A stretch of DNA of 64,000 nt from Minisyncoccota bacterium (lineage in GTDB: Bacteria > Patescibacteriota > Minisyncoccia > Phycocordibacterales > UBA9973): contig JAGOQI010000002.1 of the NCBI GenBank assembly GCA_017991515.1, forward strand, positions 15,088-79,087. Direction: 5' to 3'. Below are positions 1 through 64,000 of the stretch, in pieces. Under the pieces are notes generated by a model. The model saw only the letters and a program-made list of their open reading frames with translations, was not told the DNA's origin and searched no databases. The stretch's first letter is position 1; every line of letters begins with the position of its first letter. The position numbers and the translations under genes were made by a program.

Positions 1-2
1 CT

Positions 3-242
3 AAGAAAGCAAAAGCAAGAATAGCTAAGATATCTATCCAGCGATATAAAGGTCTCGGAGAAATGAACGCCGATGAGCTTTGGGAAACAACTATGAATCC
101 TGCTAGTCGTATTTTGAAGCAAGTTCGTGTAGAAGACGCCGAAGAAGCAAATAAAGTTTTTGATACTTTAATGGGATCAGAAGTTGCTCCACGAAAAGCT
201 TTCATCCAGTCCAATGCCAAAATGGCAAATCTAGATATTTAA
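3..242 (+). CDS. gyrB: DNA gyrase subunit B, C-terminal fragment (5' part lies outside the window)
   Basis: Frame-3 translation ...[21 protein letters not shown]...KMANLDI* matches the conserved GyrB C-terminal tail; stop TAA at 240-242. Confidence 0.85.
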
Positions 243-281
243 AAAATTCCCGAAAGGGAATTTTTAATTTAAGACTTTTTA

Positions 282-476
282 TTATAAATGTTTTTTGATA
301 AGAGCTTTGATTTCGTTTATATGAGACTCTTTATCTTCCGCTAGTTTTTGCCAAAATACTTTTTCTTCTTCAGAGAGTGATTCGTTTAAATAATTGTTCT
401 GTATACGCCAAAGACTCTTTGATTCTTGGGTTAATTGGTGCATCAAGTTGTATGTATTATTTTGTTCCATATCCAA
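282..476 (-). CDS. hypothetical small protein (64 aa)
   Basis: ORF from the six-frame track, fits the gap between gyrB and the next gene; no recognisable motif. Confidence 0.3.
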   Translation of the reverse strand: MDMEQNNTYNLMHQLTQESKSLWRIQNNYLNESLSEEEKVFWQKLAEDKESHINEIKALIKKHL

Positions 477-533
477 ATTATATCATATTGACTTTAGGTA
501 TCATTAAGGTAGGATTTATATAAAAGTAAAGCC

Positions 534-878
534 ATGAAAATTCTAATTATTCACGGAGGACAATTAGATGAAAACCTAAAATCTGGTTTGATAAATAAAC
601 TTAATAACGGAGAAGGTTTAAGAATAAGAACATCAAAAATAGATTTTTTAAAAGAATTTTTTGAAGATTTTCCTAAAAATAGTGAAAAAATAAAACTTGT
701 TATTTTTGATTCAATTTCAGATACAAAGATAAAAGAAGTTTTAGAAATCTTTAAAAAAAATGAAGCCCCTTATTTATTAAGAGTAGGTCTTCCGCCAGAA
801 GACAGTTCTATTGTTGATGAAAATATTTTGTGCATCAACAGTTGGAACCCAGAAAAGTTTTTTATTCATCTAATTTAA
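534..878 (+). CDS. hypothetical protein (114 aa)
   Basis: Intact ORF in an otherwise empty interval; N-terminus MKILIIHGG is weakly reminiscent of a receiver or flavodoxin-like fold; no firm motif. Confidence 0.4.
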   Translation: MKILIIHGGQLDENLKSGLINKLNNGEGLRIRTSKIDFLKEFFEDFPKNSEKIKLVIFDSISDTKIKEVLEIFKKNEAPYLLRVGLPPEDSSIVDENILCINSWNPEKFFIHLI

Positions 879-910
879 AAAGATGAGCCTAATAGCTCAT
901 CTTTTGTCTT

Positions 911-2665
911 CTACAAATCTTTTCTATTTTTTATTTCTTCAAGAATTCTATTTTTGAAATCTTCTATATTTATTTGCTCAAGCTTCAAATCATTTCGCCC
1001 TTCTACTGTAACAGTCTTCGCGTCTCGCTCTTTATCTCCAATGACTATTTGGTAGGGGACTTTCTCCACTTTTGCTTTTCTGATTCTTTTGCCTAGTCCA
1101 TCTTGATTCCAAAGCTCTACGCGAACCCCTGCGTCTTTTAATACTTTTGTTATCTCTCCTGCGTACTCTTCATGCATTTCTCCAACAGGTAGAACTGCGA
1201 CTTGAAGAGGTGATAGCCAAATAGGAAAGGCGCCAGCATAGTGTTCTATAAGAAATGCCATTACTCTCTCTATTGCTCCTATAGAAGATCGGTGTACAAC
1301 AATAGGTTGTTTTTTTGTGCCGTCAGCGGCAGTATATTCTAGTTTAAATCTTTCAGGCATACAGAAGTCATATTGAACAGTGAAAGCAGTCTCTTCTTTC
1401 CCTCGAACATTTTTCATTTGAACATCAATTTTAGGTCCATAAAAAGCAGCTTCGTTTGGAGCCTCAACAAATTTACATTTTCTTTTTTCTAAAACTTCTC
1501 GCAAGAGTGCTTCTCCTTCGTCCCAAGCAGCATCATTTTTATAGTACTTTTCTGAATCAGTTCTGTCTCCAAGGGATAACCTATACGAATATTCAGATCC
1601 ACTTTTAAGACCAAATACATTTGCAACATACTCTATTAGGTCGAGTGCTTTAGAAACTTCATCTTGAGCTTGTTTTGCATCAGCGCATATTATATGAGCG
1701 TCAGCTAAACAAAAACCTCGGACTCTCATAAGACCAGAGAGCTCTCCAGAAGCTTCATATCGATAAAGTTTTGCTAGCTCAGCAATTCGGTATGGCAAAT
1801 CTCGGTAGCTTTTTGGGCTATCAGAAAAAAGCTCAAAGTGGTGAGGACAAGTCATCGGGCGGAGCATAAACTCTTCATCGTCTATAACTATAGGGGCATA
1901 CATACTTTCTTTATAGTACGGATAATGACCACTTTTTCTATAAAGATCTAGCTTAGCAATATCAGGAGTGTTTACATGTAAATAACCCCAATCAAGCTCT
2001 GTATCGACAATAAATCGCTCAAGTTCACGGCGAATAGTTGCTCCTTTTGGGAGCCAAATAGGAAGTCCTTGTCCAACAGTTTGTGAAAATGTAAAAAGAC
2101 CTAATTCTTTACCAAGTTTTCTATGATCTCTTTTATCGGCTTCTTCGCGCATATGAAGATAGTCTTCTAAATCTTTTTTAGACTCAAAGGCGAGTCCATA
2201 AATACGAGTGAGCATCGGATTCTTCTCACCTCCTCGCCAGTATGCTCCAGCAATACGGTCAAGCTTGAAACTCTCAGGATCTATAATACTGAGGTCATCA
2301 GTATGTCCACCGCGACACAGGTCGACGAAGTCGCCCATAGTATAGAGAGTTATTTTTTCACCTCGTTCTGAGATTTCATTTATCAATTCTTCTTTAAAAA
2401 TATTTCCCTTGTAGTATTCCAAAGCTTCTTCTTTTGAAAGTTCTTTATGTGTGACAGTTTTCCAAGAAGGAAGTATAGACTTCATTTTCTTTTCTATTTT
2501 TGGTAAGTCGTCACTACTTAAAGCAGAGGCAAATTTAACATCGTAATAAAAACCGTCATCAATAGCAGGTCCTAGGGTAAGTTGTGCATCTGGATAAAGC
2601 TCCATAACCGCAGCGCCTAGTAAATGGGCAAGGGAATGTCTTGTGTGTTCGAGATTCATATCCAA
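911..2665 (-). CDS. thrS: threonyl-tRNA synthetase
   Basis: 584 aa; HRKLGKELGLF motif and class II aaRS core typical of ThrRS; shorter than E. coli ThrS, so the N-terminal domain is reduced. Confidence 0.9.
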   Translation of the reverse strand: MDMNLEHTRHSLAHLLGAAVMELYPDAQLTLGPAIDDGFYYDVKFASALSSDDLPKIEKKMKSILPSWKTVTHKELSKEEALEYYKGNIFKEELINEISERGEKITLYTMGDFVDLCRGGHTDDLSIIDPESFKLDRIAGAYWRGGEKNPMLTRIYGLAFESKKDLEDYLHMREEADKRDHRKLGKELGLFTFSQTVGQGLPIWLPKGATIRRELERFIVDTELDWGYLHVNTPDIAKLDLYRKSGHYPYYKESMYAPIVIDDEEFMLRPMTCPHHFELFSDSPKSYRDLPYRIAELAKLYRYEASGELSGLMRVRGFCLADAHIICADAKQAQDEVSKALDLIEYVANVFGLKSGSEYSYRLSLGDRTDSEKYYKNDAAWDEGEALLREVLEKRKCKFVEAPNEAAFYGPKIDVQMKNVRGKEETAFTVQYDFCMPERFKLEYTAADGTKKQPIVVHRSSIGAIERVMAFLIEHYAGAFPIWLSPLQVAVLPVGEMHEEYAGEITKVLKDAGVRVELWNQDGLGKRIRKAKVEKVPYQIVIGDKERDAKTVTVEGRNDLKLEQINIEDFKNRILEEIKNRKDL

Positions 2666-2746
2666 AACTATACCACTGTTTTGAGCCTTATAAAAGCTGG
2701 TATTTTATTTGTCATTTCCAAGGTTATATAGTATGATGTTTCGCAT

Positions 2747-3010
2747 ATGGTAGTACGAATGAGACACACACGCAGTCACACTGCAAACCGAAGAAGTCAC
2801 CACGCCCTAAAGAGCCCAGCTCTTTCAAAGGACGCGAGTGGAACTCTGCATATCCGACACCGAGCGACCTTAGATGGTATGTACAAGGGTCGAAGTGTTA
2901 CTGGAGATCCTGTAAAGAAGGTTATGAAGAAGCAAGGTATTAAGACTACTAAAAAAGTAGCAAAGAAAGCTCCAGCTAAAAAGAAAGTAGTCAAAAAAGC
3001 TAAAAAATAA
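2747..3010 (+). CDS. rpmF: 50S ribosomal protein bL32 with a lysine-rich C-terminal extension
   Basis: RRSHHALKSPALSKDASGTLHIRHRATLDGMYKGRSV matches the L32 core; the true start may be the internal Met at 2759. Confidence 0.7.
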   Translation: MVVRMRHTRSHTANRRSHHALKSPALSKDASGTLHIRHRATLDGMYKGRSVTGDPVKKVMKKQGIKTTKKVAKKAPAKKKVVKKAKK

Positions 3011-3015
3011 AAACT

Positions 3016-3936
3016 ATGGCAAACCGCCACTTATCAAGATCTATTGTTCTTCAATCATTGTTCGAATGGGACTTCTCAAATAAAAAAGAAGATCTGAAAA
3101 GTGTTATAGATAAAAATACAGAAGAATTTGCACCAGGTCACTCTGATGGTCCTTTTATGTACGAGCTTGCTCAAACCGTGGAACGCAAACAACAAGTCAT
3201 AGACGATATTATTGTTAAGGCGGCACCAGATTGGCCACTTGAGAAGATTTCAAATGTGGATCGAAGCGTTCTTCGTATGGGCCTTGCTGAACTTCTCTTC
3301 GGAGATAGAGATCAAGTGCCACCAAAAGTAGCTATCAATGAAGCTATTGAACTAGCCAAAACATTTGGAGGAGAAAATAGTGGTAAGTTTGTAAATGGTG
3401 TTTTAGGTGCTGTTTACAAAGAAATAGGTGAACCAGGAAAAGATCAAGTTACAAAATCTAAATCTCCAAATAGTAAAAAACCAGAAAATTTTAATGAAGA
3501 AGATTTAACCAAACTTCCAATTAGTCGCAAGGCTGGTGCAGTTGTATATGCTATTAAAGATGAGAAAATACATGTTGCCTTAGTTCATGACGTTTTCGGC
3601 TACTGGACCCTTTCTAAGGGGAGTGTTGAAGAAGGAGAGAGTCTTGAACAGGGTGCTGCTCGTGAAATTAAAGAAGAAATAGGTTTAGATATCGAAGTTC
3701 AAGATAAATTAGGCGAAATAGAATATATAGCATATCACCCAACAGAAGGTAAAATTAGAAAACAGGTAACATTTTTCTTGGGTAAGTCTGAGTATAAAGA
3801 GCTTGAGCTTGAAAAGGGTACAGGCGGTCTCGATAGAGCTTCATGGTTCAAACCAGAAGAAGTTCTTGACTTAACAGTATATGATGATATATTGCCGTTA
3901 CTTGCGAAAGCGATTGAAATTATAAATAGTAAGTAG
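3016..3936 (+). CDS. nusB: transcription antitermination factor NusB fused to a C-terminal Nudix hydrolase domain
   Basis: N-terminal ~140 aa NusB fold (LAELLFGD...FVNGVLGAVYKE); C-terminal region carries a perfect Nudix box GSVEEGESLEQGAAREIKEEIGL (GX5EX7REUXEEXGU); one continuous 306-aa ORF. Confidence 0.8.
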   Translation: MANRHLSRSIVLQSLFEWDFSNKKEDLKSVIDKNTEEFAPGHSDGPFMYELAQTVERKQQVIDDIIVKAAPDWPLEKISNVDRSVLRMGLAELLFGDRDQVPPKVAINEAIELAKTFGGENSGKFVNGVLGAVYKEIGEPGKDQVTKSKSPNSKKPENFNEEDLTKLPISRKAGAVVYAIKDEKIHVALVHDVFGYWTLSKGSVEEGESLEQGAAREIKEEIGLDIEVQDKLGEIEYIAYHPTEGKIRKQVTFFLGKSEYKELELEKGTGGLDRASWFKPEEVLDLTVYDDILPLLAKAIEIINSK

Positions 3937-3999
3937 AGTCTAAAGTAGAGCGTCAGCATAGATATGCTACCTTCCACTTTATACTTTCAATATAAAAAT

Positions 4000-4689
4000 A
4001 TGAAAGATTTTAGTGAATTTGAGAAAAAAATAGGAATTACTTTTAAAGATCAAAATGTACTCCAACAAGCTTTTACGCACCGCTCATATATAAATGAAAA
4101 TCCAAAAAGCGGACTCTCTCACAATGAGCGCTTAGAGTTTTTGGGTGACGCAGTTTTAGAATTGGTTGTTACTGATTATTTATTTAATACTTATAAAGAT
4201 CATGCAGAAGGGGATTTGACTGCTTATAGAAGTGCTCTTGTGAATGCTGTTGTTGCAGCAGAAGTAGCGCAATCTTTAGATATGAATGAATATTTACTTC
4301 TTTCAAAAGGAGAAAGTAAAGATACAGGAAGAGCAAGACAAACAATATTAGCGAACGCTTATGAATCTTTCATTGGCGCTCTTTATCTTGATCAAGGCTA
4401 TGAAGTTTGTAATGTTTTTATCAAAAAAACATTAATACCAAAACTGACAGATATAATAAGTAAAAAATCTTGGCGTGATGCAAAAAGTCATATTCAAGAA
4501 GAAGCCCAAGAGCGTTTGGGTATAACTCCGAGTTATGAAGTAGTAGGACAACTCGGTCCAGACCATGATAAGTTTTTCACTGTAGGAATATATTTTGGAG
4601 AAAAGAAAATAGCTGAAGGGAAAGGTAGAAGTAAGCAAGAAGCTCAACAAGCCGCAGCTCAATCCGCACTTGAGAAAAAAGGTTGGTAG
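4000..4689 (+). CDS. rnc: ribonuclease III
   Basis: RNase III signature ERLEFLGDAVLELVV plus a C-terminal dsRBD; start moved to the internal Met (MKDFSEF), which is more plausible than the track start at 3964. Confidence 0.9.
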   Translation: MKDFSEFEKKIGITFKDQNVLQQAFTHRSYINENPKSGLSHNERLEFLGDAVLELVVTDYLFNTYKDHAEGDLTAYRSALVNAVVAAEVAQSLDMNEYLLLSKGESKDTGRARQTILANAYESFIGALYLDQGYEVCNVFIKKTLIPKLTDIISKKSWRDAKSHIQEEAQERLGITPSYEVVGQLGPDHDKFFTVGIYFGEKKIAEGKGRSKQEAQQAAAQSALEKKGW

Positions 4690-4760
4690 TACTTGACTTT
4701 TTCATATTTATGTAGTATAATTTACTAGAAATACATTAATTCAAAAATAAAATTTTTATT

Positions 4761-5258
4761 ATGAAAAAGTTCTTTTATATCTTATTTATTGTTGTTTTAT
4801 CTGTTACTTTTGCAAACGCTCAAACTGTTGAGCAGAAAAGCTTTATTGCCCAAATATTTCCGTCTTATATGCCGGAATATATTTTTCAAAATTCGGAAAT
4901 TATCCCAGTTGATGAAGCTTATGCCAAAGAGCATAAGAAAGATATTTACTGGCACAATGACCTTAAAGGATCCCTTTATCAGGGAAAGGTCAGAGTAGGA
5001 GATACTTTATTTGTTTTTAATGGGCAACCTTTTTTCTCAAAAGGACAAAATGTTTTTATGAATCCAGTTGAAAAAGAAAAAACAGTAAAGACAAAAAAGG
5101 TAAAAGCTCCTAAGGCCCCAAAGCAACCTAAAAGCCAAGAGCAAAAACAACAAGAAAAAGAGGTCTTGGTAAAGATTATCCAGACTGGAACTAATATCCT
5201 TACCACCAGAAAACAAATAGGTGGTTATAGCGGATCCAACTATAGGCTTGGATACTAA
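4761..5258 (+). CDS. secreted hypothetical protein with a lysine-rich C-terminal half
   Basis: N-terminal signal peptide MKKFFYILFIVVLSVTFANAQT; KxPK repeats. Confidence 0.5.
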   Translation: MKKFFYILFIVVLSVTFANAQTVEQKSFIAQIFPSYMPEYIFQNSEIIPVDEAYAKEHKKDIYWHNDLKGSLYQGKVRVGDTLFVFNGQPFFSKGQNVFMNPVEKEKTVKTKKVKAPKAPKQPKSQEQKQQEKEVLVKIIQTGTNILTTRKQIGGYSGSNYRLGY

Positions 5259-5376
5259 TTACTTTAAAGTGTTCTATGAAAATAGAACGCTTTTTTTATT
5301 TTACTTTTAGGTTTATAATTAGATAAGGAGGATATTCCTCCGATTGTATTATTAGCCTCATTTTAAAGACAGTATT

Positions 5377-5526
5377 ATGAAAAACAAAGGTAGTAGTTCA
5401 ACATCTATTTTAGTTATCATATTGTTGGTTATTACCGGATTTGTAGTTTGGTATATTACAAAAGAAGATGCTAAAGAAAAGTCGGACTCAGCCATAGAGA
5501 TGAATCTTGGCTCACAAGAAAACTAA
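5377..5526 (+). CDS. small membrane protein (49 aa)
   Basis: ORF MKNKGSSSTSILVIILLVITGFVVWYITKED... with one transmembrane helix; below the 60-aa cutoff of the track. Confidence 0.3.
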   Translation: MKNKGSSSTSILVIILLVITGFVVWYITKEDAKEKSDSAIEMNLGSQEN

Positions 5527-5553
5527 GTTTATAAGATTTAATAAATATAATTT

Positions 5554-5706
5554 ATGTTGTATACAATTGCCGTATTTTTAATTGTTTTATGGCTCTTGGG
5601 TGTAGTAGGAGTATTTGCGATAGGTAAGTTTATACATATATTACTTGTTATTGCTGTCATAATGTTTCTAGTTAGGCTTATCAAAGGACAAAATCCTATT
5701 AAGTAA
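5554..5706 (+). CDS. lmo0937-family small membrane protein (50 aa)
   Basis: MLYTIAVFLIVLWLLGVVGVFAIGKFIHILLVIAVIMFLVRLIKGQ is the characteristic sequence pattern of the lmo0937 / DUF5670 two-helix peptides; followed by an intrinsic terminator. Confidence 0.5.
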   Translation: MLYTIAVFLIVLWLLGVVGVFAIGKFIHILLVIAVIMFLVRLIKGQNPIK

Positions 5707-5712
5707 AATATC

Positions 5713-5742
5713 AAAAAATCCTCAAGCAATTGAGGATTTTTT
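5713..5742 (+). terminator. rho-independent terminator
   Basis: AAAAAATCCTCAAGCAATTGAGGATTTTTT: perfect hairpin followed by a T-run. Confidence 0.7.
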
Positions 5743-5757
5743 GATATACTTAACAAG

Positions 5758-8043
5758 ATGCGTTTGCAGAATATAGAAATATCTGGATTCAAGTCGTTTG
5801 CCAAAAAAGCAAACCTTTCTTTTAGCGCACCAGTAACTGCTGTTGTTGGGCCAAATGGTTCAGGTAAGAGTAATGTTGTTGAGGCATTTCGTTTTGTTCT
5901 AGGCGAACAATCTATGAAGAGCATGAGAGGAAAGAGTGGTTCTGATCTTATCTTTAAAGGAGGTGCTAATTCACCAAAACTCTCGAGAGCATCTGTCACT
6001 ATTACATTTGATAACTCTGACAAAGTCTTTGCCTTCCTGTCTGCGCAGGCAGGTCAAACTGGAGAAATAGCTTCTCCTGTACTTTTTGACACTGTGACAT
6101 TTTCTCGTGAACTTTTTGCCGATGGTACTAGCAAGTACTCTATGAATGGCACTGAAATAAAACTCAAACAAATGGTCGAGTTACTTTCTTCTGTAAATAT
6201 TGGTACCTCTAGTCACCATATCATTTCTCAGGGTGAAGCAGATGGGATATTGCGAGCTAATGCTAAAGATCGCCGGGGCATACTTGAAGATGCTTTGGGT
6301 CTTAAAATTTATCACCATCGTATTAGAGAAAGTGAATCAAAGCTGACTAAAACACTTGAGACTCTTAAAGAAGTTTCTTTGCTGAGGAGAGAGCTTGCTC
6401 CACATTTAAACTTTCTTAAAAAACAAGTTGAAAAGATAGAGAAGGGTAGAGTTATTAGAGACGAGCTAAAATCTGCGTTAGTCAGATTCCTTTCTACAGA
6501 AAAAGACCATCTTTCAAAAGAGGAAAATCGTATCAAAGAAGCAATGTCTTTGATACAAAATCAAAAATCTTCTTTAGAAAAACAATTATCAGATTTACCA
6601 GAGAAAAATGCAGACTCAGGATATGAAATCATTAAAGAAATAGAGAAACAAAAAAGCTTACTTATTTCTCTACAAGAAAAAAGAAGATCATTAGAGCAAA
6701 AAGTAGGTAGGTTTGAGGGTGCTATAGAAGCACACAGAAGTATTTCTCAGAGACAAAATAATAATGTCGCTCAAGGACCAAGCATCTCTTTTGCACCAAC
6801 AGAATACAATCAAATACTCTCTGACATTGAATTTTTTGTTTCTTCTATAAAAAATGCAAAAAGCCTTGAGTCTGTAAATGAAGCAATAATAAAACTTACT
6901 CCACTTATAGAAAGACTAAAAGCTCGAGCACCAGAAGATAAAAAGATAGACCAAATAAATACAGATATCCCAGATATTAGAGAAACGGTTTTGGAGCTGG
7001 AAGCCTTACAAAAAGAGCTTATACCTCTTATAAAACAAGAACAAGAAGCTTCTTTAAATATTGTTTCTCTAGAAAAACAAAGAGAACAAGCATTGTTGAC
7101 AAGTGCATCTTCTACAGAGTCTCGCTATAAACTCGGTAGCGATATTAAACAATGTGAAGCAGAACTTCAAATACTAGCTGTTACAAAAAGCGCTTTTATC
7201 CAAAGAAAAGAAAACTTTGATCAAGACATAAAAGAAGCTGCATTTTTATTTGGCCCAAGCTTTTTGCACGAATTACATACTTCTAATGCGGAAAATGATT
7301 TAGACACACACGATTTAAAAAGGTCTATAGATAGGCTTAAAATCAGATTAGAAGAACACAGTGGTATAGGTAATGATGTTGTGACTGAATACGAAAGTAC
7401 AAAAGAGCGTGATGCATTCTTAACTCGTGAACTTATCGACATAGAAACTAGTGTTAAAACATTAAGCTCTCTAATAGTCGATTTGAAAAAGGTTCTTGAT
7501 GAAAAATTTACAAAAGGTGTCGAAACTATTAATACTCGTTTTGGAGAATTTTTCAAAACTATGTTTGGAGGAGGAAGTGCTTTCTTATCTATCACTATTG
7601 AAAAAGGTAGAAAGAAAAAAACTGATGAAGACGATATAGGTAACTTTAATGAGGAAGACCTGCCTGCGCAGGCAGGAGAAGGTTTTGAAAGAGGGATAGA
7701 AGTACACGTGAATCTTCCAGAGAAAAAAGTCAAAGAACTCAACATGCTCTCAGGTGGAGAGCGATCTCTTGTTTCCATTGCGCTTCTCTTTGCTATTTCT
7801 CAAGTAAATCCGCCTCCATTTCTAGTACTCGACGAGACAGACGCTGCGCTAGACGAAGCAAACTCTCGGCGCTATGGAGATATGGTAGAGCGGCTCTCAG
7901 AGTACTCTCAGCTCATTGTGGTCACTCACAACCGCGAAACTATGTCCCGCGCCTCTGTGCTCTATGGTGTCACCCTCGGTTCAGACAGTGGTTCCAAACT
8001 CCTTTCTATCAAGTTTGACGAAGCAGTTAAAGTTGCGAAGTAA
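5758..8043 (+). CDS. smc: short SMC-like chromosome segregation ATPase (761 aa)
   Basis: N-terminal Walker A VVGPNGSGKSNV; C-terminal ABC signature LSGGERSLVSIALLFAI and Walker B LVLDETDAALD; long coiled-coil between them. Confidence 0.8.
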   Translation: MRLQNIEISGFKSFAKKANLSFSAPVTAVVGPNGSGKSNVVEAFRFVLGEQSMKSMRGKSGSDLIFKGGANSPKLSRASVTITFDNSDKVFAFLSAQAGQTGEIASPVLFDTVTFSRELFADGTSKYSMNGTEIKLKQMVELLSSVNIGTSSHHIISQGEADGILRANAKDRRGILEDALGLKIYHHRIRESESKLTKTLETLKEVSLLRRELAPHLNFLKKQVEKIEKGRVIRDELKSALVRFLSTEKDHLSKEENRIKEAMSLIQNQKSSLEKQLSDLPEKNADSGYEIIKEIEKQKSLLISLQEKRRSLEQKVGRFEGAIEAHRSISQRQNNNVAQGPSISFAPTEYNQILSDIEFFVSSIKNAKSLESVNEAIIKLTPLIERLKARAPEDKKIDQINTDIPDIRETVLELEALQKELIPLIKQEQEASLNIVSLEKQREQALLTSASSTESRYKLGSDIKQCEAELQILAVTKSAFIQRKENFDQDIKEAAFLFGPSFLHELHTSNAENDLDTHDLKRSIDRLKIRLEEHSGIGNDVVTEYESTKERDAFLTRELIDIETSVKTLSSLIVDLKKVLDEKFTKGVETINTRFGEFFKTMFGGGSAFLSITIEKGRKKKTDEDDIGNFNEEDLPAQAGEGFERGIEVHVNLPEKKVKELNMLSGGERSLVSIALLFAISQVNPPPFLVLDETDAALDEANSRRYGDMVERLSEYSQLIVVTHNRETMSRASVLYGVTLGSDSGSKLLSIKFDEAVKVAK
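6036..6055 (-). repeat. GC-rich palindromic element GACCTGCCTGCGCAGACAGG, copy inside smc
   Basis: Near-perfect 18-bp palindrome with core CTGCGCAG in AT-rich coding DNA; encodes FLSAQAGQ in-frame. Confidence 0.8.
7657..7676 (+). repeat. GC-rich palindromic element GACCTGCCTGCGCAGGCAGG, second copy inside smc
   Basis: Perfect 18-bp palindrome CCTGCCTGCGCAGGCAGG; encodes DLPAQAGE in-frame. Confidence 0.8.
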
Positions 8044-8085
8044 ATCAAAATTAGTTATAAATAAAGAAAAAGGAGGTTAATTTTT

Positions 8086-8280
8086 ATGAGTAATTTAAAT
8101 ACAAAGGAACCTCTTCAAGTAAAAGAGGTCTCCAGGTTGCCAGAGTGTAATTTTTGCAAAGAAGAAGCAAATATTCAAACTGCTGATGGTGGTATGGAGA
8201 TTAATTTATGTGGTTTAGATAATCACCCTGAATACGAAGACATACCAATGGTTAGTCTTGTTCTTGTAAAAGCTGAATAA
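8086..8280 (+). CDS. hypothetical small protein (64 aa)
   Basis: One of the few ORFs in the window with a strong SD-like AAGGAGG 8 nt upstream; bounded by a terminator downstream. Confidence 0.5.
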   Translation: MSNLNTKEPLQVKEVSRLPECNFCKEEANIQTADGGMEINLCGLDNHPEYEDIPMVSLVLVKAE

Positions 8281-8288
8281 AATAATTT

Positions 8289-8320
8289 ATCCCTTCGCTT
8301 TTTTACGAAGGGATTTTTTC
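8289..8320. terminator. bidirectional intrinsic terminator
   Basis: CCCTTCG...CGAAGGG hairpin flanked by an A-run on the left and a T-run on the right; sits between convergent genes. Confidence 0.6.
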
Positions 8321-9640
8321 TTTTATTAATTCCTCGAGCTTCATACCTCTTGAAGCTTTTACAAATATTGTTTTATTTTTTATATCTAATTTGTCGAAGT
8401 AATCTTTTGCGTCAGTGGTATTCTTATAAAACATAAAAGGGAAGTTGTCTTTTGATTGATAAAATCTTGGTCCAACAACTATTACAACATCTTTTTCCTC
8501 GCGTAATTTTTCTAGTAGATCTAATATTTCTTTGTGAACCATTTGTTCTTCTTCGCCCATCTCGAACATGTCTCCAGTTATAATAATCCTCTCGCCATTT
8601 TTAGTTTGCCTAAAGAAATCTTTCAAAGCAAGTTCCATACTAGAAGGATTTGCATTATAACAATCAAGTATTATTTTATAGTTTCCACCATTTATTATTT
8701 GAGACCTCTTTAGTGTTGGTTCATAAGAGGCTACAGCTTCTTGAATATCTTTAACATTTACATCAAAGTATTCTCCTACAGCAATAGCAGCTAGTATGTT
8801 TGGTTCATTATAAGAGCCGAAGAGGGAAGAAGAGAAATCTTGACCATCATAAGTAACACCCGCATAAAGTGAAGACTTACTATTAAAATCTTTTGATGGG
8901 TATATAACAGTTTCGTTATCTTTACTATCTTCGATAAGGTCAGAAATGTTTTTATTCACAAAAGTTTTTGCATTATTTTCTTGAGCCCAGTCATATATTT
9001 CTTTGTTTGCTTTTCTTACACCAGCGAGAGATCCAAAACCTTCTAAATGGTCAGCCCCATTGTTTGTAACCAAGACATAGGTCGGGGAGAATATGTTTAA
9101 TAATTTCGTATGTTCTTCTAAATGATTTGCCCCTATTTCTATAACAGCAATTTCGGTATCTAAAGGCATTGCAAGTATTGTTAAAGGTAAACCTATATCA
9201 TTATTAAAATTTCCTTTTGTTGTGTGAACTTTATATTTCTTTTGAAGGACAGCAGAGATTAATTCCTTTGTTGTTGTTTTCCCATTTGATCCACCGATAG
9301 CTATTATAGGAATAGAAAATTGCGAACGATGTATTTTTGCTAGTTCTTCCAAAGTTTCTCTGGTATTTTCTACAAAAAGAGATTTATTGATGTTTTTATT
9401 TTCTTCTAAATCAGTTATAGCGTAAAGAGCTCCTTTTTCTAAGGCTTGGCTAACAAACATATTTCCGTCGAAGTTTTCGCCTTTTATACCTATATAGATA
9501 TCGCCAGGAGACAGAGCTCTAGTATCTGTAGATATATTAAAAGATTTTTCAGATATTAGTTTATAGATTTCCTCTGGGTTCATTGTTACATTATGGTGTT
9601 TATTGTACTTTTTCGCAAAATTTTTCTTTATTATTGCCAA
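8303..9640 (-). CDS. murF: UDP-N-acetylmuramoyl-tripeptide--D-alanyl-D-alanine ligase
   Basis: Mur ligase P-loop GSNGKTTTKELI; N-terminal MurF-type motif IYIGIKGENFDGNMFVSQALEKGA; 445 aa. Confidence 0.75.
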   Translation of the reverse strand: MAIIKKNFAKKYNKHHNVTMNPEEIYKLISEKSFNISTDTRALSPGDIYIGIKGENFDGNMFVSQALEKGALYAITDLEENKNINKSLFVENTRETLEELAKIHRSQFSIPIIAIGGSNGKTTTKELISAVLQKKYKVHTTKGNFNNDIGLPLTILAMPLDTEIAVIEIGANHLEEHTKLLNIFSPTYVLVTNNGADHLEGFGSLAGVRKANKEIYDWAQENNAKTFVNKNISDLIEDSKDNETVIYPSKDFNSKSSLYAGVTYDGQDFSSSLFGSYNEPNILAAIAVGEYFDVNVKDIQEAVASYEPTLKRSQIINGGNYKIILDCYNANPSSMELALKDFFRQTKNGERIIITGDMFEMGEEEQMVHKEILDLLEKLREEKDVVIVVGPRFYQSKDNFPFMFYKNTTDAKDYFDKLDIKNKTIFVKASRGMKLEELIKEKIPS

Positions 9641-9682
9641 ATATCAAGAGTTGTTGTAGTATCACAAAAAAATTCTTTTATT

Positions 9683-10201
9683 ATGCTAAATCAAACTCCA
9701 ACTTCTCGTTTCGAAGAAACGAGCACCTCAGCGCTTGCTGTCGCCATTTTAATTTTTTGTGAAAATGTTAAGAAAAGGACAAAAAATGTTCACTTAACCA
9801 GTATTTTAAAAAAGACAGAAATTAGAGATGAAGAAAAAAACACGATTTTTGCTAATCGTGATAAGTCTCTGGTTAAAAAACTCTTTAGTTTTTGTAAAGA
9901 CTCTCTTTCTTTAGAAAGAGGGGAATCCACAAAAATCATTGTTAAGGAAATACCTAACAAAATTCCCTTAAAAGATGATCAGAGATTTCTTTTAAGATTT
10001 TTATTAAAAAATATTGAAAAAAGAAATCCGAGACCATGGACACTTGGTTCAAAGCAAGACAGGATTATAGATGCTAAAGGCAAGCCATTTTCTTATCTTT
10101 CAGGGCCTGAATACGGCTTAAGTTTCCCAGATTTGGAAAATTTAATAAGAGTAAAACAAAAGATTAAAGAACCTGAGGCTGTAGGTCAAATGGTTTATTA
10201 A
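9683..10201 (+). CDS. hypothetical protein
   Basis: ORF trimmed to the internal Met (MLNQTPTS...) to avoid overlapping the murF start; ends at a terminator. Confidence 0.4.
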   Translation: MLNQTPTSRFEETSTSALAVAILIFCENVKKRTKNVHLTSILKKTEIRDEEKNTIFANRDKSLVKKLFSFCKDSLSLERGESTKIIVKEIPNKIPLKDDQRFLLRFLLKNIEKRNPRPWTLGSKQDRIIDAKGKPFSYLSGPEYGLSFPDLENLIRVKQKIKEPEAVGQMVY

Positions 10202-10213
10202 ACTAACTCGCTA

Positions 10214-10240
10214 AAAGCCCCTATTTTAGGGGCTTTTTTT
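10214..10240 (+). terminator. rho-independent terminator
   Basis: AAAAGCCCCTATTTTAGGGGCTTTTTTT. Confidence 0.75.
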
Positions 10241-10278
10241 ATTAAAATAGCTTTATTTTAAAAGCTTAGAATAAAAGG

Positions 10279-10306
10279 TTGACTTTAAATCTCAGTTGTA
10301 TATAAT
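10279..10306 (+). promoter_or_regulatory. sigma70-type promoter upstream of 16S rRNA
   Basis: TTGACT, 16-nt spacer, TATAAT, about 160 nt upstream of the 16S 5' end. Confidence 0.6.
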
Positions 10307-10469
10307 AGCCGTTACCTCCCAAATAGGGAGTCGTTTTTTGAAAATTGTATAGAGAACGCGAGTTCTCAAAGTCTATTTTATGTAATTTGAGTATTTTCAA
10401 ACTTGGGCAAAAGTTTTTCTTTTGCCTCATTCTAGTCGGCATTTTATTTATAAAAGCCAACTTATATTA

Positions 10470-12008
<1,539 letters not shown>

Positions 12009-12189
12009 TTGAGATTGTTCTGATTGTACCTCAGGTACACAGGATTGATACGGTTGATCATTGTTCTGCAAAGAATAATGGTGTTGTGGTAAGCGACGTA
12101 ATGCTTACTCCTTGCGCCAAGGTTATGGCGCAAAAATCCCTGGTGTGTATTCTATAGAGCACATCATGGTAGAATGAGGCAATAGAAAG

Positions 12190-12714
12190 ATGATTGCTGA
12201 AAATATTCAAAACAATAAACAAGACAAGAAAACTCGCGTTCTCAATACAATTTATATTCTTGCAGGAGGAGCACTTTTATTAGTGCTCTTTTTGCTTTTA
12301 AATAAACAATTAAATACAAGAAATATGAGTGTTAATAGTATTTATGATACCACTATCAGTATTAGCGGAGTTAAAATACCAGTAACAATAGCTGATACTG
12401 ATGAACAGAGAGAACAAGGCCTTTCTAATACTCAATATTTAGAACCTAATACTGGGAAACTCTTTGTTTTCAACAATCCTGGGGATTATGGATTTTGGAT
12501 GAAGGATATGAATTATCCTATTGATATTATATGGATAGATAAAAATACCAAGATTATTGGCATTTCCAAAGATTTGAGACCAGAGACTTATCCAGAAATT
12601 TTTTACCCTCCAAGTGAAGTAGTTTATGTTTTGGAAGTTAATGCAGGTTTTTCCACAGCTAATGATATCTTTGAAAATCAATTCATTCTCTTTAACCAAG
12701 AACTGGTTTTTTAG
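12190..12714 (+). CDS. DUF192-family protein with an N-terminal transmembrane segment
   Basis: VTIADTDEQREQGLSN...GFWMKDMNYPIDIIWIDKN...YVLEVNAGF matches the DUF192 / COG1430 pattern. Confidence 0.6.
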   Translation: MIAENIQNNKQDKKTRVLNTIYILAGGALLLVLFLLLNKQLNTRNMSVNSIYDTTISISGVKIPVTIADTDEQREQGLSNTQYLEPNTGKLFVFNNPGDYGFWMKDMNYPIDIIWIDKNTKIIGISKDLRPETYPEIFYPPSEVVYVLEVNAGFSTANDIFENQFILFNQELVF

Positions 12715-12813
12715 CAACAAAAAATCTTTTTATAGTAGCCTCTACTGACAATGCACTTTACATTATCTTTTTTTATTTTAAGAACCAGGAAACTTGCTGA
12801 TTAATTTTTAGAT

Positions 12814-12830
12814 ACACTCTCGTATTGTGT
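12814..12830. promoter_or_regulatory. NrdR-box-like palindrome upstream of nrdB
   Basis: ACACTCTCGTATTGTGT (ACAC...GTGT ends) overlaps the putative nrdB promoter. Confidence 0.3.
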
Positions 12831-12878
12831 ATAATAGATAAACAAGTTTTTATCAGAGTTCATAAAGAGATTTAATTC

Positions 12879-14150
12879 ATGGCGATACTCTTAGTACAAA
12901 AGAGAAATGGGACTGTTGTTGATTTTGACCGATCTCGTATAGAGAGCGCAATTTCTCGTGCGTACCAAGCATCAAAAGTGCTTATTGATATTGTCTCTCT
13001 TTCTGATCTCGTTGATGAAATAGTACAAGCACTTGAAAAGGTTTACCCAGAGGGTAATGTTCCTGATGTTGAGGAAATACAGAATTTTGTTGAAAAAGCT
13101 ATTGCTGATAAGGGTGATTTTGAGGTTGCTAGAAACTATATTTTATATAGAGAAGAACGAAACAAAGAGCGAAAACGAGATATTTTCAAAAAAAGGGTTC
13201 ATTTAAAGCCTTATGAATATCCTGAGCTCTATGAATATGTAAGTGCTATAAGGCATTCTTATTGGATCCACACAGAATTCAATTTTGTTGGGGACGTTCA
13301 GAACTTCAAGGTGAATGTTGATGAAAAAGAGCAAAATGCTATTAAAAACGCAATGCTTGCTATCGCTCAAATAGAAGTAGCGGTTAAAACATTTTGGGGA
13401 GATATATACAAGAAGATGCCTAAGCCAGAAATAGGAGCAGTAGGGGCGACATTTGCAGAAAGTGAAGTTAGACATACTGACGCATACTCACACTTACTTG
13501 AGATATTGGGACTAAACGAAGTATTTCAAAATATTGGTGAAGTACCAGCGCTCATGAAGCGTGTTAATTATCTAGAGAAATCATTAGCGAAAGCTCGAAG
13601 TGAAGATAATAAAGACTATAGTCAGTCAGTTCTATTATTTTCTCTATTTATTGAGCATGTTTCTTTATTTTCTCAATTTTTAGTTATAATGTCATTCAAT
13701 AAGTACAAAAACTTGTTTAAAGGTATTTCAAACGCTGTTGAGGCAACATCCAAAGAAGAGCAAATTCACGGATTATTTGGGATAGACCTGATAAATACCA
13801 TAAAAGAAGAACATCCTGAATGGTTTGATCAGATTTTTGAAGAAGAGGTGATAGGTTTGTGCGAAGAGGCATTTGAATCAGAGAAGGATGTCGTAGATTG
13901 GATTTTTGAAAAAGGTGAGATAGATTTTCTCCCAAAAGCAGTTGTTATAGAGTTTATAAAGCAAAGATTTAATAATTCACTTCAAAGTATCGGTATACGC
14001 AAAATATTTGATACGGACGAGGAACTCTTAAAAGAATCTGAATGGTTTAATGATGAGGTTATCGGAACAAAACATGGAGATTTCTTCAATAAAAAATCAA
14101 TTAACTACAATAAGAAGGGTAAAAGTATAACGAGCGACGATCTTTTTTAA
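12879..14150 (+). CDS. nrdB: ribonucleotide reductase class I beta subunit (R2) with an N-terminal ATP-cone
   Basis: N-terminal VQKRNGTVVDFDRSRIESAISRA is an ATP-cone; the ferritin-like R2 core has FAESEVRHTDAYSHLLE and the FS.F radical-site region. Confidence 0.85.
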   Translation: MAILLVQKRNGTVVDFDRSRIESAISRAYQASKVLIDIVSLSDLVDEIVQALEKVYPEGNVPDVEEIQNFVEKAIADKGDFEVARNYILYREERNKERKRDIFKKRVHLKPYEYPELYEYVSAIRHSYWIHTEFNFVGDVQNFKVNVDEKEQNAIKNAMLAIAQIEVAVKTFWGDIYKKMPKPEIGAVGATFAESEVRHTDAYSHLLEILGLNEVFQNIGEVPALMKRVNYLEKSLAKARSEDNKDYSQSVLLFSLFIEHVSLFSQFLVIMSFNKYKNLFKGISNAVEATSKEEQIHGLFGIDLINTIKEEHPEWFDQIFEEEVIGLCEEAFESEKDVVDWIFEKGEIDFLPKAVVIEFIKQRFNNSLQSIGIRKIFDTDEELLKESEWFNDEVIGTKHGDFFNKKSINYNKKGKSITSDDLF

Positions 14151-14182
14151 AAAATTATTAGTATTAAAATCAGAGACAAAAT

Positions 14183-15907
14183 ATGTATTGGTTAAACGAA
14201 AACAGTAAAAAATTTTTAGCAAAAGGATATCTCTTAAATGGTGAGAGTGCGCAAGACCGTATCCGAGAAATTGCCACTATCGCAGAGAGGCATTTGAATA
14301 AACCTGGATTTGCTGATAAGTTTTATGATTACATGTCTAAAGGATACTATTCTTTGGCAACTCCTATTTGGGCAAACTATGGCCGTACTCGAGGTCTTCC
14401 TATTAGTTGCTTTGGAAGCTATGTCGCTGATGATATGAGTCGCATACTATATACACATGGAGAAGTTGGAATGATGACCAAATATGGTGGTGGAACATCT
14501 GCTTACTTTGGCGGACTTCGACCGCGTGGATCTGAGATAAAAGATAATGGACATTCTTCTGGATCAGTTCATTTTATGGAGCTTTTTGATAGTCTTATAA
14601 ATATTGTTAGTCAGGGTACTGTACGAAGAGGTCATTGCGCACCATATCTTCCAGTAGAACATGATGATATTGAAGAGTTTTTAAATATCGGGAAAGAAGG
14701 TCACCCTATCCAAGAGTCTACATATGGGGTAACCGTTACAGATGCGTGGTTGAAGGCTATGGTAGAAGGAGACCAGGAGAAAAGAAAGATTTGGGCAAAA
14801 ATAATTCAGCGAAGAACTGAAATTGGTTATCCATATATTTTATTTAGTGACACAGTCAACAACAATACAGTTGATGTGTACAAAGATAAAAATATGAAAA
14901 TCTATGGAAGTAATCTTTGTTCTGAAATTTGTCTTCCTACAAACGATGAACTTTCGTTTGTCTGTTGTTTATCATCAATTAACCTTCGACACTACAATGA
15001 GTGGAAAGATACTGATGCTGTTGAAACTCTGGCAATGTTTTTGGACACTGTTATAGGAGAATTTGTTGAGAGACTTGAGAGTCTTAGAGACAGTGAAGAT
15101 TCTAAAAAACAATCAGCTTTTTATTTTATGCAAAGAGCACACAAGTTTGCCAAAGAGCATCGTGCACTAGGATTGGGAGTACTTGGTTGGCACACATTTT
15201 TACAAGAGAGTAATATTCCTTTTGAGAGTGTGGAAGCAAGTAGACTAAATGAAGAAATTTTTTCTTTGATTAAAGAGAAGGCTTATAAAGCGTCTAGCGA
15301 TATGGCTAAAGACTATGGTGAGCCAGAAGTTTTGAAAGGTTATGGTCGTCGTAACACCACTTTGCTAGCTATTGCCCCAACTACTTCTTCTGCTTTTATT
15401 TTAGGACAAGTCTCTCAAGGTATTGAACCTTTTATGTCAAATATCTTTGTTAAAGATGTCGATAAGATGAAAGTGACAATCAAAAACCCAACTCTTATTG
15501 CTCTTCTTGAAGAAAAAGGAGTTAACACTGCTGAAACTTGGAATAGTATTCGCGATAATGATGGTTCTGTTCAACATCTAGACTTTCTTACTGAGCACGA
15601 AAAGAAAGTTTTCAGAACATTTAGTGAAATAGATCAAAAGGCAATTCTTGACCAAGCAGGAGATAGGCAAAAATATATTGATCAAGCGCAGTCACTCAAT
15701 GTTATGATTGATCCGTCTATTTCAGCCAAAGATTTGAATTCACTTTATCTTCAAGCATGGGAGAAGGGTGTTAAGACACTTTACTATCAACACAGTATGA
15801 ATGCTGCCCAACAATTTGGCAGAAAGAAACTACAAGAAAATGAAGCTAAGAAACCTAAAGTTATAATCGCTAGTCAAGACAATATTTGTGTTGGATGTGA
15901 GGGGTAG
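14183..15907 (+). CDS. nrdA: ribonucleotide reductase class I alpha subunit lacking an ATP-cone
   Basis: 574 aa; catalytic core motifs (ISCFG, GGGTSAYFGGLRPRGSEI, SGSVHFMELFD, VRRGHCAPYLPVEHDDIEEF); C-terminal CVGCEG redox cysteine pair. Confidence 0.85.
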   Translation: MYWLNENSKKFLAKGYLLNGESAQDRIREIATIAERHLNKPGFADKFYDYMSKGYYSLATPIWANYGRTRGLPISCFGSYVADDMSRILYTHGEVGMMTKYGGGTSAYFGGLRPRGSEIKDNGHSSGSVHFMELFDSLINIVSQGTVRRGHCAPYLPVEHDDIEEFLNIGKEGHPIQESTYGVTVTDAWLKAMVEGDQEKRKIWAKIIQRRTEIGYPYILFSDTVNNNTVDVYKDKNMKIYGSNLCSEICLPTNDELSFVCCLSSINLRHYNEWKDTDAVETLAMFLDTVIGEFVERLESLRDSEDSKKQSAFYFMQRAHKFAKEHRALGLGVLGWHTFLQESNIPFESVEASRLNEEIFSLIKEKAYKASSDMAKDYGEPEVLKGYGRRNTTLLAIAPTTSSAFILGQVSQGIEPFMSNIFVKDVDKMKVTIKNPTLIALLEEKGVNTAETWNSIRDNDGSVQHLDFLTEHEKKVFRTFSEIDQKAILDQAGDRQKYIDQAQSLNVMIDPSISAKDLNSLYLQAWEKGVKTLYYQHSMNAAQQFGRKKLQENEAKKPKVIIASQDNICVGCEG

Positions 15908-15954
15908 AGTTATTTTAATAATTAATATATAGTGTTTTTGTTGTACCGAATGAT

Positions 15955-16210
15955 CGCGCTTACTCATAAGAGTATGTGAGGAAAGTCCGAACACATAACG
16001 ATTTAATTCGTACAGGTAGTGGGTAATACCCATCGTGGGCAACCATAGGGCTGCGAACAGTGACGAATCCCTTTAGTGGGAGTGAAACGGCTAAATGCCT
16101 ATCCGTGTGCAAGACCGTGCTGAGAAATCAGAGTGTCGCTTGAGGATGACAGTAATATCATTCCCAGATAAATGATCACTAGAACAGAACTCGGCTTATG
16201 AGTACAACAA
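15955..16210 (+). ncRNA. rnpB: RNase P RNA (compact bacterial type)
   Basis: P4 5' strand GAGGAAAGTCCG near the start and P4 3' strand ACAGAACTCGGCTTA near the end; P1 pairing TACTCATAAG/CTTATGAGTA; CCATAGGGCTGCGAACAG and GTGAAACGG motifs; terminator directly downstream. Confidence 0.7.
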
Positions 16211-16213
16211 ATA

Positions 16214-16243
16214 TCAAAAAAATCCGCACAACGCGGATTTTTT
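16214..16243 (+). terminator. rho-independent terminator after rnpB
   Basis: AAAAAAATCCGCACAACGCGGATTTTTTT. Confidence 0.75.
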
Positions 16244-16246
16244 TGA

Positions 16247-16491
16247 TGTATAATATTTTTATGGAATCATTAATTAAATCAGATATATTTTTCTTTGTCG
16301 CAACCATTGCTGTTATTGTTGTAAGTATCTTAACTTCGGTTTTGATTATTTATTTTATAAAAACCGTTCGTATAATTAAAAATACAGTAAAAAAAGGAAG
16401 TGATTATATTGAGAGTGCAAAGAAAAATTTGGATAAACAGGGTGTGATTTATACTCTACTTAAAAAATTGATTCCTAGTAACAAAAAGTAA
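16247..16491 (+). CDS. small membrane protein
   Basis: ORF trimmed so it starts after the rnpB terminator (MYNIFMESLIK...); one hydrophobic helix. Confidence 0.4.
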
Positions 16492-16555
16492 TATTTTTGT
16501 TACTTAATCGTCTTATTTATAGAGAGATATTATTTATAAATTTAAATTAAAAAAC

Positions 16556-16936
16556 ATGGTAGCAAAAAAAACAACAAAAAAAAGTAGTAATGTAGGTAAG
16601 GTGGTAGCTATAGGTGCGGGTGTTGCTGCGCTTTCTGTTGCAGCTTATATGTTATTTGGCCCAAACGGTAAAAAGAATCAAAAATCTTTGAAGGGGTGGG
16701 CTATAAAGATGAAAGGCGAAATTATTGAAAAACTCGAAACAGTAAAAGATGTTACTGCGCCAGTATATGAAAAAATAGTTTCAGAAGTTGCAGCAAAATA
16801 TGCCAAACTAAAACATATTGATGCCGCTGATTTGGAAGCAGAAGTAGCAACACTAAAAAAACACTGGAAAGCTTTAATAAAAAATACTTCAAAGAAAACA
16901 GTAAAGAAAGTATCAAAAAAAGTTTCTAAAAAATAA
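16556..16936 (+). CDS. hypothetical protein with an N-terminal transmembrane segment and lysine-rich termini
   Basis: ORF with a downstream terminator; no recognisable family. Confidence 0.5.
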   Translation: MVAKKTTKKSSNVGKVVAIGAGVAALSVAAYMLFGPNGKKNQKSLKGWAIKMKGEIIEKLETVKDVTAPVYEKIVSEVAAKYAKLKHIDAADLEAEVATLKKHWKALIKNTSKKTVKKVSKKVSKK

Positions 16937-16954
16937 AATAATTTTATAAATAAT

Positions 16955-16991
16955 AAAAAGTTTTTGAAAAATATTTTTCAAAAACTTTTTT
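16955..16991 (+). terminator. rho-independent terminator
   Basis: AAAAGTTTTTGAAAAATATTTTTCAAAAACTTTTTT. Confidence 0.7.
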
Positions 16992-17130
16992 AGTTATCCA
17001 CAGTTTTAACAAAAAAAATATTGCATGCAAGTTATATAAAAGAGATAATTGTTATATGTGGTGATAACGCGTAATCACAATTCACTGGTCGGTCATCACA
17101 ATTAAAAGAATAATTTCAAATTACATTTTT

Positions 17131-17226
17131 ATGGCAGCAAAGAAAAAAGCAGCAAAAAAGAAAGTAGCTAAGAAAGCAGCAAAGAAAAAGGTTGCTAAAA
17201 AGGCTTCAAAGAAAAAGAAGAAATAA
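17131..17226 (+). CDS. tiny lysine/alanine-rich basic protein (31 aa, histone-H1-like KAAKKK repeats)
   Basis: MAAKKKAAKKKVAKKAAKKKVAKKASKKKKK; own terminator directly downstream; not in the track because it is under 60 aa. Confidence 0.45.
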   Translation: MAAKKKAAKKKVAKKAAKKKVAKKASKKKKK

Positions 17227-17255
17227 TTCTCTTTCTTAACTCTCTTTCCACTTAC

Positions 17256-17284
17256 AAAAAGACCCGGTTTTCCGGGTCTTTTTG
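17256..17284 (+). terminator. rho-independent terminator
   Basis: AAAAAGACCCGGTTTTCCGGGTCTTTTT. Confidence 0.8.
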
Positions 17285-17338
17285 CTTACGATGGCACCTG
17301 GAAAAAAAAGACCTTTTGTGGTAAAATCATTTTCTTAT

Positions 17339-19633
17339 ATGGCATTCCCATTACTACAATCCTTTTTCGACAAAGGACAAATAAACAAGTATAAAAGTCG
17401 CGTAGCTCAGGTTAACGCTTTTGAAGATGAGGTCTCCAAGCTTAAAGATACTGATTTTCATACCGAAACAGCTAAGTTAAAAGAAAGAGCTTCAAAAGGT
17501 GAAAGTTTAGATTCTTTACTTCCGTATGCTTTTGCACTAGTACGAGAAGCTTCAAAGAGAACTAGTGGTAAAAGACATTACGATGTTCAGCTTGTTGGTG
17601 CAATGGTGCTACATGAAGGGAAGATAGCAGAAATGAGAACTGGTGAAGGAAAAACTTTGGTTGCAACACTGGCTGTTTATTTAAATGCGTTAGCGGGCAA
17701 AGGAGTTCATGTTGTAACTGTTAATGATTATTTGGCGCGTCGTGATGCAGCTTGGATGGGTCAGATATATGATTTCCTTGGTCTTTCTGTAAGTGTTATA
17801 AATGGACAAGAGACTTCTTTTATTTATGATCCGACACATGAAGAGATGGATCAAGAGCGAGATGAAGAAGGATCTTTCAAAGTAGTTAGAGAATTTTTGC
17901 GTAGATGCTCTAGAAGAGAAGCTTATGAAGCTGATATTACTTATGGGACAAATAGTGAATTCGGTTTTGATTATTTGAGAGACAATCTTGTCCAACAAAA
18001 AGAACAACTCTCCCAAAGAGGACAGTTCTTTGCAGTTATTGATGAAGTAGACTCTATTTTAATAGACGAATCTCGAACACCACTTATTATTTCTTCAGCT
18101 GTTGCTGACTCTGAATCTTTATATAAAACAGTAACTGATGTTGCCAAGGCGCTTGTATTAGATACTGACTATACTGTTGATGAAAAACAAAGAGCTATAA
18201 GTTTGACAGACGATGGTATTACAAAAGTAGAGAAACTTTTAGGTATCAAAGATATGTATACACAAGAAAGTGTAAAGTATGTTCACTATGTTGAAACCGC
18301 TGTAAGAGCAAGAGCACTTTTTGTTAAAGATAAAGATTATGTAATCAAAGATGGTGAAGTGATTATCGTGGACCCATTTACTGGTCGTATGCAACCAGGA
18401 AGACGCTGGAGTGAAGGTCTTCACCAAGCTATCGAAGCAAAAGAGGGTGTAAAAATAGAACAAGAAACTCGTTCTGTAGCTTCTATTACTTATCAAAACT
18501 ATTTTAAGTTTTACAAAAAACTCTCTGGTATGACAGGAACAGCCAAAACTTCTGAAGAGGAATTTATGAAAGTTTATGCTTTGCCGGTAATAATGATACC
18601 AACAAACAAACCTTCAAAGAGAAAAGATAATAATGATCTTATTTTTACAACAGAAGAAGGAAAGTTTGAAGCTATTGCTAGAGATATAAAAGAACTTAAT
18701 AAAAAAGGCCAACCGGTATTAATAGGTACTGTTTCTGTAGAAAAAAATGAGCTTTTGGCTGCTTACTTAAAGCGCTCTGGTATACCACACCAAGTATTGA
18801 ATGCAAAAAATCACGAACAGGAAGGGTCAATAACTGCTCAAGCAGGTAGAAAAGGTTCTGTAGTTATCGCGACAAACATGGCAGGAAGAGGGGTAGACAT
18901 TATTTTAGGAGGAAACCCTTCAACCCCAGAAGAACAAGAAGAAGTTAAGAGTTTAGGAGGACTTTTTGTTATAGGTACAGAGCGACACGAAGCTCGTCGT
19001 ATAGACAACCAGCTCCGAGGTCGAGCCGGTAGACAAGGAGATCCAGGGGAGACTCAATTTTATGTATCGCTTGAAGATGAACTTATGAGAGTTTTCGGAT
19101 CTGACAGAATAAAAAATATGATGAAGAGACTGGGAGTACCAGCTGATCAACCTATTACACATCGCCTTGTTTCTAATGCTCTGGAGTCTGCCCAAAAGAA
19201 AATAGAAGGATTTCATTTTGATGCTCGTAAATCAACTCTTGAATACGATACTGTTTTATCTCACCAAAGAGGAATAGTTTATGGACGAAGAAGAGATATG
19301 GTAGAAGGGGATATAGAGCATGTGAAAGCGGTGTTCTATAGTCTTGGAGAAAAAGATAAACTAGATGTATTAGTAGAGGAAAAGCAAAAGATTCTTGGAG
19401 CTGTTTCTCTTTGGGATGCTATAAGACGAACTATACTCTACACAACAGACACTCTTTGGGTTGAACACATTGATACACTTGAACACATGCGTCAGTCAGT
19501 AGGTTTACGAGCTTATGGTCAAAGAGAACCTATTGTTGAATACAAAAAAGAGGCAACTCACTTGTTCAAAGAGATGGAAGAGCGACTAAAAGAACAAGTA
19601 ATTACAATGGTTTCTGCTATTTCTGCGCAATAA
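17339..19633 (+). CDS. secA: preprotein translocase ATPase SecA
   Basis: DEAD-like motor domains, MTGTAKT and GTERHEARRIDNQLRGRAGRQGDPG motifs; start moved to the Met after the upstream terminator. Confidence 0.9.
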   Translation: MAFPLLQSFFDKGQINKYKSRVAQVNAFEDEVSKLKDTDFHTETAKLKERASKGESLDSLLPYAFALVREASKRTSGKRHYDVQLVGAMVLHEGKIAEMRTGEGKTLVATLAVYLNALAGKGVHVVTVNDYLARRDAAWMGQIYDFLGLSVSVINGQETSFIYDPTHEEMDQERDEEGSFKVVREFLRRCSRREAYEADITYGTNSEFGFDYLRDNLVQQKEQLSQRGQFFAVIDEVDSILIDESRTPLIISSAVADSESLYKTVTDVAKALVLDTDYTVDEKQRAISLTDDGITKVEKLLGIKDMYTQESVKYVHYVETAVRARALFVKDKDYVIKDGEVIIVDPFTGRMQPGRRWSEGLHQAIEAKEGVKIEQETRSVASITYQNYFKFYKKLSGMTGTAKTSEEEFMKVYALPVIMIPTNKPSKRKDNNDLIFTTEEGKFEAIARDIKELNKKGQPVLIGTVSVEKNELLAAYLKRSGIPHQVLNAKNHEQEGSITAQAGRKGSVVIATNMAGRGVDIILGGNPSTPEEQEEVKSLGGLFVIGTERHEARRIDNQLRGRAGRQGDPGETQFYVSLEDELMRVFGSDRIKNMMKRLGVPADQPITHRLVSNALESAQKKIEGFHFDARKSTLEYDTVLSHQRGIVYGRRRDMVEGDIEHVKAVFYSLGEKDKLDVLVEEKQKILGAVSLWDAIRRTILYTTDTLWVEHIDTLEHMRQSVGLRAYGQREPIVEYKKEATHLFKEMEERLKEQVITMVSAISAQ

Positions 19634-19712
19634 TTTAGTATTTTTCAATAAATCCATAAAATATAGGTTTATAAGACAATTTTTTAGATATTTTGTCAAA
19701 TAGTATGGTGTA

Positions 19713-19740
19713 AAAAATCCTTATTTTGTAAGGGTTTTTT
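19713..19740 (+). terminator. rho-independent terminator after secA
   Basis: AAAAAATCCTTATTTTGTAAGGGTTTTTT. Confidence 0.7.
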
Positions 19741-19774
19741 ATGTTTGACACTACTTTTTTTTATTGTATAACCA

Positions 19775-19803
19775 TTGACATAAATACCTCTCTGTGCTAC
19801 TAT
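19775..19803 (+). promoter_or_regulatory. sigma70 promoter with extended -10
   Basis: TTGACA, 17-nt spacer, TGcTACTAT; followed by a structured leader of about 110 nt. Confidence 0.55.
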
Positions 19804-19921
19804 ATAGAAGTTAATCCGTTGACTTTAAGTTAGCGGATTTTCGCTTCTATAGAGATCATTAAAGATTTACTAAAGGAAGAAAATACTGACTAGAAGTTCC
19901 TCCGGAGCTAAACCGGAACAT

Positions 19922-20491
19922 ATGAGTTCAATAAAAACAAATTCAATACTTCGTTCGTTCATCGTTATCCCTATGATCGCTACTAGTTTATCTTTATCTG
20001 CCTTTACAGCAAGTATAGATCAATTCGTAGTTACTCAATCGGATGACCAAGCTCAACAAACACAAAAAAGCGCTATCCAATTGGAAAGAGAGGAAAATGC
20101 TGCTAAGATCGATACCTATTTTGCAAATGGTAATATGCCGCTTGAAGGATATGGTATGAAAATGGTGCTTGAGGCTGAAAAGAATGAACTTGATTGGCGG
20201 CTTATACCAGCAATTGCGGTCCGCGAATCAACTGGAGGAAAATACGCTTGTAAAAAAGCATCCTTCAGTGCCTTCGGGTGGGGTTCATGTAAAATCAGTT
20301 TTAAGAGCTATGATCATGCTATTGAGTCTCTTGCAAGTCATTTAAGTGGTAATAACACTAAGACTGCAAGATACTATGCCAATAAAGATGTTAAAGAGAT
20401 TCTTGAAACCTATAATCCGCCGAGTGTAGTTCCAACTTATGCTCGAGAGGTTATGGCTGTTATGGACAAAATTGAAGAAGTAAAATTATAA
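19922..20491 (+). CDS. secreted hypothetical protein, possibly a peptidoglycan-hydrolase-like domain
   Basis: N-terminal signal/transmembrane segment; AIAVRESTGG block weakly resembles glycoside-hydrolase or lytic-transglycosylase motifs; two terminators downstream. Confidence 0.5.
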   Translation: MSSIKTNSILRSFIVIPMIATSLSLSAFTASIDQFVVTQSDDQAQQTQKSAIQLEREENAAKIDTYFANGNMPLEGYGMKMVLEAEKNELDWRLIPAIAVRESTGGKYACKKASFSAFGWGSCKISFKSYDHAIESLASHLSGNNTKTARYYANKDVKEILETYNPPSVVPTYAREVMAVMDKIEEVKL

Positions 20492-20516
20492 AAATAGTTG
20501 GATTTATTTATAAAGC

Positions 20517-20548
20517 AAAAATACCGTCTCAAAAGGACGGTATTTTTG
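20517..20548 (+). terminator. rho-independent terminator
   Basis: AAAATACCGTCTCAAAAGGACGGTATTTTTG. Confidence 0.75.
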
Positions 20549-20560
20549 TGTTTAGCGGAT

Positions 20561-20591
20561 AAAAAAGTCCATTTAATTTAAATGGACTTTT
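20561..20591. terminator. intrinsic terminator hairpin (probably serves the convergent minus-strand gene)
   Basis: AAAAAAGTCCATTTAATTTAAATGGACTTTT. Confidence 0.55.
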
Positions 20592-20597
20592 AATAAA

Positions 20598-20954
20598 CTA
20601 TTTATTTACCCCTATATAAATTTCGTGGTTAGCTTTTCTAGTAGCATCAAATATTACTTCTTTTGGAATAAAATTTCCTTGTTTTCCTTTTGTACAAACT
20701 TTAGCCATATAAGAAGTATTAACGAGTACTCTAAAGTTTTCTTCACTAGAAAAATCAGAAGACGTTTCTTTTAAAGAGCTGAACTCACTTTTTATAAGTC
20801 CAGCAATATCAGATTTTTCATTTATTTTTTTATCAACTAATTTTTTAACTGATAAATAAACCAATGTAGTTAAGCTAGATTCTAAGGGTGGGGCTTTATC
20901 GTATTCAAAATAGGACAAAACCTCTTTGAAGACTTTATTTTCTAGGTTTGTCAT
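20598..20954 (-). CDS. hypothetical protein (118 aa)
   Basis: ORF with a terminator downstream; no family assigned. Confidence 0.45.
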   Translation of the reverse strand: MTNLENKVFKEVLSYFEYDKAPPLESSLTTLVYLSVKKLVDKKINEKSDIAGLIKSEFSSLKETSSDFSSEENFRVLVNTSYMAKVCTKGKQGNFIPKEVIFDATRKANHEIYIGVNK

Positions 20955-21008
20955 AGTACTATTTTTAGTTTATTAATGTTAACAATATAAAAATATAAAG
21001 TCAATAGT

Positions 21009-24000
21009 TTATAAAACCTTTATATTATCAATCAAAACAGATACTTTACCATCTCTATTTGTAGCTGAGCATTCCATAGCCGATACTATACCAGCAGATA
21101 TAAGAGAGCCAATTTTAGCGAAAGTTTCAGGGAAGACAACTGCTTCTATTTGTCCCGTCTTGTCCTGTATTGTTAAAAAGGCCATTTTTTTGCCACTAGA
21201 CTTTGTCATTATTATTTTTACTGTGTCTATATGAGCGACAAGTATTTCTTTTTTCTTTTGATCTCTACCAAATTTTGTAAAAGGTTTTTCTGTCTGAGCT
21301 CCTGAAATAAGCTTCTTTATAGTTGTTCCAGATCTTTTGAGTTGATCGTCGTGTACATCAAGTGGGTGACCTGAAATATACATACCCAATAGCTCTTTCT
21401 CCCAAGATAACTTTTGAGTTAGTGTTGCAGGTGTAGTTTCTTTGAGATTCAAAATACTCATAGGTTTACTGTCCAGATTATCAAAAAGAGATACGCTTTG
21501 ACTATTATTTGAAGAGATAATATTTTTATGAAATGTTAAAAGCTCTTCGATATTGCTTGCTAAAACATTTCTATCTCCAAACGAATCCATTGCTCCACAC
21601 ATAACAAGAGCCTCTAGAGATTTTTTGTTTAGATTTTTATGAGTAACCCTCTCCAAGAAGTCTTCTATGTTTTTATATTTACCTCCCGTTTTTCGCTCTG
21701 CTATTATTGCTTTTCCTATTTCTACTCCAAAGTTTTTAATATTGTTTAATCCGAAGCGGATTTTGTTGCTAACTTCTCCATCTTCAACCACCACAGTAAA
21801 ATCAGAAAAAGATTCATTAATATCTGGAGGAAGTATAGTGAAGCCCATTTTTTTGGCTTCTTCTATATATTCGCTACATGTTTCTATATCGCCACTTTCT
21901 GCAGTCATACAGGCACTCATGTATTCAGCAGGGTAGTTAGCTTTCAAATAAGCTGTTTTGTAAGCCACCATTCCATAACTTGCAGCATGGGCTTTGTTAA
22001 ATCCATAAGCTTGAAAAGGTTCAAATAGTTTCCATAACATTTCTGCAAATTCTTTGGTTTGACCATTTTCAACAATACCTTTCTGCAATTTTTCTTTTTG
22101 AGCTGCCATTTCTGCCGGGATTTTTTTACCAACTGCTTTACGAAACTTATCAGCCTCAAGCCAGTCATAACCTGCGAGTTCTATAGCACTAAAGAGAAGG
22201 TCGTCTTGATAAACAATAAGTCCATAAGACGCTTGTAAATAACTTTCCATTCTAGGATCAAGAAATGTTACCAATCTAGGATTATTTTTTCTTTTGATAT
22301 ATTCAGGGATAACATCCATCGGCCCAGGTCGATAGAGAGCCACCATGGCCATTAAGTCTTCTACTTTCGAAGGTTTTAGATCTTTGATATAAGCAGTCAT
22401 ACCGTCTCCAGCCATTTGGAAAACACCAACAGTTTCTCCACGAGATAGCATTTCAAAGACTTTTGGATCGTCCAGTGGAATGTTATCCATATCTATTTTT
22501 ATGCCACGGATTTTTTCTATTCGCTCTATTGCTCCAGAGATAAACTGTAAATTTCTTATACCAAGCATATCGAACTTTGGTAGATTTACTACACCATCTC
22601 TACCACCTGAGAACATATCGTACCCCGTAATTATTTTATTTTCACCTTTTGGATCATATTGGATAGGTGTGAATTCTGTAATGTCAGGAGTAGGGGAAAT
22701 AACAACACCAGCAGCATGGATAGATATATGTCTAACATTTCCTTCTATCTTTTTTGCTAAGTCTATAACTTCTTTTGTAGGTCGATCTTCTTCGTATAAC
22801 TTTTTTAGATCAGGTTCTATCTCAAGAGCGTGCTCTATGGTCATAGGAAAGCCCTGGCTGCCCATAGGGATAAGTTTGGCCGCAATGTCTCCAACTGAGT
22901 AAGGATATCCTAATGCTCTGGCTACATCTCTCACAGAGCCACGAGCAGCCATAGTTCCAAAAGTACAAATTTGGGCCACAGCCTTTTCTCCGTATTTTTG
23001 TTTGGCATAATTTATCAAATCATCTCGTCTATCATCAGCAATATCCAAATCAATATCAGGAATACCAGGACGAAGTGGGTTTAAAAATCTTTCAAAAGGA
23101 AGTTTGTATTTGAGAGGGTCAACAGTTGTAATACCACACAGGTATGAGACTAGAGAGCCAGCAGCCGATCCTCGAGTATTTGTATAAATACCCATTTCTC
23201 GAGCAGCTCGCACCAAATCAGCCACAACCAAAAAGTATGAAGGAAAACCTTTATTTTTTATAATTTCAAGTTCAAATTCTATTCGCTCTAGAGCTTCAGA
23301 TGTTTTTTCATAAGACATTTTTTTAATTCCATCTTCTACAGCCTTGCGTAGCTCATCATCATAATTTGCTCCTTCTGGTATAGGGTAAGTAGGGAACTTC
23401 CATGGTTCAAGTTCTATATCTATATCCACAAGTTCAGCAACCTTCAATGTGTTTTCAATCGCTTCTGGTATATTGGCAAAAATTTCTCTAGCTTTGTCGC
23501 CATCTATAAAAGAATAATTTCCTCCAAACTTAAAGTTTTGATTGTTAGTGTTGATAGCCAGTAATGTGTTATGAGCTTCTTTATCATCTTCATTTAAATA
23601 ATGAGAATCCCAAGTTCCGACTATTGGCAAATCTACTTCTTTGGCAATCTCTATAATAGTAGGGATGAGCGGTATATACCAATCAACTTCTTCATGCACC
23701 ATTATTTCTACAAAGACATACTCCTTACCAAACATTTTTATATATCTTTGTAACAATGCTTTTGCCTCATCTTTATTTCCATTTTTTAGATGATTTATAA
23801 ATTGGCTCCCTGGACAACCTGATAAGCATATAAGACCATCAGAGTGCTCTGTTATCAGATCAAGGTCCATTCGAGGTTTATAATAAAATCCTTCAAGATT
23901 ACTTTTACTAACCAGTTTCATTAAGTTTTTGTAGCCGGCATTGTTGCGAGCTAAAAGAGTGAGGTGATATCTTTTATTATCGAGTCCTGCTTCCTTGTCA

Positions 24001-24224
24001 TGCATACTTCTTTGGGCGATATAAGCCTCAACTCCAATGATAGGTTTGATGTCATTTTTCTTGCACTCATTATAAAACTCAATAGCACCATAAAGTACGC
24101 CGTGGTCAGTCAATGCCAATGCAGGCATGCCCAGCTCTTTGGCTCTTTTTACCAAATCTTTAACCTTGGACATGCCATCTAGTAGGGAATAATGGCTATG
24201 TGTGTGGAGGTGGACGAAACTCAT
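21009..24224 (-). CDS. dnaE: DNA polymerase III alpha subunit
   Basis: N-terminal PHP domain VHLHTHSHYSLLDG, polymerase core, C-terminal OB fold; start trimmed to MSFVHLHTHS. Confidence 0.9.
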   Translation of the reverse strand: MSFVHLHTHSHYSLLDGMSKVKDLVKRAKELGMPALALTDHGVLYGAIEFYNECKKNDIKPIIGVEAYIAQRSMHDKEAGLDNKRYHLTLLARNNAGYKNLMKLVSKSNLEGFYYKPRMDLDLITEHSDGLICLSGCPGSQFINHLKNGNKDEAKALLQRYIKMFGKEYVFVEIMVHEEVDWYIPLIPTIIEIAKEVDLPIVGTWDSHYLNEDDKEAHNTLLAINTNNQNFKFGGNYSFIDGDKAREIFANIPEAIENTLKVAELVDIDIELEPWKFPTYPIPEGANYDDELRKAVEDGIKKMSYEKTSEALERIEFELEIIKNKGFPSYFLVVADLVRAAREMGIYTNTRGSAAGSLVSYLCGITTVDPLKYKLPFERFLNPLRPGIPDIDLDIADDRRDDLINYAKQKYGEKAVAQICTFGTMAARGSVRDVARALGYPYSVGDIAAKLIPMGSQGFPMTIEHALEIEPDLKKLYEEDRPTKEVIDLAKKIEGNVRHISIHAAGVVISPTPDITEFTPIQYDPKGENKIITGYDMFSGGRDGVVNLPKFDMLGIRNLQFISGAIERIEKIRGIKIDMDNIPLDDPKVFEMLSRGETVGVFQMAGDGMTAYIKDLKPSKVEDLMAMVALYRPGPMDVIPEYIKRKNNPRLVTFLDPRMESYLQASYGLIVYQDDLLFSAIELAGYDWLEADKFRKAVGKKIPAEMAAQKEKLQKGIVENGQTKEFAEMLWKLFEPFQAYGFNKAHAASYGMVAYKTAYLKANYPAEYMSACMTAESGDIETCSEYIEEAKKMGFTILPPDINESFSDFTVVVEDGEVSNKIRFGLNNIKNFGVEIGKAIIAERKTGGKYKNIEDFLERVTHKNLNKKSLEALVMCGAMDSFGDRNVLASNIEELLTFHKNIISSNNSQSVSLFDNLDSKPMSILNLKETTPATLTQKLSWEKELLGMYISGHPLDVHDDQLKRSGTTIKKLISGAQTEKPFTKFGRDQKKKEILVAHIDTVKIIMTKSSGKKMAFLTIQDKTGQIEAVVFPETFAKIGSLISAGIVSAMECSATNRDGKVSVLIDNIKVL

Positions 24225-24568
24225 AAAGAGGATTATACCAAGGTATAAAAATAACTGACACTTGACAGGAAATCTCAAAGGAGTAGGATTATTATAAATA
24301 TTTCAGAAGAAGAAAAAAAGGGTTGGAACATCTTAACTCCTCCAAAAATCTCTTAAGTGTCGGCTGTTGAAAAATATCCTAAAAACACAAAAGAGTCATT
24401 GGATTAAGCTTTTAGACAGACTCTGACAATCTCTTCTTTTTGAGAGGGTTTTAATTTGATGACCAGATATCTTTAACCAAACTACTCTATAGGAGTACAT
24501 AAACTGAAGATAGTGGTCTTAGTCCTGAAAACGACCAAAAAAACAATTGTGAAGCAAGATTTTGAGCA

Positions 24569-24603
24569 GACCCCGTTAGTACATCTAGCGGGGTTTATTT
24601 TGT
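24569..24603 (+). terminator. intrinsic terminator at the end of a 330-nt non-coding interval
   Basis: GACCCCGTTAGTACATCTAGCGGGGTTTATTTT. Confidence 0.5.
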
Positions 24604-24615
24604 TATGATACCTTT

Positions 24616-25200
24616 ATGAAATACATCATCGGTATAGACGAAGTCGGACGAGGTCCTATTGCTGGGCCAGTGGCGGTTTGTGTTTGTGCTATACCAAAAA
24701 CTTTTTATAAAAAACAAGATTGGCGAGGTTTGACTGATTCAAAGAAAATGACCGCCAAGTCTAGGGAACTTTGGTATCAGAAAGCAAGAGATTTAAAGAA
24801 AAAAGGCTTGATAAATTATTCTGTAATTTACAGAAGTAATATTTTTATAGATAAAAAGGGTATAAGCATTGCTATCAAAGAGTGTATAAATGAAGGTTTA
24901 GAAAAATTAAATTTAAATCCCAAAGATTGTGAAGTTCTTCTTGATGGGTCATTAAAAGCTCCACTAGAATATAAAAATCAAAAGACTTTTATAAAAGGGG
25001 ACCAGAGCCAGAAGATTATTTCTTTAGCTTCAGTTGTTGCCAAAGTCTCTAGAGATAAAAAAATGGAGCTTTTACACAAAAAATATCCTAAATATAACTG
25101 GGTTCAAAATAAGGGCTATGGAACAAAAGATCATTATAAAGCCATAAAAAAATACAAAATAACGAATTTACATAGAAAAACCTTCTTGACCTCCTACTAA
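24616..25200 (+). CDS. rnhB: ribonuclease HII
   Basis: GIDEVGRGPIAGPVAVCVCAI matches the RNase HII active-site region. Confidence 0.85.
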   Translation: MKYIIGIDEVGRGPIAGPVAVCVCAIPKTFYKKQDWRGLTDSKKMTAKSRELWYQKARDLKKKGLINYSVIYRSNIFIDKKGISIAIKECINEGLEKLNLNPKDCEVLLDGSLKAPLEYKNQKTFIKGDQSQKIISLASVVAKVSRDKKMELLHKKYPKYNWVQNKGYGTKDHYKAIKKYKITNLHRKTFLTSY

Positions 25201-25266
25201 ATGAGTGGGGAGGCTTGACAAATATATAAATATTTGTAGTATCATAGACAAACAAAACAATTTAAA

Positions 25267-25707
25267 ATGAAAAAGATATTAATTTTGATGTGTGTTATTA
25301 TTTTTACCTTATCAGCTCAATCCCAAGTCTTTGGTTCTAAGACAAGACAAAAGGTTTCGGCTGTAACAGGTTTACTAACCCTGCACCCTGATTCCGTCAC
25401 AATAAAAGGAAGTGACGGAAAGTTGTATTACTTCTTTTTAGATGTTAAGAATGAGTGTTTGTTAATAACAAATAACTCTGACATCTATAAATCATTTTCT
25501 GAGTTTCTACCAAAGCAAGAAATTTCGGGTAGACAAATAGAAATTGAAGCAACTCCAATTTCTCCATTTACTCTTTTTTCGAAATCTCAACTAAAAGCCG
25601 AAGGAAGGAAACTTGGTTTGAAATTAAATAAATATAAATTATGTAAAATATTTAATTATTCTCTTAAAAATGGTTCTATCATACAGTACAAACCATCAGG
25701 TTATTGA
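25267..25707 (+). CDS. secreted hypothetical protein
   Basis: Signal peptide MKKILILMCVIIFTLSAQS; terminator downstream. Confidence 0.5.
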   Translation: MKKILILMCVIIFTLSAQSQVFGSKTRQKVSAVTGLLTLHPDSVTIKGSDGKLYYFFLDVKNECLLITNNSDIYKSFSEFLPKQEISGRQIEIEATPISPFTLFSKSQLKAEGRKLGLKLNKYKLCKIFNYSLKNGSIIQYKPSGY

Positions 25708-25745
25708 TTTTCTGTGTTCATTGTTTTGATTGTTACCCTCCGTTT

Positions 25746-25771
25746 CTATGGAGGGTTTTTATATTCTAAAA
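25746..25771 (+). terminator. rho-independent terminator
   Basis: ACCCTCCGTTTCTATGGAGGGTTTTT. Confidence 0.7.
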
Positions 25772-25787
25772 ATTAAGACATTAACAA

Positions 25788-26477
25788 CTAATCCCATAAA
25801 AGCTTGTATGCACAGACTATAGAAGCAGTCTCAGCTCGCAGCACTGTTTCGCCTAGGCTATAGCTAGCTATTTCGTACTCTTTGAAGAGGTTTATATCAT
25901 TTTCACTCCAGCCACCTTCAGGTCCAATATAAAAAGCCAAATCATTTTCACTCTGTTTTTCAAATTTTGGACTTTCCATGTTAAAGTAAACACTTTTTAA
26001 CCCTTTTGTTCTCTCTAGGGCTTCTTTTAAAGAAATAGGTTCTTCTATATATACAATATTTGAACCTCCACTTTGCTCCAGCGCTTCATCGCTTATTTTC
26101 TGCAAGCGGTCCGTTTTTAGAGACTGTTTTATAGTCCTGTCTGATATTATCGGCAAGATAGTTTTGACTCCCAACTCTGTTAACTTTTGTACTACCAGTT
26201 CAAAAGTGTCTCTTTTTGTAATACTTATACAAGCAGTTATATTTTTCAGTATTTCTTTTTTAGGAATTATAGATTCAACTTTTAAGCTTATTTTGTCTTT
26301 AGATATTTCTTTTATAGTAGAAAGATGATCATCTCCTTTGTCATTAAATAAAATACACTGTTCTTCTTTGTTTAGTTTAAGAACATTTTTTATCAGATGA
26401 ATCAAATCTTTGTCTTCAATAAAAATATCTGTACCAGAGATAGGAGTTTTTACTAAAAATCGGTGGACTTTTTTCAT
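25788..26477 (-). CDS. rsmE: 16S rRNA (uracil-N3)-methyltransferase RsmE family
   Basis: HRFLV N-terminus, IGPEGGWSENDI and LGETVLRAETASIV motifs; start trimmed to the internal Met. Confidence 0.75.
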   Translation of the reverse strand: MKKVHRFLVKTPISGTDIFIEDKDLIHLIKNVLKLNKEEQCILFNDKGDDHLSTIKEISKDKISLKVESIIPKKEILKNITACISITKRDTFELVVQKLTELGVKTILPIISDRTIKQSLKTDRLQKISDEALEQSGGSNIVYIEEPISLKEALERTKGLKSVYFNMESPKFEKQSENDLAFYIGPEGGWSENDINLFKEYEIASYSLGETVLRAETASIVCAYKLLWD

Positions 26478-26605
26478 ATTATTGGCTTCATTATGCCACA
26501 CAAAACCAGCGGACAAAAACATTGACATACTCTGTCAGAAGTTTATAGTTAAAGTATCTCTTGTTAGAGGGAGTAGAGTTATTAGTCTTAAACAGTATAT
26601 ATATT

Positions 26606-29600
26606 ATGAATATTCTTATTTCAACAAATAAGTCTCAAAAGGCGTTAAAAGCGTTCTTTTCAGGCTTTCTAATTTTTAGTTTCATTTTTGCACAAGTAGC
26701 AATGCCACTTTCTGTAGCATACGCTCAGTCAGCAGACGATACTCCTGCAGTTGAAAAAACTGAAGCAGTAATTCCTGCAAGTCCTGAACCTGAAGTTCAG
26801 AAAGTAGTAGAAGATGAAGGATCTGAAGATGAACAAGCAAAAGCGCCGCAACAAGTTTCTCTTATTCAATCGACGGCTACTGTAATTGCTACAAAAGTAG
26901 TTTGTGCTAGTGAAGCCGATCTTCCAAACTGGGGAGCAGGCGGAGCAAACATTACAAGTACTACTGCTTCAGATTATGTGTTAGAACACCCGTCTTGTCA
27001 TACCACTGATTGGACATTTGAATGGGCTTCGTCTTCTACTCCTAATCCAGGAGACAACCAAACACTAGGTGGCGCCGGTTGGACACCTTTTCTAAACAGT
27101 ACTCCTGTACCTGTACCAACAAATCCCTCTTATGTCTGGGTTCGTGAACAACTACCAGATACTTATATACCATTCTCAGGTGACATAACAGATCCTCGCG
27201 ATCAAAATGTTTCTGCTGAATTATATTGTAATACTGATGTTTTAAACTACGACAACTATGACCGAGTAGACAATATGGCTACTGATGGGATTTATCATTG
27301 TGTAGGTTTTAACGTACAAAAAGAAAAGCCCCTTCAATGTAATCCAGAAGTAAATTTGATACAAAACGGTGATTTTGAAGCACCAGTTCTATCCAGTGGT
27401 ACATGGAGTATTATTCCAAGTTCAAACTCTCTATTAAAATGGATGGTTGACTGGATTCTCCCAATACCACTCTCTGGTATTTTAGGTCTAGAAATTCAAA
27501 ACAATGTAGCAGGTGCCCCAGCAGGAGGTAACCAACATGCAGAACTAGATGGAGACCATCCTGTAACTATCTGGCAAGATATACCTACTATCGCTGGCAA
27601 ACAATACTCTCTAACATTTAAATATTCTCCTCGACCAGGACGAGATGCAGCTGACAATTCTATTCAACCAAAAATAGATGGAGTTGTTCTAGGTGCCGCT
27701 ATCAGTGTTGATGGAACCGCAAATACAAATACTGCGTGGCAGACCATAACTCGTACATTCATGGGTACTGGCTCACCTGTAAAAGTAGAACTTGCAGATG
27801 CAGGTACCGATACTAGTTATGGTGGTTATCTTGACGATGTAGCAGTAAATTGTAATCCAGAACCGATTTTGCAATGTGACGCTAATGCTTCAAGTACTAT
27901 TGTTAGTGACTCTTCTACTCAAGTGGACAGTCATGGCGCATTAGCACTTTCATATATCCATCCAGGATGGACAGCAAATATTCCTGGTGCTACTTGGATT
28001 TGGGCAACCGATCCAGTTGAATCTCCGACAAACGATGCAGACCTTACAAAAGTTTTCACAAAGACATTTTCTATTGTTGGAACTCCAACATCTGGCAATC
28101 TAGAAGTAGCTGCTGATAATAGTTATACAGTTAAAGTTAATGGTACATCTGTACCTGTAGTGTTCGCAGAAAATAACTTTCAAACAGGAACTCAGGATTC
28201 TTATGATGTAAGCTCTTTACTTATAAGCGGTATTAACACTCTTGAAATATCAGTTACAAACTGGGAAATAAATCAAGACGCAAATCCAGCAGTAAATCCT
28301 GCAGGACTACTTTACAAACTTTCTATTTCAAATGATGAATGTATTACTCCGCCTCCAACACCAAGTACTTCAACTGTAACAATGTGTAAGACAGATGACG
28401 CACAACCAGCAAAACCTCTTTCTGGATGGCAACTTATGCTCTCTGGAGCAAGTGTTGGATCTGTTGATGTTTTACCAAATGGAAGTGACTTCAAGATCTT
28501 GGGAGTACCAGCAGGAAACTATCTTCTAAAGGCTACTGGTCAATACACATATAGAGGTACAGCCGGAGCTGAATACTCTGATGCTGCTTATTCAAAACGA
28601 GATGCAGGAGATGCTGTATACCAAAGTGCTGCTCTTGACCCAATACAATCTCCATTCTTGCCATGGGTAAGAGAAAATAATTTCCCAAATCCAAACACTG
28701 GATGGCTTGGTGTGAAATACAACAATGCTTTTACTGATTGGGGTTCAATGTTTAATCCAACTCATAAATATGCCCTAGGAACAACAACTGCATCTTTAGG
28801 AGATATGTCATTTAAAATCTTAGATGACATATATGGAGATAACTCAGGACATATCACTATCAATGCCAATAAGGGTTACTCTGGTATCACAGAACAAAAT
28901 GGATGTGTTACTTTCACTGATGTTCCTTATGGTGCATATAATGTTGAGGAAATGTTACAAGACGGCTGGACTAATGTTTCAGGTCTTATGTCAGTAATGG
29001 TTGATGAACCTACTGAAACATTTACTGTAGTAAATCATGATGATTCTGTACAAGTAGAACCTACTGGCTCTATCGAAATCACAAAATACACTTGTCCTGC
29101 AAACTTTGTTCCAAATAGAACAAACAATGGTGTAGGTAGCACTGCGCCAGACGGATGTGTTCTTACATCAGATGTAGAATTTGGATATGTTCACGGTGTT
29201 CAGACAGATGCAAACAGTCCTTATCCAGAGCTTGATGCAACACTTACTTCAGGTGGAGTAACAGGTGTTGATGGCAAACTAACTATTGGTCCAGTATCTT
29301 CTGATGGAAGATATTTGATAAAAGAAACTGATCCAACAAACTTGGCTGGTCTTTATTGTGAAGGAGATGGTGACACAAATCCAAACAACAACGATAACCA
29401 AGAATTAACATTTGTTACTGCAGGAGTAACTACTCACTGTGTTGCTTATAACAAAACAACAGGCGGTGGCGGTGGAGATGAAGAAACAAATACTTCACAT
29501 ACAACTGTTGTTAAAGCAGGGGATCTTGATACAGAAACAAATAGATTTGTTGCAGCTGTTAATAATTCTGGAAAATGGTTCTTCTACAATGATGAGAATG

Positions 29601-30691
29601 ATACTATAAATAATACTCTTGGTTCATTTGTGGCAGGTCCAGATACTGCTCCAGAAGGAAACGGTAGTGCTCAAATGTCAGTTAGTGGAACAGAGAGAAA
29701 GAATATTGCGACTTATCAATTCAAAGATGTAAAACTCTCTGATATCAAATCTCTTTCTTTCTCAACATATTCTCAATTAGCAGGAGATGGTCAAAATGGT
29801 CTTTCAGAAAGAGCTCCTTACTTGCACTTCAATGTTGATTTCTTAAATAATGACACATGGCAAAGAAGATTAGTTTATGTTCCAGGTGTTAATGGTGTAG
29901 TTACACCAGACTCTTGGCAGTCATGGGATGCTATAGATAGCGGAAATGCTTTATGGCTTTATTCAGGTGCTACATGGCCTACAACAGTAACTCCTGGAAC
30001 AACTCCAAAGACATGGAATCAAATCCTAGCTCTTTATCCAAATGCAGAAACTCGTTCAACAGATTCATGGTTTGGATTTAGAGTTGGAGAGCCTTACGCA
30101 AATGGATTTACTGGTAATGTAGATAAGTTTGTTATTGGTATCAAAACAGGTCTTAACACTCACACAGAAACTTATGACTTCGAACCAACAGCACAAACAC
30201 CTTTAGTGTGTGATGCAGGTTTTCATGTAGAAGGAGAAAACTGTGTTCCTGATCCTACTATCAACTCTGGAGGTGGAGGTGGTGGTGGTGGAGGAGGTGG
30301 CTCAGCTCCACTAGCCAAGAGCATATCAGCTCCTTCAGGCGGACAAGTTCTCGGAGCTTCTACTTCTTGTGGAATCTATCTAAATGATTATCTAAAGTTT
30401 GGACAAAAGAATAATGCAGAAGAGGTTATGAAACTTCAAACATTCTTAAATGACTATTTAGCTCTTAATCCAAAACTAAAAGTAGACGGCAAGTTCGGAT
30501 TGAATACTTTCAGAGCAGTAATAAAGTTTCAACAAATGGAATCTCTATTTGTTCTACAACCTTGGGTTGGAATAACTCTCAAGAATGATGACAAGGGGAC
30601 TGGTTGGGTATACAAAACTACACGTACTCGGATAAACAATATTATGTGTCCTGAGTTAAATCTAAGTATTCCGCCTCTAGTAATAAACTAA
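26606..30691 (+). CDS. giant secreted cell-surface protein with Cna-B/prealbumin-like repeats, poly-Gly linkers and a C-terminal peptidoglycan-binding domain
   Basis: Signal peptide from the internal Met; repeated segments of the type GCVTFTDVPYGAYNVEEMLQDGWT; G5 and G12 linkers; C-terminal VMKLQTFLNDYL...VDGKFGLNTFRAVIKFQ resembles the PG_binding_1 domain. Confidence 0.75.
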   Translation: MNILISTNKSQKALKAFFSGFLIFSFIFAQVAMPLSVAYAQSADDTPAVEKTEAVIPASPEPEVQKVVEDEGSEDEQAKAPQQVSLIQSTATVIATKVVCASEADLPNWGAGGANITSTTASDYVLEHPSCHTTDWTFEWASSSTPNPGDNQTLGGAGWTPFLNSTPVPVPTNPSYVWVREQLPDTYIPFSGDITDPRDQNVSAELYCNTDVLNYDNYDRVDNMATDGIYHCVGFNVQKEKPLQCNPEVNLIQNGDFEAPVLSSGTWSIIPSSNSLLKWMVDWILPIPLSGILGLEIQNNVAGAPAGGNQHAELDGDHPVTIWQDIPTIAGKQYSLTFKYSPRPGRDAADNSIQPKIDGVVLGAAISVDGTANTNTAWQTITRTFMGTGSPVKVELADAGTDTSYGGYLDDVAVNCNPEPILQCDANASSTIVSDSSTQVDSHGALALSYIHPGWTANIPGATWIWATDPVESPTNDADLTKVFTKTFSIVGTPTSGNLEVAADNSYTVKVNGTSVPVVFAENNFQTGTQDSYDVSSLLISGINTLEISVTNWEINQDANPAVNPAGLLYKLSISNDECITPPPTPSTSTVTMCKTDDAQPAKPLSGWQLMLSGASVGSVDVLPNGSDFKILGVPAGNYLLKATGQYTYRGTAGAEYSDAAYSKRDAGDAVYQSAALDPIQSPFLPWVRENNFPNPNTGWLGVKYNNAFTDWGSMFNPTHKYALGTTTASLGDMSFKILDDIYGDNSGHITINANKGYSGITEQNGCVTFTDVPYGAYNVEEMLQDGWTNVSGLMSVMVDEPTETFTVVNHDDSVQVEPTGSIEITKYTCPANFVPNRTNNGVGSTAPDGCVLTSDVEFGYVHGVQTDANSPYPELDATLTSGGVTGVDGKLTIGPVSSDGRYLIKETDPTNLAGLYCEGDGDTNPNNNDNQELTFVTAGVTTHCVAYNKTTGGGGGDEETNTSHTTVVKAGDLDTETNRFVAAVNNSGKWFFYNDENDTINNTLGSFVAGPDTAPEGNGSAQMSVSGTERKNIATYQFKDVKLSDIKSLSFSTYSQLAGDGQNGLSERAPYLHFNVDFLNNDTWQRRLVYVPGVNGVVTPDSWQSWDAIDSGNALWLYSGATWPTTVTPGTTPKTWNQILALYPNAETRSTDSWFGFRVGEPYANGFTGNVDKFVIGIKTGLNTHTETYDFEPTAQTPLVCDAGFHVEGENCVPDPTINSGGGGGGGGGGGSAPLAKSISAPSGGQVLGASTSCGIYLNDYLKFGQKNNAEEVMKLQTFLNDYLALNPKLKVDGKFGLNTFRAVIKFQQMESLFVLQPWVGITLKNDDKGTGWVYKTTRTRINNIMCPELNLSIPPLVIN

Positions 30692-30757
30692 ATTTAAAAT
30701 TAACAATGCCTCACGAAAGTGGGGTATTGTTTTGTTTGAGATATTCTGTTAAACTTT

Positions 30758-31789
30758 ATGCAACATATGATTAAGCATGTCAAAAAGTACTTAATAGCCC
30801 ACGAAGGCAACAGTTATAAACCTCATTTGCTTCGAGAGAAGAGCCTGACTGCTATAGCGGTCCTGATATTTGTGCTTTTTTGTACATCTTTAGGGAGCTC
30901 ATATTTGATAAATAAGACAGATTTTGGGGCAGCGGTTTTACCTGCTGTTTTGGTTGATTTGACCAACGAACATCGTCTTGCCAACAATGGTAAGGCTTTG
31001 GCTATTAATACAACTCTTGAAAAAGCAGCTTCGATGAAAGCCAAAGACATGGCAGAGAATCAATACTTTGCTCACACTAGTCCGACAGGAGTAACACCAT
31101 GGTATTGGTTTTCAAAAGCAGGGTATAAATTTGTTTATGCAGGGGAGAACCTAGCTATCAACTTCACAGAATCTCTTGATGTTGAGAGAGCTTGGATTGC
31201 TTCACCGACCCATCAAGCGAACTTAATAAGTGAGAAATTTGATGAAACTGGTATTGCTACCTATCAAGGAACATACCAAGGAAAACCGACTATTTTCGTT
31301 GTTCAGCTCTTTGGAAAGAGCGCTAAACCTCGTCCTGTGACTACTGTCACCAAAGAGGTCCAAAGTCCCGTCTCAGAGCCCGAGAAGCTCGCACAGGAGG
31401 ATACAAAAGCCCCAGAGGTTAAAGGTGAAAGTGTGGCTATTGTCGAGCAAGCTTCGGTAGATCCTGAAGAACCAGCTCCTGTACTACTGGTACAAGAACC
31501 TACATTTTCTGTAGCTCAAAATTTGAACGAAACAGAACCAGAACAAGAGGCTAGTTTTACTGCTCCAAAATATTCTACTTTAGCTGAAAGACTTTTAGTT
31601 AATCAAGCAAAATATGTTCAATATGTTTACTTAGGACTTATCATTCTTATTTACTTTGTTCTTATCGGAATGATAGTTACAGAATTTAAAATTCAACACG
31701 TAAAAAATATATCTTTAGCTGTTTTACTTTTATGTTTGCTTGGAGCTTTGGCCTATATAAATAGCAGTTTCGTTTTGTCATTTGTATAA
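30758..31789 (+). CDS. membrane-anchored CAP / SCP (YkwD-like) domain protein
   Basis: LTNEHRLANNGKAL...FAHTSPTG...AGENLAINF...WIASPTHQANLIS is the CAP-domain motif set; C-terminal transmembrane helix. Confidence 0.7.
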   Translation: MQHMIKHVKKYLIAHEGNSYKPHLLREKSLTAIAVLIFVLFCTSLGSSYLINKTDFGAAVLPAVLVDLTNEHRLANNGKALAINTTLEKAASMKAKDMAENQYFAHTSPTGVTPWYWFSKAGYKFVYAGENLAINFTESLDVERAWIASPTHQANLISEKFDETGIATYQGTYQGKPTIFVVQLFGKSAKPRPVTTVTKEVQSPVSEPEKLAQEDTKAPEVKGESVAIVEQASVDPEEPAPVLLVQEPTFSVAQNLNETEPEQEASFTAPKYSTLAERLLVNQAKYVQYVYLGLIILIYFVLIGMIVTEFKIQHVKNISLAVLLLCLLGALAYINSSFVLSFV

Positions 31790-31802
31790 AAAGAGCGCAC
31801 AC

Positions 31803-31833
31803 AAAAACACCACGGCATGCCGTGGTGTTTTTG
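31803..31833. terminator. bidirectional intrinsic terminator
   Basis: AAAAACACCACGGCATGCCGTGGTGTTTTTG between convergent genes. Confidence 0.8.
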
Positions 31834-31847
31834 TATCTTTTAAAAGA

Positions 31848-32045
31848 TTATGCGCGCTGTACGTTTACAGCGTTCATTCCTTTTTGAGATTCTTCCATTT
31901 CAAAAGAAACAGAGTCTCCCTCGCGAAGCTCATCAAATGAAACTCCTACAAGAGCGTTGCTGTGAAAGAATAGATCTTTCTGTAGCCCTTCTGCTGTAAT
32001 GAAACCGAAACCTTTGTCAGTCATCTTTTTGATTGTACCTGTCAT
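31848..32045 (-). CDS. cspA: cold-shock protein
   Basis: GTIKKMTDKGFGFI...DLFFHSNAL...GDSVSFEMEESQKGMNAVNV matches the CspA-family cold-shock domain. Confidence 0.85.
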   Translation of the reverse strand: MTGTIKKMTDKGFGFITAEGLQKDLFFHSNALVGVSFDELREGDSVSFEMEESQKGMNAVNVQRA

Positions 32046-32154
32046 AGAATTAGTTATTTAACGAATAATTTACAAAATAAAACCCTAAGAATCGACGTGT
32101 TTCGAGAAGCTCTTTTTGTAGCCTTATAATAAGATAGATATGATAAAAAGTCAA

Positions 32155-32763
32155 CTAATTCTTTTTAAAGATCAATTTGTAAACAAATCTTATTATTGAG
32201 TAAACTATAACCAGTCCAACTACCATTAGTATTATATTTTTAACAACATTAACATTGTCGATAACCAAAGATAGCCTGTTGTGAAAATACCACCCCATAC
32301 CAATGAAAACTGGTACATAAACTATCAAGGCTAACAAGTCATAAGCTATAAATTTCTTTAACGGTATCTTTCGAGTCCCTGCCAAAAAGGGTCCTATGAA
32401 GCGCAGTTGGACTAAAAATCTAGAAAAGAAAATAATACTTCCAATATTCATTTCAAGCCATTTGTCGCCTTTCTTTTCTAACCTCTTTTCAAAGAAAGTT
32501 TTGTACAAGTAGTTGGTAATACGACTACCTTTTTTAGATAGTTTGTATAAAATGATGTCGTTAACAAGAAGAGCTGATATTACAAGAGGGATAACTAAAA
32601 AACCATTTATAACTTTTGTCCCAGATAAATATCCGAGAGCCAATAGTATTAATTCTTCAGGAACAGGTATCACTATGTTGGAAAAAAAAGCCACCACCCA
32701 AATACCACCGTAGGAAAGAGCTCCTAACTGATTTATTATTGCTTCTGCTCCTGATGCTTCCAT
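32155..32763 (-). CDS. DedA / SNARE-associated family membrane protein
   Basis: VVAFFSNIVIPVPEELILLALGYLSG and multiple transmembrane helices. Confidence 0.65.
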   Translation of the reverse strand: MEASGAEAIINQLGALSYGGIWVVAFFSNIVIPVPEELILLALGYLSGTKVINGFLVIPLVISALLVNDIILYKLSKKGSRITNYLYKTFFEKRLEKKGDKWLEMNIGSIIFFSRFLVQLRFIGPFLAGTRKIPLKKFIAYDLLALIVYVPVFIGMGWYFHNRLSLVIDNVNVVKNIILMVVGLVIVYSIIRFVYKLIFKKN

Positions 32764-32765
32764 AA

Positions 32766-33005
32766 CTATCTCTCTTGTCCTAAAGCCAGCATTATTTGAT
32801 CAACTAGTTCTTGTGGACTAGTCTCTGTGGTATATGTGACGTCGTGTTGGTCAGCAATAGTCATAAGAACTTCCAGTGCTCTAGGGTTGCCGTCTTGCAC
32901 TAAAGAGTTTAAATACTCAAAGTCAGGTAGGCCATGCTTATCGAGCCATTCTTCTTTGCCATGCATAAGCTCGGAACTTTCTTTTTTGAAGTCTTCATCG
33001 TTCAT
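32766..33005 (-). CDS. hypothetical acidic protein (79 aa)
   Basis: ORF only. Confidence 0.4.
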   Translation of the reverse strand: MNDEDFKKESSELMHGKEEWLDKHGLPDFEYLNSLVQDGNPRALEVLMTIADQHDVTYTTETSPQELVDQIMLALGQER

Positions 33006-33064
33006 ATACTTATTATACCAAATTAAAAAAGCGACACTAGGTCGCTTTTTTAATTTATTTTGAA

Positions 33065-33187
33065 TTATTCAGCAGGAGTTTCTGCAGGAGCGTCAGTTAC
33101 AGAAGTTTCTGTTTTCACTGCACATTCTTCACAAGTTTCTCCTTTAGCTTCACAAGCTTCACACTTCTTTGTTTCTTCTGTATCCAT
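33065..33187 (-). CDS. small acidic CxxC-x6-CxxC peptide (40 aa), possible zinc-ribbon
   Basis: MDTEETKKCEACEAKGETCEECAVKTETSVTDAPAETPAE; palindromic terminator AAAAAAGCGACACTAGGTCGCTTTTTT directly downstream on the minus strand. Confidence 0.35.
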   Translation of the reverse strand: MDTEETKKCEACEAKGETCEECAVKTETSVTDAPAETPAE

Positions 33188-33282
33188 ATTAATTATTTTA
33201 ATTAAGGTTAATAATACCGTATTACCTTACCTGATATAAATCTTTTTGTAAAGAAGATTTAAGATATTTTGTTTATATATTT

Positions 33283-34200
33283 TTATTTAAAGAAAACTGA
33301 ACCACTATCAAACTTCAAAAGAAGAACCAATTCGCCTTTTGAAGTAAACATGTAGCTTTGTGTCTCGTTTAACATTTTTTTAAAATCAGATTCCTGTGAA
33401 TCTTCGCAGTACATTAATGTTGATATCATATTACTAAAAGTTACCTCATTACCTTTTGTTTTGTATTCACCTCCTCCACCATTGCAGTCAGTAGTCGCAG
33501 AAAAAGTATTATTTTTATTTAAAGTCAGAGTAAATTTATCTTTGGCTATCGGTTTAACTTCTTTACCATCACTATATTGTGTGTAAACCCAGTTCCATTT
33601 CTTCATAGTCAAAGTCATTTTAGCTGGATCAGCTTCTCCTTCAAAGCCTTGAATCACTTCTCCCCATTGTAGTGTTTTCGGATCTAACTTTAGGTATATA
33701 GATTTTCCAATTGATGGTTTTACATCGAAGCTCTCATTATTTTTTCTTTCTAGATAGTTCACAACCAAGATATCAACATCTTTTATTTCTGTAGTCTGTG
33801 GTGCTATTCTATCTCCTAGAAAAACAGCATCAGTGCCTACTTTACCATCTACTTTATTAAGTAATGCTGTGGCATAAAAAAATGTTCCACTACCACCAGT
33901 CTCTTGAGTTATTAAGAATGCAGTATCTTCTCTGCCGTCTTTGTCAAAATCACCAGAAACTTCATTTCCAAAATATTTGGTAACTATTTTAGAGGCAGAT
34001 CCAGGTGCTACTTCAACTTCTGATAGGCCATTCTTTAAGGTTATTTTTTGACCATCCACTATATATACACCATCATGTAAACTTGTTAGATTTTCATCTT
34101 TAACAATGTTTTTATTAGAATTTGAACTATAAACAACAAAACCAATAATTAACAAAATTATTATACTTACAAATATATTTTTTTTATTCATATATATCAT
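33283..34200 (-). CDS. secreted protein with a C-terminal META / HslJ-like (DUF306) domain
   Basis: N-terminal signal anchor; C-terminal ...ATTDCNGGGGEYKTKGNEVTFSNMISTLMYC... pattern typical of META-domain lipoproteins. Confidence 0.45.
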   Translation of the reverse strand: MIYMNKKNIFVSIIILLIIGFVVYSSNSNKNIVKDENLTSLHDGVYIVDGQKITLKNGLSEVEVAPGSASKIVTKYFGNEVSGDFDKDGREDTAFLITQETGGSGTFFYATALLNKVDGKVGTDAVFLGDRIAPQTTEIKDVDILVVNYLERKNNESFDVKPSIGKSIYLKLDPKTLQWGEVIQGFEGEADPAKMTLTMKKWNWVYTQYSDGKEVKPIAKDKFTLTLNKNNTFSATTDCNGGGGEYKTKGNEVTFSNMISTLMYCEDSQESDFKKMLNETQSYMFTSKGELVLLLKFDSGSVFFK

Positions 34201-34271
34201 TATACCATCAAATAATTATTAAGGATTTTTATTAAATAGTTATAAATTTAAGATTTTGTTAATATATAAAT

Positions 34272-34454
34272 ATGGATAAAAAAATGCTTTTAAGTGGCAC
34301 AGTGCATAAGTTGCCCGAAGACCTACAAAAAGCCATTGAGGCATCTTCAAAAAGCAATCTTCTGTGGCAAGACATAACACCACTGGCGCGTAACGAATGG
34401 ATCTGTTGGGTTATCTCTGGCAAAAAGGCGGAGACTAGAGATATTCGTATCTGA
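34272..34454 (+). CDS. YdeI/OmpD-associated family protein (short)
   Basis: LPEDLQKAIEASSKSNLLWQDITPLARNEWICWVISGKKAETRDIRI matches the YdeI/OmpD-associated family pattern. Confidence 0.5.
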   Translation: MDKKMLLSGTVHKLPEDLQKAIEASSKSNLLWQDITPLARNEWICWVISGKKAETRDIRI

Positions 34455-34525
34455 AAAGCTATATCAAAAATGAACACAGGTATGCGACGACCTTGTTGTT
34501 GGGCAGGGTGTGTTCATAGATAATA

Positions 34526-34876
34526 TTATTTGTTTTCTTTCACTCTAAATTTTACTATTTTTTCAATCAGAGAGTAAGGTATAGGTTTTTCATATTTAAA
34601 TCTTATACAGCCTTTTGAAGTGCTAAAAGATAAGAGATCTTTCTGAAAATTTTTTATAGCAGAAGGAGCTGGATAGAAACCTAGATGCCCCTTCATTGCT
34701 GCAAAGTGTACAAGGTTGCCATTGAGTTCAAATGTTGGCATTCCGTACTTGATAGATTCTATTGCTTTTGGGGCAGACTTACTAATAACCTCTCGAACTT
34801 TCTGTAAGATTACTTGTTTGTCTTTCGGGAAATCTTTTATGTAGGCATCTATTGTTTTATAAATCTTTTTGTTCAT
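34526..34876 (-). CDS. DUF1801 domain protein
   Basis: IDAYIKDFPKD...YGMPTFELNGNLVHFAAMKGHLGFY fits DUF1801. Confidence 0.55.
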   Translation of the reverse strand: MNKKIYKTIDAYIKDFPKDKQVILQKVREVISKSAPKAIESIKYGMPTFELNGNLVHFAAMKGHLGFYPAPSAIKNFQKDLLSFSTSKGCIRFKYEKPIPYSLIEKIVKFRVKENK

Positions 34877-34927
34877 AAATAAATTATATCAGCTATATGA
34901 CTGATTATCTTTTAAACTAAAATTTTA

Positions 34928-35161
34928 TTAATCTTTATTTTTCTTTGTTTTCGGGCACGCTGTATAGGCTGAATAAAGGATGAGCCAGATAGAAAATATA
35001 TATAACCAAAGATCTTCTTTTTCAGAACCATTTATAACCCAGACACTGACAAGTATCGCAGTTCCAACAATAGCTATGATTATAGAAGTTCCATATTTTT
35101 TAAATATTGATTTCATATTTATATTATTCCAAGAAATCTTATAAAGCGCTAGTGATTTCAA
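34928..35161 (-). CDS. small membrane protein
   Basis: Two hydrophobic helices; ORF only. Confidence 0.4.
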   Translation of the reverse strand: MKSLALYKISWNNINMKSIFKKYGTSIIIAIVGTAILVSVWVINGSEKEDLWLYIFSIWLILYSAYTACPKTKKNKD

Positions 35162-35227
35162 ACTTTAAACGATGTTCGAATAAGTTTGACAAAGTAGGGT
35201 AGTAGAGTAAAGTAAAGAAAAAAGTTC

Positions 35228-35488
35228 ATGAACCAAGTACGAATTACTGTATTTCAAATTAGCCCAGAGGCAAAGGCTTTAATTAATCAATATAAAAATA
35301 GACTGAAAGAAAGACTTGATAATATAAAATTCAAACCAGTTTGGAATTCAATAGAAGAGATTCTCGCAAAGAAGTATGGTATTACTAATATTGATAAAAA
35401 ATATCAAGATTTATTATTAAGAGATATCAACCGTACCAGAGAAAACCGTCAGTCCATTCTTAGTTTGTTTGATGAAGATTTGCCTTAA
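35228..35488 (+). CDS. hypothetical protein (86 aa)
   Basis: ORF followed by the terminator AAAGCCACCCTCAAAAGGTGGCTTTTTT. Confidence 0.45.
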   Translation: MNQVRITVFQISPEAKALINQYKNRLKERLDNIKFKPVWNSIEEILAKKYGITNIDKKYQDLLLRDINRTRENRQSILSLFDEDLP

Positions 35489-35601
35489 GTGCATCAAAGC
35501 CACCCTCAAAAGGTGGCTTTTTTATAACAAATTTGACTTTTTTCCTTAAAAAGCTAATCTAAACTAGAAATACTATACATTCATATTAAAACTATAAGCC
35601 T

Positions 35602-35799
35602 ATGTGTATGGAAGCAGAAAAATTAGCAAATACATCTGATGAAGAGTTATTAAAGTTCTACAAAAGAGGGGTTGAGCTTCAGGGGGGTAAAAGCCCTCAT
35701 GATATAGATCAGCTTGAAACAGAGATTCTGAGAAGAATGAAGAAGGTGACCAGTTATCCTAAAATAGAAGTAGGGGATGAGCATGATCAGTTTTCTTAA
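35602..35799 (+). CDS. hypothetical protein (65 aa)
   Basis: ORF followed by the terminator CAAGCACCAATAGGTGCTTTTTTC. Confidence 0.4.
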   Translation: MCMEAEKLANTSDEELLKFYKRGVELQGGKSPHDIDQLETEILRRMKKVTSYPKIEVGDEHDQFS

Positions 35800-35857
35800 A
35801 ACAAAGTCAAGATTTTCACAAGCACCAATAGGTGCTTTTTTCTTTTGTATTACACTG

Positions 35858-35929
35858 CTCCCCGGGTAGGATTCGAACCTACGGTCCATCGCTTAACAGG
35901 CGATTGCTTTACCGCTAAGCTACCAGGGA
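35858..35929 (-). tRNA. tRNA-Asn (anticodon GTT)
   Basis: Reverse complement TCCCTGGTAGCTTAGCGGTAAAGCAATCGCCTGTTAAGCGATGGACCGTAGGTTCGAATCCTACCCGGGGAG folds as a cloverleaf; anticodon loop CTGTTAA. Confidence 0.85.
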
Positions 35930-35988
35930 ATATAACGGTCATATACTTATATCACAATTTTGGGCCTTAGAAAAGGGTTTTTAGACCT

Positions 35989-36222
35989 TTAAAGACTGTC
36001 GAAAACACTGGCAGTTGTTCGTCCACTATCAGCTGGCTTTCTAGGGTCAAAGTTGAACCATCCATAGCCATCTGTCGCTACTTGAGGATTATAGTCATAT
36101 ACATCGTCACCCCACCAATCTGTAGGGTACATAGTAGGAGACACCCAAATACCCTTGGCCATTATCGGTAATGCATACCAAGCGAATACTGCTAGAAAAA
36201 TTATTGCTATAATCTTACCCAT
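35989..36222 (-). CDS. small secreted/membrane protein rich in aromatic residues
   Basis: N-terminal hydrophobic helix; ORF only. Confidence 0.45.
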   Translation of the reverse strand: MGKIIAIIFLAVFAWYALPIMAKGIWVSPTMYPTDWWGDDVYDYNPQVATDGYGWFNFDPRKPADSGRTTASVFDSL

Positions 36223-36270
36223 AATGCTATCCTATAGTTTCATTTAATAAATCACAAGAACTTACACTTT

Positions 36271-37686
36271 ATGCATCATTTTTCAAAAAAGACAAAGATT
36301 ATCGCAACCATTGGGCCGGGGTCAGAAAATAAACAAACACTAACTACTTTGTTTTCAAAAGGCGTTGATATTTGTCGTACAAATATGAGTCATGATGATC
36401 AAGGCATTCATGAAAAAAGAATTAAACTTATCAGATCTGTTGCAAAAAAAGAGGGGAGGCCAATAGCTATATTACAAGACTTATCTGGTCCGAAAATTCG
36501 TATTGGGGATTTTGAAAGTGCACCGGTAGAACTTATTGTTGGTAAAAAATTTATTTTAAGTGGCAATAAAGATGTTGTCGGAGATGTGAATCGAGTTTAT
36601 TTCAACTATCCTCATATAGAAAAAGATATTAAAAAAGGGATGATAATAATGCTCGATGATGGTAAGAAAAAACTCGTAGTAGAGAAAGTTATCGGCGTGG
36701 AAGTTCACACAAAAGTTTTAGTCGGTGGAACTACCAAGAGTCGCAGAGGAGTAAATATTCCTGGTGCGTATTTATCTATCGATGCTATGACTACAAAAGA
36801 TAAGTCTGATCTGTCTTTCGGTATAAAGATGGGAGTAGACTTCGTAGCATTATCTTTCGTTCGAACTGCAAAGGATATAGAGAATTTAAGAACTTTGATA
36901 AAAAAGGCAAAAGGTACACAAGCTATCATTGCTAAAATAGAAACACAAGAAGCAGTAGACAATATAGATGAAATTATAGCTAGTTCTGATACAGTAATGG
37001 TAGCTAGAGGAGACTTGGCAGTAGAGATAGGTCCAGAAAAAGTTCCAACTGTGCAAAAGATGATTATCAGAAAATGCAACGAACTAGGTAAACCTGTAGT
37101 TGTAGCAACTCAAATGTTAGAAAGTATGATAAATGCTCCAGTACCAACTCGTGCTGAAGTTTCTGATGTTGCTAATGCTATTTTTGATGGAGCAGATGCT
37201 GTGATGCTCTCTGAAGAAACAGCTCTTGGTAAATATCCAGTTGAGGCAGTAGATATGATGAATCATGTTGCCTTACAAGTAGAAAAAGAAATAGGGACAC
37301 ACAGAAGACTCAAAGTTCATTCAAATGACATTGTTGACTCAGTGTCTTCTTCTGTAGTTCATAACGCCGAAGATGTTGGAGCAAAACTAATAGTAGCCTT
37401 AACTGAAACTGGTTCAACACCGAGAATGATAGCCCGCTACAAACCACAACAGCCAGTGGTAGTACTGACCCCTCATGAAAGTGTTGTTCGTCAATCACAA
37501 ATAATTTTTGGTTGTTATCCTTTGCTTATGAAAAGTTTTACAGGTAGTACTCAGCTTATCAAAACCATAGGTCCAAAACTTATTGAACTAGGTTTAGTTA
37601 AAAAAGGAGATAGTGTTGTAGTTAGTGCTGGAGTACCTTTTGGAACACCTGGAACGACTAATATGCTCATGATTTTGAAGGTTTAG
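36271..37686 (+). CDS. pyk: pyruvate kinase
   Basis: KTKIIATIGPGS..., MVARGDLAVEIG and the C-terminal domain; 471 aa. Confidence 0.9.
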   Translation: MHHFSKKTKIIATIGPGSENKQTLTTLFSKGVDICRTNMSHDDQGIHEKRIKLIRSVAKKEGRPIAILQDLSGPKIRIGDFESAPVELIVGKKFILSGNKDVVGDVNRVYFNYPHIEKDIKKGMIIMLDDGKKKLVVEKVIGVEVHTKVLVGGTTKSRRGVNIPGAYLSIDAMTTKDKSDLSFGIKMGVDFVALSFVRTAKDIENLRTLIKKAKGTQAIIAKIETQEAVDNIDEIIASSDTVMVARGDLAVEIGPEKVPTVQKMIIRKCNELGKPVVVATQMLESMINAPVPTRAEVSDVANAIFDGADAVMLSEETALGKYPVEAVDMMNHVALQVEKEIGTHRRLKVHSNDIVDSVSSSVVHNAEDVGAKLIVALTETGSTPRMIARYKPQQPVVVLTPHESVVRQSQIIFGCYPLLMKSFTGSTQLIKTIGPKLIELGLVKKGDSVVVSAGVPFGTPGTTNMLMILKV

Positions 37687-37716
37687 ACTCTTGCCCAGAA
37701 ATGCTATAATAAGGAT

Positions 37717-38079
37717 ATGAATATTTCAATCAAAACAACAAATATTGAATTAACACCAGCGCTTAAAGATTATACAGAAAAGCGTATCTCAGGGATAAAT
37801 AAGTTTACAGGCGAAGAGGTAACAGCTGCTGTCGAAATAGGTAAGACAAGTAATCATCATAAAAATGGTGAAGATCTTTTTAGAGCAGAGGTAAATGTCA
37901 CAACTTCTTTAGGTAAACAACTTCGAGCAGTATCAGAGAAATCAGATTTGTATGAAGCTATAGATGATGTGCGAGAGCAAATGGTGAGAGAACTTAAATC
38001 TGCAAAAGGTAAAGAAGATGCTCTGTGGAAAAAAGGTGCGAGAAAAATAAAATCTATGATGAGAGGTTTTCGTAGCTAA
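37717..38079 (+). CDS. hpf: ribosome hibernation promoting factor (RaiA/HPF family)
   Basis: MNISIKTTNIELTPALKDYTEKRI matches the HPF N-terminus. Confidence 0.8.
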   Translation: MNISIKTTNIELTPALKDYTEKRISGINKFTGEEVTAAVEIGKTSNHHKNGEDLFRAEVNVTTSLGKQLRAVSEKSDLYEAIDDVREQMVRELKSAKGKEDALWKKGARKIKSMMRGFRS

Positions 38080-38890
38080 CCTTCTTTCCATTTTCTGGGA
38101 TAACTTCTTCTATTACAAACTGCCCTGCCTGCGCAGACAGGTCCCATTCTAGGTGGGCTTTTGTTATTTTTATTCGTCTATCGTTTTGGAAAAAATAAGT
38201 ACCGATAGAGCCAAAATAAGCACGATACTTTCTATCATTTGTTGTCGCTTCCTCGTTTAGATTTATTTCGCCCTCTTCTTTGGATATTTTCTTGCAATGT
38301 GAAGCTTCTCCTGCCTGCTCTTGCGCTTTTATTGTTTCATCAAAAATACTTTTTATAACAGAAGGTAATAGTTTTATAGCAACTGAGTTTAGTTTTTCTC
38401 GAAGTGTTGGAGTTGTGTCTGTAGGGTCTATGCTAACTTCTTCTGAAACAAATATAGGACCGCTGTCGAGTTCGTAACGCATTTGTTGTATGGCTATACC
38501 TGTTTTTTTATCACCGTTTAAAATAGCACTCTCTACAGGAGTAGCTCCGCGATACTTCGGTAGTAGGGAATAGTGAACATTTATAGTCCCATATTTGGGT
38601 AAGTTGATCACTCTCTCAGGGATTATTTTGCCATAAGCAATAACGACAAATAAATCCCAAGATTCTTTTGATAATTCTTCAAAGAATTCATCATTTAGTT
38701 TCTCTGGTTGTAAAACTTTTATATCATTTTCTTGACCCCAAACTTTTGGTCCTGGGGCTTTTAGAGTCATACCGCGACCTGATGGCCTATCAGGGTTTGT
38801 GACTACTAGAGAAGGGGATAAAACATGCTCTTTAAGAGTTTCCAAGAAAGAAACAGTAAAATCCGGCGTCCCAAAAAATGCAATTTTCAT
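38054..38890 (-). CDS. fmt: methionyl-tRNA formyltransferase
   Basis: MKIAFFGTPDFTV, VVTNPDRPSGRG and INVHYSLLPKYRGATP motifs; its 3' end overlaps the hpf 3' end by 26 nt (convergent). Confidence 0.85.
   Translation of the reverse strand: MKIAFFGTPDFTVSFLETLKEHVLSPSLVVTNPDRPSGRGMTLKAPGPKVWGQENDIKVLQPEKLNDEFFEELSKESWDLFVVIAYGKIIPERVINLPKYGTINVHYSLLPKYRGATPVESAILNGDKKTGIAIQQMRYELDSGPIFVSEEVSIDPTDTTPTLREKLNSVAIKLLPSVIKSIFDETIKAQEQAGEASHCKKISKEEGEINLNEEATTNDRKYRAYFGSIGTYFFQNDRRIKITKAHLEWDLSAQAGQFVIEEVIPENGKKVSYENLSS
38124..38143 (-). repeat. GC-rich palindromic element GACCTGTCTGCGCAGGCAGG inside fmt
   Basis: Near-perfect 18-bp palindrome with core CTGCGCAG; encodes DLSAQAGQ in-frame; a degenerate relative (CCTGCCTGCTCTTGCGC, encoding AQEQAGEA) lies about 180 nt away at 38308-38326. 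Confidence 0.8.
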
Positions 38891-38943
38891 AAGGCTATAT
38901 TAACATAAAAGTAGATATTCGCCTGTAAGAAATATAGTTTATT

Positions 38944-38975
38944 CTCTGCGGATGCCTGCGCAGAGTCCTCGATTC
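38944..38975. repeat. intergenic GC-rich palindromic element CTCTGCGGATGCCTGCGCAGAGTCCTCGATTC
   Basis: Inverted near-identical copy (31 of 32 positions) of the element at 47851-47883; contains the CTGCGCAG core. Confidence 0.75.
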
Positions 38976-39020
38976 ATAAAATATATTTCTGACGGGCTCA
39001 AAGTAATTAGGCAAAATATG

Positions 39021-39524
39021 TTATTTTGTCGGAGCCTCCTTGTTTGGTGGTAAGTCTTCAACATCCACAGCTTTGTCGATGAAAAGTACGCCGTTTAGAT
39101 GATCTGTCTCGTGTTGGAAGATTTGAGCAAGTAAGCCTTTGCCACTCATGACAAATTCATTTCCTTCCATATTTGTAGCTCGCACTGTTGCGGTGAGAGA
39201 TCTTTTGACCATGCCGTACTTCCATCTAACACTTAGGCAACCTTCAGAGACCATTTCTTTTTTCTTGCCAAGTTTTGTAATAACAGGATTAATAAAAACC
39301 ATATCCTCAAGAGCTTTCGGTAATGCTCTTTTTGAAACTACAAATATTCGCAGTGGTACATCTATCTGAGGAGCAGCAATAGCCACGCCGTCATCTTCAC
39401 CGTGTAAAAGTTCTTTCATTTTTTCAACTACATCTTTTATTTCTTTAGATTTTATTTCAGAGGCAGAAACTTCTTTTGCAATACTTCGAAGTGTAGCGTG
39501 GGGGGATTGGATGATACCAGGCAT
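39021..39524 (-). CDS. def: peptide deformylase
   Basis: GVAIAAPQIDV, EGCLSV and HETDHLNGVLF motifs. Confidence 0.9.
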   Translation of the reverse strand: MPGIIQSPHATLRSIAKEVSASEIKSKEIKDVVEKMKELLHGEDDGVAIAAPQIDVPLRIFVVSKRALPKALEDMVFINPVITKLGKKKEMVSEGCLSVRWKYGMVKRSLTATVRATNMEGNEFVMSGKGLLAQIFQHETDHLNGVLFIDKAVDVEDLPPNKEAPTK

Positions 39525-39529
39525 AAAAA

Positions 39530-40831
39530 TTATTTTAAATGTTTAATATACTGACTAAGCTCTGACTGCATAACTGTTTCTTGTTCTCTTGTTTCCATAT
39601 TTCGAACTATAACACTTTGTTCAACAGCTTCTTTTTGTCCGAAGATTATCACATAGGGAGCTTCACTTTTCTCTGCCACAGCGAGTTGTGCACCGAGAGA
39701 GTCTTTTGATAGACATTGAGCTACAGGCACATGGGCTTTACGAAGTATTTCAATAACAGACAGACTTTTTAACTTCGCTTCAAAACCAACTTGTATAAAA
39801 TAAATCTTTGGCTTCTTCATTATTCTTGGAGCCAAGTTTCTAAACCATGGTCGCTCTATGACGCGGTCCATACCGATAGATCCTCCCATAGCAGGAATAT
39901 CCTTTTTTGATCCAAGTGCTTTAGCTAAGTAATCATAACGACCTCCGCCAGCAATAGTCATAGAAGTACCGTCTTCTAATGTTTCTATGATTTCAAAAAC
40001 AGTGTGAGTGTAGTAAGAGAGTCCACGGACCAATGTCTTGTCTATTTGATAAGCGATACCCATCTCATCCAAATATTCTAAAACTTCTTTGAAATGCTTT
40101 TTGCCACTAGCTGATAGGAAACTTGTCGAATCTGGCGCTCCGGCATTTATTTCTATTGTTTTAGGATCTTTTGAATCCAAAATTCTCATAGGATTACTCT
40201 TGAGTCGCTCTTGGTCTATGGTTGGCAAATCTTTCAAGTGTTTCTTGTAATAATTTGTTAGTTCTCGTAAATAAGCAGGGCGAGAGTCTTTGTCACCGAT
40301 AGAATTGATAGTTACCATCAAATCTTTTCCACCAGCTTCTTCAAGTATCGTATAAATAGTTTTGATAACGAGTGCATCAACAACACTTTTTTCACTACCT
40401 AAGGCATCAACATCAAATTGATAAAACTGTCTGTAGCGACCTTTTTGAGGTTTGTCATGACGAAATACAGGACCACTGTGATACATCATCACAGGCTGAG
40501 GCTGTGACTGCATTCCTTGTTCTATATAAGCACGCATAAGACCTGCTGTTTGTTCTGGGCGCATAGCTAGATGGTCACCACCTTTGGTTTTCAAGGTGTA
40601 CATTTCTTTGTCGACAATATCAGTCCCTACACCAACAGCAGAAGTAAAAGTTTCTTCATGCTCTAGTATCGGAGTTTCAATAGGAGTAAAACCATAATAA
40701 ACAGCTACCTCTTGAGCCTTCTCGAAAAAACCTTGAAATTTGTAATAGTCGGCGCCAAATATATCTCTCATGCCTTTTGGGCTACTAATACTTTGCTGCG
40801 TCTTCTTTTTTTCAGTTGGTTTTTTATTCAT
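39530..40831 (-). CDS. hisS: histidyl-tRNA synthetase
   Basis: Class II aaRS; PKGMRDIFG... N-terminus typical of HisRS; anticodon-binding C-terminal domain. Confidence 0.9.
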   Translation of the reverse strand: MNKKPTEKKKTQQSISSPKGMRDIFGADYYKFQGFFEKAQEVAVYYGFTPIETPILEHEETFTSAVGVGTDIVDKEMYTLKTKGGDHLAMRPEQTAGLMRAYIEQGMQSQPQPVMMYHSGPVFRHDKPQKGRYRQFYQFDVDALGSEKSVVDALVIKTIYTILEEAGGKDLMVTINSIGDKDSRPAYLRELTNYYKKHLKDLPTIDQERLKSNPMRILDSKDPKTIEINAGAPDSTSFLSASGKKHFKEVLEYLDEMGIAYQIDKTLVRGLSYYTHTVFEIIETLEDGTSMTIAGGGRYDYLAKALGSKKDIPAMGGSIGMDRVIERPWFRNLAPRIMKKPKIYFIQVGFEAKLKSLSVIEILRKAHVPVAQCLSKDSLGAQLAVAEKSEAPYVIIFGQKEAVEQSVIVRNMETREQETVMQSELSQYIKHLK

Positions 40832-41405
40832 AGTTCACTTTTCCTGGGAGATAATCTATTTGTTTTAATGGCAACAATCGAAGTAGTGCTCGGCCTCGAA
40901 GATTTGCTTTCGGTAATGTACCCCAAGAGCGAGAGTCAAAGCTTCCTGCTCTGTTGTCTCCCATAACAAAGTATTGGTCTTCTAGTACTTTTACTACCAT
41001 GTTGTCTAATGATTTATGAGTAATGAAAGATTCAGACAAAGTAAAACCTTCAGGATTTTCAGCGTTTGTAATAGTCACGATTTGTCCGTTTATAGAAACA
41101 GTGTCACCTGGAAGACCAATAATTCTTTTTATAAAATATTTATCAGGTTCTGGAGGAGCTTTGAAAACTACAACGTCCCCACGCTCTGGTTCTGAAAACT
41201 TATAAGTAACTTCATCTATCAAAAGATAGTTGCCAGTTTCAAGGGTAGGACTCATAGAGCTTCCGTTTACCACGAAAGGTCTGATGATGAATTGTTGTAC
41301 AAGCATAGCCAAAGCCACTGCTGTAACTATGTATAAAACATTTTCTAGAAAAACTCTAAACTTAGACTTGCTCTGCATTGCTACTGTTGAAGTGTTTTGT
41401 TCCAT
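40824..41405 (-). CDS. lepB: signal peptidase I
   Basis: GSSMSPTL and KRIIGLPGD motifs. Confidence 0.85.
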   Translation of the reverse strand: MEQNTSTVAMQSKSKFRVFLENVLYIVTAVALAMLVQQFIIRPFVVNGSSMSPTLETGNYLLIDEVTYKFSEPERGDVVVFKAPPEPDKYFIKRIIGLPGDTVSINGQIVTITNAENPEGFTLSESFITHKSLDNMVVKVLEDQYFVMGDNRAGSFDSRSWGTLPKANLRGRALLRLLPLKQIDYLPGKVNYE

Positions 41406-41476
41406 AATTGTCCCTATTATAGTTTAAAAAAGGACACGCGACAAGAAAGCATTTTTGTAGTTTAATTAAGGAATAT

Positions 41477-42040
41477 ATGGCAATAATCATAGGTCTTGGA
41501 AATCCTACAAAAGAACATGCTTTAGATCGGCACAATGTCGGTTTTATGGTTTTGGATTTTTTAGCAGAAAAACATGAGTTCTCTTTTGAAGAGAAAAATA
41601 CTTTTAATGCACAAGTAGCGAGTTATGATTCTTTGCTTCTAGTAAAACCACAAACATATATGAATGATTCTGGGCTCTCTGCCAAGAAACTTTTCAAACA
41701 ATACAAAGAGCTCCCAATAGTCATTTATGATGATATCGATATAAATCTCGGCGAAATAAAATGTTCACTCTCTCGTGGAGCAGGCGGGCATAATGGCGTA
41801 CAAAGTATTATTGATCACTTAGGCACCAAAGACTTTTTCCGTATCCGTGTAGGTGTGCGACCAGTGCACGAAGAACTCAAAGACAAGATACTTCCACCGA
41901 CAGGTTTTCAAGATTTTCTTCTAACAAACTTTGCTCCGTTTGAAAAAGAACTCAAAGAGCAGGGGATAGCCAAAGCCGTTGCTATCATCGAAGCCCTAAA
42001 AACCAAAACTTTTGAAACTGTAATGAATGATTTTAATTAA
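41477..42040 (+). CDS. pth: peptidyl-tRNA hydrolase
   Basis: GLGNPTKEHALDRHNVGF N-terminal motif. Confidence 0.9.
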   Translation: MAIIIGLGNPTKEHALDRHNVGFMVLDFLAEKHEFSFEEKNTFNAQVASYDSLLLVKPQTYMNDSGLSAKKLFKQYKELPIVIYDDIDINLGEIKCSLSRGAGGHNGVQSIIDHLGTKDFFRIRVGVRPVHEELKDKILPPTGFQDFLLTNFAPFEKELKEQGIAKAVAIIEALKTKTFETVMNDFN

Positions 42041-42109
42041 AGAAAGAAATAAATATTTATCTGAAAATATAGAAAATATTACAGAAAAATTATTAAATTA
42101 AAAATCCGC

Positions 42110-42748
42110 TCAGATGGCGGATTTTTTGATAGGGAAAAATAGTTTTTCTCCTGTAACATGGAAGTCTTGGGTTGTGTAATAATCTTGGAAATAATGCCAC
42201 GGAATAATTCCTACACCCAAGTCACTCCTTTTTTGGATCACTGATTGTTTGTTGGACTTCTCACCTACTCTGTAAGTAAAGATATTGTGACCTAGAGGAG
42301 ATAGGTTCTGAGATTGGTTGGCGATTAGGTCAACCATAGCATAGACCATCAGGTGCTCGTTAATTGAATGATCGAATAGAGGGTTATGTATTAGTGTTTC
42401 TTGAGAACACAAAAAGTTTCCTATTTGTGCTGAACAGATCTGTCCTTGTATAGACAAACATCCAAGATCAAAAGGGTTTACTTTATGATTTTCAGGCTCT
42501 ATTTCCATTGCTATTTCGGCACCTAGTACTAAGCCTCGAAATTCTTTTGTAAACTTAAATTTGTTTTTCCCTCGCCAATCGGTAAAGAATTCCTTTAAGT
42601 TCTCTGGTGGAGTTATCGGCACAATCTTCAAGTCTTTTAAACTTCCGTGTATTTTTCCAAGCTCAAATTTTTGTAGAACAGTCATATGTTTATTTTTCCT
42701 TATACTATAGCTTGTGGCTTCTTTGTCAAATCTAAAAATACCTCTCAA
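42110..42748 (-). CDS. hypothetical protein
   Basis: ORF only; the true start may be the internal Met (MTVLQKF). Confidence 0.4.
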   Translation of the reverse strand: MRGIFRFDKEATSYSIRKNKHMTVLQKFELGKIHGSLKDLKIVPITPPENLKEFFTDWRGKNKFKFTKEFRGLVLGAEIAMEIEPENHKVNPFDLGCLSIQGQICSAQIGNFLCSQETLIHNPLFDHSINEHLMVYAMVDLIANQSQNLSPLGHNIFTYRVGEKSNKQSVIQKRSDLGVGIIPWHYFQDYYTTQDFHVTGEKLFFPIKKSAI

Positions 42749-42797
42749 AATGAGAGGTATTTTTTATTATTAGCTAGAACAGTTCTAGCTAATCTAT

Positions 42798-43943
42798 TTA
42801 TTCAGCTTTTGTTCCTGTCTGCGCAGGTAGGTCTGTATGAGCAGATTCTGTAGGCAGGTCTTCTAGCTTTTGTTCACCGAAGACAAGTGTCATCTTTTGT
42901 TCTTTTGGTTCAAAAAGATTCACTGTGAAAGGATAGTTTTTACCGAGTTGCAATGCTTCTTTTAATTTCTCTTCTCCTCCAAATGTAGAGTTGTGCACTA
43001 GGCCCGCAACACCTTCTTGGATAGATACGAGGGCACCGTGTTTGTTGTATTTGATAACAACACCTTTAATAACATCTCCTCGCTTTAGAGTTTTTTCGAA
43101 AGCTTTCCAAGGATTGTCTTTCAGAGCTTTGATAGAAAGAGAGATTTTACCTTCTTTGATATCTATTATTTTTGCTTTAACCATATCTTTAACCTTGAAC
43201 ATACTTCGAGGATCTTCTACAAGTCCCCAGTCTAGTTCACTGATGTGTACCAAACCTTCAAGACCATCTTCTAGTTTCAAGAATACTCCAAAGTCAACAA
43301 CGCCAGTGATCTCGCATGATAGTTCGTCACCAACAGCGTATTTACTGATAACTTCTTGTCGCTCTTCAGGATTACTTTCTTTTTCAGAGAAAATAAGTTT
43401 GCCATCTTTTGGGTTTGCAGAAATCATAGTTACTGCGATTTTTGTTCCAACAAGCTTCTTAAGTTCTTTCAAAATCTTGTCTTTGTCTGAGTCTTCTACA
43501 CGAGGGTAGTGATCAGGCTTTAGTTGTGAAGCTGGTAAGAAACCAGAAACACCTTGCCAGTCAATGATAAGACCACCTTTGTTAGCATCTTTGATAGTTA
43601 AATCAAAAATAACTTTGTCTTTGATAGCTAGGTCTGCTTCACTCCATATCAAAGCTTGTTTTGCTTCTTTTAGAGAAAGTTCTATATAACCATCTTCGTT
43701 TTCAATATCAACAACTTTCGCTTTCACTCCGTCGCCAACATTCGCCTTTTTTAATAAATCACGAACAGCCATGAACTCTCGTCCATAAATAATACCTGTA
43801 CCGTACGGTGTTAGGTCTATATAAACTGCTGCTTTGTCTACTGCAATAATAGGTCCTTCAACCAACTCTTCAAGAGAGGGTCGAACTTTCACTACTTCTT
43901 CTGTAGATGAATCTTCTTTAATTGTCTCTGTGTCTGTTTTCAT
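42798..43943 (-). CDS. rpsA: 30S ribosomal protein S1 (short form with several S1 domains)
   Basis: Repeated S1 domains (GVVDFGVFLKLEDGLEGLVHISEL); start trimmed to MKTDTE. Confidence 0.8.
   Translation of the reverse strand: MKTDTETIKEDSSTEEVVKVRPSLEELVEGPIIAVDKAAVYIDLTPYGTGIIYGREFMAVRDLLKKANVGDGVKAKVVDIENEDGYIELSLKEAKQALIWSEADLAIKDKVIFDLTIKDANKGGLIIDWQGVSGFLPASQLKPDHYPRVEDSDKDKILKELKKLVGTKIAVTMISANPKDGKLIFSEKESNPEERQEVISKYAVGDELSCEITGVVDFGVFLKLEDGLEGLVHISELDWGLVEDPRSMFKVKDMVKAKIIDIKEGKISLSIKALKDNPWKAFEKTLKRGDVIKGVVIKYNKHGALVSIQEGVAGLVHNSTFGGEEKLKEALQLGKNYPFTVNLFEPKEQKMTLVFGEQKLEDLPTESAHTDLPAQTGTKAE
42814..42833 (-). repeat. GC-rich palindromic element GACCTACCTGCGCAGACAGG at the 3' end of rpsA
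   Basis: 18-bp near-palindrome with core CTGCGCAG; encodes DLPAQTGT in-frame, just before the stop. Confidence 0.75.
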
Positions 43944-44102
43944 AAAAATAAAAAATTGCCACGCAAAAGGTGGCAAGGCCACCTTTTGGAGTTCATTTTC
44001 AGCCTATAGGTCACAAAAATGAGGTTAATCCAAAAGGGTTGATTGTTAATATTTACTCGGTAAAGAGTGCCTAGATACTAGCATTTATAGCAGAAAACAT
44101 CC

Positions 44103-44131
44103 ACTTGACTTTTTACTCAAAATATGCTATT
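44103..44131 (+). promoter_or_regulatory. sigma70 promoter
   Basis: TTGACT, 17-nt spacer, TATTAT, upstream of the ORF at 44178. Confidence 0.5.
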
Positions 44132-44177
44132 ATATGGATAGTAAATAAATTATTTTAATCAATAAATTGTTCTTTTT

Positions 44178-44384
44178 ATGGATAAGAAAAATATAAATAT
44201 ATCGAAAAAAATTTTTCAATTATTTTTTATTATTTTGATAATATCATTCTTGCTCCTATGTTATGTCCTGTTCGACCAACCATTTGGTAAGTTGTTTTTG
44301 GATCAAGAGTTGGGGTTTAACCAAACAGGTTTTGTTACAATTTGTTCATTTGTTATTGTTATGATAATGGCTTGTTTTACATAA
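44178..44384 (+). CDS. small membrane protein
   Basis: Two hydrophobic helices; the terminator AGGAGCCCAGGCTCCTTTTTTTG follows. Confidence 0.4.
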   Translation: MDKKNINISKKIFQLFFIILIISFLLLCYVLFDQPFGKLFLDQELGFNQTGFVTICSFVIVMIMACFT

Positions 44385-44478
44385 TTGTGATAAAAAAATA
44401 GAGGAGTAATTAGTTATATTAAAAACTTAGGAGCCCAGGCTCCTTTTTTTGTTTTTGCATTTTTGCTATGATATCCCC

Positions 44479-45114
44479 ATGGTTATCACATATTACGGCA
44501 AACAATACTGCAAACTGACTTTAGGAGATCTGACTATCGCTATTAATCCGCCAGCAAAAACTTCAAAAGCTATGCCGAAGCCTCCACGATTTGGAGCTGA
44601 CATTGTTCTTATTACAACAAATCACCCAGACTACAACGGTGTTGAAACTGTCACAATGGGGGACAAAGAACCTTTTGTTATAGATGGCCCAGGTTCTTAC
44701 GAAGTTAAAGAATGTTTTATTACTGGAGCAAAGAGCACTGTTGTTTTAGAAGGCAAAGAATATATAAATACTGTTTATGGTTTTGAACTAGATGGTATAA
44801 AAGTAGTTGTTTTAGGTGCACTCTCTGATGTTGCGACTCTTTCAACAGAAGCCAAAGAGATAGCAGGAGCATCAGATTTGTTATTTATCCCTATTGATGG
44901 AGGAGATGTTTTTGATACTGTAAAAGCTTACAAAGCAGCTACATCTTTTAGTCCAAGTATTCTTATCCCTATGGCCTCTGACGAATCTCTAATAACACGA
45001 CTTTTGAAAGAAGCAGGGCAGGACAAGACTGAAATGGCTGACAAAGCAACACTTAAGAGAAAAGATTTAGAAGGAAAAGAAAGTTTTATAGTAGCCTTAA
45101 CACCTCAAGCATAA
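44479..45114 (+). CDS. metallo-beta-lactamase-fold-like protein with a degenerate metal-binding motif
   Basis: Start trimmed to MVITYYGKQYCKL; the overall pattern (ITYYGK...INPP...ADIVLITTNHPDYNG) parallels UPF0173 MBL-fold hydrolases, but HxHxDH is replaced by TNHPDY. Confidence 0.4.
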   Translation: MVITYYGKQYCKLTLGDLTIAINPPAKTSKAMPKPPRFGADIVLITTNHPDYNGVETVTMGDKEPFVIDGPGSYEVKECFITGAKSTVVLEGKEYINTVYGFELDGIKVVVLGALSDVATLSTEAKEIAGASDLLFIPIDGGDVFDTVKAYKAATSFSPSILIPMASDESLITRLLKEAGQDKTEMADKATLKRKDLEGKESFIVALTPQA

Positions 45115-45117
45115 AAT

Positions 45118-45339
45118 ATGGTTTTAGAAGATAAGCCAATTCATGTTCGCAGAAAGATAGCTCTTAGGATTACTATTATTGTCGGAGCAATACTTTTGGC
45201 TATTTTGGCTATCATATATCTCTCAGGTTCAAATAAAGATAATATAGAAAAAGACTCAGCATTTTTGCATTTTTACGCAACAATTTTAGATAATGCGCAA
45301 TCATTTTTTAGTCCAGACCGTGCTATAATAGAGAAATAA
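45118..45339 (+). CDS. hypothetical membrane protein (73 aa)
   Basis: ORF with one transmembrane helix, immediately upstream of gyrA. Confidence 0.35.
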
Positions 45340-45340
45340 T

Positions 45341-47824
45341 ATGGCTAAAAAGTCAGAAAAAAATTCGCCTGAGAGCGAGCCAATAACTCCAATCGTTCAC
45401 GACAAAATCGTGTCTGTTGATATTGTGGGTGAAATGCAACGCTCATATATAGACTACGCGATGAGTGTTATTACTGATCGAGCTCTTCCTGATGTCAGGG
45501 ATGGTCTTAAGCCGGTACATCGTCGTATTTTGTATTCTATGTATGAAAACGGTGTTGTTTCAACTGCAAAATTTCGTAAAAGTGCTTATATTGTCGGAGA
45601 TGTACTAGGTAAATATCACCCGCATGGAGATACTTCTGTTTATTATGCGATGGTGAACTTGGCACAAGACTTTACTACAAGGTACCAACTCATTCAAGGG
45701 CAAGGAAACTTTGGTTCTATAGATGGAGACTCTCCTGCTGCGATGCGTTATACCGAAGCTCGAATGTCAAAAATAGCTAGTGATCTTTTAAGAGATATAG
45801 AAAAAAATACAGTTGAGTTTCGCCCGAACTATGATGCTACTCGAAAAGAACCCTTAGTGTTCCCAACAGCTGTTCCAACACTTTTATTAAATGGAACTCT
45901 GGGTATTGCTGTTGGAATGGCAAGTAATATTCCGCCGCACAATTTAAATGAAATAGTAGATGCAACACTTCATCTGATAGAGCATGATGATGCAAGCAGT
46001 GATGACTTGGCAGAGATAGTAAAAGGACCTGATTTTCCAACTGGTGGATTGGCTTTTAATAAAAAAGATATTGTACACGCTTTATCTACTGGACGAGGAG
46101 GAGTTGTTTGTCGTGGTGAAGCAGAAATAGTAGAACAAAAAAATGGCTCATATCAAATAACAGTAACATCACTTCCATATCGAGTAGTAAGAAGTAACTT
46201 CGTAGAATCTATAGCAACACTGGTTCAAGAAAAAAAGCTCGATGGTATTAAAGGTCTTGAAGATCACTCAGCCAAAGATATGCGAGTTGTTATAACACTT
46301 AAAAATGGTATCAATCCACAAAAAGTTTTAAATCATCTATATAAACATACTCAACTTCAACAAACATTTCACTACAACATGGTAGCTTTGGTTGACGGAG
46401 TTCCAGAAACTCTTTCTCTAAAATCAGTATTAAATGCTTTTATTGCTCACCGAGAGGTTATTGTTCGAAGACGAACAGAGTTTGATTTACAAAAAGCAAA
46501 AGACAGAGAGCATATTTTGCTTGGTCTTAAGAAAGCACTTGATCATATAGATAAAATCATCACTCTTATCCGTGCTTCAAAGGACGCAGCTGTTGCGAAG
46601 CTAAACTTGATGAAAGAATTTAAATTCTCAGACCTTCAAGCAACTGCTATTTTGGAAATGCGTTTGCAAAAGCTCGCTGGGCTTGAGAGAAAAGCTGTAG
46701 AGCTTGAACTGAAAGAGAAACAAGAACTGATTGCAGAACTTGAAGCACTACTTAAAAGTGCAAAAAAAATATTTGCAGTTATTGCTTCTGAGCTTGCAGA
46801 ATTAAAAGAAAAATATGGAGATGAAAGAAAGACAAAGATCATGAATGGTGGAACAAATATGATTTCTGATGAGGATTTAATACCTGAGAAAGAAACAGTT
46901 TTAGTATTTACTTCTGGAGGATATGTAAAACGAACAGATCCTAGTGAATACAAAATGCAGCGCCGTGGAGGAGTAGGAGTTATTGATCTTGAAACAAAAG
47001 AGGAAGATTTTGTTACCCAACTTCTAACCACAGATACTCATAGTGATTTACTTTTCTTTACCAACAAAGGTAAGGCTTATCAAATAAAGATGTATGAACT
47101 TCCAGAAGGAAAGCGGGCTACAAAAGGTAAGTCTATTATGAATTATCTGTCACTAGCAGGCGATGAAAATGTTACTTCTATACTTGCTGTTCCAAAGAAA
47201 GCAAAGTCAGAAAAAGCGTCTTTGATGTTAGTTACCAAAAAAGGAGTTGCTAAGAAAATCTCTTACGAAAGTTTCAAAGATGTTAGAAGAAGTGGAATTA
47301 TTGCTATCAGGCTTGATGCCGGGGATGAGCTTGAAGCAGTACTACGAGTTCAAAAAGGACAAAGTATTATACTTGCAACATCAGAAGGTCAAAGTATTCG
47401 TTTTGATGAATCAGATGTTCGAGAAATGGGAAGAACTGCAGGTGGAGTACGAGCTATTAAGCTTAGTAAACATGACAAACTTATTTGTGCGGATGTCATA
47501 GAAAATAATCAGACTGCTGAAGATAAAACATATATGTTGATAATAGGAGAAAATGGCTTAGGAAAGAAAACTGCTATTTCAGAATATAAAGTACAAAAGC
47601 GCGGAGGGTCAGGAATAAAAACTGCCAAGATAACTGCAAAGACAGGGAAGTTGATGGTAGGGAAAATAGTAGTAGATGATATGGAGCTTGTGGCTATGAG
47701 TAAAAAAGGTCAAGTTATCAGAGTTGATCTTAATACTATCCCATCGAGCGGAAGACAAACTCAAGGTGTGACTATTATGAAACTTAAAGCAGGGGATACA
47801 TTGGCTTCGGTTACGTGCCTTTAA
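45341..47824 (+). CDS. gyrA: DNA gyrase subunit A
   Basis: [29 protein letters not shown] active-site region; GyrA-box-like QRRGGVG in the C-terminal domain. Confidence 0.9.
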
Positions 47825-47830
47825 TCGCTC

Positions 47831-47903
47831 GGGAGCAATATATTATTTGCGAATCGAGGACTCTGCGTAGGCATCCGCAGAAAGCAAATAATATATTGCT
47901 CCC
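47831..47903. repeat. 73-bp nested hairpin at the gyrA 3' end that carries a copy of the GC-rich palindromic element
   Basis: Perfect 20-bp inverted repeat GGGAGCAATATATTATTTGC / GCAAATAATATATTGCTCCC enclosing GAATCGAGGACTCTGCGTAGGCATCCGCAGAAA, which is the inverted copy of 38944-38975. Confidence 0.8.
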
Positions 47904-47949
47904 TCGCTTAGGAAAAAATTTGTAATATATTTTTATTTTTAAATACCCT

Positions 47950-47977
47950 TTCAACTTCACTATCTTACCGGTATAAT
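47950..47977 (+). promoter_or_regulatory. sigma70 promoter of the methyltransferase / solute-binding / pilin-like operon
   Basis: TTCAAC, 16-nt spacer, TATAAT, immediately upstream of 47984. Confidence 0.5.
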
Positions 47978-47983
47978 ATAAAC

Positions 47984-48508
47984 ATGTTCATGGACCCGGT
48001 CCTGTTGTTGCAATCATGTCATTTGAAACCTACTGATTCAGTAGCAGACTTTGGTGCCGGCTCTGGTTTTATGGCCAAGACTATTGCAAACATTGTAACT
48101 TCAGGCAATGTTTTTGCTGTTGAAATAAATAGAGATCTAGTAGCTCGTATTATTCATGAAGTAGAGGATAACCATATAAAAAACATTCATCCACTTTGGG
48201 GTGATGTTGAAATAATAGGTGGATCAAAGCTAGGAGAGAAAAGTGTTGATGTAGCAGTATTTTCTAATATTTTATTTCAGCTTGATGATAAAAAAAATGC
48301 CCTAAAAGAAGCATTTCGTATTTTGAAAGATGGAGGACATTTGATAGTTGTTGATTGGCAGGAGTCATTTGGTGGACTTGGTCCAAAACCAGAGAGAGTT
48401 TTGACAAAAGAAATGGCAGAAGAACTTATTTCTTCTGTTGGTTTTACAAAACTCTCCGATATTTCTCCAGCTGGAGAGCATCATTATGCTATACTTTTTA
48501 AGAAATAA
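47984..48508 (+). CDS. class I SAM-dependent methyltransferase (small-molecule or RNA type)
   Basis: Motif I DFGAGSGFMAK; motif post-I and II spacing typical of UbiE/SmtA-like methyltransferases; not a DNA methyltransferase. Confidence 0.65.
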   Translation: MFMDPVLLLQSCHLKPTDSVADFGAGSGFMAKTIANIVTSGNVFAVEINRDLVARIIHEVEDNHIKNIHPLWGDVEIIGGSKLGEKSVDVAVFSNILFQLDDKKNALKEAFRILKDGGHLIVVDWQESFGGLGPKPERVLTKEMAEELISSVGFTKLSDISPAGEHHYAILFKK

Positions 48509-48511
48509 AAT

Positions 48512-49825
48512 ATGAAATCTACATTTCAAACTATTTTAATAGCCGTATTTATCGCAGCTTTCATTGGGGCTATTCTTATTTTTGCTGGAGTTATAAATAT
48601 TGGCAAATCTTCTTCTAATAATACAGTTACAGGTTCTGTAGTTGTTTGGGGTATTTATCCTTCAGAGGTAATGCAGCCATTTATAGAGAAAATAAATACA
48701 AAAAATAAAACTATCAACACTTCTTATTTACAGGTAACTCCCGAAAATTTTAGAAATAATTTAATAGAAGCTTTAGCTAGTGGAACTGCACCAGATATAG
48801 TGATAGCAGATTCTGGTCAAATTTTCTCTTTCAGAGACAAGCTCTACACCATACCTTTTGCTACCTATAACGAAAGGCTTTACCGAGATACTTTTATAGA
48901 CGGAGCTTCAATATTTTTAAATAAAGAAGGAGTACTCGCTGTACCTCTTTTGGTTGACCCGCTTGTTACTTATTACAACAAAGATCTTTTGGCAGGGCAG
49001 AGATTTGTAGTTCCTCCAACATCTTGGTCTTCCTTAGTGCAGTCATTGCCTTTATTTGTTAAAAAAGATGCAAAAGGAGTTATAACTCAAACAGCTATAG
49101 GTCTTGGAGAATGGTCAAATGTAAATCATTTCAAAGACATTCTCTCAGCTCTTTTCTTGCAAACAGGTAATCCTATAGTTTCTCTAGACTCTTATACAGG
49201 TCTTTATGTACAGAGATTGAATACTTCTACTGTTCAAAATAATGACACAGAGCTTCCTACAGTTTCAGCATTAAATTTCTTTACTAGTTTTGCAAATCAG
49301 GCGAGCTCAATGTTCTCTTGGTCCAGAAATCTTCCAAGTACTTTAGATATGTTTCTCTCTGGTAAAAGTGCATTTTACATAGGAAGGGCTAGCGAGCTCT
49401 TTACTATTCAAGCGCGTAATCCAAACTTGAACTTTGATGTTTCTACACTATTTCAAGCTGATGGAGCTATTAGACCTGTGACACACGGACTTTTTAGTGG
49501 CCTTGCTATGATCAAATCAAGTCCAAATTTCTCGGCTGCTTATATTGTTGCAGGGGATTTAACAAGTGCGGAGTTTACAGAATACCTCTCAGGTGCGACT
49601 TCACTTCCTTCTGTAAGACGAGATTTATTACTTACTCAGCAAACAAATCCTTATGTGCAAGTTTATTTCCAAGCCGCTCTTTCTGCATTTGGTTGGCCGG
49701 ATGTAGATAACATAGCTACTGAAAATGTTTTCCGTGATATGATAAGAAATATTAATAGTGGTGCAACTAATCCAAATCAAGCAATATATGAAGCGTCTCG
49801 CGATTTACAGTCTATTGTTCGTTAG
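48512..49825 (+). CDS. extracellular solute-binding protein (family 1-like), membrane-anchored, orphan
   Basis: N-terminal transmembrane anchor, then a periplasmic-binding-protein-like sequence (VVVWGIYPSEV...APDIVIADSGQ...VPLLVDPLVTYYNKDLL); no permease or ATPase genes nearby. Confidence 0.55.
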   Translation: MKSTFQTILIAVFIAAFIGAILIFAGVINIGKSSSNNTVTGSVVVWGIYPSEVMQPFIEKINTKNKTINTSYLQVTPENFRNNLIEALASGTAPDIVIADSGQIFSFRDKLYTIPFATYNERLYRDTFIDGASIFLNKEGVLAVPLLVDPLVTYYNKDLLAGQRFVVPPTSWSSLVQSLPLFVKKDAKGVITQTAIGLGEWSNVNHFKDILSALFLQTGNPIVSLDSYTGLYVQRLNTSTVQNNDTELPTVSALNFFTSFANQASSMFSWSRNLPSTLDMFLSGKSAFYIGRASELFTIQARNPNLNFDVSTLFQADGAIRPVTHGLFSGLAMIKSSPNFSAAYIVAGDLTSAEFTEYLSGATSLPSVRRDLLLTQQTNPYVQVYFQAALSAFGWPDVDNIATENVFRDMIRNINSGATNPNQAIYEASRDLQSIVR

Positions 49826-50357
49826 TCTTTGCTTCTTATCGCAAAGTATAATTTTGTCGCCCACTTATTTTATTCATGCTCAAGAAGAAAAATCAAAAGG
49901 CGATGGCACTTGCAATGATGGGGTTGATAACAGTGATCCGGCAGATGGAAAGGCTGACTACTATGGTGTAGATACAAATGGTGATGGAAAGTTAGACTTG
50001 GAGCCAGACCCATCATGTATTGCACCAGAAGGGACAGAAGGTTCTGATATTTCAAACAGCAATCTTATATCTTGCTATAACTACTGTACATTCTCTGATG
50101 TACTGCGGACTATCAACAATTTCATAACTTTTCTCATCACAACTTTATTTATACCTACATTAGTCCTACTGTTTATGTATGCTGGCTTTAAATACATCAC
50201 AGCCCAAGGCAATCCTTCAAAGGTTGCCAATCTCAAGAAGATGCTTATGAATATAGTCATTGGTATGCTTTTGATTTTGTGTGCTTGGTTGATAGTTAAA
50301 GTAATACTTACCACTTTGGTTAAAAATGAAGATAGTGCTCTGCAATTTTTAGAATAG
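49788..50357 (+). CDS. secreted pilin-like protein, paralog 1 (Cys/Asp-rich region plus C-terminal two-transmembrane TrbC/VirB2-like module)
   Basis: Signal peptide MKRLAIYSLLFVSLCFLSQS; CNDGVDNSDPADGKAD and DTNGDGKLD calcium-binding-like motifs; C-terminal FIPTLVLLFMYAGFKYITAQGNPSKVANLKKMLMNIVIGMLLILCAWLIVKVIL; start overlaps the preceding gene by 38 nt. Confidence 0.55.
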   Translation: MKRLAIYSLLFVSLCFLSQSIILSPTYFIHAQEEKSKGDGTCNDGVDNSDPADGKADYYGVDTNGDGKLDLEPDPSCIAPEGTEGSDISNSNLISCYNYCTFSDVLRTINNFITFLITTLFIPTLVLLFMYAGFKYITAQGNPSKVANLKKMLMNIVIGMLLILCAWLIVKVILTTLVKNEDSALQFLE

Positions 50358-50372
50358 TGATATAATAATATT

Positions 50373-50927
50373 ATGAAAATCCGCCACCTTCTTTTAGTCT
50401 TACTCCTTGTTCTTGGGATTTTTAGTACTACTTTTGCTCAAGCACCAGTTAGATCTCCACAAAATCCTCCTGTACAGTCTCCAAATCAATGTAATGATGG
50501 GAAAGATAATGGTGATGGCGACAATCTGGCTGATGACAAAGATCCAGATTGTAAAACTGGAGTAAAATGTGAAGATGGTACAACAAAATGTATAACTCAA
50601 GCAGGTACAGGAACTAGTGGCACAACTTCAGGCTCTGATGCCACTGATTTTGACCTAAAGGTTCGCATAAATAATCCTTTGAAAGTTGGAACTATATCTG
50701 AAGCTATAAGTTTGTTCATGAACGCCGTGCTTCGTATTGCTATACCATTTATCATCATCTTCTTTATTTGGAGTGGTTTAAGCTTTATATTGGCTCGGGG
50801 TAACCCTGAAAAAATAAAAACTGCCAAAAATATGTTTTGGTATACTGTTATCGGTACACTTCTGATACTTGGAGCTTGGACTATTACAAACGCTATTATT
50901 GGTACAGTTAATTCGATAACAGGATAA
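50373..50927 (+). CDS. secreted pilin-like protein, paralog 2
   Basis: Signal peptide; QCNDGKDNGDGDNLADDKDPDC; C-terminal IPFIIIFFIWSGLSFILARGNPEKIKTAKNMFWYTVIGTLLILGAWTITNAIIG. Confidence 0.6.
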   Translation: MKIRHLLLVLLLVLGIFSTTFAQAPVRSPQNPPVQSPNQCNDGKDNGDGDNLADDKDPDCKTGVKCEDGTTKCITQAGTGTSGTTSGSDATDFDLKVRINNPLKVGTISEAISLFMNAVLRIAIPFIIIFFIWSGLSFILARGNPEKIKTAKNMFWYTVIGTLLILGAWTITNAIIGTVNSITG

Positions 50928-50929
50928 TT

Positions 50930-51583
50930 ATGTTTAAAAAACTCATCACAATTTCTACTTTAGTTTTATCTCTATCTTTTCTATTTAGTTTAAATGTAAA
51001 TGCACAACAAATACCAACTTGTGACTTAAATACTCCTGTCACAAGCCAAAACTTCCCACTATGTTGTCCGTCACAGATTCCAGGGCAAATACAAAAATGT
51101 GCACTTTTTTGTATTAATAACCCAACAGAGATAGCTTGTAACCCAAACATTCGAGGGGGTGGACCGACAACACCTGGGACTAATCCTACAAATACAGGCA
51201 CAACACCAGGAACTATAGCAAATACTCCACAACCCAAGTCTTCAGAATTATCTTCTTGCAATGTTATCGCTTTTGATTCTCTTTTAGATATTTTGATCTG
51301 GCTTAAATGTATTATAGGAAGTGCTATTATTCCTCTTATATTCACCTTAGCTTTCTTGTACTTCCTTTGGGGGATGGTTCAATACATCCGTAATGCCAAT
51401 AACGAGAAGAAGAGGGAAGAGAGTAAAAAATTTATTTATGTAGGTATTATTGCTCTGACTGTTATGGTCTCTGTTTGGGGGATTGTTAGGATAGTTACTA
51501 GTACATTTGGTTTAGGTAATACTGTTCCGCAGCTTCAAACAGATTGTTTGACCAATACCAAGGAAAACCCTTGTAAAAAATAG
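50930..51583 (+). CDS. secreted pilin-like protein, paralog 3
   Basis: Signal peptide; Cys-rich region and a T/P/G-rich linker; C-terminal IPLIFTLAFLYFLWGMVQYIRNANNEKKREESKKFIYVGIIALTVMVSVWGIVRIVTSTFGLGN. Confidence 0.6.
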   Translation: MFKKLITISTLVLSLSFLFSLNVNAQQIPTCDLNTPVTSQNFPLCCPSQIPGQIQKCALFCINNPTEIACNPNIRGGGPTTPGTNPTNTGTTPGTIANTPQPKSSELSSCNVIAFDSLLDILIWLKCIIGSAIIPLIFTLAFLYFLWGMVQYIRNANNEKKREESKKFIYVGIIALTVMVSVWGIVRIVTSTFGLGNTVPQLQTDCLTNTKENPCKK

Positions 51584-51647
51584 GGTTGTGGTATACTTAT
51601 AGGGTATCGTATTTATAAAATATTAATATTAAAAACCGTAAATTTAT

Positions 51648-52055
51648 ATGAAAAAAATAGTTGTTTCGTTATTTGTCCTTGCTCTTCTTGTTTTACCAGC
51701 CGCAGTGTCTGCTCAGTTAGGTGGCCCTCGACCAAACTTTACCTACGCTAACACTGCAGTTGAACAGATTATAAGATGGTCACAAATGGCAGTTACATTT
51801 TTGATGATTATTGCTACTTTGTGGTTTATCTGGACTGTTATTGGTTATATCCGAGTCAAGGATGCTACTAAAGCAGAAGATGCTAAAAAGGCGATGATCA
51901 GAGGTATTATAGGACTTTTTGTTATCGTAACTATCTGGGGTATAGTTCGTATTTTAGCAAGTACACTAGGAGTAACAGGTGGATCATTAAATACTGAAGA
52001 TACTCCTTGTCCTCCAGGTATGACATATAGTACTCTTGATAGAGTTTGTCGATAA
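51648..52055 (+). CDS. secreted pilin-like protein, paralog 4
   Basis: Signal peptide MKKIVVSLFVLALLVLPAAVSA; VTFLMIIATLWFIWTVIGYIRVKDATKAEDAKKAMIRGIIGLFVIVTIWGIVRILASTLGV; C-terminal CPPG...VCR. Confidence 0.6.
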   Translation: MKKIVVSLFVLALLVLPAAVSAQLGGPRPNFTYANTAVEQIIRWSQMAVTFLMIIATLWFIWTVIGYIRVKDATKAEDAKKAMIRGIIGLFVIVTIWGIVRILASTLGVTGGSLNTEDTPCPPGMTYSTLDRVCR

Positions 52056-52063
52056 TCTAAACT

Positions 52064-52402
52064 ATGTTCGAGTACATCGCCTATGCCAAAAGCTTTGACG
52101 CTATTGTCTTTGATATAAACAGGACGATATTAAACCCACTTATCCAGTTTGCTTTCATTGTCGCTTTCGTTATCTTTATTTGGGGTGTAGCAGAATACAT
52201 ACGAAATGCTAACAATCCAGAAGCTCGCAAAAAAGGACAAGACCATATGCTTTGGGGTATTATCGGACTAGTTATCATGGTAGGCGTGTATGGAATTATT
52301 AATATATTAGTAAATACTTTCGGACTAGGAACTCCTCGCATAAATAATGAAGAACAAATATTTACTCCTCCTAAGATAAAAGAAGTAAATATACCGAAAT
52401 AA
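52064..52402 (+). CDS. pilin-like protein, paralog 5 (shortest, no obvious cleavable signal)
   Basis: FAFIVAFVIFIWGVAEYIRNANNPEARKKGQDHMLWGIIGLVIMVGVYGIINILVNTFGLGT. Confidence 0.55.
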   Translation: MFEYIAYAKSFDAIVFDINRTILNPLIQFAFIVAFVIFIWGVAEYIRNANNPEARKKGQDHMLWGIIGLVIMVGVYGIINILVNTFGLGTPRINNEEQIFTPPKIKEVNIPK

Positions 52403-52437
52403 AAAAATCCCCGCGCCTTGCGGGGATTTTGCTTTGT
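52403..52437. terminator. bidirectional intrinsic terminator closing the pilin-like operon
   Basis: AAAAAAATCCCCGCGCCTTGCGGGGATTTTG. Confidence 0.8.
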
Positions 52438-52459
52438 ACGAAGAACTATTTCTTTAAAA

Positions 52460-52972
52460 CTATAACAATAGTGGAACTTTACTAGTCCAAAGAATCTTGC
52501 AAGGCTTATCTACTGTTAGGGTATGAGAACCTGCAACGGGTCTACTTTGACCAATTATTTCTTCATAACCAACCCTTCCATTATGAAGCCATATTTTATA
52601 GCTCCACTTACCACTCGGACCATCAAAGTTTAGTGTGATGGTGTCCTTTGTGGATATAGGGACGGGGTAGTAGTCATCACCAAAGTTTTTAAGTTGGAAG
52701 CTCTTAGTTTCGTTTTTTGAAAAAGAATTTTCTTTTTCAGGGATGATTGGGTTGGTTGTCACAGCAGGAGAAACATTCTCTGTTGAGATAACAACCTCTT
52801 TTTCTGAAGACTTCTTTTTCTTAAAATCAATTTGAGTAATTGATACTAAGATTAAAATTATGACTGTTGGTATTATAAAATTCCAAGCCCAACCATAATA
52901 ATCTTTGTATTTTTTAACCTTTACAACTTTTTTGTTTTTTGATTTAACTTTATTTTTTTTAAACATTACCAC
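52460..52972 (-). CDS. hypothetical single-pass membrane protein with a lysine-rich cytoplasmic N-terminus
   Basis: KKNKVKSKNKKVVKVKK, then a transmembrane helix, then an extracytoplasmic domain. Confidence 0.5.
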   Translation of the reverse strand: MVMFKKNKVKSKNKKVVKVKKYKDYYGWAWNFIIPTVIILILVSITQIDFKKKKSSEKEVVISTENVSPAVTTNPIIPEKENSFSKNETKSFQLKNFGDDYYPVPISTKDTITLNFDGPSGKWSYKIWLHNGRVGYEEIIGQSRPVAGSHTLTVDKPCKILWTSKVPLLL

Positions 52973-54020
52973 CTCCTTGATTTGGGTTTAATAGTAGGCT
53001 TGTTTTGGTGTCTCCAAGTACTAAGGTTTTTGCCTTAAAACCTTTGTTTATTTTTTTGTGAGCATCAGCTTGTGCTTGTAGTAATGGGACGGTTACATCT
53101 TCAAGTTTCTTTTTCCCAAGTTCTATAATTTGTAACTCGTCAGCTTTTTCTTTTTCCCTTTCTTTGTCCCTGGTTTTATTTTTCTTCTCTTGTAATCCTA
53201 CTTTTTCTGTTTCTACTGTTTTTTCATTTCTAATTTTAAGGATACTTTCTATTTTGTCGTCATATCCTACATCTAAAGAAAAGTCAGGGATGTAGCCTCC
53301 ATATTGTTGAATAACTTTATTCATGTATTTCCGAAGATTGATTTCTCCTTTCCCGAAATTAAGCATGATTGAATTGTCATCATCAATATTAAGACCTATC
53401 ATTTCATCAATTATCAAGTTCTGTAGTTCTTCCTTGGTTATAGAAGGATTAGTAGCTATATTTATAGATGCTAATGTTTTCTCCCACTTAACAGCCCAAG
53501 GGTATATGGCATCATTTAATTGATTACCAACAAAAATTAAAAAGTCATCCATATCATTTGTTTTCATAGGATTTAGTATCTCTACTTTTACAGTAAATAC
53601 TAAATAAAATGTACCACCTGCTTTTGGAAGTATTACTTCTATTGCATAAGGATGTGTTTCAGTTTTACGAAGCCTAGTAACTTCCTCTGTTATGGTTATT
53701 ATAGGTTTTTTAGTACCTAGAATTTGTTGAACAGTACCATAACGTATGGTTTTCCCGTCTTTACTCTTTTTTGGGAGATCTTCAATCTTTAAATTTTCAA
53801 CAAATTTATTGTAAGTTAGTGATTTAAAGACCTTATTAAAAGGCCAAGGCATTGATTTTGTTAAGAAACTTTTCTTATCTCCATCAATATATCCCCAAAT
53901 TTGGTCAAACGGACCCCATGCATGCCAGCGGTTATTTTTAGGCTTTATGGCTCGCCCTGGTAAAAAACCAGATAGCCAATACAAAATTATGGCTGCTGAA
54001 ATGATTAGTGTAGTTATCAT
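52959..54020 (-). CDS. membrane protein, possibly SPFH / band-7-like
   Basis: N-terminal transmembrane helix; central beta-rich region; C-terminal charged coiled-coil (ETEKVGLQEKKNKTRDKEREKEKADE...LLQAQADAHKK). Family assignment is weak. Confidence 0.4.
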   Translation of the reverse strand: MITTLIISAAIILYWLSGFLPGRAIKPKNNRWHAWGPFDQIWGYIDGDKKSFLTKSMPWPFNKVFKSLTYNKFVENLKIEDLPKKSKDGKTIRYGTVQQILGTKKPIITITEEVTRLRKTETHPYAIEVILPKAGGTFYLVFTVKVEILNPMKTNDMDDFLIFVGNQLNDAIYPWAVKWEKTLASINIATNPSITKEELQNLIIDEMIGLNIDDDNSIMLNFGKGEINLRKYMNKVIQQYGGYIPDFSLDVGYDDKIESILKIRNEKTVETEKVGLQEKKNKTRDKEREKEKADELQIIELGKKKLEDVTVPLLQAQADAHKKINKGFKAKTLVLGDTKTSLLLNPNQGGGNV

Positions 54021-54104
54021 TGTTATATGTTTTTATGTTAAAGAAATTGTTTATTTATTTTAATATATTATACATAAAAGTAAGATTTTGTCAATATAAA
54101 TACA

Positions 54105-54135
54105 AATAAAAAATCCCCGGCGAAAGCAGGGGATT
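54105..54135 (-). terminator. rho-independent terminator for the gene at 54155-54556
   Basis: Read on the minus strand: CAAATCCCCTGCTTTCGCCGGGGATTTTTT. Confidence 0.7.
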
Positions 54136-54154
54136 TGAATGTTTTTTTGACGAA

Positions 54155-54556
54155 TTAAAGACCTATGAAGGTTACTCTTTGTTGAGTTCCTCCTTCAGTA
54201 AAATCTATTCTGAATTTCACTGGTTTTGGAGCATTGTACATAAGAGTTTTTTCATTATAATTCCTGAAAAATGTATCTGGCCAATGACTTGGCAAGGGGT
54301 ACATTTCTCCAGCAATGGTTAGCTTCAGTAAGCTTTTACCATCTGCTGATGGCATATAATAATACGCCGTCAGCATTTTTGAGAAACCTACTGGAACTTC
54401 TTCCAGATAAGCAGTTCCGTAGGCTGTTGCCTCACCTTGCTGGTTCAATGCAACAGGACTAAATACTTCAGGAACAAAAGTAATTTTATGCTCCTGAGCT
54501 TTTACTGATGTGAAAGTTCCTAAGACTATTACAAAAATCAAAAATATCTTTTTCAT
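54155..54556 (-). CDS. secreted hypothetical protein
   Basis: Signal peptide MKKIFLIFVIVLGTFTSVKA. Confidence 0.5.
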   Translation of the reverse strand: MKKIFLIFVIVLGTFTSVKAQEHKITFVPEVFSPVALNQQGEATAYGTAYLEEVPVGFSKMLTAYYYMPSADGKSLLKLTIAGEMYPLPSHWPDTFFRNYNEKTLMYNAPKPVKFRIDFTEGGTQQRVTFIGL

Positions 54557-54655
54557 TTTTTATATATTAAAGGTTAAACAACAATTTATTTCTAGTATAT
54601 TATAGCAGATTTGGAGCTATTTGTCAATAAGCAATAAGGAGCTTTAATTTTAGGG

Positions 54656-54684
54656 TTGAAAATAGGGAATTAGTATTGTAGAAT
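54656..54684 (+). promoter_or_regulatory. sigma70 promoter of the tRNA-Leu / tRNA-Lys cluster
   Basis: TTGAAA, 17-nt spacer, TAGAAT, about 20 nt upstream of tRNA-Leu. Confidence 0.55.
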
Positions 54685-54705
54685 AAGGGGCATTCTACAT
54701 AGCGT

Positions 54706-54787
54706 GCCCGGGTGGCGAAATTGGTAGACGCGTCAGTCTTAGGAACTGATATCGCAAGATGTGAAGGTTCAAGTCCTTTCCCGGGCA
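54706..54787 (+). tRNA. tRNA-Leu (anticodon TAG)
   Basis: GCCCGGG acceptor, anticodon arm TCAGT-CTTAGGA-ACTGA, long variable arm, T arm GGTTCAAGTCC. Confidence 0.85.
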
Positions 54788-54804
54788 CACTGTGTGGAAT
54801 CCAG

Positions 54805-54877
54805 GCGCTTATAGCTCAGCTGGTAGAGCAGCTCCCTCTTAAGGAGACGGTCGCAGGTTCAAATCCTGCTAAGCGCA
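54805..54877 (+). tRNA. tRNA-Lys (anticodon CTT)
   Basis: GCGCTTATAGCTCAGCTGGTAGAGCAGCTCCCTCTTAAGGAGACGGTCGCAGGTTCAAATCCTGCTAAGCGCA folds as a cloverleaf. Confidence 0.85.
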
Positions 54878-54895
54878 CAACACAAAGTGTTGTCG

Positions 54896-55090
54896 CGCTT
54901 AGAGCAAGACAACTGCTTGTCTTGCGTCAGGATTTGAAAGGCACAGCCATGTCGCTTGCGACAGGCGAGCCGGGGTCGCGAGTACTTATGAATGAAATGA
55001 ATTAGTAACTCGTGACCGAATCCTGATTTTTTTGACTGAAAAAGTTTTAGGTGAAGGAAAATCCTGATATTCATGCGGTCACAAATCACT
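54896..55090 (+). repeat. structured non-coding element, copy 1 (paralog of 61930-62115), immediately 3' of tRNA-Lys
   Basis: Shares blocks with copy 2: GAGCAA..CAACTGCTT..TTGCGTCAGGATTTGAA, GGAAAATCCTG and ACTTAGTAACTCGTGACCGAATCCTG; the hairpin GCAAGACA-ACTGCT-TGTCTTGC covaries with copy 2. Confidence 0.6.
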
Positions 55091-55177
55091 AAGTATTTTA
55101 TTTCGTAAAACTCATAAAATACAAAGTGTTCGCGACCCCGTCTCGTCTGTTTCGCTTCGCTCAACATGACTGTGACT

Positions 55178-55229
55178 GGCACCACACATAAAAAACCAGG
55201 AGCAGTCCTGGTTTTTTATGTGTGGTGCC
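55178..55229. terminator. 23-bp perfect hairpin between convergent tRNA transcription units
   Basis: GGCACCACACATAAAAAACCAGG-AGCAGT-CCTGGTTTTTTATGTGTGGTGCC; the right arm overlaps the 3' end of tRNA-Leu(TAA). Confidence 0.55.
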
Positions 55230-55309
55230 CGGAGCGAGACTCGAACTCGCACGCCTATAACGGCTGAGGATTTTAAGTCCTCTATGTCTACCATTCCATC
55301 ATCCGGGCA
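55224..55309 (-). tRNA. tRNA-Leu (anticodon TAA), CCA encoded
   Basis: Reverse complement GCCCGGATGATGGAATGGTAGACATAGAGGACTTAAAATCCTCAGCCGTTATAGGCGTGCGAGTTCGAGTCTCGCTCCGGGCACCA. Confidence 0.85.
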
Positions 55310-55332
55310 TATTTATTTTTCAACTTACCTAG

Positions 55333-55404
55333 AGACCTGGGCGAGAATCGAACTCGCGTATAGTTCTTTTGCAGAGAACCGCCTTACCACTTGGCCACCA
55401 GGTC
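55333..55404 (-). tRNA. tRNA-Cys (anticodon GCA)
   Basis: Reverse complement GACCTGGTGGCCAAGTGGTAAGGCGGTTCTCTGCAAAAGAACTATACGCGAGTTCGATTCTCGCCCAGGTCT. Confidence 0.85.
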
Positions 55405-55406
55405 TT

Positions 55407-55739
55407 TTATTTTTCTCCTTCGTAAAGGAGTGCGTCTATATTTTGACGGGCTTTCTCTCCTTTGTCAATTTGAACATCAACAAAAGGGATATTTATCATA
55501 TTTACACCTTTTTTGATAACAGTTCGCAAATCATTTCTTTTTCTTTTCAAAAAGTTTATAGCTGAGTCTTCACCGCTTTCAGGGAGAACAGATATAAAGA
55601 TAGTAGCATTGCGGCCTCTTTCTGTAACCTCAACTCTAGTAACAGAAATAAGAGCAGTTTTATTGCTTTCTCTTTCTATAAATTGCGCTGCGATTTGTGC
55701 AATCTGTACTTCTATTTTTTCTTGTTTTCCTTTATCCAT
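55407..55739 (-). CDS. rbfA: ribosome-binding factor A
   Basis: KH-like RbfA pattern (RVEVTERGRNATIFISV...); lies immediately downstream of infB, as in the conserved infB-rbfA order. Confidence 0.7.
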   Translation of the reverse strand: MDKGKQEKIEVQIAQIAAQFIERESNKTALISVTRVEVTERGRNATIFISVLPESGEDSAINFLKRKRNDLRTVIKKGVNMINIPFVDVQIDKGEKARQNIDALLYEGEK

Positions 55740-55740
55740 A

Positions 55741-57228
55741 TTATTTTGTGACCATTATAAATGCTTCCAAAATATCTCCAACTGCGATCTCTTTTTTACA
55801 TTCGATCATCAGTCCACATTCTCCCTCAGAAACTTCTTTTTGTTTTTGTCTAGCCTGTTGAAGTTCTACAACCTTTCCTTCAGCTAATGGAAATTCTCGT
55901 CTTATAACAGAAACTTTTGCTCCATGGGTAATTGTGCCACTTTCAACTCTAGCTCCCAATACTTGGCGCTCTCTGGTATGAGAGAAAGTTTTTAATACCT
56001 TGGCAGTACCTATAACCTCACGAGTCTCTATGCGGGGTCGTCTCTTCTCTAGTTCTTCTTCTAAATATTCTGTCAGTTTGTAGATAATATCGAAGCTTTG
56101 GATATTTGCTTCTACTTTTTCATTTATGTCTTTTGCTGATTTATCTAAAACAGAGTTAAATCCAAGTATGATTGTATTTTTATCAGATTGAGCAAGTTTG
56201 ATATCTGCTTCTCCAATAGAACCAATACCGCGACCAATGATTTTAATATGAAGACCTTCTATAGAAATCTTATTTATCTCTTTTTCTATAGCCTCAAGCG
56301 TTCCCTGAACATCAGTTTTAATAATAAGAGGTACGACTCTACATCCATCAGCAACTGCAACTGCGTCTTTGCCACCATTTTTCTTTGTAGAAAATTCTGC
56401 TATATGTTTTTCAGCATCTTTCTTTTTATCAAAGACCACTATTTCAGCACCTACTTCAGGGAGTTTATCAAAACCGATAAGGTGAACTGATGTCCCAGCC
56501 GGCACACTTTCTATAGTTTTACCTAAGAAGTTCTCCATGATTCTTGTAGTGGTAAAAGAGTCTCCGGCAACTACAAATTGACTTCTCTTTAGTGTTCCAT
56601 TTTTTATTATCAAAGTTGCAGCAATACCTCTTTTTGGTTCTAAATGGCTTTCGATAACAACACCTTCAGCCATAGCACCAGCATCAGAAGAGAGTTCAGC
56701 AAGATCAGCGACAAGTATAATAGTTTCGAGTAAGTCCGGGATACCAGTACCTTTTGTAGCTGAAATAGGAACCCAAGGAATATCGCCACCAAAACCTTCA
56801 ACAAGTATCTCGCTCTCTGCAAGAGAAAGTTTCGTTTTTTCAATATTGGATTCTGGTAGATCAATTTTATTTATAGCAACTATAAAAGGTATTTTAGCTT
56901 CTCGGATAGTTTTCAAGGCTTCTATTGTTTGAGCTTTCACACCATCTTCTGCAGAAACAACTAAAATAGCAATATCGGCAGCGCTGGCACCTCGTTCTCT
57001 CATACCAGTAAATGCAGCGTGACCTGGAGTATCCAAAAAAGTAATAACACGAGTTTCCTTTTGGTAGGGAACAGAAATTTCATAAGCACTTAAGTGTTGA
57101 GTGATACCACCTGCTTCTCCTCCTACTACATTTGTTTTACGAATGTAGTCTAGTAGTGTACTTTTACCATGGTCTATATGTCCCATGATAGCTACTACTG
57201 GTGGTCTTTGTGTTGAAGGTGTTTTCAT
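55741..57228 (-). CDS. infB: translation initiation factor IF-2 (short form lacking N-terminal domains)
   Basis: G domain VVAIMGHIDHGKSTLLD, DTPGHAAF and NKID motifs, C-terminal beta-barrels; 495 aa. Confidence 0.9.
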   Translation of the reverse strand: MKTPSTQRPPVVAIMGHIDHGKSTLLDYIRKTNVVGGEAGGITQHLSAYEISVPYQKETRVITFLDTPGHAAFTGMRERGASAADIAILVVSAEDGVKAQTIEALKTIREAKIPFIVAINKIDLPESNIEKTKLSLAESEILVEGFGGDIPWVPISATKGTGIPDLLETIILVADLAELSSDAGAMAEGVVIESHLEPKRGIAATLIIKNGTLKRSQFVVAGDSFTTTRIMENFLGKTIESVPAGTSVHLIGFDKLPEVGAEIVVFDKKKDAEKHIAEFSTKKNGGKDAVAVADGCRVVPLIIKTDVQGTLEAIEKEINKISIEGLHIKIIGRGIGSIGEADIKLAQSDKNTIILGFNSVLDKSAKDINEKVEANIQSFDIIYKLTEYLEEELEKRRPRIETREVIGTAKVLKTFSHTRERQVLGARVESGTITHGAKVSVIRREFPLAEGKVVELQQARQKQKEVSEGECGLMIECKKEIAVGDILEAFIMVTK

Positions 57229-57230
57229 AT

Positions 57231-57701
57231 TTATAAACTCTTTTTTGATGTTTCTAATGCGAGAGATTCTTCTGGAGTGAGTGTTGGTAGAGGAGTGCCT
57301 CGACTAACTGGTTTGGCATAAACCCCAACATGATTGCGGTTTGTGATAACAGATAAAATAAATCCGTCACCTGATTCGTCTATTAAGGCAGAAGCGAAGC
57401 TTTGGTTACCGCCGTTGTCTTCATAAGCATCGTAACGAACAAGAGAATAACCCCTAATACTTTTTTTGATACGACTGTCTATGATTTCGAGAGCTTCTTT
57501 GTGAGCATTTAAAGTTTGGTCTACTTCAAAATTTTTCTTTGTGAGCCACTCAATATGTGCTTCTAGGGAAGCGCCATCTTTGCCGGCAGTAAACGAACGA
57601 AGCTTTTTATGGAGTATTACAAGTGCGACTGTTAGTATAATAATAAAGAGCGACATAGTCGCTAAAGTAATTAGAAGCCACAGTGGTATACTTTGTACCA
57701 T
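57231..57701 (-). CDS. hypothetical single-pass membrane protein
   Basis: N-terminal transmembrane helix then a soluble domain; stop directly abuts the infB start. Confidence 0.5.
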   Translation of the reverse strand: MVQSIPLWLLITLATMSLFIIILTVALVILHKKLRSFTAGKDGASLEAHIEWLTKKNFEVDQTLNAHKEALEIIDSRIKKSIRGYSLVRYDAYEDNGGNQSFASALIDESGDGFILSVITNRNHVGVYAKPVSRGTPLPTLTPEESLALETSKKSL

Positions 57702-57726
57702 AGTAGCGTATTATACTGATTTTATC

Positions 57727-58926
57727 ATGTTTTTCAAGCCTTTTAAGAATCTATACAGAAATAACAGAATATATCTTGACTATGCTTCAAGTACTCCAGA
57801 AGACGCTAAAATGCTCGCTTCTTTTTCGCGTCTCGATAAAAGAGTGTTGAAAGCTAATCCTAGTGCCTTACACAAAGAAGGTGTAGCTTTAAAAAAGATT
57901 CTTTCAGACACAAGATCACTTGTCGCCAAAACTTTGACAGTCCAAAATAATGAAATAATTTTTACTAGCAATGCGACAGAAAGTGATAACTTGGCAATAT
58001 TAGGATTTATCAGAAATAAAATAGATGTTGGTATAAATCCAAAAGAAATAGCTCTTTATATTAGTCCTTTTGAACATTCAGCAATTGAGTCTTTGATAAA
58101 TAATATTGATAAAGGTATAAGAGTTTGCAAACTGGTTCAAGAAGATGGATATGTTTTGCCAAATAGTATAAATATCCCCGAAGAAACAAAAGTGGTTTTG
58201 ATATCTGTTATGTTTGTTCAAAATGAAATAGGAACAACTCAAAATATAAAAGAAATATCCAAGAGAATCAGAAAGCTTCGCAAGGAATATCCAGAAAAAA
58301 CTATAGTCTTTCATACCGATGCAACCCAAGCGCCACTTTATTATGATTTAAATGTTGCTAGACTCGGAGTAGATATGATGACCCTCGGTGCTACAAAACT
58401 CTATACACCAAAAGGTGTAGGAATGCTTTATAAAAAAAGATCTATAAATCTCTCTCCAATATTTTATGGTGGAGGACAAGAAGGAGGACTACGACCAGGG
58501 ACTGAGCCAGTAGAACTTATTCATAAATTTGCCAACGCACTTTCATATGCTCAATATAGGTATGAAGATGCTTATAATAAGACCAAGGTTTTACAAAATT
58601 ATTTTGAAAATAAAATCAAAAAAGAACTTCCCCAAATCACTATCACAGGAGGTGGTGATAGATCTCCACATATAACACACTTAACAATACCTGATATAGA
58701 CAGTGAACTTTTAGTGATAGAGCTCGATGCGCGAGGTATAGCCGTGTCCTCCAAGAGTGCTTGTAAGAACGAAGATACTGATGAATCTGGAATTATGGAA
58801 CTTTTATATCCAAATCAAAATCTAGGAGCTATTCGTATTTCTTATGGAAGGAAGACTACCAAGAGGGAATTAATCAAGACAATAAAAGCTATAAAAAATG
58901 TTTTAGAAAAATACAAAAATATTTAA
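57727..58926 (+). CDS. cysteine desulfurase / class V aminotransferase (IscS/NifS-like)
   Basis: IYLDYASSTP N-terminal motif and a PLP-fold; start trimmed to MFFKPFK. Confidence 0.8.
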   Translation: MFFKPFKNLYRNNRIYLDYASSTPEDAKMLASFSRLDKRVLKANPSALHKEGVALKKILSDTRSLVAKTLTVQNNEIIFTSNATESDNLAILGFIRNKIDVGINPKEIALYISPFEHSAIESLINNIDKGIRVCKLVQEDGYVLPNSINIPEETKVVLISVMFVQNEIGTTQNIKEISKRIRKLRKEYPEKTIVFHTDATQAPLYYDLNVARLGVDMMTLGATKLYTPKGVGMLYKKRSINLSPIFYGGGQEGGLRPGTEPVELIHKFANALSYAQYRYEDAYNKTKVLQNYFENKIKKELPQITITGGGDRSPHITHLTIPDIDSELLVIELDARGIAVSSKSACKNEDTDESGIMELLYPNQNLGAIRISYGRKTTKRELIKTIKAIKNVLEKYKNI

Positions 58927-59050
58927 TTTTAAAAACTAGAAAAAAAGGTGGTTTTATTGTATAGTAGCTCTATACCGAGAGACTTTTGACTGTTTTTGCC
59001 GCACTTCTGAAATCCTTTTAATTTACGAGCTTTTTAATATATTACTCACT

Positions 59051-61762
59051 ATGAATCCTCCACTAAACCAATTCACAACCAAAGCCAAAGAGGTTATCAA
59101 GCGAGCACATGAACTAGCTATAGAGCGAGGTCAAAACAATGTAAGCACAATACATCTTTTGGCGGCTTTGTTAGTTCAAGAAGAATCAAATGTTATAACA
59201 CTCTTAGATAGAATGGATATCGATAGTATTCATTTGACTGATTCTGTGCTCGAAGCGATAGAAGGTGTCGAAAATCAAAGTACTGTTGCTCCGTCATATC
59301 AAATGTTTTTAACTGCTGATTTGGCTCAGACTATAGAACAGTCTTTGAAAGTAGCAACAGAAATAAAAGATACATTTGTTTCAACAGAACATCTTTTTGT
59401 GGCGCTTTTAGATACTAGTAACGACACTTCAGAAATTTTAGCAAAATTTAAAATAAATAGAGCTTCATTACTTGAGGCTATTTCAGAATTTCGAAATAAT
59501 AAAAATCCTGACACATCTAATAGTAAAAAGTTTCGTTTAATTACAAAATTTACTCGCAATCTAACAAAGCTTGCTCGTGAAGATAAACTTGACCCAGTAA
59601 TAGGTAGAGATGTTGAGATTATGCGTATCATGCAGATACTTTCTCGTCGAACAAAAAATAATCCAGTACTTCTCGGCGAACCAGGAACAGGCAAAACTGC
59701 TGTCGTTGAAGGCTTGGCTATACGCATAGTAAAAGGTGATGTTTCTGAAAGTTTGAAAGATAAGGAATTGGTTTCGCTTGATATTGGGAGCTTGTTAGCT
59801 GGTACAAAATATAGAGGAGAATTTGAGGAGAGATTAAAAGGGATACTTAAAGAGGTAGAAAAAGCAGAAGGTAAAATAATTCTTTTTATAGATGAGATAC
59901 ACACTATAGTAGGAGCTGGAAGTGCAGAAGGTTCTATGGATATGTCCAATATGCTAAAACCTGCTCTTTCAAGAGGAGAAATAAAGGCTATTGGTGCGAC
60001 AACGCTGAAAGAATATCAAAAGTATATAGAAAAAGATCCAGCTTTAGCTCGAAGATTTCAACCTGTTTCTATTGATGAACCTTCTGTACAAGATACAGTT
60101 GCGATACTTCGAGGGTTGAAAGAAAAATATGAAATCTATCACAGTGTACATATTACAGATGACGCTATACTTGCAGCTGTAGAACTTTCTGCGCGTTATA
60201 TTACAAACAGACAACTTCCTGATAAAGCAGTAGATCTTCTTGATGAAGCTTGTTCAGCACTTCGTATGGAACTTGAAAATAAGCCTGCCACTTTAGATGA
60301 AGCACATCGCAAAATAATGCGACTTGAAATAGAACTTGAAGCTATCAAGAAAGACATTGATAAAGACTTTGAAAAAAAGCATGGCCTTAAAACTGCTAAA
60401 ACTAGAATAAAAGATATTGAAGAAGAAATAGCGAATATTCAAGAGAAGACTAAGGAACTTGAAATGAAATGGAAAAATGAAAAAGAACTTCTTCAAGAGA
60501 TTGCAAAAATTCGTAAAGATCAAGAAACACTTCGTCTTGAAGCCGAAGGTGCAGAGCAAAGAGCGGACCTCGGTAGGGCGGCAGAAATTCGTTATGGCCA
60601 TTTACCATTACTCCAAAAAGATTTGACTAGTAAAATGCTTAAACTTAAAAAACTTCAAAAAACTCGTCGGGTTTTGAAAGAAGAAATTACTGAAGAAGAT
60701 ATTGCCTCAGTGGTTGCTCGTTGGACAGGAGTACCAGTAAATAAAATGCTTGAAGAGGAGAGAGAGAAGCTTTCAAATATGGAGGCAGAACTCAACAAGA
60801 GAGTAGTAGGACAAGATTCAGCCATAGAGAGAGTGGCACATGTTTTGCGTCGAGCTCGTGCAGGTATTAGTGATCCAAATCGTCCAATAGGTTCATTTAT
60901 TTTCTTAGGTCCTACAGGTGTGGGTAAAACAGAGCTAACAAAAACTTTAGCGAAATTTATGTTCAATGATGATAAAGCTCTTATTCGTGTGGATATGAGT
61001 GAATATATGGAGAGACATGCAACTTCTAAACTTATAGGTTCACCACCAGGATATGTTGGGCATGATGAAGCAGGACAATTGACTGAAGCAGTGAGACACC
61101 GTCCATACAGTGTTGTACTTTTTGATGAAATAGAAAAAGCTCATCCAGAAGTATTTAATATACTCCTCCAAGTTTTAGATGACGGTGTTTTGACAGATGG
61201 AAAGGGTAGAAAGGTTAACTTCAAAAATACTATTATCATCATGACAAGTAATATTGGAAGTCAGTTTATCCAAAAAATGGAATCAATAGGTTTTCACAAC
61301 AATACAGAAACAGTTCAATATTCTCAAATGAAAGAAAAAGTAGAAGGAGCACTAAAAGACCATTTTAAACCAGAATTTCTCAACCGTATTGACGAAGTCG
61401 TAGTATTTGATATTCTGTCTGAGCCTTCTATAGCCGAGATAGTAAATATTAGAACAAAAAATATTTTGGCTAGACTACAAGAAAAAGGAATAACTGTTGC
61501 TTTAGAAGAGTCAGTGCTTTCATATCTTGCGAAGGTCGGCTATAATCCTCAGTATGGGGCTCGACCCCTAAATCGTTTGATTCAAACAAAAGTTTTGAAT
61601 CCGATTGCTGAGAGGATCATCAGTCAGAAAATTACTACTGGTGACTTTGTTACTGTTTCTCTTATTAATGATGAAATTGTCATTAATTTAAAAAATAAAA
61701 ATAAGAAACAGATTAGTTCTTTAAAGGGCCGAGCGACTCGCGGAGTAAAATCTTCGCAGTAA
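59051..61762 (+). CDS. clpB: ATP-dependent chaperone ClpB
   Basis: Clp N domain; two AAA+ modules (GEPGTGKTA and [11 protein letters not shown]); long middle coiled-coil typical of ClpB. Confidence 0.9.
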
Positions 61763-61800
61763 TAGGCCAAAAAAATGCAGCGCTGCGTTTGCAGCGGCAA

Positions 61801-61883
61801 GCGTCGGTGGTAGAGTGGTCAATTACATCAGACTGTAAATCTGACGCCTTCGGGCTACGCAGGTTCAAATCCTGCCCGGCGCA
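61801..61883 (+). tRNA. tRNA-Tyr (anticodon GTA) with a long variable arm
   Basis: GCGTCGG acceptor, anticodon arm TCAGA-CTGTAAA-TCTGA, variable arm CGCCTTCGGGCTAC, T arm GCAGGTTCAAATCCTGC. Confidence 0.85.
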
Positions 61884-61929
61884 CAAAAACAAAAACACTT
61901 CACTTCATTGTGAGGTGTTTTTGTTTTAT

Positions 61930-62115
61930 GTCTCGCCGAGGAGCAAACCAACTGCTTGGTTTGCGTCAGGATTTGAACGACGGAGCTATGTTTCTTTATC
62001 AAAAGAAACAAGCGAGTCGGTGCCCAGACAAAACTGTTGCAACAGTTTTAGTCGAGGGAAAATCCTGCCAAATAAAATACTTAGTAATTCGTGACCAAAT
62101 CCTGCATGTGAGCAA
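61930..62115 (+). repeat. structured non-coding element, copy 2 (paralog of 54896-55090), 3' of tRNA-Tyr
   Basis: Hairpin GCAAACCA-ACTGCT-TGGTTTGC (two compensatory pairs relative to copy 1), then GCGTCAGGATTTGAA, GGAAAATCCTG and ACTTAGTAATTCGTGACCAAATCCTG. Confidence 0.6.
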
Positions 62116-62179
62116 CTGATAACCTTTTGGTTGAAGTAAAATCCTTCTTATAAAAAATCTAAATGCTATACTTACTACA

Positions 62180-63127
62180 ATGAAACGCGTTGGTATTCTC
62201 CGAGGAGGTATTAGTCCACAATATGATATTTCACTTAAGACAGGTGGAAATGTGCAAAAGGCTTTGGCTGATGCAGGTTTTGAAGCTATTGATATGCTTT
62301 TAGATAAAGAAGGTGTATTACATATCAAAGGCGTGCCTGCTGACATGGAAAAGGCTCAATCCTCAGTAGACTATATCTGGAACGCCCTACACGGAGAGTT
62401 TGGAGAGGATGGTAAGGTTCAAGGATTGCTAGATCAATACGGTATAGATTATAGTGGTTCAGGTGTTTTGGCTTCAGCTCAAGCATTTAATAAAAAAATT
62501 ACTAAAGAACATGCAACTAATCTAGGGATCAAAACACCAACTTCAATGTTGATAATGCCAGAGGAAGAACAATCAGTCTCAGAGACTGCAGCTCGTATTT
62601 ATAGAACTATGGCGCCTCCCTGGGTGATAAAACCTTTAACAGGCGGATCTTCAGTGAATACTTTTTTTGCTTTTACTCCACTTGAGCTTGCAAATATTAT
62701 TGAAGAGATAATATTCCAGAACCAGTCATTTTTAGTAGAACAGTATATAGAAGGTACTGAGGTTGCAGTTGGTGTTATAGATAACTTTAGGAATAAAGAA
62801 GATTATATTTTACCAGTTGTAGATATTAAATCTCCAACTAGAGGAATATTGAGTTTTAGTGATAGGCAAGGAGAGCATACTAACGATAAAACAAAACTTA
62901 GACCAGACGAGAGAGAGCAATTAGGGCAGTTGGCTTTAAAGCTCCATAAAAGCCTCGGAGCAAAAGATTATTCTCAAAGTGAATTTGTGGTAGATAGATT
63001 TGGAAAAATTTGGTTTTTAGAAACTGATACACATCCAGCTCTTCATGAGCATGCACCTTTTTATAAAGCCCTTGAAGCAGTAGGAGCGACACTGACAGAA
63101 TTTGTGAAAAGCGTATTAAATAAATAA
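62180..63127 (+). CDS. ddl: D-alanine--D-alanine ligase
   Basis: MKRVGILRGGISPQYDISLKTG N-terminus and an ATP-grasp C-terminal half. Confidence 0.7.
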   Translation: MKRVGILRGGISPQYDISLKTGGNVQKALADAGFEAIDMLLDKEGVLHIKGVPADMEKAQSSVDYIWNALHGEFGEDGKVQGLLDQYGIDYSGSGVLASAQAFNKKITKEHATNLGIKTPTSMLIMPEEEQSVSETAARIYRTMAPPWVIKPLTGGSSVNTFFAFTPLELANIIEEIIFQNQSFLVEQYIEGTEVAVGVIDNFRNKEDYILPVVDIKSPTRGILSFSDRQGEHTNDKTKLRPDEREQLGQLALKLHKSLGAKDYSQSEFVVDRFGKIWFLETDTHPALHEHAPFYKALEAVGATLTEFVKSVLNK

Positions 63128-63146
63128 ATGTTATAATAAAAATCTT

Positions 63147-63536
63147 ATGAATCACTTTGGTGAACATGTTACACTTGATGGATACAATGGGGAATTTGAG
63201 CTTTTGAACGATAAAGATGTCGTACAAAATGCGTTGCAGGATTTACCAGAATATTTAGGTATGACTATATTAGGAGGTCCTGTAGTTTATTTTGCAGAGG
63301 GTAATGATATTAAAGACCCTGGTGGATGGAGCGGGTTTGTTGTTATTGAAGAAAGTCATATAAGTATACATACTTTTCCTGCCAGAGGTTTTGTATCGGC
63401 AGATGTTTATACTTGTCAAAATGGATTAGACCAAGAAAAGATAATAGGCTTCTTCCGTGATAAGTTTAAGATTAAAAGCGAAGAAGTAAACTTTATAAAA
63501 AGAGGGACTCGTTATCCTTCTGAAAACTTACAATAA
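63147..63536 (+). CDS. speH: S-adenosylmethionine decarboxylase proenzyme (small class 1 type)
   Basis: ESHISIHTFP processing and active-site motif; about 129 aa. Confidence 0.75.
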   Translation: MNHFGEHVTLDGYNGEFELLNDKDVVQNALQDLPEYLGMTILGGPVVYFAEGNDIKDPGGWSGFVVIEESHISIHTFPARGFVSADVYTCQNGLDQEKIIGFFRDKFKIKSEEVNFIKRGTRYPSENLQ

Positions 63537-63540
63537 ACAT

Positions 63541-63666
63541 ATGAGCAATAAAGTTAAAAATAATAAATATTTTTTTGCAATATTGGTTATAGTAGTACTT
63601 TTTTCAGTTTATCTTTTTTATGAAAGAGTTTTTATAAGAGAAGATTTTATAATTCAAGAAGAGTAA
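63541..63666 (+). CDS. small membrane peptide (41 aa)
   Basis: MSNKVKNNKYFFAILVIVVLFSVYLFYERVF...; ORF only. Confidence 0.25.
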   Translation: MSNKVKNNKYFFAILVIVVLFSVYLFYERVFIREDFIIQEE

Positions 63667-63670
63667 AAAT

Positions 63671-64000
63671 ATGAAACAAGATCAAATGCCATTATTAAAT
63701 TTTATAATCAAAAGTTACCACCACTTTAATGCTTCTGCTACAAAGCAAGCAACGATAGATTATTTTAATCACATAGACAAAGGAGGAAAGATGTATTGGG
63801 CTGTTGCGGGGGCTATGTCTAGTGCAAGACTCGGTATCTATATGGCTCCAGCTATTAGAGCAGGTTTGATACATGGACTTTCTGTTACTGGTGCAAACTT
63901 AGAAGAATCACTTTTTAGACTTATTGCCCATACTCATTATCAAAATTTTCCAGACTATCGGTATTTTAGAAAGGAAGACGATGAAAAGATACTAAACGAC
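63671..64000 (+). CDS. deoxyhypusine synthase-like / homospermidine synthase-like protein, N-terminal fragment (runs off the window)
   Basis: WAVAGAMSSARLGIYMAPAIRAGLIHGLSVTGANLEESLFRLIA aligns with the DHS core (...SNMISSGVRE...VTTAGGVEEDLIKCLA). Confidence 0.6.
   Translation, partial: MKQDQMPLLNFIIKSYHHFNASATKQATIDYFNHIDKGGKMYWAVAGAMSSARLGIYMAPAIRAGLIHGLSVTGANLEESLFRLIAHTHYQNFPDYRYFRKEDDEKILND

Follow-up and report, generated by a model that had tools for sequence, protein, structure and literature searches.

An 18-bp palindrome inserted in frame into housekeeping genes across the Patescibacteria: a probable non-autonomous mini-element

Four sites in the window, the whole 64-kb stretch of DNA that was analysed, are probably copies of a non-autonomous selfish mini-element that consists of nothing but the 18-bp perfect palindrome CCTGCCTGCGCAGGCAGG and is at work throughout the Patescibacteria (candidate phyla radiation). 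The in-frame insertions found here in three essential genes, together with the recurrence of the same 18 bases in like fashion throughout the phylum, give it the appearance of a very small mobile element that is still active. The window is bacterial chromosome, with a 16S rRNA, an RNase P RNA and housekeeping genes, and the host is a Paceibacteria-type MAG. The copies, each with zero to two mismatches, and the genes that carry them are as follows.

5758-8043, plus strand: gene for an SMC-like ATPase of 761 aa (matches PDB Smc heads at E=4e-74; identical to NCBI MBP6857734.1)
6036-6053, in the SMC-like gene: copy 1, CCTGTCTGCGCAGGCAGG, one mismatch, read as LSAQAG after a Phe whose codon is split TT^T
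7659-7676, in the SMC-like gene: copy 2, perfect CCTGCCTGCGCAGGCAGG, read as LPAQAG in an acidic variable loop preceding the signature-motif strand
38054-38890, minus strand: gene for methionyl-tRNA formyltransferase (fmt), 278 aa
38124-38141, in fmt (minus strand): copy 3, CCTGCCTGCGCAGACAGG in plus-strand letters, one mismatch, read as LSAQAG
42798-43943, minus strand: gene for an S1 RNA-binding domain protein, 381 aa from NCBI's ATG (product exactly MBP6857769.1)
42814-42831, in the C-terminal tail of the S1-domain gene (minus strand): copy 4, CCTGTCTGCGCAGGTAGG in plus-strand letters, two mismatches, read as LPAQTG

The first-pass annotation had described the repeat as a 20-mer, and the palindrome is real at all four sites, but the conserved unit is only 18 bp and the extra GA/TC is flanking host sequence. 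With both strands of the whole window searched, the 20-mer pattern matched only at 6036-6055, 7657-7676, 38124-38143 and 42814-42833, each match being palindromic and so found on either strand. That four such palindromes lie beyond chance was borne out, there being no match in 100 dinucleotide-preserving shuffles and five occurrences of the core CTGCGCAG against 0.17 expected, in a window of 32-45% GC. The fifth CTGCGCAG, at 38956 in the def-fmt spacer, belongs to a separate small hairpin with its own 7-bp stem that has only its central 11 nt in common with the element, and was not counted. A degenerate copy proposed at 38308-38326 (AQEQAGEA) had to be given up, as it aligns with the conserved ancestral Fmt segment xEQxEExASHC, with Q192 invariant in 42 orthologs.

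CCTGCCTGCGCAGGCAGG is six codons long, begins with CC, ends with GG and is free of stop codons in whichever of the six frames it is read, so that its insertion can never frameshift a gene or add a stop. All four copies are read in the same phase, as had been claimed (FLSAQAGQ, DLPAQAGE, DLSAQAGQ and DLPAQTGT), and the 18 bases would be transcribed and translated like host codons. No mobile element is known to have a body as small as 18 bp, which tells against the mobile reading.

Judged by alignment with relatives 85-93% identical that are without the copy, each copy in the window is a lineage-specific, exact 18-nt (six-codon) insertion. At the site of copy 1, orthologs 85-90% identical read VFAF------QTGD, i.e. 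without the insert, and its position corresponds to a loop missing from the Bacillus subtilis Smc head 5xg3. Copy 2 is not present at the same position in any of the 119 other SMC orthologs listed (119/119), although P0130 and P0162 have copies elsewhere within its loop, which is also missing from 5xg3. Copy 3 is a six-residue insertion relative to most of the 120 Fmt orthologs listed and is found in a beta-hairpin turn between strands 238-250 and 255-264 of an AF2 model, while copy 4 is missing from S1 proteins that are 92-93% identical (P0243, P0245 and P0247). The earlier ideas that the inserts are lineage-specific, that they fall in loops and tails (the SMC loops, the Fmt turn and the S1 tail) and that such palindromic mini-insertions are tolerated as short in-frame peptides all stand. 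An identical peptide in four proteins might also be expected of an ancestral conserved motif, or of an assembly or adapter artefact, but that reading is already refuted by the six-residue gaps in close relatives, by point mutations in the copies, by the invariably clean, in-frame 18 nt and by the recovery of copies from independent studies and assemblers (NCBI MAGs, JGI and Logan).

Comparison of filled and empty sites at the DNA level showed that they differ by 18 nt exactly, without any target-site duplication or loss of host bases. In Fmt the sequence TTC CTG TCT GCG CAG GCA GGT GCA of L121 is represented in L122 by TTT GCA, an exact 18-nt difference; exact pairs were also found in the S1 tail and N-terminus (L151 and L153) and in S1 between the window and L157, which confirms copy 4 as an insertion. 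In SMC, L154 and L155 differ by two 18-nt insertions that are 15 nt apart. L156 and L154, strains of the same clade with 97.65% nucleotide identity, differ by one clean 18-nt presence/absence that is a gain, since the outgroup L155 is empty; copies are therefore polymorphic between strains, as had been suggested. Protein pairs that are filled and empty are as close as 97.4% identical for Fmt (P0253 and P0065) and 99.1% for SMC (P0258 and P0146). In the closest filled/empty pair one base adjoining the insertion differs too. Across the pairs, the boundary reading that calls for the fewest extra substitutions puts the palindrome after the second base of a codon and duplicates nothing. In one locus, L116, the copy is flanked on either side by the direct repeat CGCATAA (7 nt), which was treated as an oddity.

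The usual insertion point has a purine before it and a pyrimidine after it, and C hardly ever precedes it: over 52 sites the base at -1 was C once (10.7 expected) and A or G in 43, and the base at +1 was C or T in 37. Decayed copies, with 3-4 mismatches, are present in L123, L150, L153 and L154, and it is shown that copies are recently gained and then decay through point mutation; perhaps they are precisely lost as well. At Fmt site A, SMC site 1 and tRNA-Gln nt 10/11, several lineages carry an insert at the identical nucleotide with their closest relatives lacking one, which needs hot spots, a very narrow tolerance or precise loss, and a neighbour-joining tree puts P0253, which has no copy, amid carriers. 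Transfer of filled alleles between lineages as patches was considered and is unsupported, the flanks of carriers matching their own empty relative and not other carriers.

The distribution beyond the window was scanned in species-representative genomes, and the figures that follow apply to the matches listed. There were at least 120 matches, of which at least 69 loci belong to ~19 named Patescibacteria lineages, and they lie mostly inside housekeeping genes, where they are read as LPAQAG. Host genes among the matches listed include those for FtsW, TopA, GatB, PolA, RecJ, UvrA, CysRS, ArgRS, PheT, Obg, Fmt and SMC, and within the proteins the copies occupy loops, turns and tails. This phylum-wide sharing of the 18-mer is the main point that goes beyond the earlier view. 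Copies in different lineages are mostly 0-1 mismatch from the 18-mer; identity this close to perfect throughout a phylum is surprising in an element that is purely selfish and could mean selection on the DNA sequence. Low-GC Bacteroidota genomes also hold the 18-mer, inside longer repeats. The degenerate pattern used has a chance rate of ~3e-10 per base at 65% GC, i.e. tens of chance matches in the collection, as against <1 match per 1e11 bases at 40% GC; on this arithmetic GC-rich matches outside the Patescibacteria (Streptomyces, Terriglobia, Burkholderiales and others) were treated as chance and low-GC matches as real. Carriage by phages was rejected, as only 25 matches were found in 2.9 million viral contigs, mostly GC-rich ones, which is about the chance level.

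Among the Patescibacteria loci listed, 42/73 copies are in long ORFs and 21/73 are outside any ORF of at least 100 aa, and the reading phase is LPAQAG in 36 cases, PACAGR in six and CLRRQ in none. The bias is not universal, as all five copies on the contig of L164 are in the PACAGR phase. Copies also occur in intergenic DNA and inside spare copies of tRNA-Gln genes, for which tRNA-Gln calls were restored when the 18-mer or 18-mers were deleted in silico (L049, L165, L166, L168 and L169). As single-stranded DNA the 18-mer forms a stable hairpin (-6.5 kcal/mol, computed), and one of the tRNA-Gln insertions is at the classical intron position 37/38, both of which would suit a hairpin that acts in RNA, either as a mini-intron cut from transcripts or as a processing or pausing signal, leaving proteins and tRNAs unaffected. 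However, neither the strong 36:6:0 phase bias nor the exact six-codon length is expected of an insert that is removed, the acceptor stems of the interrupted tRNA-Gln copies are faulty and an intact twin lies close by, and the T5 and A14 variants both occur on the sense strand although the RNA pairing survives in just one of the two; action in RNA is thus hardly credible.

A functional DNA signal, whether a competence uptake sequence of Patescibacteria or the site of a conserved DNA-binding protein, kept by selection or uptake-biased recombination and lying in genes where the peptide is least harmful, is a more serious competitor and had been raised in the first-pass annotation as a DNA uptake or recombination signal. 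It would account for the same 18 bases, mostly with 0-1 mismatch, in the ~19 listed lineages of one phylum, for synonymous positions within the unit that are fixed despite genomes of 32-40% GC, for the same sites being filled in separate lineages and for the many intergenic copies directly 3' of genes. The uptake sequences of Pasteurellaceae and Neisseria likewise lie in tolerant reading frames, and the Neisseria DUS, Pasteurellaceae USS and cyanobacterial HIP1 (itself palindromic) are short, over-represented motifs shared within clades and found in genes in preferred frames. These are 8-12 nt long, number roughly one in each kb and come about through substitution, whereas the present unit is 18 nt, has a density of ~1 per 10-16 kb (four in the 64-kb window) and arises by insertion, every copy that could be polarised being a clean 18-nt insertion and not a set of substitutions. 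Flanks of filled sites resemble those of the empty relative, not those of other carriers, and so give no sign of patch transfer; copies are patchy, strains 97-99% identical differing in whether they have them, and some copies decay; one broken tRNA-Gln copy holds two 18-mers; and the longer repeats of the low-GC Bacteroidota add a further difficulty. A signal kept for its DNA sequence is therefore unsupported and considered unlikely.

If the 18-mer is instead a mini-element, insertion would hit DNA broadly and selection would purge most copies, the survivors being those in intergenic DNA, redundant tRNA-Gln copies and the surface loops, beta-turns and tails of proteins. Surviving coding copies would mostly be those in the phase encoding the small flexible peptide LPAQAG. 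Movement would need an enzyme supplied in trans and able to recognise the hairpin or cruciform, and the lack of target duplication and the hairpin form most indicate a single-strand HUH/Y1-type (REP/RAYT-like) cut-and-join at replication forks, which is put forward as a guess; a self-annealing 18-mer blunt-ligated into breaks might be imagined as a less likely route. Against a REP/RAYT-like step stands the variability of the flanks, as such systems require a fixed tetranucleotide next to the hairpin. No candidate transposase, HUH protein, reverse transcriptase or nuclease was found in the 64-kb window, in which Pfam searches of ~40 ORFs returned only housekeeping families, in L044, L095 and L119 ordinary genes, with no mobile-element enzyme, lie between the paired copies, and no nuclease or transposase recurs among the neighbours of intergenic copies. 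As the window and the DNA between paired copies offer no enzyme, the mechanism is unproven.

The 18-mer consists of two 9-bp arms with nothing between them, and variants with other centres exist, a 20-bp form CCTGCCTGCCGGCAGGCAGG in L095 and L043 and a 21-bp form in L089, as might be left by excision or internal deletion of a larger element with terminal inverted repeats ending CCTGCCTGC...GCAGGCAGG. No half-site pair enclosing cargo was found in ~1 Mb of loci, however, the genes between paired copies being ordinary, and a big insertion in smc, fmt or the S1 gene should kill a haploid cell before excision could occur. The lack of target duplication also argues against such remnants, which are regarded as very improbable.

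The small mobile element that is preferred here belongs to no known family, and its behaviour is best read as akin to that of the Rickettsia palindromic elements (RPEs) and of mitochondrial GC clusters. RPEs are palindromic repeats found in frame in unrelated housekeeping genes of a reduced genome, where the extra peptide segments are compatible with the fold; they are ~150 bp long, comprise ten families and are restricted to Rickettsia (PMC10969869). The 18-mer likewise inserts in frame into unrelated housekeeping genes, but it is a single sequence of 18 bp or 6 aa that is phylum-wide in Patescibacteria and is too short to be a homologue of a 150-bp RPE consensus. The RPE pattern first proposed therefore holds as a likeness in behaviour but not as family membership, the RPEs being of another phylum and unrelated in sequence, and their length of about 100-150 bp encoding a conserved peptide of tens of residues.

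Mitochondrial GC-rich palindromes (yeast GC clusters, Neurospora PstI palindromes, Allomyces double-hairpin elements and Magnusiomyces 'byps') have spread in AT-rich compact genomes, where they flank or enter tRNA genes and sometimes coding sequence. They are usually 30-50 nt and mostly intergenic, and ribosomes bypass byps. The Neurospora PstI core, like the present unit, is 18 nt, and it is built on CTGCAG. The 18-mer resembles them in being GC-rich, dispersed in an AT-rich genome and near or in tRNA genes, but has another sequence, is on a bacterial chromosome and is always readable in frame. REP/REPIN sequences, which RAYT (Y1/HUH) transposases mobilise, are short GC-rich hairpins with many copies per genome, no target-site duplication and a mechanism presumed to be single-stranded; REPs lie outside genes, are imperfect, measure 20-40 nt and differ from species to species, with a conserved GT(A/G)G beside the stem. 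The 18-mer shares the lack of target-site duplication, whereas most of its copies are genic and its flanks are variable, with only the R^Y bias and no conserved GTAG-like tetranucleotide. No RAYT (Y1 transposase) gene, which REPs typically flank, was seen within the 64-kb window. MITEs, which depend on a DDE transposase, are 50-500 bp and produce target-site duplications around their terminal inverted repeats; the 18-mer is far below that size and produces none in the filled/empty pairs. Bacterial MITEs, e.g. Correia, are non-autonomous, have inverted ends and can fuse in frame with host ORFs (PMC10969869). A search of the literature found nothing for the sequence, the peptide or GC-rich palindromes in Patescibacteria.

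A bolder form of the same reading, offered tentatively and with rather less confidence, is that no smaller mobile DNA unit has yet been seen: a self-complementary sequence of 18 bp would be copied, bluntly inserted and perhaps precisely excised by an undescribed machinery conserved or shared throughout the Patescibacteria, and the unit would also be carried by some Bacteroidota. With tRNA-Gln genes as hot spots, it may act as a natural 'linker-insertion mutagenesis' that lengthens the loops of essential proteins across the phylum.

Patescibacteria genomes are tiny and cannot afford the loss of essential genes, yet smc, fmt, S1, gatB, polA, topA, aminoacyl-tRNA synthetase and further core genes repeatedly take the same six-codon insert. 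For annotation this is a warning that LPAQAG-type segments in these proteins are inserts and not conserved motifs. If the unit is mobile as inferred, it shows the lower size of a mobile element, which can be so small because its design makes every insertion frame-safe, and it would be a recurrent source of protein loop expansion in the phylum. It would also provide a simple 18-base marker for the strain-level population genetics of uncultured lineages, and would point to a novel DNA-handling activity, or an uptake or binding system, common to a very deep bacterial radiation.

A pattern search of the window found the 20-mer described in the first-pass annotation only at the four places where it had been reported (6036-6055, 7657-7676, 38124-38143 and 42814-42833), and there were no matches in dinucleotide-preserving shuffles of the window. 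The window, whose GC content is 32-45%, contains the 8-mer core five times against 0.17 expected. What the four copies have in common is an 18-bp palindrome, CCTGCCTGCGCAGGCAGG, and all four are read in a single phase, as had been claimed. The host MAG is labelled 'Candidatus Pacebacteria/Paceibacterota'.

Copies of the 18-mer in the window and their host genes
5758-8043, + strand: SMC-like ATPase gene, product identical to NCBI MBP6857734.1
from 6036: copy 1, in the SMC-like gene, 1 mismatch, read LSAQAG
from 7659: copy 2, in the SMC-like gene, perfect, read LPAQAG
38054-38890, - strand: fmt, product identical to NCBI MBP6857763.1
from 38124: copy 3, in fmt, 1 mismatch, read LSAQAG
42798-43943, - strand: S1-domain gene, product identical to NCBI MBP6857769.1
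from 42814: copy 4, in the S1-domain gene, 2 mismatches, read LPAQTG

A 'degenerate copy' encoding AQEQAGEA had also been proposed in fmt, but ortholog alignment rules it out, the residues being ancestral and conserved in Fmt orthologs. The def-fmt spacer holds a small hairpin (CTCTGCG-GATGCCTG-CGCAGAG, 38943-38966) whose central 11 nt (TGCCTGCGCAG) are in common with the element; it may be an element remnant or a chance terminator-like stem. Other features of the window include ribonucleotide reductase genes (12879-14150 and 14183-15907), the small subunit having an N-terminal ATP-cone domain and the large subunit no visible one, which is an unusual location for this allosteric domain; RNase P RNA directly after them (15938-16214); a 16S rRNA gene with no 23S nearby (10463-12009); and four consecutive small genes each matching the type IV secretion pilin family PF18895 (50373-52402).

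Alignments of Fmt, SMC and S1 orthologs (P-numbers) and of DNA loci from other genomes and metagenomes (L-numbers) revealed relatives without the copies, as expected of the lineage-specific insertions that had been suggested. Among the 120 Fmt orthologs listed, L[PS][AT]Q[AT]G occurs in only nine sequences and at two positions, both a clean 6-residue gap in the remainder. The fmt DNA of L121 reads TAT TTC TTC CTG TCT GCG CAG GCA GGT GCA, whereas L122, 87% identical to it, reads TAC TTT TTT GCA at that site. The site of SMC copy 1 (VFAF^QTG) is also filled in P0124, P0129 and P0146, which have relatives at 85-90% identity without it, and copy 2 lies in an acidic variable loop filled at other positions in two other lineages. 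Two 18-nt blocks, with 15 nt between them, distinguish the SMC genes of L154 and L155 (81% nucleotide identity). The window's S1 copy is absent from proteins that share 92-93% identity with its S1 product. The S1 relatives L151 and L153 each carry a copy of their own at a protein tail.

It is also clear that copies differ between very close relatives, a polymorphism for which the first-pass annotation had proposed looking. The SMC proteins P0258 and P0146 are 99.1% identical and one LSAQAG apart; their genes (L156 and L154, whose source metagenomes include SRR10823802 and SRR12901024) have 97.65% DNA identity and are one 18-nt block apart, a difference that is a gain because the outgroup L155 is without the block. 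The insert is missing from Fmt P0253, which shares 97.4% identity with P0065. On an NJ tree one Fmt without it falls within a group of carriers that all have the A14 variant, and it is possible that the insert was precisely lost, which would be as parsimonious as repeated gain. Copies also decay through point mutation, some having 3-4 mismatches. The paired positions 5 and 14 differ (C to T or G to A) in about half of the single-mismatch copies; such differences are found in window copies 1, 3 and 4 and in L121, L150, L151, L153 and L156, and the A14 form is common to several Fmt site-A copies from separate lineages. The explanation would be a hot spot of mutation or the existence of two subfamilies.

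A copy is gained by exact blunt insertion of 18 nt. On the fewest-substitution reading of filled and empty pairs the palindrome is placed between codon bases 2 and 3 (TT^T, AA^T, GA^G), with no host base duplicated or lost, one adjacent base differing as well in the closest pair. The target bias is R^Y: across 52 coding sites the preceding base is A or G in 43 and C in one, against 10.7 expected, and the following base is C or T in 37. The codons split at these sites are for Gly, Asp, Glu, Phe and Asn, with none for Lys, Ala, Thr or Pro. As read from the sequence, the 18-mer comprises six codons and is stop-free in all three phases, and equally so on the other strand since it is a palindrome; none of the junction codons (NNC, NCC, GGN, GNN) can be a stop, and therefore no insertion truncates or frameshifts a gene. 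Computed as single-stranded DNA, the 18-mer forms a hairpin (7-bp stem, 4-nt loop, -6.5 kcal/mol), and folding is weaker for those copies of the window that carry mutations. The only copy seen with anything resembling a target duplication is in L116 (about 4866-4883, a position inferred from host-ORF coordinates), with the 7-nt direct repeat CGCATAA on both flanks.

When one genome per species was scanned, at least 120 stretches matched, at least 69 of those listed coming from named Patescibacteria lineages; at 40% GC our arithmetic predicts fewer than one match in 1e11 bases. The Patescibacteria matches listed include WWE3, Dojkabacteria, Saccharibacteria and Minisyncoccia, Microgenomates (Woese-, Gottesman-, Roizman-, Beckwith- and Shapirobacteria) and Parcubacteria/Paceibacterota (Nomura-, Kaiser-, Uhr-, Yonath-, Wildermuth- and Zambryskibacteria), and most copies among them are perfect or have one mismatch. 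The 69 Patescibacteria loci listed hold 73 copies, 42 in long ORFs (36 in the LPAQAG phase, six in PACAGR and none in CLRRQ) and 21 in no ORF of at least 100 aa. The hosts tested were core genes, namely ftsW, topA, gatB (twice), polA, murD-like, recJ, addA-like, cysS, argS, uvrA, pheT, obg, uvrC, truB and rplO. Viral contigs had few copies and were mostly GC-rich. GC-rich matches outside Patescibacteria were rejected as true copies, being at chance level by the same arithmetic.

Related repeats were also encountered. Two low-GC Bacteroidota MAGs, Sphingobacteriales bin43 (L014, L044, L090, L099, L106) and Saprospiraceae (L005, L055), have the 18-mer embedded in larger conserved repeats between genes, such as GTTAACGAYGGTAGCGG-18-mer-CATCCTTTTTT, some of which reach 34-bp perfect palindromes (L099). 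Palindromes with the same arms and a different centre occur in L095 (23-42), L043 (3415 and about 4815) and L089 (4724); in the few cases seen a 20-bp relative, CCTGCCTGCCGGCAGGCAGG, is found where there is no long ORF, and a 21-bp one is within an ORF of 1179 aa. Five metagenome records (L158, L159, L161, L162, L163) yielded one and the same intergenic repeat (cctaaatcc...), in which 32 nt separate two perfect 18-mers.

Certain hosts are hit repeatedly. Seven loci, of which L166 and L168 are the same sequence, have a tRNA-Gln gene copy with the element after nt 10 in the D stem (GGATCG^TCTAATGG; L048, L049, L054, L165, L166, L168, L169), a strong hot spot whose recurrence is far above that predicted from gene size, and four of them (L165, L166, L168, L169) are hit a second time, in the anticodon loop (37/38 or 35/36).

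Interrupted tRNA-Gln genes
L049 6730-6820
L165 800-907
L166 4227-4334
L048 3540
L054 372

Removing the 18-mers restored the tRNA-Gln call in L049, L165, L166, L168 and L169. An intact twin is present wherever the contig extends far enough, 25-400 nt away in L049, L165, L166 and L168 and not visible in L169. The interrupted genes are read as spare, hit-tolerant copies because their acceptor stems are flawed (5' acceptor strands).

Element-bearing genes in the metagenomic locus L164, from another lineage
1399-2580: Fmt (394 aa), four copies, two directly head to tail (2035, 2053)
3728-4330: LigT-like gene, a fifth copy

All five are in the PACAGR phase, so the LPAQAG bias is not universal. In another lineage the SMC-like gene of L167 (3460-5703) carries the element three times in the LPAQAG phase, with 15 nt between two of the copies, and there is an additional copy at the start of trmD.

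Surviving copies are found in protein loops and tails, in spacers and in RNA genes that are redundant. Both SMC copies of the window lie in loops missing from B. subtilis Smc, as the first-pass annotation had supposed, and mapping onto structure, which it had recommended, placed the window Fmt insert in the turn that links strand 238-250 to strand 255-264 in a confident AlphaFold model (pLDDT 94.8) and the second Fmt hot site in the preceding turn; S1 copies are in terminal tails. Lineages that are distant and differ in DNA sequence thus have the same host proteins and loops hit, which argues that tolerance shapes where copies are observed.

The lack of target duplication argues against DDE transposases and is compatible with HUH/Y1 chemistry on a single strand or with a self-annealing oligonucleotide being blunt-ligated. 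A trans-acting enzyme may recognise the hairpin, the inserted 18 nt would be translated by read-through and selection would filter the insertions. No candidate mobilising gene was found within the 64-kb window or near the copies examined.

A full-text literature search found no published account of the sequence, peptide or topic. The suggested likeness to Rickettsia palindromic elements (RPE) holds for in-frame, tolerated insertion (PMC10969869), but beyond generic features the 18-mer lacks what defines RPE, and likewise the REP/RAYT, MITE and uptake-sequence families. GC-rich palindromes of mitochondria behave similarly. We rate the 18-mer as belonging to a known kind, the short palindromic repeats that invade genes, within which its size, frame-safe design, blunt insertion and phylum-wide identity are unusual.

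Follow-up and report, generated by a model that had tools for sequence, protein, structure and literature searches.

Selection of the start codon through pairing between a Shine-Dalgarno (SD) element and the anti-SD of 16S rRNA is textbook bacterial biology. Mycobacterium, Streptomyces and Deinococcus, together with the GeneMarkS-2 'group C' genomes, are rich in leaderless mRNAs, and mammalian mitochondrial ribosomes, which have a reduced set of ribosomal proteins, possess no anti-SD and work on leaderless mRNAs. The closest described system is that of the Parcubacteria, in which an anti-SD motif was detected in only 48%, the anti-SD-less members overlapping the lineages that lack uL1 (Tsurumaki et al. 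2022, RNA 28:1041; PMC9297842); the same paper draws the parallel to mitochondria in ribosomal protein loss, and with it the loss of the anti-SD in Parcubacteria is already published. Blattabacterium, Chryseobacterium, Elizabethkingia, Riemerella, some Mycoplasma and Ca. Carsonella also have no anti-SD and are likewise without SDs (Amin et al. 2018, PMC6107228, and Lim et al. 2012 as related there). Anti-SD-less organisms are generally without SDs, and no compensated pairs are known among them (PMC6107228). Bacteroidetes retain CCUCC, which is hidden by bS21, bS18 and bS6 (Jha et al. 2021, NAR 49:547, as cited in PMC9723584), and the leaderless-mRNA-rich bacteria are covered by Cortes et al. 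2013 and Jeong et al. 2016, as cited in PMC12641261.

The locus described here lies in a window (the whole stretch of DNA analysed) of 64 kb. It resembles the anti-SD-less Parcubacteria in its clade, in having no CCUCCU after helix 45 and in a probable short bS1 of three to four domains; whereas the published analysis is statistical and without per-gene initiation signals (PMC9297842), what is added here is a leaderless-type promoter geometry, the exclusion of a compensated SD and a covarying hairpin at the 16S tail. With the other anti-SD-less bacteria it shares a 13-nt tail without CCUCC, genes without SDs and no compensated SD, but those belong to unrelated lineages and represent independent losses. 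As in leaderless-rich bacteria, a -10 box is fixed 6-7 nt before the start codon of many genes; those bacteria, however, keep a canonical anti-SD and SDs on their leadered genes, whereas the window organism has no anti-SD and is likened to them by promoter geometry alone. SD-independent initiation at A-rich, unstructured starts is common to the Bacteroidetes, as far as the citing source describes them, and to this locus, the difference being that the 16S of the window is without the CCUCC sequence itself. Mammalian mitochondria differ in origin and in their dedicated factors, the window being part of a free bacterial genome with an S1-like protein.

Infernal placed a full-length bacterial 16S rRNA gene in the window, matching positions 1-1533 of Rfam model RF00177 with 1346 bits (gathering score 50) and not truncated. 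The Rfam scan of the 64-kb window gave no further rRNA match, and the 16S gene is unlinked, because no 23S gene lies 3' of it. The features of the locus are as follows.

10342-10367, plus strand: outer processing stem, 5' arm, pairing with 12228-12253 (inverted repeat I1, 26 nt, 92% complementary)
10407-10434, plus strand: inner processing stem, 5' arm, pairing with 12170-12197 (inverted repeat I2, 28 nt, 82% complementary)
10463-12009, plus strand: full-length bacterial 16S rRNA gene (Infernal/Rfam RF00177)
10822-10838, plus strand: 341-primer site variant CCTACGGGTGGCTGCAG (Rfam match, sequence)
10975-10996, plus strand: 515-primer site variant GTGCCAGCAGGAGCGGTAATAC (Rfam match, sequence)
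11973-11996, plus strand: helix 45, a Parcubacteria-type stem with an intact GGAA loop, CACGGCTAGC-GGAA-GCTGGTCGTG (Infernal alignment, sequence)
11997-12009, plus strand: 13-nt 3' tail GAUUAACUCAAAU (aligned to the consensus GAUcACCUCCUUu with maximal posterior probability)
12003-12013, plus strand: mini-hairpin or palindrome CUCA-AAU-UGAG, spanning the end of the tail and the four bases that open the trailer
12010-12253, plus strand: pre-16S 3' trailer, structured and conserved (fold z-score -3.56)
12228-12253, plus strand: outer processing stem, 3' arm (inverted repeat I1)

At the 3' end, Infernal set GGAUUAACUCAAAU against the consensus GGAUcACCUCCUUu with maximal posterior probability; the positions equivalent to the anti-SD, 12002-12006, read ACUCA (DNA ACTCA) where CCUCC is normal. 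The 3' part of the gene was aligned again separately to RF00177 in order to view the placement of the tail, and helix 45 was again intact (CACGGCUAGC-GGAA-GCUGGUCGUG). Amin 2018 and Tsurumaki 2022 define an anti-SD-less 16S by the absence of CCUCC(U) from the 13 nt that follow helix 45, and by this definition the gene is anti-SD-less. The structural alignment ended at 12009 with no CCUCC further downstream, and neither CACCTCC nor GGATCACC was found from the 16S end to the next ORF at 12190. The original prediction, that the tail is without the canonical CCUCC and that no CACCTCC occurs before the next gene, is thereby confirmed. A MazF-type 'stress ribosome', whose 16S is without its 3'-terminal 43 nt, was considered and rejected, as the gene retains an intact helix 45 with its GGAA loop and departs from the norm in the tail sequence alone; sequestration of a canonical CCUCC of the Bacteroidetes type was likewise set aside, the tail being without CCUCC.

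The locus was recovered in two metagenome assemblies at NCBI (GCA_020049755.1 and GCA_020054605.1) and in the Logan assemblies of three runs (SRR11088391, SRR11088409 and SRR11088410). The 16S of an independent assembly (L001) is 98.9% identical to that of the window and has the identical tail, and GAUUAACUCAAAU is also found in three metagenome-assembled genomes (MAGs) that match the window exactly or almost exactly in helix 45, tail and trailer; these are labelled Ca. Paceibacterota (L034) and Ca. Nomurabacteria (L028 and L080), with the lineage Patescibacteria group; Parcubacteria group. To other clade members, full-length 16S identity was at most 84% among the matches listed. On the strength of these matches, the source is assigned to an uncultured bacterium of the Parcubacteria/Paceibacterota (candidate phyla radiation, CPR), Nomurabacteria-like.

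In order to compare the 16S 3' ends of related genomes, GTDB species genomes were scanned for GTCGTAACAAGG-N10-GGAA-N10-GATTA. The matches listed from this GATTA-anchored scan had mostly canonical tails and became controls; GATTA after helix 45 was discarded as a clade-specific anchor, since SAR11, Rickettsiales, Saccharibacteria and others share GATTACCTCC. Among the matches listed, loci with the helix-45 type of the window (CACGnnTAGC / GCTGnnCGTG) carried mostly Parcubacteria-group labels (Paceibacterota, Nomurabacteria, Kaiserbacteria, Jorgensenbacteria, Minisyncoccia), and all were without CCTCC; some were labelled Saccharibacteria, every other group-labelled locus among them being of the Parcubacteria group, and the Saccharibacteria labels are taken to be mislabelled. 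A metagenome scan that was anchored on the window's helix 45 and placed no constraint on the tail contributed a further 120 loci. Over both scans, CCTCC was missing from the tail in 144/146 16S ends with the clade helix-45 signature, among the matches listed, so that loss of the anti-SD is a trait of the clade. The clade tails are diverse and AT-rich, including AACUCA, AAUUCC, AAUUCA, AUUUCA, AUUUUUUU, AAUUAAAC and others.

Substitutions in two universal-primer regions of the 16S had also been put forward. Both variants are present, but CCTACGGGTGGCTGCAG fits the degenerate 341F primer, which we take to be CCTACGGGNGGCWGCAG, and only the 515 site (GGAG for CCGC) is truly mismatched. Among the matches listed, the GGAG variant was carried by 20/64 clade members and the canonical CCGC by 7/64. 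The idea of a divergent, primer-mismatched lineage holds for these Parcubacteria/CPR, with the canonical 515 site kept in those seven; 16S genes of the clade escape the 515F primer.

SD usage was assessed on non-overlapping ORFs of at least 100 aa, the start being set by a crude rule to the first ATG within 40 codons, and SD-like 4-mers were counted at -20 to -4 and at a control offset of -57 to -41. In the window, such a 4-mer was present near the start of 9/52 ORFs and in the control segment of 6/52 (p=0.29). Duplexes with the canonical anti-SD had a mean energy of -2.68 kcal/mol, versus -2.42 kcal/mol for the control (p=0.39). Twenty starts were validated by alignment of the N-terminus to the start of a curated profile, including those of thrS, rpmF, infB, clpB, pyk, dnaE, smc, hpf, rnhB, def, fmt, pth, nusB, nrdA/B, hisS, gyrA and secA; these gave 2/20 against 2/20. 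As the SD signal of Saccharibacteria was moderate (22/69 vs 5/69) and leaderless-type promoters occur there, E. coli was added as a positive control. With the same script and the crude start rule, E. coli yielded 17/41 against 6/41, with a duplex energy of -5.50 versus -3.30 kcal/mol, and with annotated starts 24/42 against 7/42. There is thus no SD enrichment before the window genes, which are at the control level, and the E. coli control is positive with the same script; the expectation that genes in the window rarely carry SD motifs was correct. In the anti-SD-less Parcubacteria loci, SD-like 4-mers numbered 89/590 versus 55/590 in the control, with an unchanged mean duplex energy; a residual clade-wide excess of SD-like 5-mers (59/590 versus 22/590) is small, and we offer no explanation for it.

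One detail of the original prediction, that the only strong AAGGAGG stands in front of the ORF at 8086, did not hold. Three window genes have a correctly spaced AAGGAGG-ATG, with AAGGAGG sites at 8070, 52978 (minus strand) and 63780, against about 0.4 expected by chance on a rough estimate; no explanation is offered for these either.

8070-8280, plus strand: AAGGAGGT, 8 nt, then ATG; 64-aa ORF at 8086-8280 with no family match
52460-52978, minus strand: AAGGAGGT, 4 nt, then ATG; 168-aa gene at 52460-52966 with no family match
63780-64000, plus strand: AAGGAGG, 4 nt, then ATG at 63791; the gene runs off the window

The k-mers that were enriched directly upstream of starts are ATAAT, TGATA and TGGTA, which are fragments of the -10 promoter box. 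When the distance from a good -10 hexamer to the start codon was tabulated for the 52 genes, it peaked sharply, with 6 genes at 6 nt and 7 genes at 7 nt; elsewhere, each distance to 36 nt accounted for 0-2 genes, and 4 genes fell at 37 nt. A -10 box ending 6-7 nt before the ATG was thus present in 13/52 genes, compared with 3 when the control offset was used (p=0.006), and in 9 of the 13 it carried an extended TGn. The genes concerned include dnaE, thrS, smc, clpB, hpf, rnhB, ddl and def, and eight of the 13 starts are validated by profile alignment. Boxes of this kind are listed below.

2667-2672, minus strand: -10 TGgTATAGT, 7 nt before the thrS ATG (911-2659; -10 histogram, profile alignment)
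5745-5750, plus strand: -10 TGaTATACT, 7 nt before the smc ATG (5758-8043; -10 histogram, profile alignment)
24232-24237, minus strand: -10 TGgTATAAT, 7 nt before the dnaE ATG (21009-24224; residue 1 at profile position 1-4)
24604-24609, plus strand: -10 TGtTATGAT, 6 nt before the rnhB ATG (24616-25200; -10 histogram, profile alignment)
34883-34888, minus strand: -10 TGaTATAAT, 6 nt before the ATG of a DUF1801 gene (34526-34876)
37705-37710, plus strand: -10 TGcTATAAT, 6 nt before the hpf ATG (37717-38079; residue 1 at profile position 1)
44467-44472, plus strand: -10 TGcTATGAT, 6 nt before the ATG of a metallo-beta-lactamase-fold gene (44479-45114)
47972-47977, plus strand: -10 TATAAT, 6 nt before the ATG of a methyltransferase gene (47984-48508)
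50361-50366, plus strand: -10 TGaTATAAT, 6 nt before the ATG of a pilin-like gene (50373-50927)
59038-59043, plus strand: -10 TATATT, 7 nt before the clpB ATG (59051-61762; -10 histogram, profile alignment)
62167-62172, plus strand: -10 TGcTATACT, 7 nt before the ddl ATG (62180-63127)

The same histogram showed no peak at 6-7 nt in E. coli. The peak was clade-wide (76/590 versus 12/590, p=1e-13), and Saccharibacteria, whose anti-SD is retained, showed it as well (9/69 versus 3/69). A generic scan for sigma-70 -35/-10 promoters gave no excess over shuffles in this 36% GC DNA (44 versus 48), and the evidence for leaderless promoters is therefore positional and not a matter of counts. The promoter geometry of the 13 genes is that expected for leaderless mRNAs, in which transcription would start at the A of the AUG, and by this geometry the genes look leaderless. 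Since Saccharibacteria share the peak while keeping the anti-SD, heavy use of leaderless mRNAs probably preceded the loss of the anti-SD and may have permitted it. In a limited set of literature, we found no description of leaderless initiation in Parcubacteria, Patescibacteria or the candidate phyla radiation.

The non-leaderless starts have 42% A at -20 to -1 and are weakly structured; their fold energy was -2.84 kcal/mol in the window, less stable than the control segment (-4.39 kcal/mol), and -3.93 versus -5.31 kcal/mol clade-wide (p=5e-12). Many of these remaining genes are packed tightly behind the preceding gene. Several genes for initiation, and for the processing of rRNA, are encoded in the window.

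3016-4689, plus strand: nusB-NUDIX fusion (3016-3936) and RNase III (3964-4689), which serve in rRNA antitermination and processing (profile matches)
38054-39524, minus strand: fmt (38054-38890) and def (39021-39524), which belong to the formyl-methionine cycle of initiation (profile matches)
42798-43943, minus strand: S1-domain protein, a putative short bS1 of about four domains (Pfam S1 in three stretches)
55741-57228, minus strand: IF-2, short and without the N-terminal region (TIGR00487, 457 bits)

In alignments to the rpsA models, which are 580 positions long, the S1-like protein (381-394 aa) covers positions 33-370, approximately domains 1-4; its score of 212 bits is below the curated NCBIfam cut-offs of these models, so its identity as a short bS1 is probable rather than proven. 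A short bS1 with three or four S1 domains is also the trait of the subgroup described by Tsurumaki et al., and the protein of the window has this form. Residues 6-493 of IF-2 align to profile positions 84-580 of TIGR00487. Pth and HPF are also encoded in the window; the genes for S21 and for uL1 (rplK-rplA region) lie outside the 64 kb.

With the CCUCC core lost from the single-stranded tail, start codons are not selected by SD:anti-SD pairing. We consider it highly probable that the clade as a whole has lost the anti-SD and initiates translation independently of SDs, by way of leaderless mRNAs and of A-rich, weakly structured starts. In the first of these routes, transcription would begin on the A of the AUG or directly beside it, and the leaderless AUG would be recognised by the ribosome together with IF-2 and fMet-tRNA; this route would cover about a quarter of the genes, mostly the first genes of transcription units. 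The remaining genes would be initiated at start regions that are rich in A and weak in structure, probably with assistance from the short S1 protein and from close spacing or coupling of genes. SD-independent initiation had been proposed for this organism from the start, and the anti-SD-less 16S, the genes without SD motifs and the divergent lineage support that proposal.

The tail itself raised a further question, because its last bases can pair with the first bases of the trailer. For a CA-loop-TG core, counted over 73 unique clade tails, the inner flanking pair was complementary in 69/73 (permutation mean 53) and the outer flanking pair in 71/73 (permutation mean 66); the four seeming exceptions at the inner pair are misplacements of the regular expression in TTCA-ATG-TGAA tails. 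Four types of pair were seen, TTCA/TGAA, TCCA/TGGA, CTCA/TGAG and GTCA/TGAC, and a switch from U-A to C-G recurs in at least three tail backgrounds (GATCAA, GATTAA, GATTAT). The core is missing from roughly one third of the clade tails, which are runs of T/A or take other forms. A generic hairpin search found a stem of at least 4 bp in 84% of tails versus 64% of mononucleotide shuffles, which is modestly above the shuffles; it is the anchored covariation count that carries weight. Pairing of the variant tail with the 16S 5' end (GAGUUUGAUCC) was judged by eye and rejected, the 5' end being invariant and the clade tails variable.

The sole reading of this hairpin that would be really new is that the tail has been remodelled into a covarying hairpin which would stay on the mature 30S and fill the site of the SD:anti-SD helix as a mimic of that helix; the alternative is a feature of the precursor and its processing, or a boxB-like stem. 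The covariation of two stem positions across 73 unique tails and several tail backgrounds speaks for such a mimic, as does helix 26, which contacts the SD helix and is unusually conserved in Parcubacteria for an unknown reason (Tsurumaki et al., PMC9297842). If true, the mimic would imply a ribosome adapted to leaderless and unstructured mRNAs and would explain the conservation of helix 26 in the clade. We rate it as unlikely, however: the stem is weak, at 4-5 bp, and absent from the free-energy folding prediction of tail plus trailer, roughly one third of the clade tails are without the core, and in the canonical control genomes the anti-SD pairs analogously with the bases that open the spacer (CTCCTTTCTAAGGAG is one example). 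Maturation of the B. subtilis 16S removes the 3' half of this anti-SD/spacer pairing. As canonical genomes show the analogous pairing, the simplest reading is that an ancestral precursor hairpin was kept while the constraint from mRNA pairing was lost. Candidate roles for it are a 3' processing signal, a boxB-like stem before ATTGTTCT at 12014-12021 in the trailer, which we take to resemble boxA, or a part of the mature rRNA.

Far less probable is a compensated system, in which a new SD-like mRNA motif such as UGAGU or UUGAGUUAAU would pair with the variant ACUCA tail. Conservation of the tail among the window, L001, L034, L028 and L080 could mean a pairing function, but across the clade the tails differ widely. 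Duplex energy with the tail at -22 to -3 was -2.14 versus -2.07 kcal/mol for the control in the window (p=0.54) and -2.21 versus -2.21 in the clade; TGAG and GAGT had no positional peak, and the k-mers enriched upstream of starts are -10-box fragments, not complements of the tail. No compensated case was found in 128 organisms either (Amin et al., PMC6107228). A compensating SD is excluded in the window.

The regions of MAGs that encode rRNA are often misassembled, and it was one contig window that was examined; a truncated, misassembled or decaying 16S 3' end, with a functional 16S elsewhere that has a normal anti-SD, was therefore weighed as an artefact or pseudogene. The match to the model is full-length, and helix 44, helix 45 and the GGAA loop are all intact. 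The gene is flanked by the 26-nt and 28-nt inverted repeats, an arrangement which is the usual pre-16S processing stem (the 3' arm of the inner stem, 12170-12197, spans the ATG of a DUF192 gene at 12190). The identical tail recurs in the independent 98.9%-identical assembly and in three other species-level MAGs, and CCTCC is missing in the 144/146 clade members noted above, among the matches listed. Truncation or misjoining of the rRNA end is excluded by the flanking repeats and by the recurrence of the tail in independent assemblies and species, and, as judged from these 64 kb of the genome, the artefact reading as a whole is essentially refuted.

Equally hard to credit is a mature 3' end further downstream that includes an anti-SD-like element: the conserved trailer of about 240 nt, which has compensatory changes in several hairpins across five genomes (the window, L001, L034, L028 and L080) and matched no Rfam family even at a permissive E-value, does hold ACCTCAGG (12027-12034) and CTCCTT (near 12108), but neither is CCUCC, both lie within covarying hairpin stems and are hence not single-stranded, the hairpin with ACCTCAGG differs in sequence among relatives, and the Infernal alignment stops at 12009, the predicted mature end, with full posterior support.

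The absence of SD:anti-SD pairing has practical consequences for work on these organisms. Gene callers that score ribosome-binding sites will misplace starts here, and a leaderless or no-RBS model is advised; heterologous expression of the window genes, or the use of reporters in such organisms, should avoid reliance on SD elements. As loss of the anti-SD in Parcubacteria is already published, no new question is opened by it; the promoter-at-start geometry and the covarying tail hairpin are two concrete, testable hypotheses. A large and abundant radiation without SD:anti-SD pairing constitutes a natural test case for SD-independent initiation.

The 240-nt trailer that follows the 16S rRNA gene (window 12010-12253) behaves as a structured RNA, with a fold z-score of -3.56, and a search of Rfam with it returned no family match. 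The trailer is conserved in five genomes (the window, a second assembly whose 16S is 98.9% identical, a Ca. Paceibacterota MAG and two Ca. Nomurabacteria MAGs), and their alignment revealed compensatory changes in at least three to four of its hairpins. Immediately 3' of the 16S tail lies the boxA-like ATTGTTCT, which resembles GTTCTCAAAG in the leader (10362-10371). The inner 16S processing stem reaches into the next gene:

12170-12197, 3' arm of the inner processing stem, overlapping the DUF192 start codon (ATG)
12190-12714, DUF192 gene, downstream of 16S

RNase III cleavage may free the DUF192 gene from the rRNA precursor; alternatively, the gene may use a TGgTAGAAT box of its own, 14 nt upstream. 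The N-terminus of its product resembles a signal anchor.

NusB, the antitermination factor that binds boxA, is fused in this window to a C-terminal NUDIX hydrolase domain (3016-3936), which is an unusual arrangement for this protein, and the RNase III gene follows directly. Elsewhere, each of four small genes in a row (50373-52402) contains a T4SS_pilin domain, and the first is preceded by a leaderless-type promoter.

The 16S itself is expanded relative to the model at two places: near its 5' end, where a 44-nt insert (10540-10583) stands against 8 nt in the consensus, and at about position 1150 of the gene, where 11607-11655 forms an AT-rich hairpin (gcccagccc...gggctggg). The class A RNase P RNA (15938-16214) is strongly reduced, at 277 nt versus a 367-position model, with large deletions relative to that model and a score of just 116 bits (gathering score 100).

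Many Parcubacteria tails that lack the CA-loop-TG hairpin, formed by the tail and the first trailer bases, are instead T-run/A-run palindromes (GATCATTTTTTTAAAAA; 16S 3' ends L050, L051 and L126-L245); a GTCGAC/GTTGAC motif recurs about 20 nt downstream of these and may be a processing or stem element that they share. A Parcubacteria-type helix 45 and tails without an anti-SD also occur in several MAGs that bear the label 'Candidatus Saccharibacteria' (loci L012, L015, L024, L064 and L068), whereas true Saccharibacteria differ (TATCCGTACC... GATTACCTCC); the MAGs are either mislabelled taxonomically, or their 16S contigs are chimeric bin contents.

Despite a ribosome without an anti-SD, three window genes bear a perfect, well-spaced AAGGAGG, where an estimated ~0.4 would be expected by chance:

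8070-8280
52460-52978, minus strand
63780-64000

Two of the three gave no family match. Clade-wide, SD-like 5-mers show a small residual excess near starts over a control offset (59 versus 22 of 590 genes from anti-SD-less Parcubacteria loci). Recent horizontal acquisition or a purine-rich preference may be responsible.

Follow-up and report, generated by a model that had tools for sequence, protein, structure and literature searches.

The window, a 64,000-nucleotide stretch of a Patescibacteria ("Pacebacteria") MAG, contains two related intergenic hairpin elements: copy 1 lies between fmt and def, and copy 2 follows gyrA, whose stop codon (47822–47824) is separated by 6 nt from the inverted repeat of the element (Table 1). 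Including 10 kb outside the window, 74 kb of this genome was covered. The first-pass annotation had described two inverted copies identical at 31 of 32 positions. A recount placed the reverse complement of the copy 1 32-mer at 47851–47882 with two mismatches (30/32); the repeat itself is real, as none of 100 shuffled sequences contained any match to the 32-mer. Coincidence is ruled out because many homologous copies occur in other genomes.

Table 1. Features of the two hairpin elements in the window.
Feature	Position	Strand	Remarks
Copy 1 core, 32-mer CTCTGCGGATGCCTGCGCAGAGTCCTCGATTC	38944..38975	+	Antisense to def and fmt
Copy 1 inner hairpin, CTCTGCG × CGCAGAG	38944-38950 × 38959-38965		Loop GATGCCTG; unpaired tail TCCTCGATTC
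Copy 1 outer stem, 5' arm	38921..38942	n/a	Locus-specific, AT-rich
Copy 1 outer stem, 3' arm	38976..38997	n/a	
Copy 2 core	47851..47883	-	Inverted with respect to both gyrA and the outer foot of copy 2
Copy 2 inner hairpin, TCTGCG × CGCAGA	47862-47867 × 47876-47881	+	Loop TAGGCATC
Copy 2 outer stem, 5' arm	47831..47850	n/a	Perfect 20 bp
Copy 2 outer stem, 3' arm	47884..47903	n/a	
Copy 2 type B foot, 5' side (TCGCTC)	47825..47830	+	Conserved; immediately 3' of the gyrA stop codon
Copy 2 type B foot, 3' side (TCGCTTAGG)	47904..47912	+	Conserved

The perfect inverted repeat reported behind gyrA was present, whereas nesting, previously ascribed to copy 2 alone, was found in both: the 22-nt arms of copy 1 are 86% complementary and again exactly 33 nt apart. 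Predicted folding energies were -30.2 kcal/mol (z -4.9) for copy 1 and -41 or -43 kcal/mol (z -6.5 or -7.9) for copy 2. As had been noted, copy 2 lacks a U-tail; no T-run follows it, and a terminator scan returned no U-tract or terminator-like site at either copy. Together with the 33-nt loop, this led us to reject an intrinsic terminator at these sites. Both copies would be read in antisense by the only transcripts expected at their positions.

The 26-nt core, CTGCGGATGCCT(A/G)CGCAGAGTCCTCG, was recovered at about 25 distinct loci, exclusively on Patescibacteria contigs and on unrelated stems; its apparent invariance is inflated by the exact-pattern scans (ascertainment bias), the unbiased sample being loci L034–L037 only. 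The core was absent from the viral contig, phage, and plasmid collections searched. Both window copies are thus members of a Patescibacteria-specific family of 75–100-bp nested-hairpin repeats. Copy number is low: the 74 kb of this genome contains two copies, GTDB MAGs have one to three exact copies each, and six additional 20-kb loci have none. A search of the whole window against Rfam 15 at the gathering threshold detected only rRNA, RNase P RNA, and tRNAs, and at E ≤ 10 the interval 47780–47960 gave only sub-threshold matching due to hairpin shape, the single such family being Plastid-psbA-2, which matches in stem shape alone. The literature searched contained no description of such elements, and palindromic stems in the candidate phyla radiation (CPR, the ultra-small Patescibacteria) were mentioned solely in papers on TIGR-Tas. 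The family appears to be undescribed so far.

Run over the window at E ≤ 10, a family covariance model detected these two copies and no others. Consequently, the palindrome between clpB and tRNA-Tyr (61778–61798), which the first-pass annotation had grouped with the two copies, exists but is not a member; the broader proposal of a hairpin family rather than isolated terminators holds in that the element recurs in many genomes, without this palindrome. Similarly, the string CTGCG(C/T)AGGCA, said to be common to both copies and to palindromes in coding sequence, is a real repeat (10 matches with at most one mismatch versus 0.57 expected), but the 11-mer matches copy 1 only, because most family members have A where the coding palindromes have G.

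Each element has a conserved center of about 50 nt perched on a locus-specific, AT-rich stem. The center comprises inner arms (TTTNN / N'N'AAA), a GC hairpin of 5–7 bp with an 8-nt loop (CTGCG-N8-CGCAG), and an unpaired tail, AGTCCTCG. In the type B subtype, which includes copy 2, an additional conserved foot, TCGCTCGG...CCTCGCTTAG, surrounds the stem. The outer arms are dissimilar at every non-orthologous locus, and the stem covaries, with both partners substituted in 21 of 22 pairs; 87.6% of cells pair compared with 31–52% when the partner columns are slid. The pair closing the core covaries as well (UA 10, CG 6, AU 3, UG 2). Since stem mismatches comprise 15 G-U versus 29 A-C, neither RNA strand is clearly favored. 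A 5-nt direct repeat, TCGCT, brackets copy 2 (47825–47829 and 47904–47908). The same pentamer brackets copies at unrelated loci in other genomes; therefore, it is a family consensus and not a random target-site duplication, and no locus-specific duplication, for which the first-pass annotation had advised checking, was found. The TCGCT/CTCG repeat is identical at all type B loci and missing from type A copies, including copy 1.

All canonical copies were intergenic, with none seen within an ORF; they were confined to spacers of co-directional genes, 3' of stop codons, after housekeeping genes. Type B copies begin 0–8 nt past the stop codons of the translation-related genes prfA, rpsT, and rpsP and of gyrA. 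Orientation relative to transcription was mixed, with about seven sense and six antisense among independent sites, and the spacer between rpsP and the KH gene carries the element in either orientation depending on the genome. Where elements occur together, each set consists of an element and a related core; eight pairs were convergent (L026 and L033 counting as one locus), none was divergent, and one set was tandem. Orientation relative to replication, judged by GC skew (17/26 copies), was uninformative, being confounded by coding-strand bias. A 12-codon micro-ORF across reverse-oriented type A cores was taken as a coincidence because type B copies lack it. A role as one-directional terminator against incoming antisense transcription fits four def–fmt loci but fails at L029, L032, L024, and L015, where all upstream genes lie on the other strand.

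Behind gyrA, genomes share the core at 26/26 positions and the arms at 14–16/20, while identity at gyrA four-fold sites in those genomes is 0.40–0.57, at or near saturation (about 0.375 for random sequence). This conservation despite saturation points to host-level selection or homogenization rather than a decaying selfish insert. The loop of the window copy is flipped relative to L013, L026, L033, and L034, and in L037 and L036 the site is held by other core families. The window, L011, L012, L021, and L035 carry the element between def and fmt; the spacer is empty in L034, L036, and L037, with similar Fmt distances.

Elements built alike but with other cores were found in-frame in ORFs, twice in an FAD-oxidase gene (L040) and once in an RNase R gene (L038); an 18-bp palindrome of the window also lies in-frame within ORFs. 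FAD-oxidase homologues exist as filled and empty alleles. The two L040 cores are identical at 42/44 positions on unrelated arms, and in the L042 orthologue (88% identical) the arms are kept while both cores carry the same derived changes. The numbers at FAD-oxidase site 1 fit a rule by which insertion duplicates the adjacent target sequence in inverted form; this was dropped as a general rule because neither arm of site 2 is present in the truly empty L043 allele. Separately, the L036 methyltransferase is called at 228 aa versus 174–175 aa in relatives, and the extension spans a hairpin.

Related Patescibacteria ubiquitously encode a Y1 protein of the IS200-like, RAYT-like type. The IS200/IS605-type transposase that the first-pass annotation proposed to look for was not encountered: neither the window nor the 10 kb outside it (74 kb in total) contains a Y1_Tnp gene. 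The hairpins flanking RAYT-like Y1 genes of relatives share the design of conserved core and locus-specific arms with A/T tracts. In L038 and L039 the gene is flanked by TACGGAGGC-NNN-GCCTCCGTA, which is similar to the core hairpin (15/18 positions with one 5-nt gap, p about 0.002–0.006, uncorrected for five comparisons); this sequence likeness is only suggestive of a link to the Y1 enzyme. In L034, where a Y1 gene and the element coexist in one locus, the gene is flanked by a different hairpin, CCCATAGGATAATCCTATGGG, and we rejected this transposase as the cognate enzyme.

Among known systems, selfish palindromes of the REP type come closest, here retained by the host as end-of-gene RNA hairpins with a putative function. 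Like REP/BIME sequences of Enterobacteria and Pseudomonas, whose RAYT is a Y1 enzyme of the HUH class, they are short, GC-rich, imperfect, extragenic palindromes at gene 3' ends or between cistrons, occur in both orientations, and cluster as inverted pairs. Within the same bacterial group, RAYT-like Y1 genes with inverted hairpins on both sides are likewise ubiquitous, and the core hairpin resembles one of the Y1-flanking hairpins. However, REPs number tens to hundreds per genome rather than one to three; here the conserved part has an unpaired tail and forms the loop at the tip of a long stem that is specific to each locus; and whereas a RAYT gene has one and the same hairpin, inverted, on its two sides, the 74 kb contains no Y1 gene, and the Y1-flanking hairpins of L034, which has both, are unlike the core. 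The GTAG tetranucleotide of the REP 5' foot is found on the reverse strand of the A variant (CTGCGTAGGC, copy 2), straddling stem and loop; copy 1 has GCAG.

Other comparisons were less close. Rickettsia RPEs and the GC clusters of yeast mitochondria are also small GC-rich palindromic inserts in AT-rich reduced genomes, and the same-design elements with other cores and the 18-bp palindrome match them in lying in-frame in ORFs; RPEs are conserved over their full 100–150 bp, whereas only the center is conserved here and the arms vary per locus, and the canonical family is intergenic only. Plastid 3'-UTR hairpins with small loop inversions (e.g. psbA) share the long AT-rich stem right after the stop codon and the loop that flips between lineages, but not sequence homology, and the loop here is a conserved 26-nt module common to unrelated loci. 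TIGR arrays are described as tandem arrays beside a tas (Nop-domain) gene, with loops carrying box C/D motifs and two variable 8–12-nt spacers (PMC12045711). The same account places TIGR-Tas in CPR and has variable, consistently palindromic stems flanking loops with conserved motifs (PMC12045711). In contrast, the present elements are singletons or doublets beside housekeeping genes with a loop identical across genomes. A TIGR stem-loop array was rejected: there is no tandem array, the loop is invariant, and no Nop-domain protein was found among the 20 window ORFs scanned. Instead of the conserved terminal inverted repeats and locus-specific target-site duplications of a MITE, the arms vary per locus and TCGCT/CTCG is constant. 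The foot lacks the AAC/GTT boxes that an integron attC site carries in its core sites at the base of the stem (R''/R' = RYYYAAC...GTTRRRY).

We tentatively favor the reading that the family is a palindromic DNA element akin to REP/BIME, maintained as a hairpin at gene 3' ends with a putative function. The GC-rich center would spread, or be copied, between sites at the DNA level, possibly driven by an HUH/Y1 enzyme acting on single-stranded hairpins, and would come to lie at the apex of terminator-type hairpins 3' of genes. The host may then retain the very stable transcript hairpin as a mark of the mRNA 3' end or cistron boundary, where it would protect the mRNA 3' end and, 0–8 nt past a stop codon, would disturb the terminating ribosome. 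The loop of copy 2 may have been inverted by recombination between its perfect 20-bp arms. The identical core on unrelated, covarying stems, the lack of a preferred strand, the placement and pairing, the patchy distribution, the same-design elements in ORFs, and the similarly designed hairpins beside Y1 genes of relatives support this reading, and a separate canonical terminator following the element in L009 and L010 indicates that it is not simply a terminator. Against it stand the copy number far below that of classical REPs, the lack of a transposase in the window and the differing Y1 hairpin of L034 despite the presence of the element, the conservation of core and arms at gyrA, the absence of canonical copies from ORFs, and the ascertainment bias behind the apparent invariance of the core.

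That conservation, far above synonymous sites, and the covarying stem would also be expected of a sequence-specific structured RNA, be it an element acting in cis within the 3' UTR or between cistrons, or a small RNA excised from the long stem (e.g. by RNase III). Such an RNA would use its conserved apical GC hairpin and C-rich tail (AGUCCUCG) to bind a protein or a second RNA. Apical wobbles fit the forward strand (two U-G closing pairs, UUGCG in L034b, and CUGUG in L035), and type B copies start just behind stop codons. A convergent pair offers one forward copy to RNA polymerase from either side, and in four def–fmt cases a convergent upstream S30AE gene overlaps or abuts fmt, so that its transcript would reach the forward copy. 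Nevertheless, the element is antisense to the sole expected transcription at roughly half of the independent sites, including the long runs of same-strand genes in L029, L032, L024, and L015; the window gyrA copy is flipped yet intact; stem mismatches favor neither strand; type B copies abut coding sequence without a preceding promoter; no Rfam family matches; and same-design elements with other cores lie in-frame in ORFs. Duplex energies of the core with the 16S rRNA, RNase P RNA, and six tRNAs of the window were no better than those of shuffled cores. We regard a structured RNA as unlikely.

A doubtful alternative of similar standing is that the GC-rich cores are cassettes actively copied among pre-existing locus-specific hairpins, both intergenic and in ORFs, by a templated or site-specific mechanism. 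Such copying would explain why cores within one genome are identical or co-evolve although their arms are unrelated, why different core families take each other's place at an orthologous hairpin, and why the core has persisted beyond synonymous-site saturation.

Orientation independent of transcription, tolerance of the loop flip, low copy number, and strong conservation of an asymmetric 26-bp sequence would suit a duplex DNA site that is bound by a chromosomal protein (a roadblock terminator or a nucleoid, topoisomerase, or recombinase site) and works in either orientation. Gyrase and IHF are known ligands of REP/BIME sequences in E. coli, which also counts in its favor. We nonetheless consider such a site quite improbable: a plain binding site gives no reason for a long covarying stem, replacement by other core families at the same site is left unexplained, the def–fmt site is absent in close relatives, and no candidate protein was found. 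Ordinary hairpin terminators, alike by chance or by descent from one terminator, would account for the position at gene 3' ends and for the A-tracts before and T-tracts after the stem in several type A relatives, which resemble the bidirectional terminators common in this genome, but are highly improbable given the 30/32 identity (0/100 shuffles), the missing U-tracts at both window copies, and the real terminators behind the element in L009 and L010, and are already contradicted by the family distribution, one core at non-orthologous genes in many genomes.

As Patescibacteria genomes are tiny and their spacers very short, intergenic sequence that is retained is informative, and the family provides a handle on transcript-end marking and tolerated mobile DNA in these bacteria. 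For annotation, these elements account for "extra" residues in some Patescibacteria proteins and may mislead gene callers. If the link to Y1 holds, the REP/RAYT partnership would extend to a major uncultured radiation. If cores are copied between hairpins, this would be a new mode of sequence homogenization, and Patescibacteria would have a previously unseen type of mobile or concerted-evolution system, with the RAYT-like Y1 enzyme as its possible driver.

The window is approximately 35% G+C and encodes 16S rRNA, a short RNase P RNA and six tRNAs. It also contains two copies of a nested-hairpin repeat, in the def-fmt spacer (copy 1) and at the gyrA 3' end (copy 2). The first-pass annotation had described their 32-mers as reverse complements matching at 31 of 32 positions; the inverted pair was recovered, but with two mismatches (30/32), and none of 100 shuffles gave a match like it. 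The perfect 20-bp inverted repeat reported around copy 2 was borne out by an inverted-repeat check. However, such nesting had been described for copy 2 only, and copy 1 is nested likewise: its 22-nt arms are 86% complementary, and the gap between the arms is exactly 33 nt in both copies. Both strands of both copies folded more stably than shuffled sequence by a wide margin (copy 2, -41 and -43 kcal/mol, z -6.5 and -7.9; copy 1, -30 and -25 kcal/mol, z -4.9 and -3.9). No T-run follows either copy and a terminator scan of the window was empty at both sites, in agreement with the earlier remark that copy 2 lacks a U-tail. Ordinary A-tract/stem/T-tract terminators are in use elsewhere in this genome.

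An exact scan for CTGCGGATGCCTNCGCAGAGTCC across one genome per species returned nine loci in six MAGs, all from Patescibacteria, and a looser pattern applied to metagenomes yielded 17 further true loci and three GC-rich chance matches. No element was found in the viral contigs, phages and plasmids scanned; Rfam gave no match, neither at the gathering threshold nor at E ≤ 10, and no description of such elements was found in the literature searched. All relatives belong to the Patescibacteria (Parcubacteria group), and the source given for the window Fmt protein is 'MAG: Candidatus Pacebacteria bacterium'. In exact-pattern scans the core seems invariant by construction, and the unbiased parts of that sample are only six free positions (GCCT(A/G)C) and the flanks. 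At every locus the core caps a long, locus-specific stem as its apical loop. Across 22 distinct copies, 21 of 22 outer-stem pairs were altered on both sides, 87.6% of outer-stem cells pair (31-52% with partner columns slid), and the pair closing the 26-nt core covaries (UA 10, CG 6, AU 3, UG 2). Each arm is semi-conserved over its innermost 5 nt (TTTNN / N'N'AAA), as is a 3-by-4-nt junction, which brings the conserved centre to approximately 50 nt. The palindrome between clpB and tRNA-Tyr, previously placed in the same family, does exist but was not recognised by the covariance model built from these copies.

Type A copies, including copy 1, have the junction TTATTCT-core-ATTCATAAAA and, in several relatives, A/T tracts outside the stem. 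Type B copies, including copy 2, have the foot TCGCTCGG...CCTCGCTTAG, with a direct repeat TCGCT or CTCG, and begin 0-8 nt past a stop codon. Reverse-read type A copies contain a 12-codon ORF that spans the core exactly (in the window, ATG AAT CGA GGA CTC TGC GCA GGC ATC CGC AGA GAA TAA); since type B copies lack it, this ORF was set aside as a coincidence. The covariance model also found diverged relatives right beside canonical copies. Their cores, of which TCTGCGGAACTCGC...CAGGTCCTCGATTTC is one example, all begin with YRCGGA and finish with CAG(N0-3)CCTCGA, and the middle varies in length. Among doublets of canonical and diverged copies, eight are convergent, none is divergent and one is a tandem set. 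Two near-identical loci on contigs of other Patescibacteria, L033 and L026, have the core, 3' arm and downstream sequence in common; their 5' arms differ at 8/20 positions and the L033 stem is therefore broken, which could reflect recombination, an assembly chimera or a recent arm rewrite.

Forward orientation was defined as CTGCGG...CCTCG. By this definition, both window copies are antisense to the local transcript, and independent sites divide into approximately seven sense and six antisense. Every site is a spacer between co-directional genes, and none is a divergent promoter region. Stem mismatches show no clear preference for either RNA strand: 15 would be G-U on the forward strand and 29 on the reverse. 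At two loci in relatives (L009 and L010) a canonical terminator lies downstream of the element, which is thus dispensable for termination there.

Positions of the element and of associated features in the window and in L-numbered contigs of other Patescibacteria genomes (genes flanking the element were named by eye from flanking proteins)
Feature	Location	Setting
Copy 1, 32-mer	window 38944-38975	between def 39021-39524 (-) and fmt 38054-38890 (-)
Copy 1, arms	window 38921-38942 / 38976-38997	
Copy 2, reverse complement of 32-mer	window 47851-47882	6 nt past stop codon of gyrA 45341-47824 (+); same-strand methyltransferase gene follows
Type A reverse reading	window 38939-38977 (-)	copy 1
GC palindrome	window 61778-61798	clpB/tRNA-Tyr
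Element after prfA	four loci	
Element after rpsT	two loci	
Element after gyrA	five genomes	
Element after alaS	three cases	
Element between def and fmt	four or five cases	
Element between rpsP and KH-protein gene		both orientations, in different genomes
Element, other than named sites	four sites	
Near-identical loci	L033 4335-4432; L026 1372-1469	
In-frame nested-hairpin inserts	L040 14442-14535 and 14925-15018	FAD-oxidase gene; homologues L042 10001-11824, L041, L043
18-bp palindrome	window 6036-6053, 7659-7676	SMC-like ORF 5758-8043
18-bp palindrome	window 38124-38141	fmt
18-bp palindrome	window 42814-42831	S1-domain ORF
18-bp palindrome	L034 4959-4976	
Y1 gene	L034 10840-11475; L040 10001-10645; L042 14725-15369; also L038, L039	
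Y1-flanking palindromes, CATAGGAT-type	L034, L040	
Y1-flanking palindromes, TACGGAGGC-type	L038, L039	
Dispersed Y1-type hairpins	L034 16567; L039 16836	
-10-like boxes	window 38891-38915; 47955-47983	before fmt; before post-gyrA methyltransferase gene
S30AE/fmt overlap	window 38054-38079	S30AE 37717-38079 (+), convergent with fmt
tRNA-Leu(tag) inverted repeat	window 54692-54712 / 54780-54800	layout kept in L033 11859-11957
RNase P RNA	window 15938-16214	

Several further features of the gene setting were observed. A -10-like box (TGNTANTAT or TATAAT) ends approximately 6 nt before the ATG of fmt and of the post-gyrA methyltransferase gene, and upstream of fmt it is also present in L011, L012, L021, L034 and L035; this short distance suggests that both mRNAs are leaderless or near-leaderless. 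The 3' ends of the convergent S30AE and fmt genes share 26 nt, so that a terminator would have no space there, and the tight layout is also seen in L011, L012, L021 and L036. The tRNA-Leu(tag) gene lies inside a 16-21-nt inverted repeat that prolongs the acceptor stem into leader and trailer. The RNase P RNA is 277 nt long against a 367-position model and scores barely over the family threshold (116 bits versus 100).

Relatives were chosen through Fmt homologues, independently of the core. The def-fmt spacer holds the element in the window, L011, L012, L021 and L035, and lacks it in L034 (36 nt), L036 (1 nt) and L037. The gyrA 3' end carries it in the window, L013, L026/L033 and L034, and long hairpins with unrelated loop families occupy this site in L036 and L037. 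At gyrA four-fold degenerate sites, identity with the window is 57% for L034 and 40% for L033, against a random expectation of approximately 37.5%. Despite this divergence, the gyrA-site core is 26/26 identical, and the arms match at 16/20 and 14/20 positions (L034 and L033, respectively); the element is therefore maintained there, by selection or repeated homogenisation. The foot of the window gyrA copy is oriented as in four other genomes and its 33-nt loop is reversed: the window GAAT...AAA is, bar one base, an inverted L034-like TTT...ATGC loop. Recombination between the two perfect 20-bp arms would be the simplest cause of this flip.

A census showed that long stems with GC-rich loops are common in these genomes, with several unrelated cores. 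One of these cores, TTCCCGGAGTACCGGTTGGGACCC, lies between genes in L016, and L040 has it at two in-frame positions of its FAD-oxidase gene; the L038 gene for RNase R contains a further in-frame nested hairpin. The length of FAD-oxidase homologues varies between 544 and 659 aa; insertions fall at two hot spots, and some alleles are filled and others empty. In L040 the two cores are identical at 42/44 positions, and their arms are unrelated. In L042, whose orthologue is 88% identical, the arms are kept and both cores have the same derived changes: the cores, but not the arms, evolve in concert. This concerted change between L040 and L042 is the most interesting lead. A model in which an inverted flank copy is made at each insertion fits numerically at site 1, fails at site 2 and was not kept as a general rule. 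Some 'empty' alleles hold a short, footprint-like xNS remnant (KNS- or ENS-type). Separately, four ORFs contain a palindrome of 18 bp, perfect or nearly so, with the sequence CCTG(C/T)CTGCGCAGRCAGG; its codon phase is constant and its product is L(S/P)AQ(A/T)G. In Fmt it forms a 6-residue insertion; orthologues L011, L021 and L034 lack it, and L012 has a decayed form (PSIQTG). All CTGCGCAG octamers of the window fall in these palindromes or in copy 1.

A search for a cognate transposase had been suggested; no Y1, DDE or recombinase gene was found in the window or 10 kb beyond. In L034, a 211-aa Y1_Tnp gene (PF01797) adjoins fmt. In Patescibacteria this is a very large family and a well-conserved one, at least 7,955 of 8,000 scored candidates passing E ≤ 1e-5, and homologues among the matches listed are 61-73% identical. 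The 211-214-aa Y1 protein (IS200-like, RAYT-like) is extremely widespread and conserved in Patescibacteria, its clusters among the matches listed mostly comprising one or a few contigs each; at the L21-RecR site, the gene is present in L040 and L042 and missing from the window's genome. RAYT genes, which encode the transposases of REPs, have a short palindrome on each side. The Y1 gene always lies between short perfect palindromes whose sequence varies by lineage, and these hairpins likewise stand on locus-specific arms, a design they share with the element described above. Dispersed Y1-type hairpins resemble A/T-tract terminators. An alignment of the canonical hairpin to the L039 type, with one 5-nt gap, matches at 15/18 positions (p 0.002-0.006 by shuffling, uncorrected for five comparisons). 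L034 has the canonical element together with a Y1 gene bearing a different hairpin, which speaks against a direct link.

Mixed orientation among sites, the lack of any strand signal, doublets that converge, patchy presence, core exchange at one site and same-design elements inside ORFs point to a REP/BIME-like DNA element. That it has been retained for long at the gyrA 3' end, and that it lies just past stop codons, argues for a benefit of the hairpin itself to the host. We hold this combined reading tentatively, as a possibility that falls somewhat short of probable. All of these distribution features argue against a sequence-specific RNA, which we consider unlikely, and a DNA-binding site is less probable still. 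Plain terminators, against which the same features count, are highly improbable. The hairpin could shield the 3' end or act as a marker of operon boundaries; when a REP lies within approximately 15 nt of a stop codon in E. coli, upstream expression is lowered. Small dispersed palindromic repeats are an already known kind of element, and what appears to be new is that the element is nested, its conserved centre standing on locus-specific arms, that it is restricted to Patescibacteria and that its copy number is very low.
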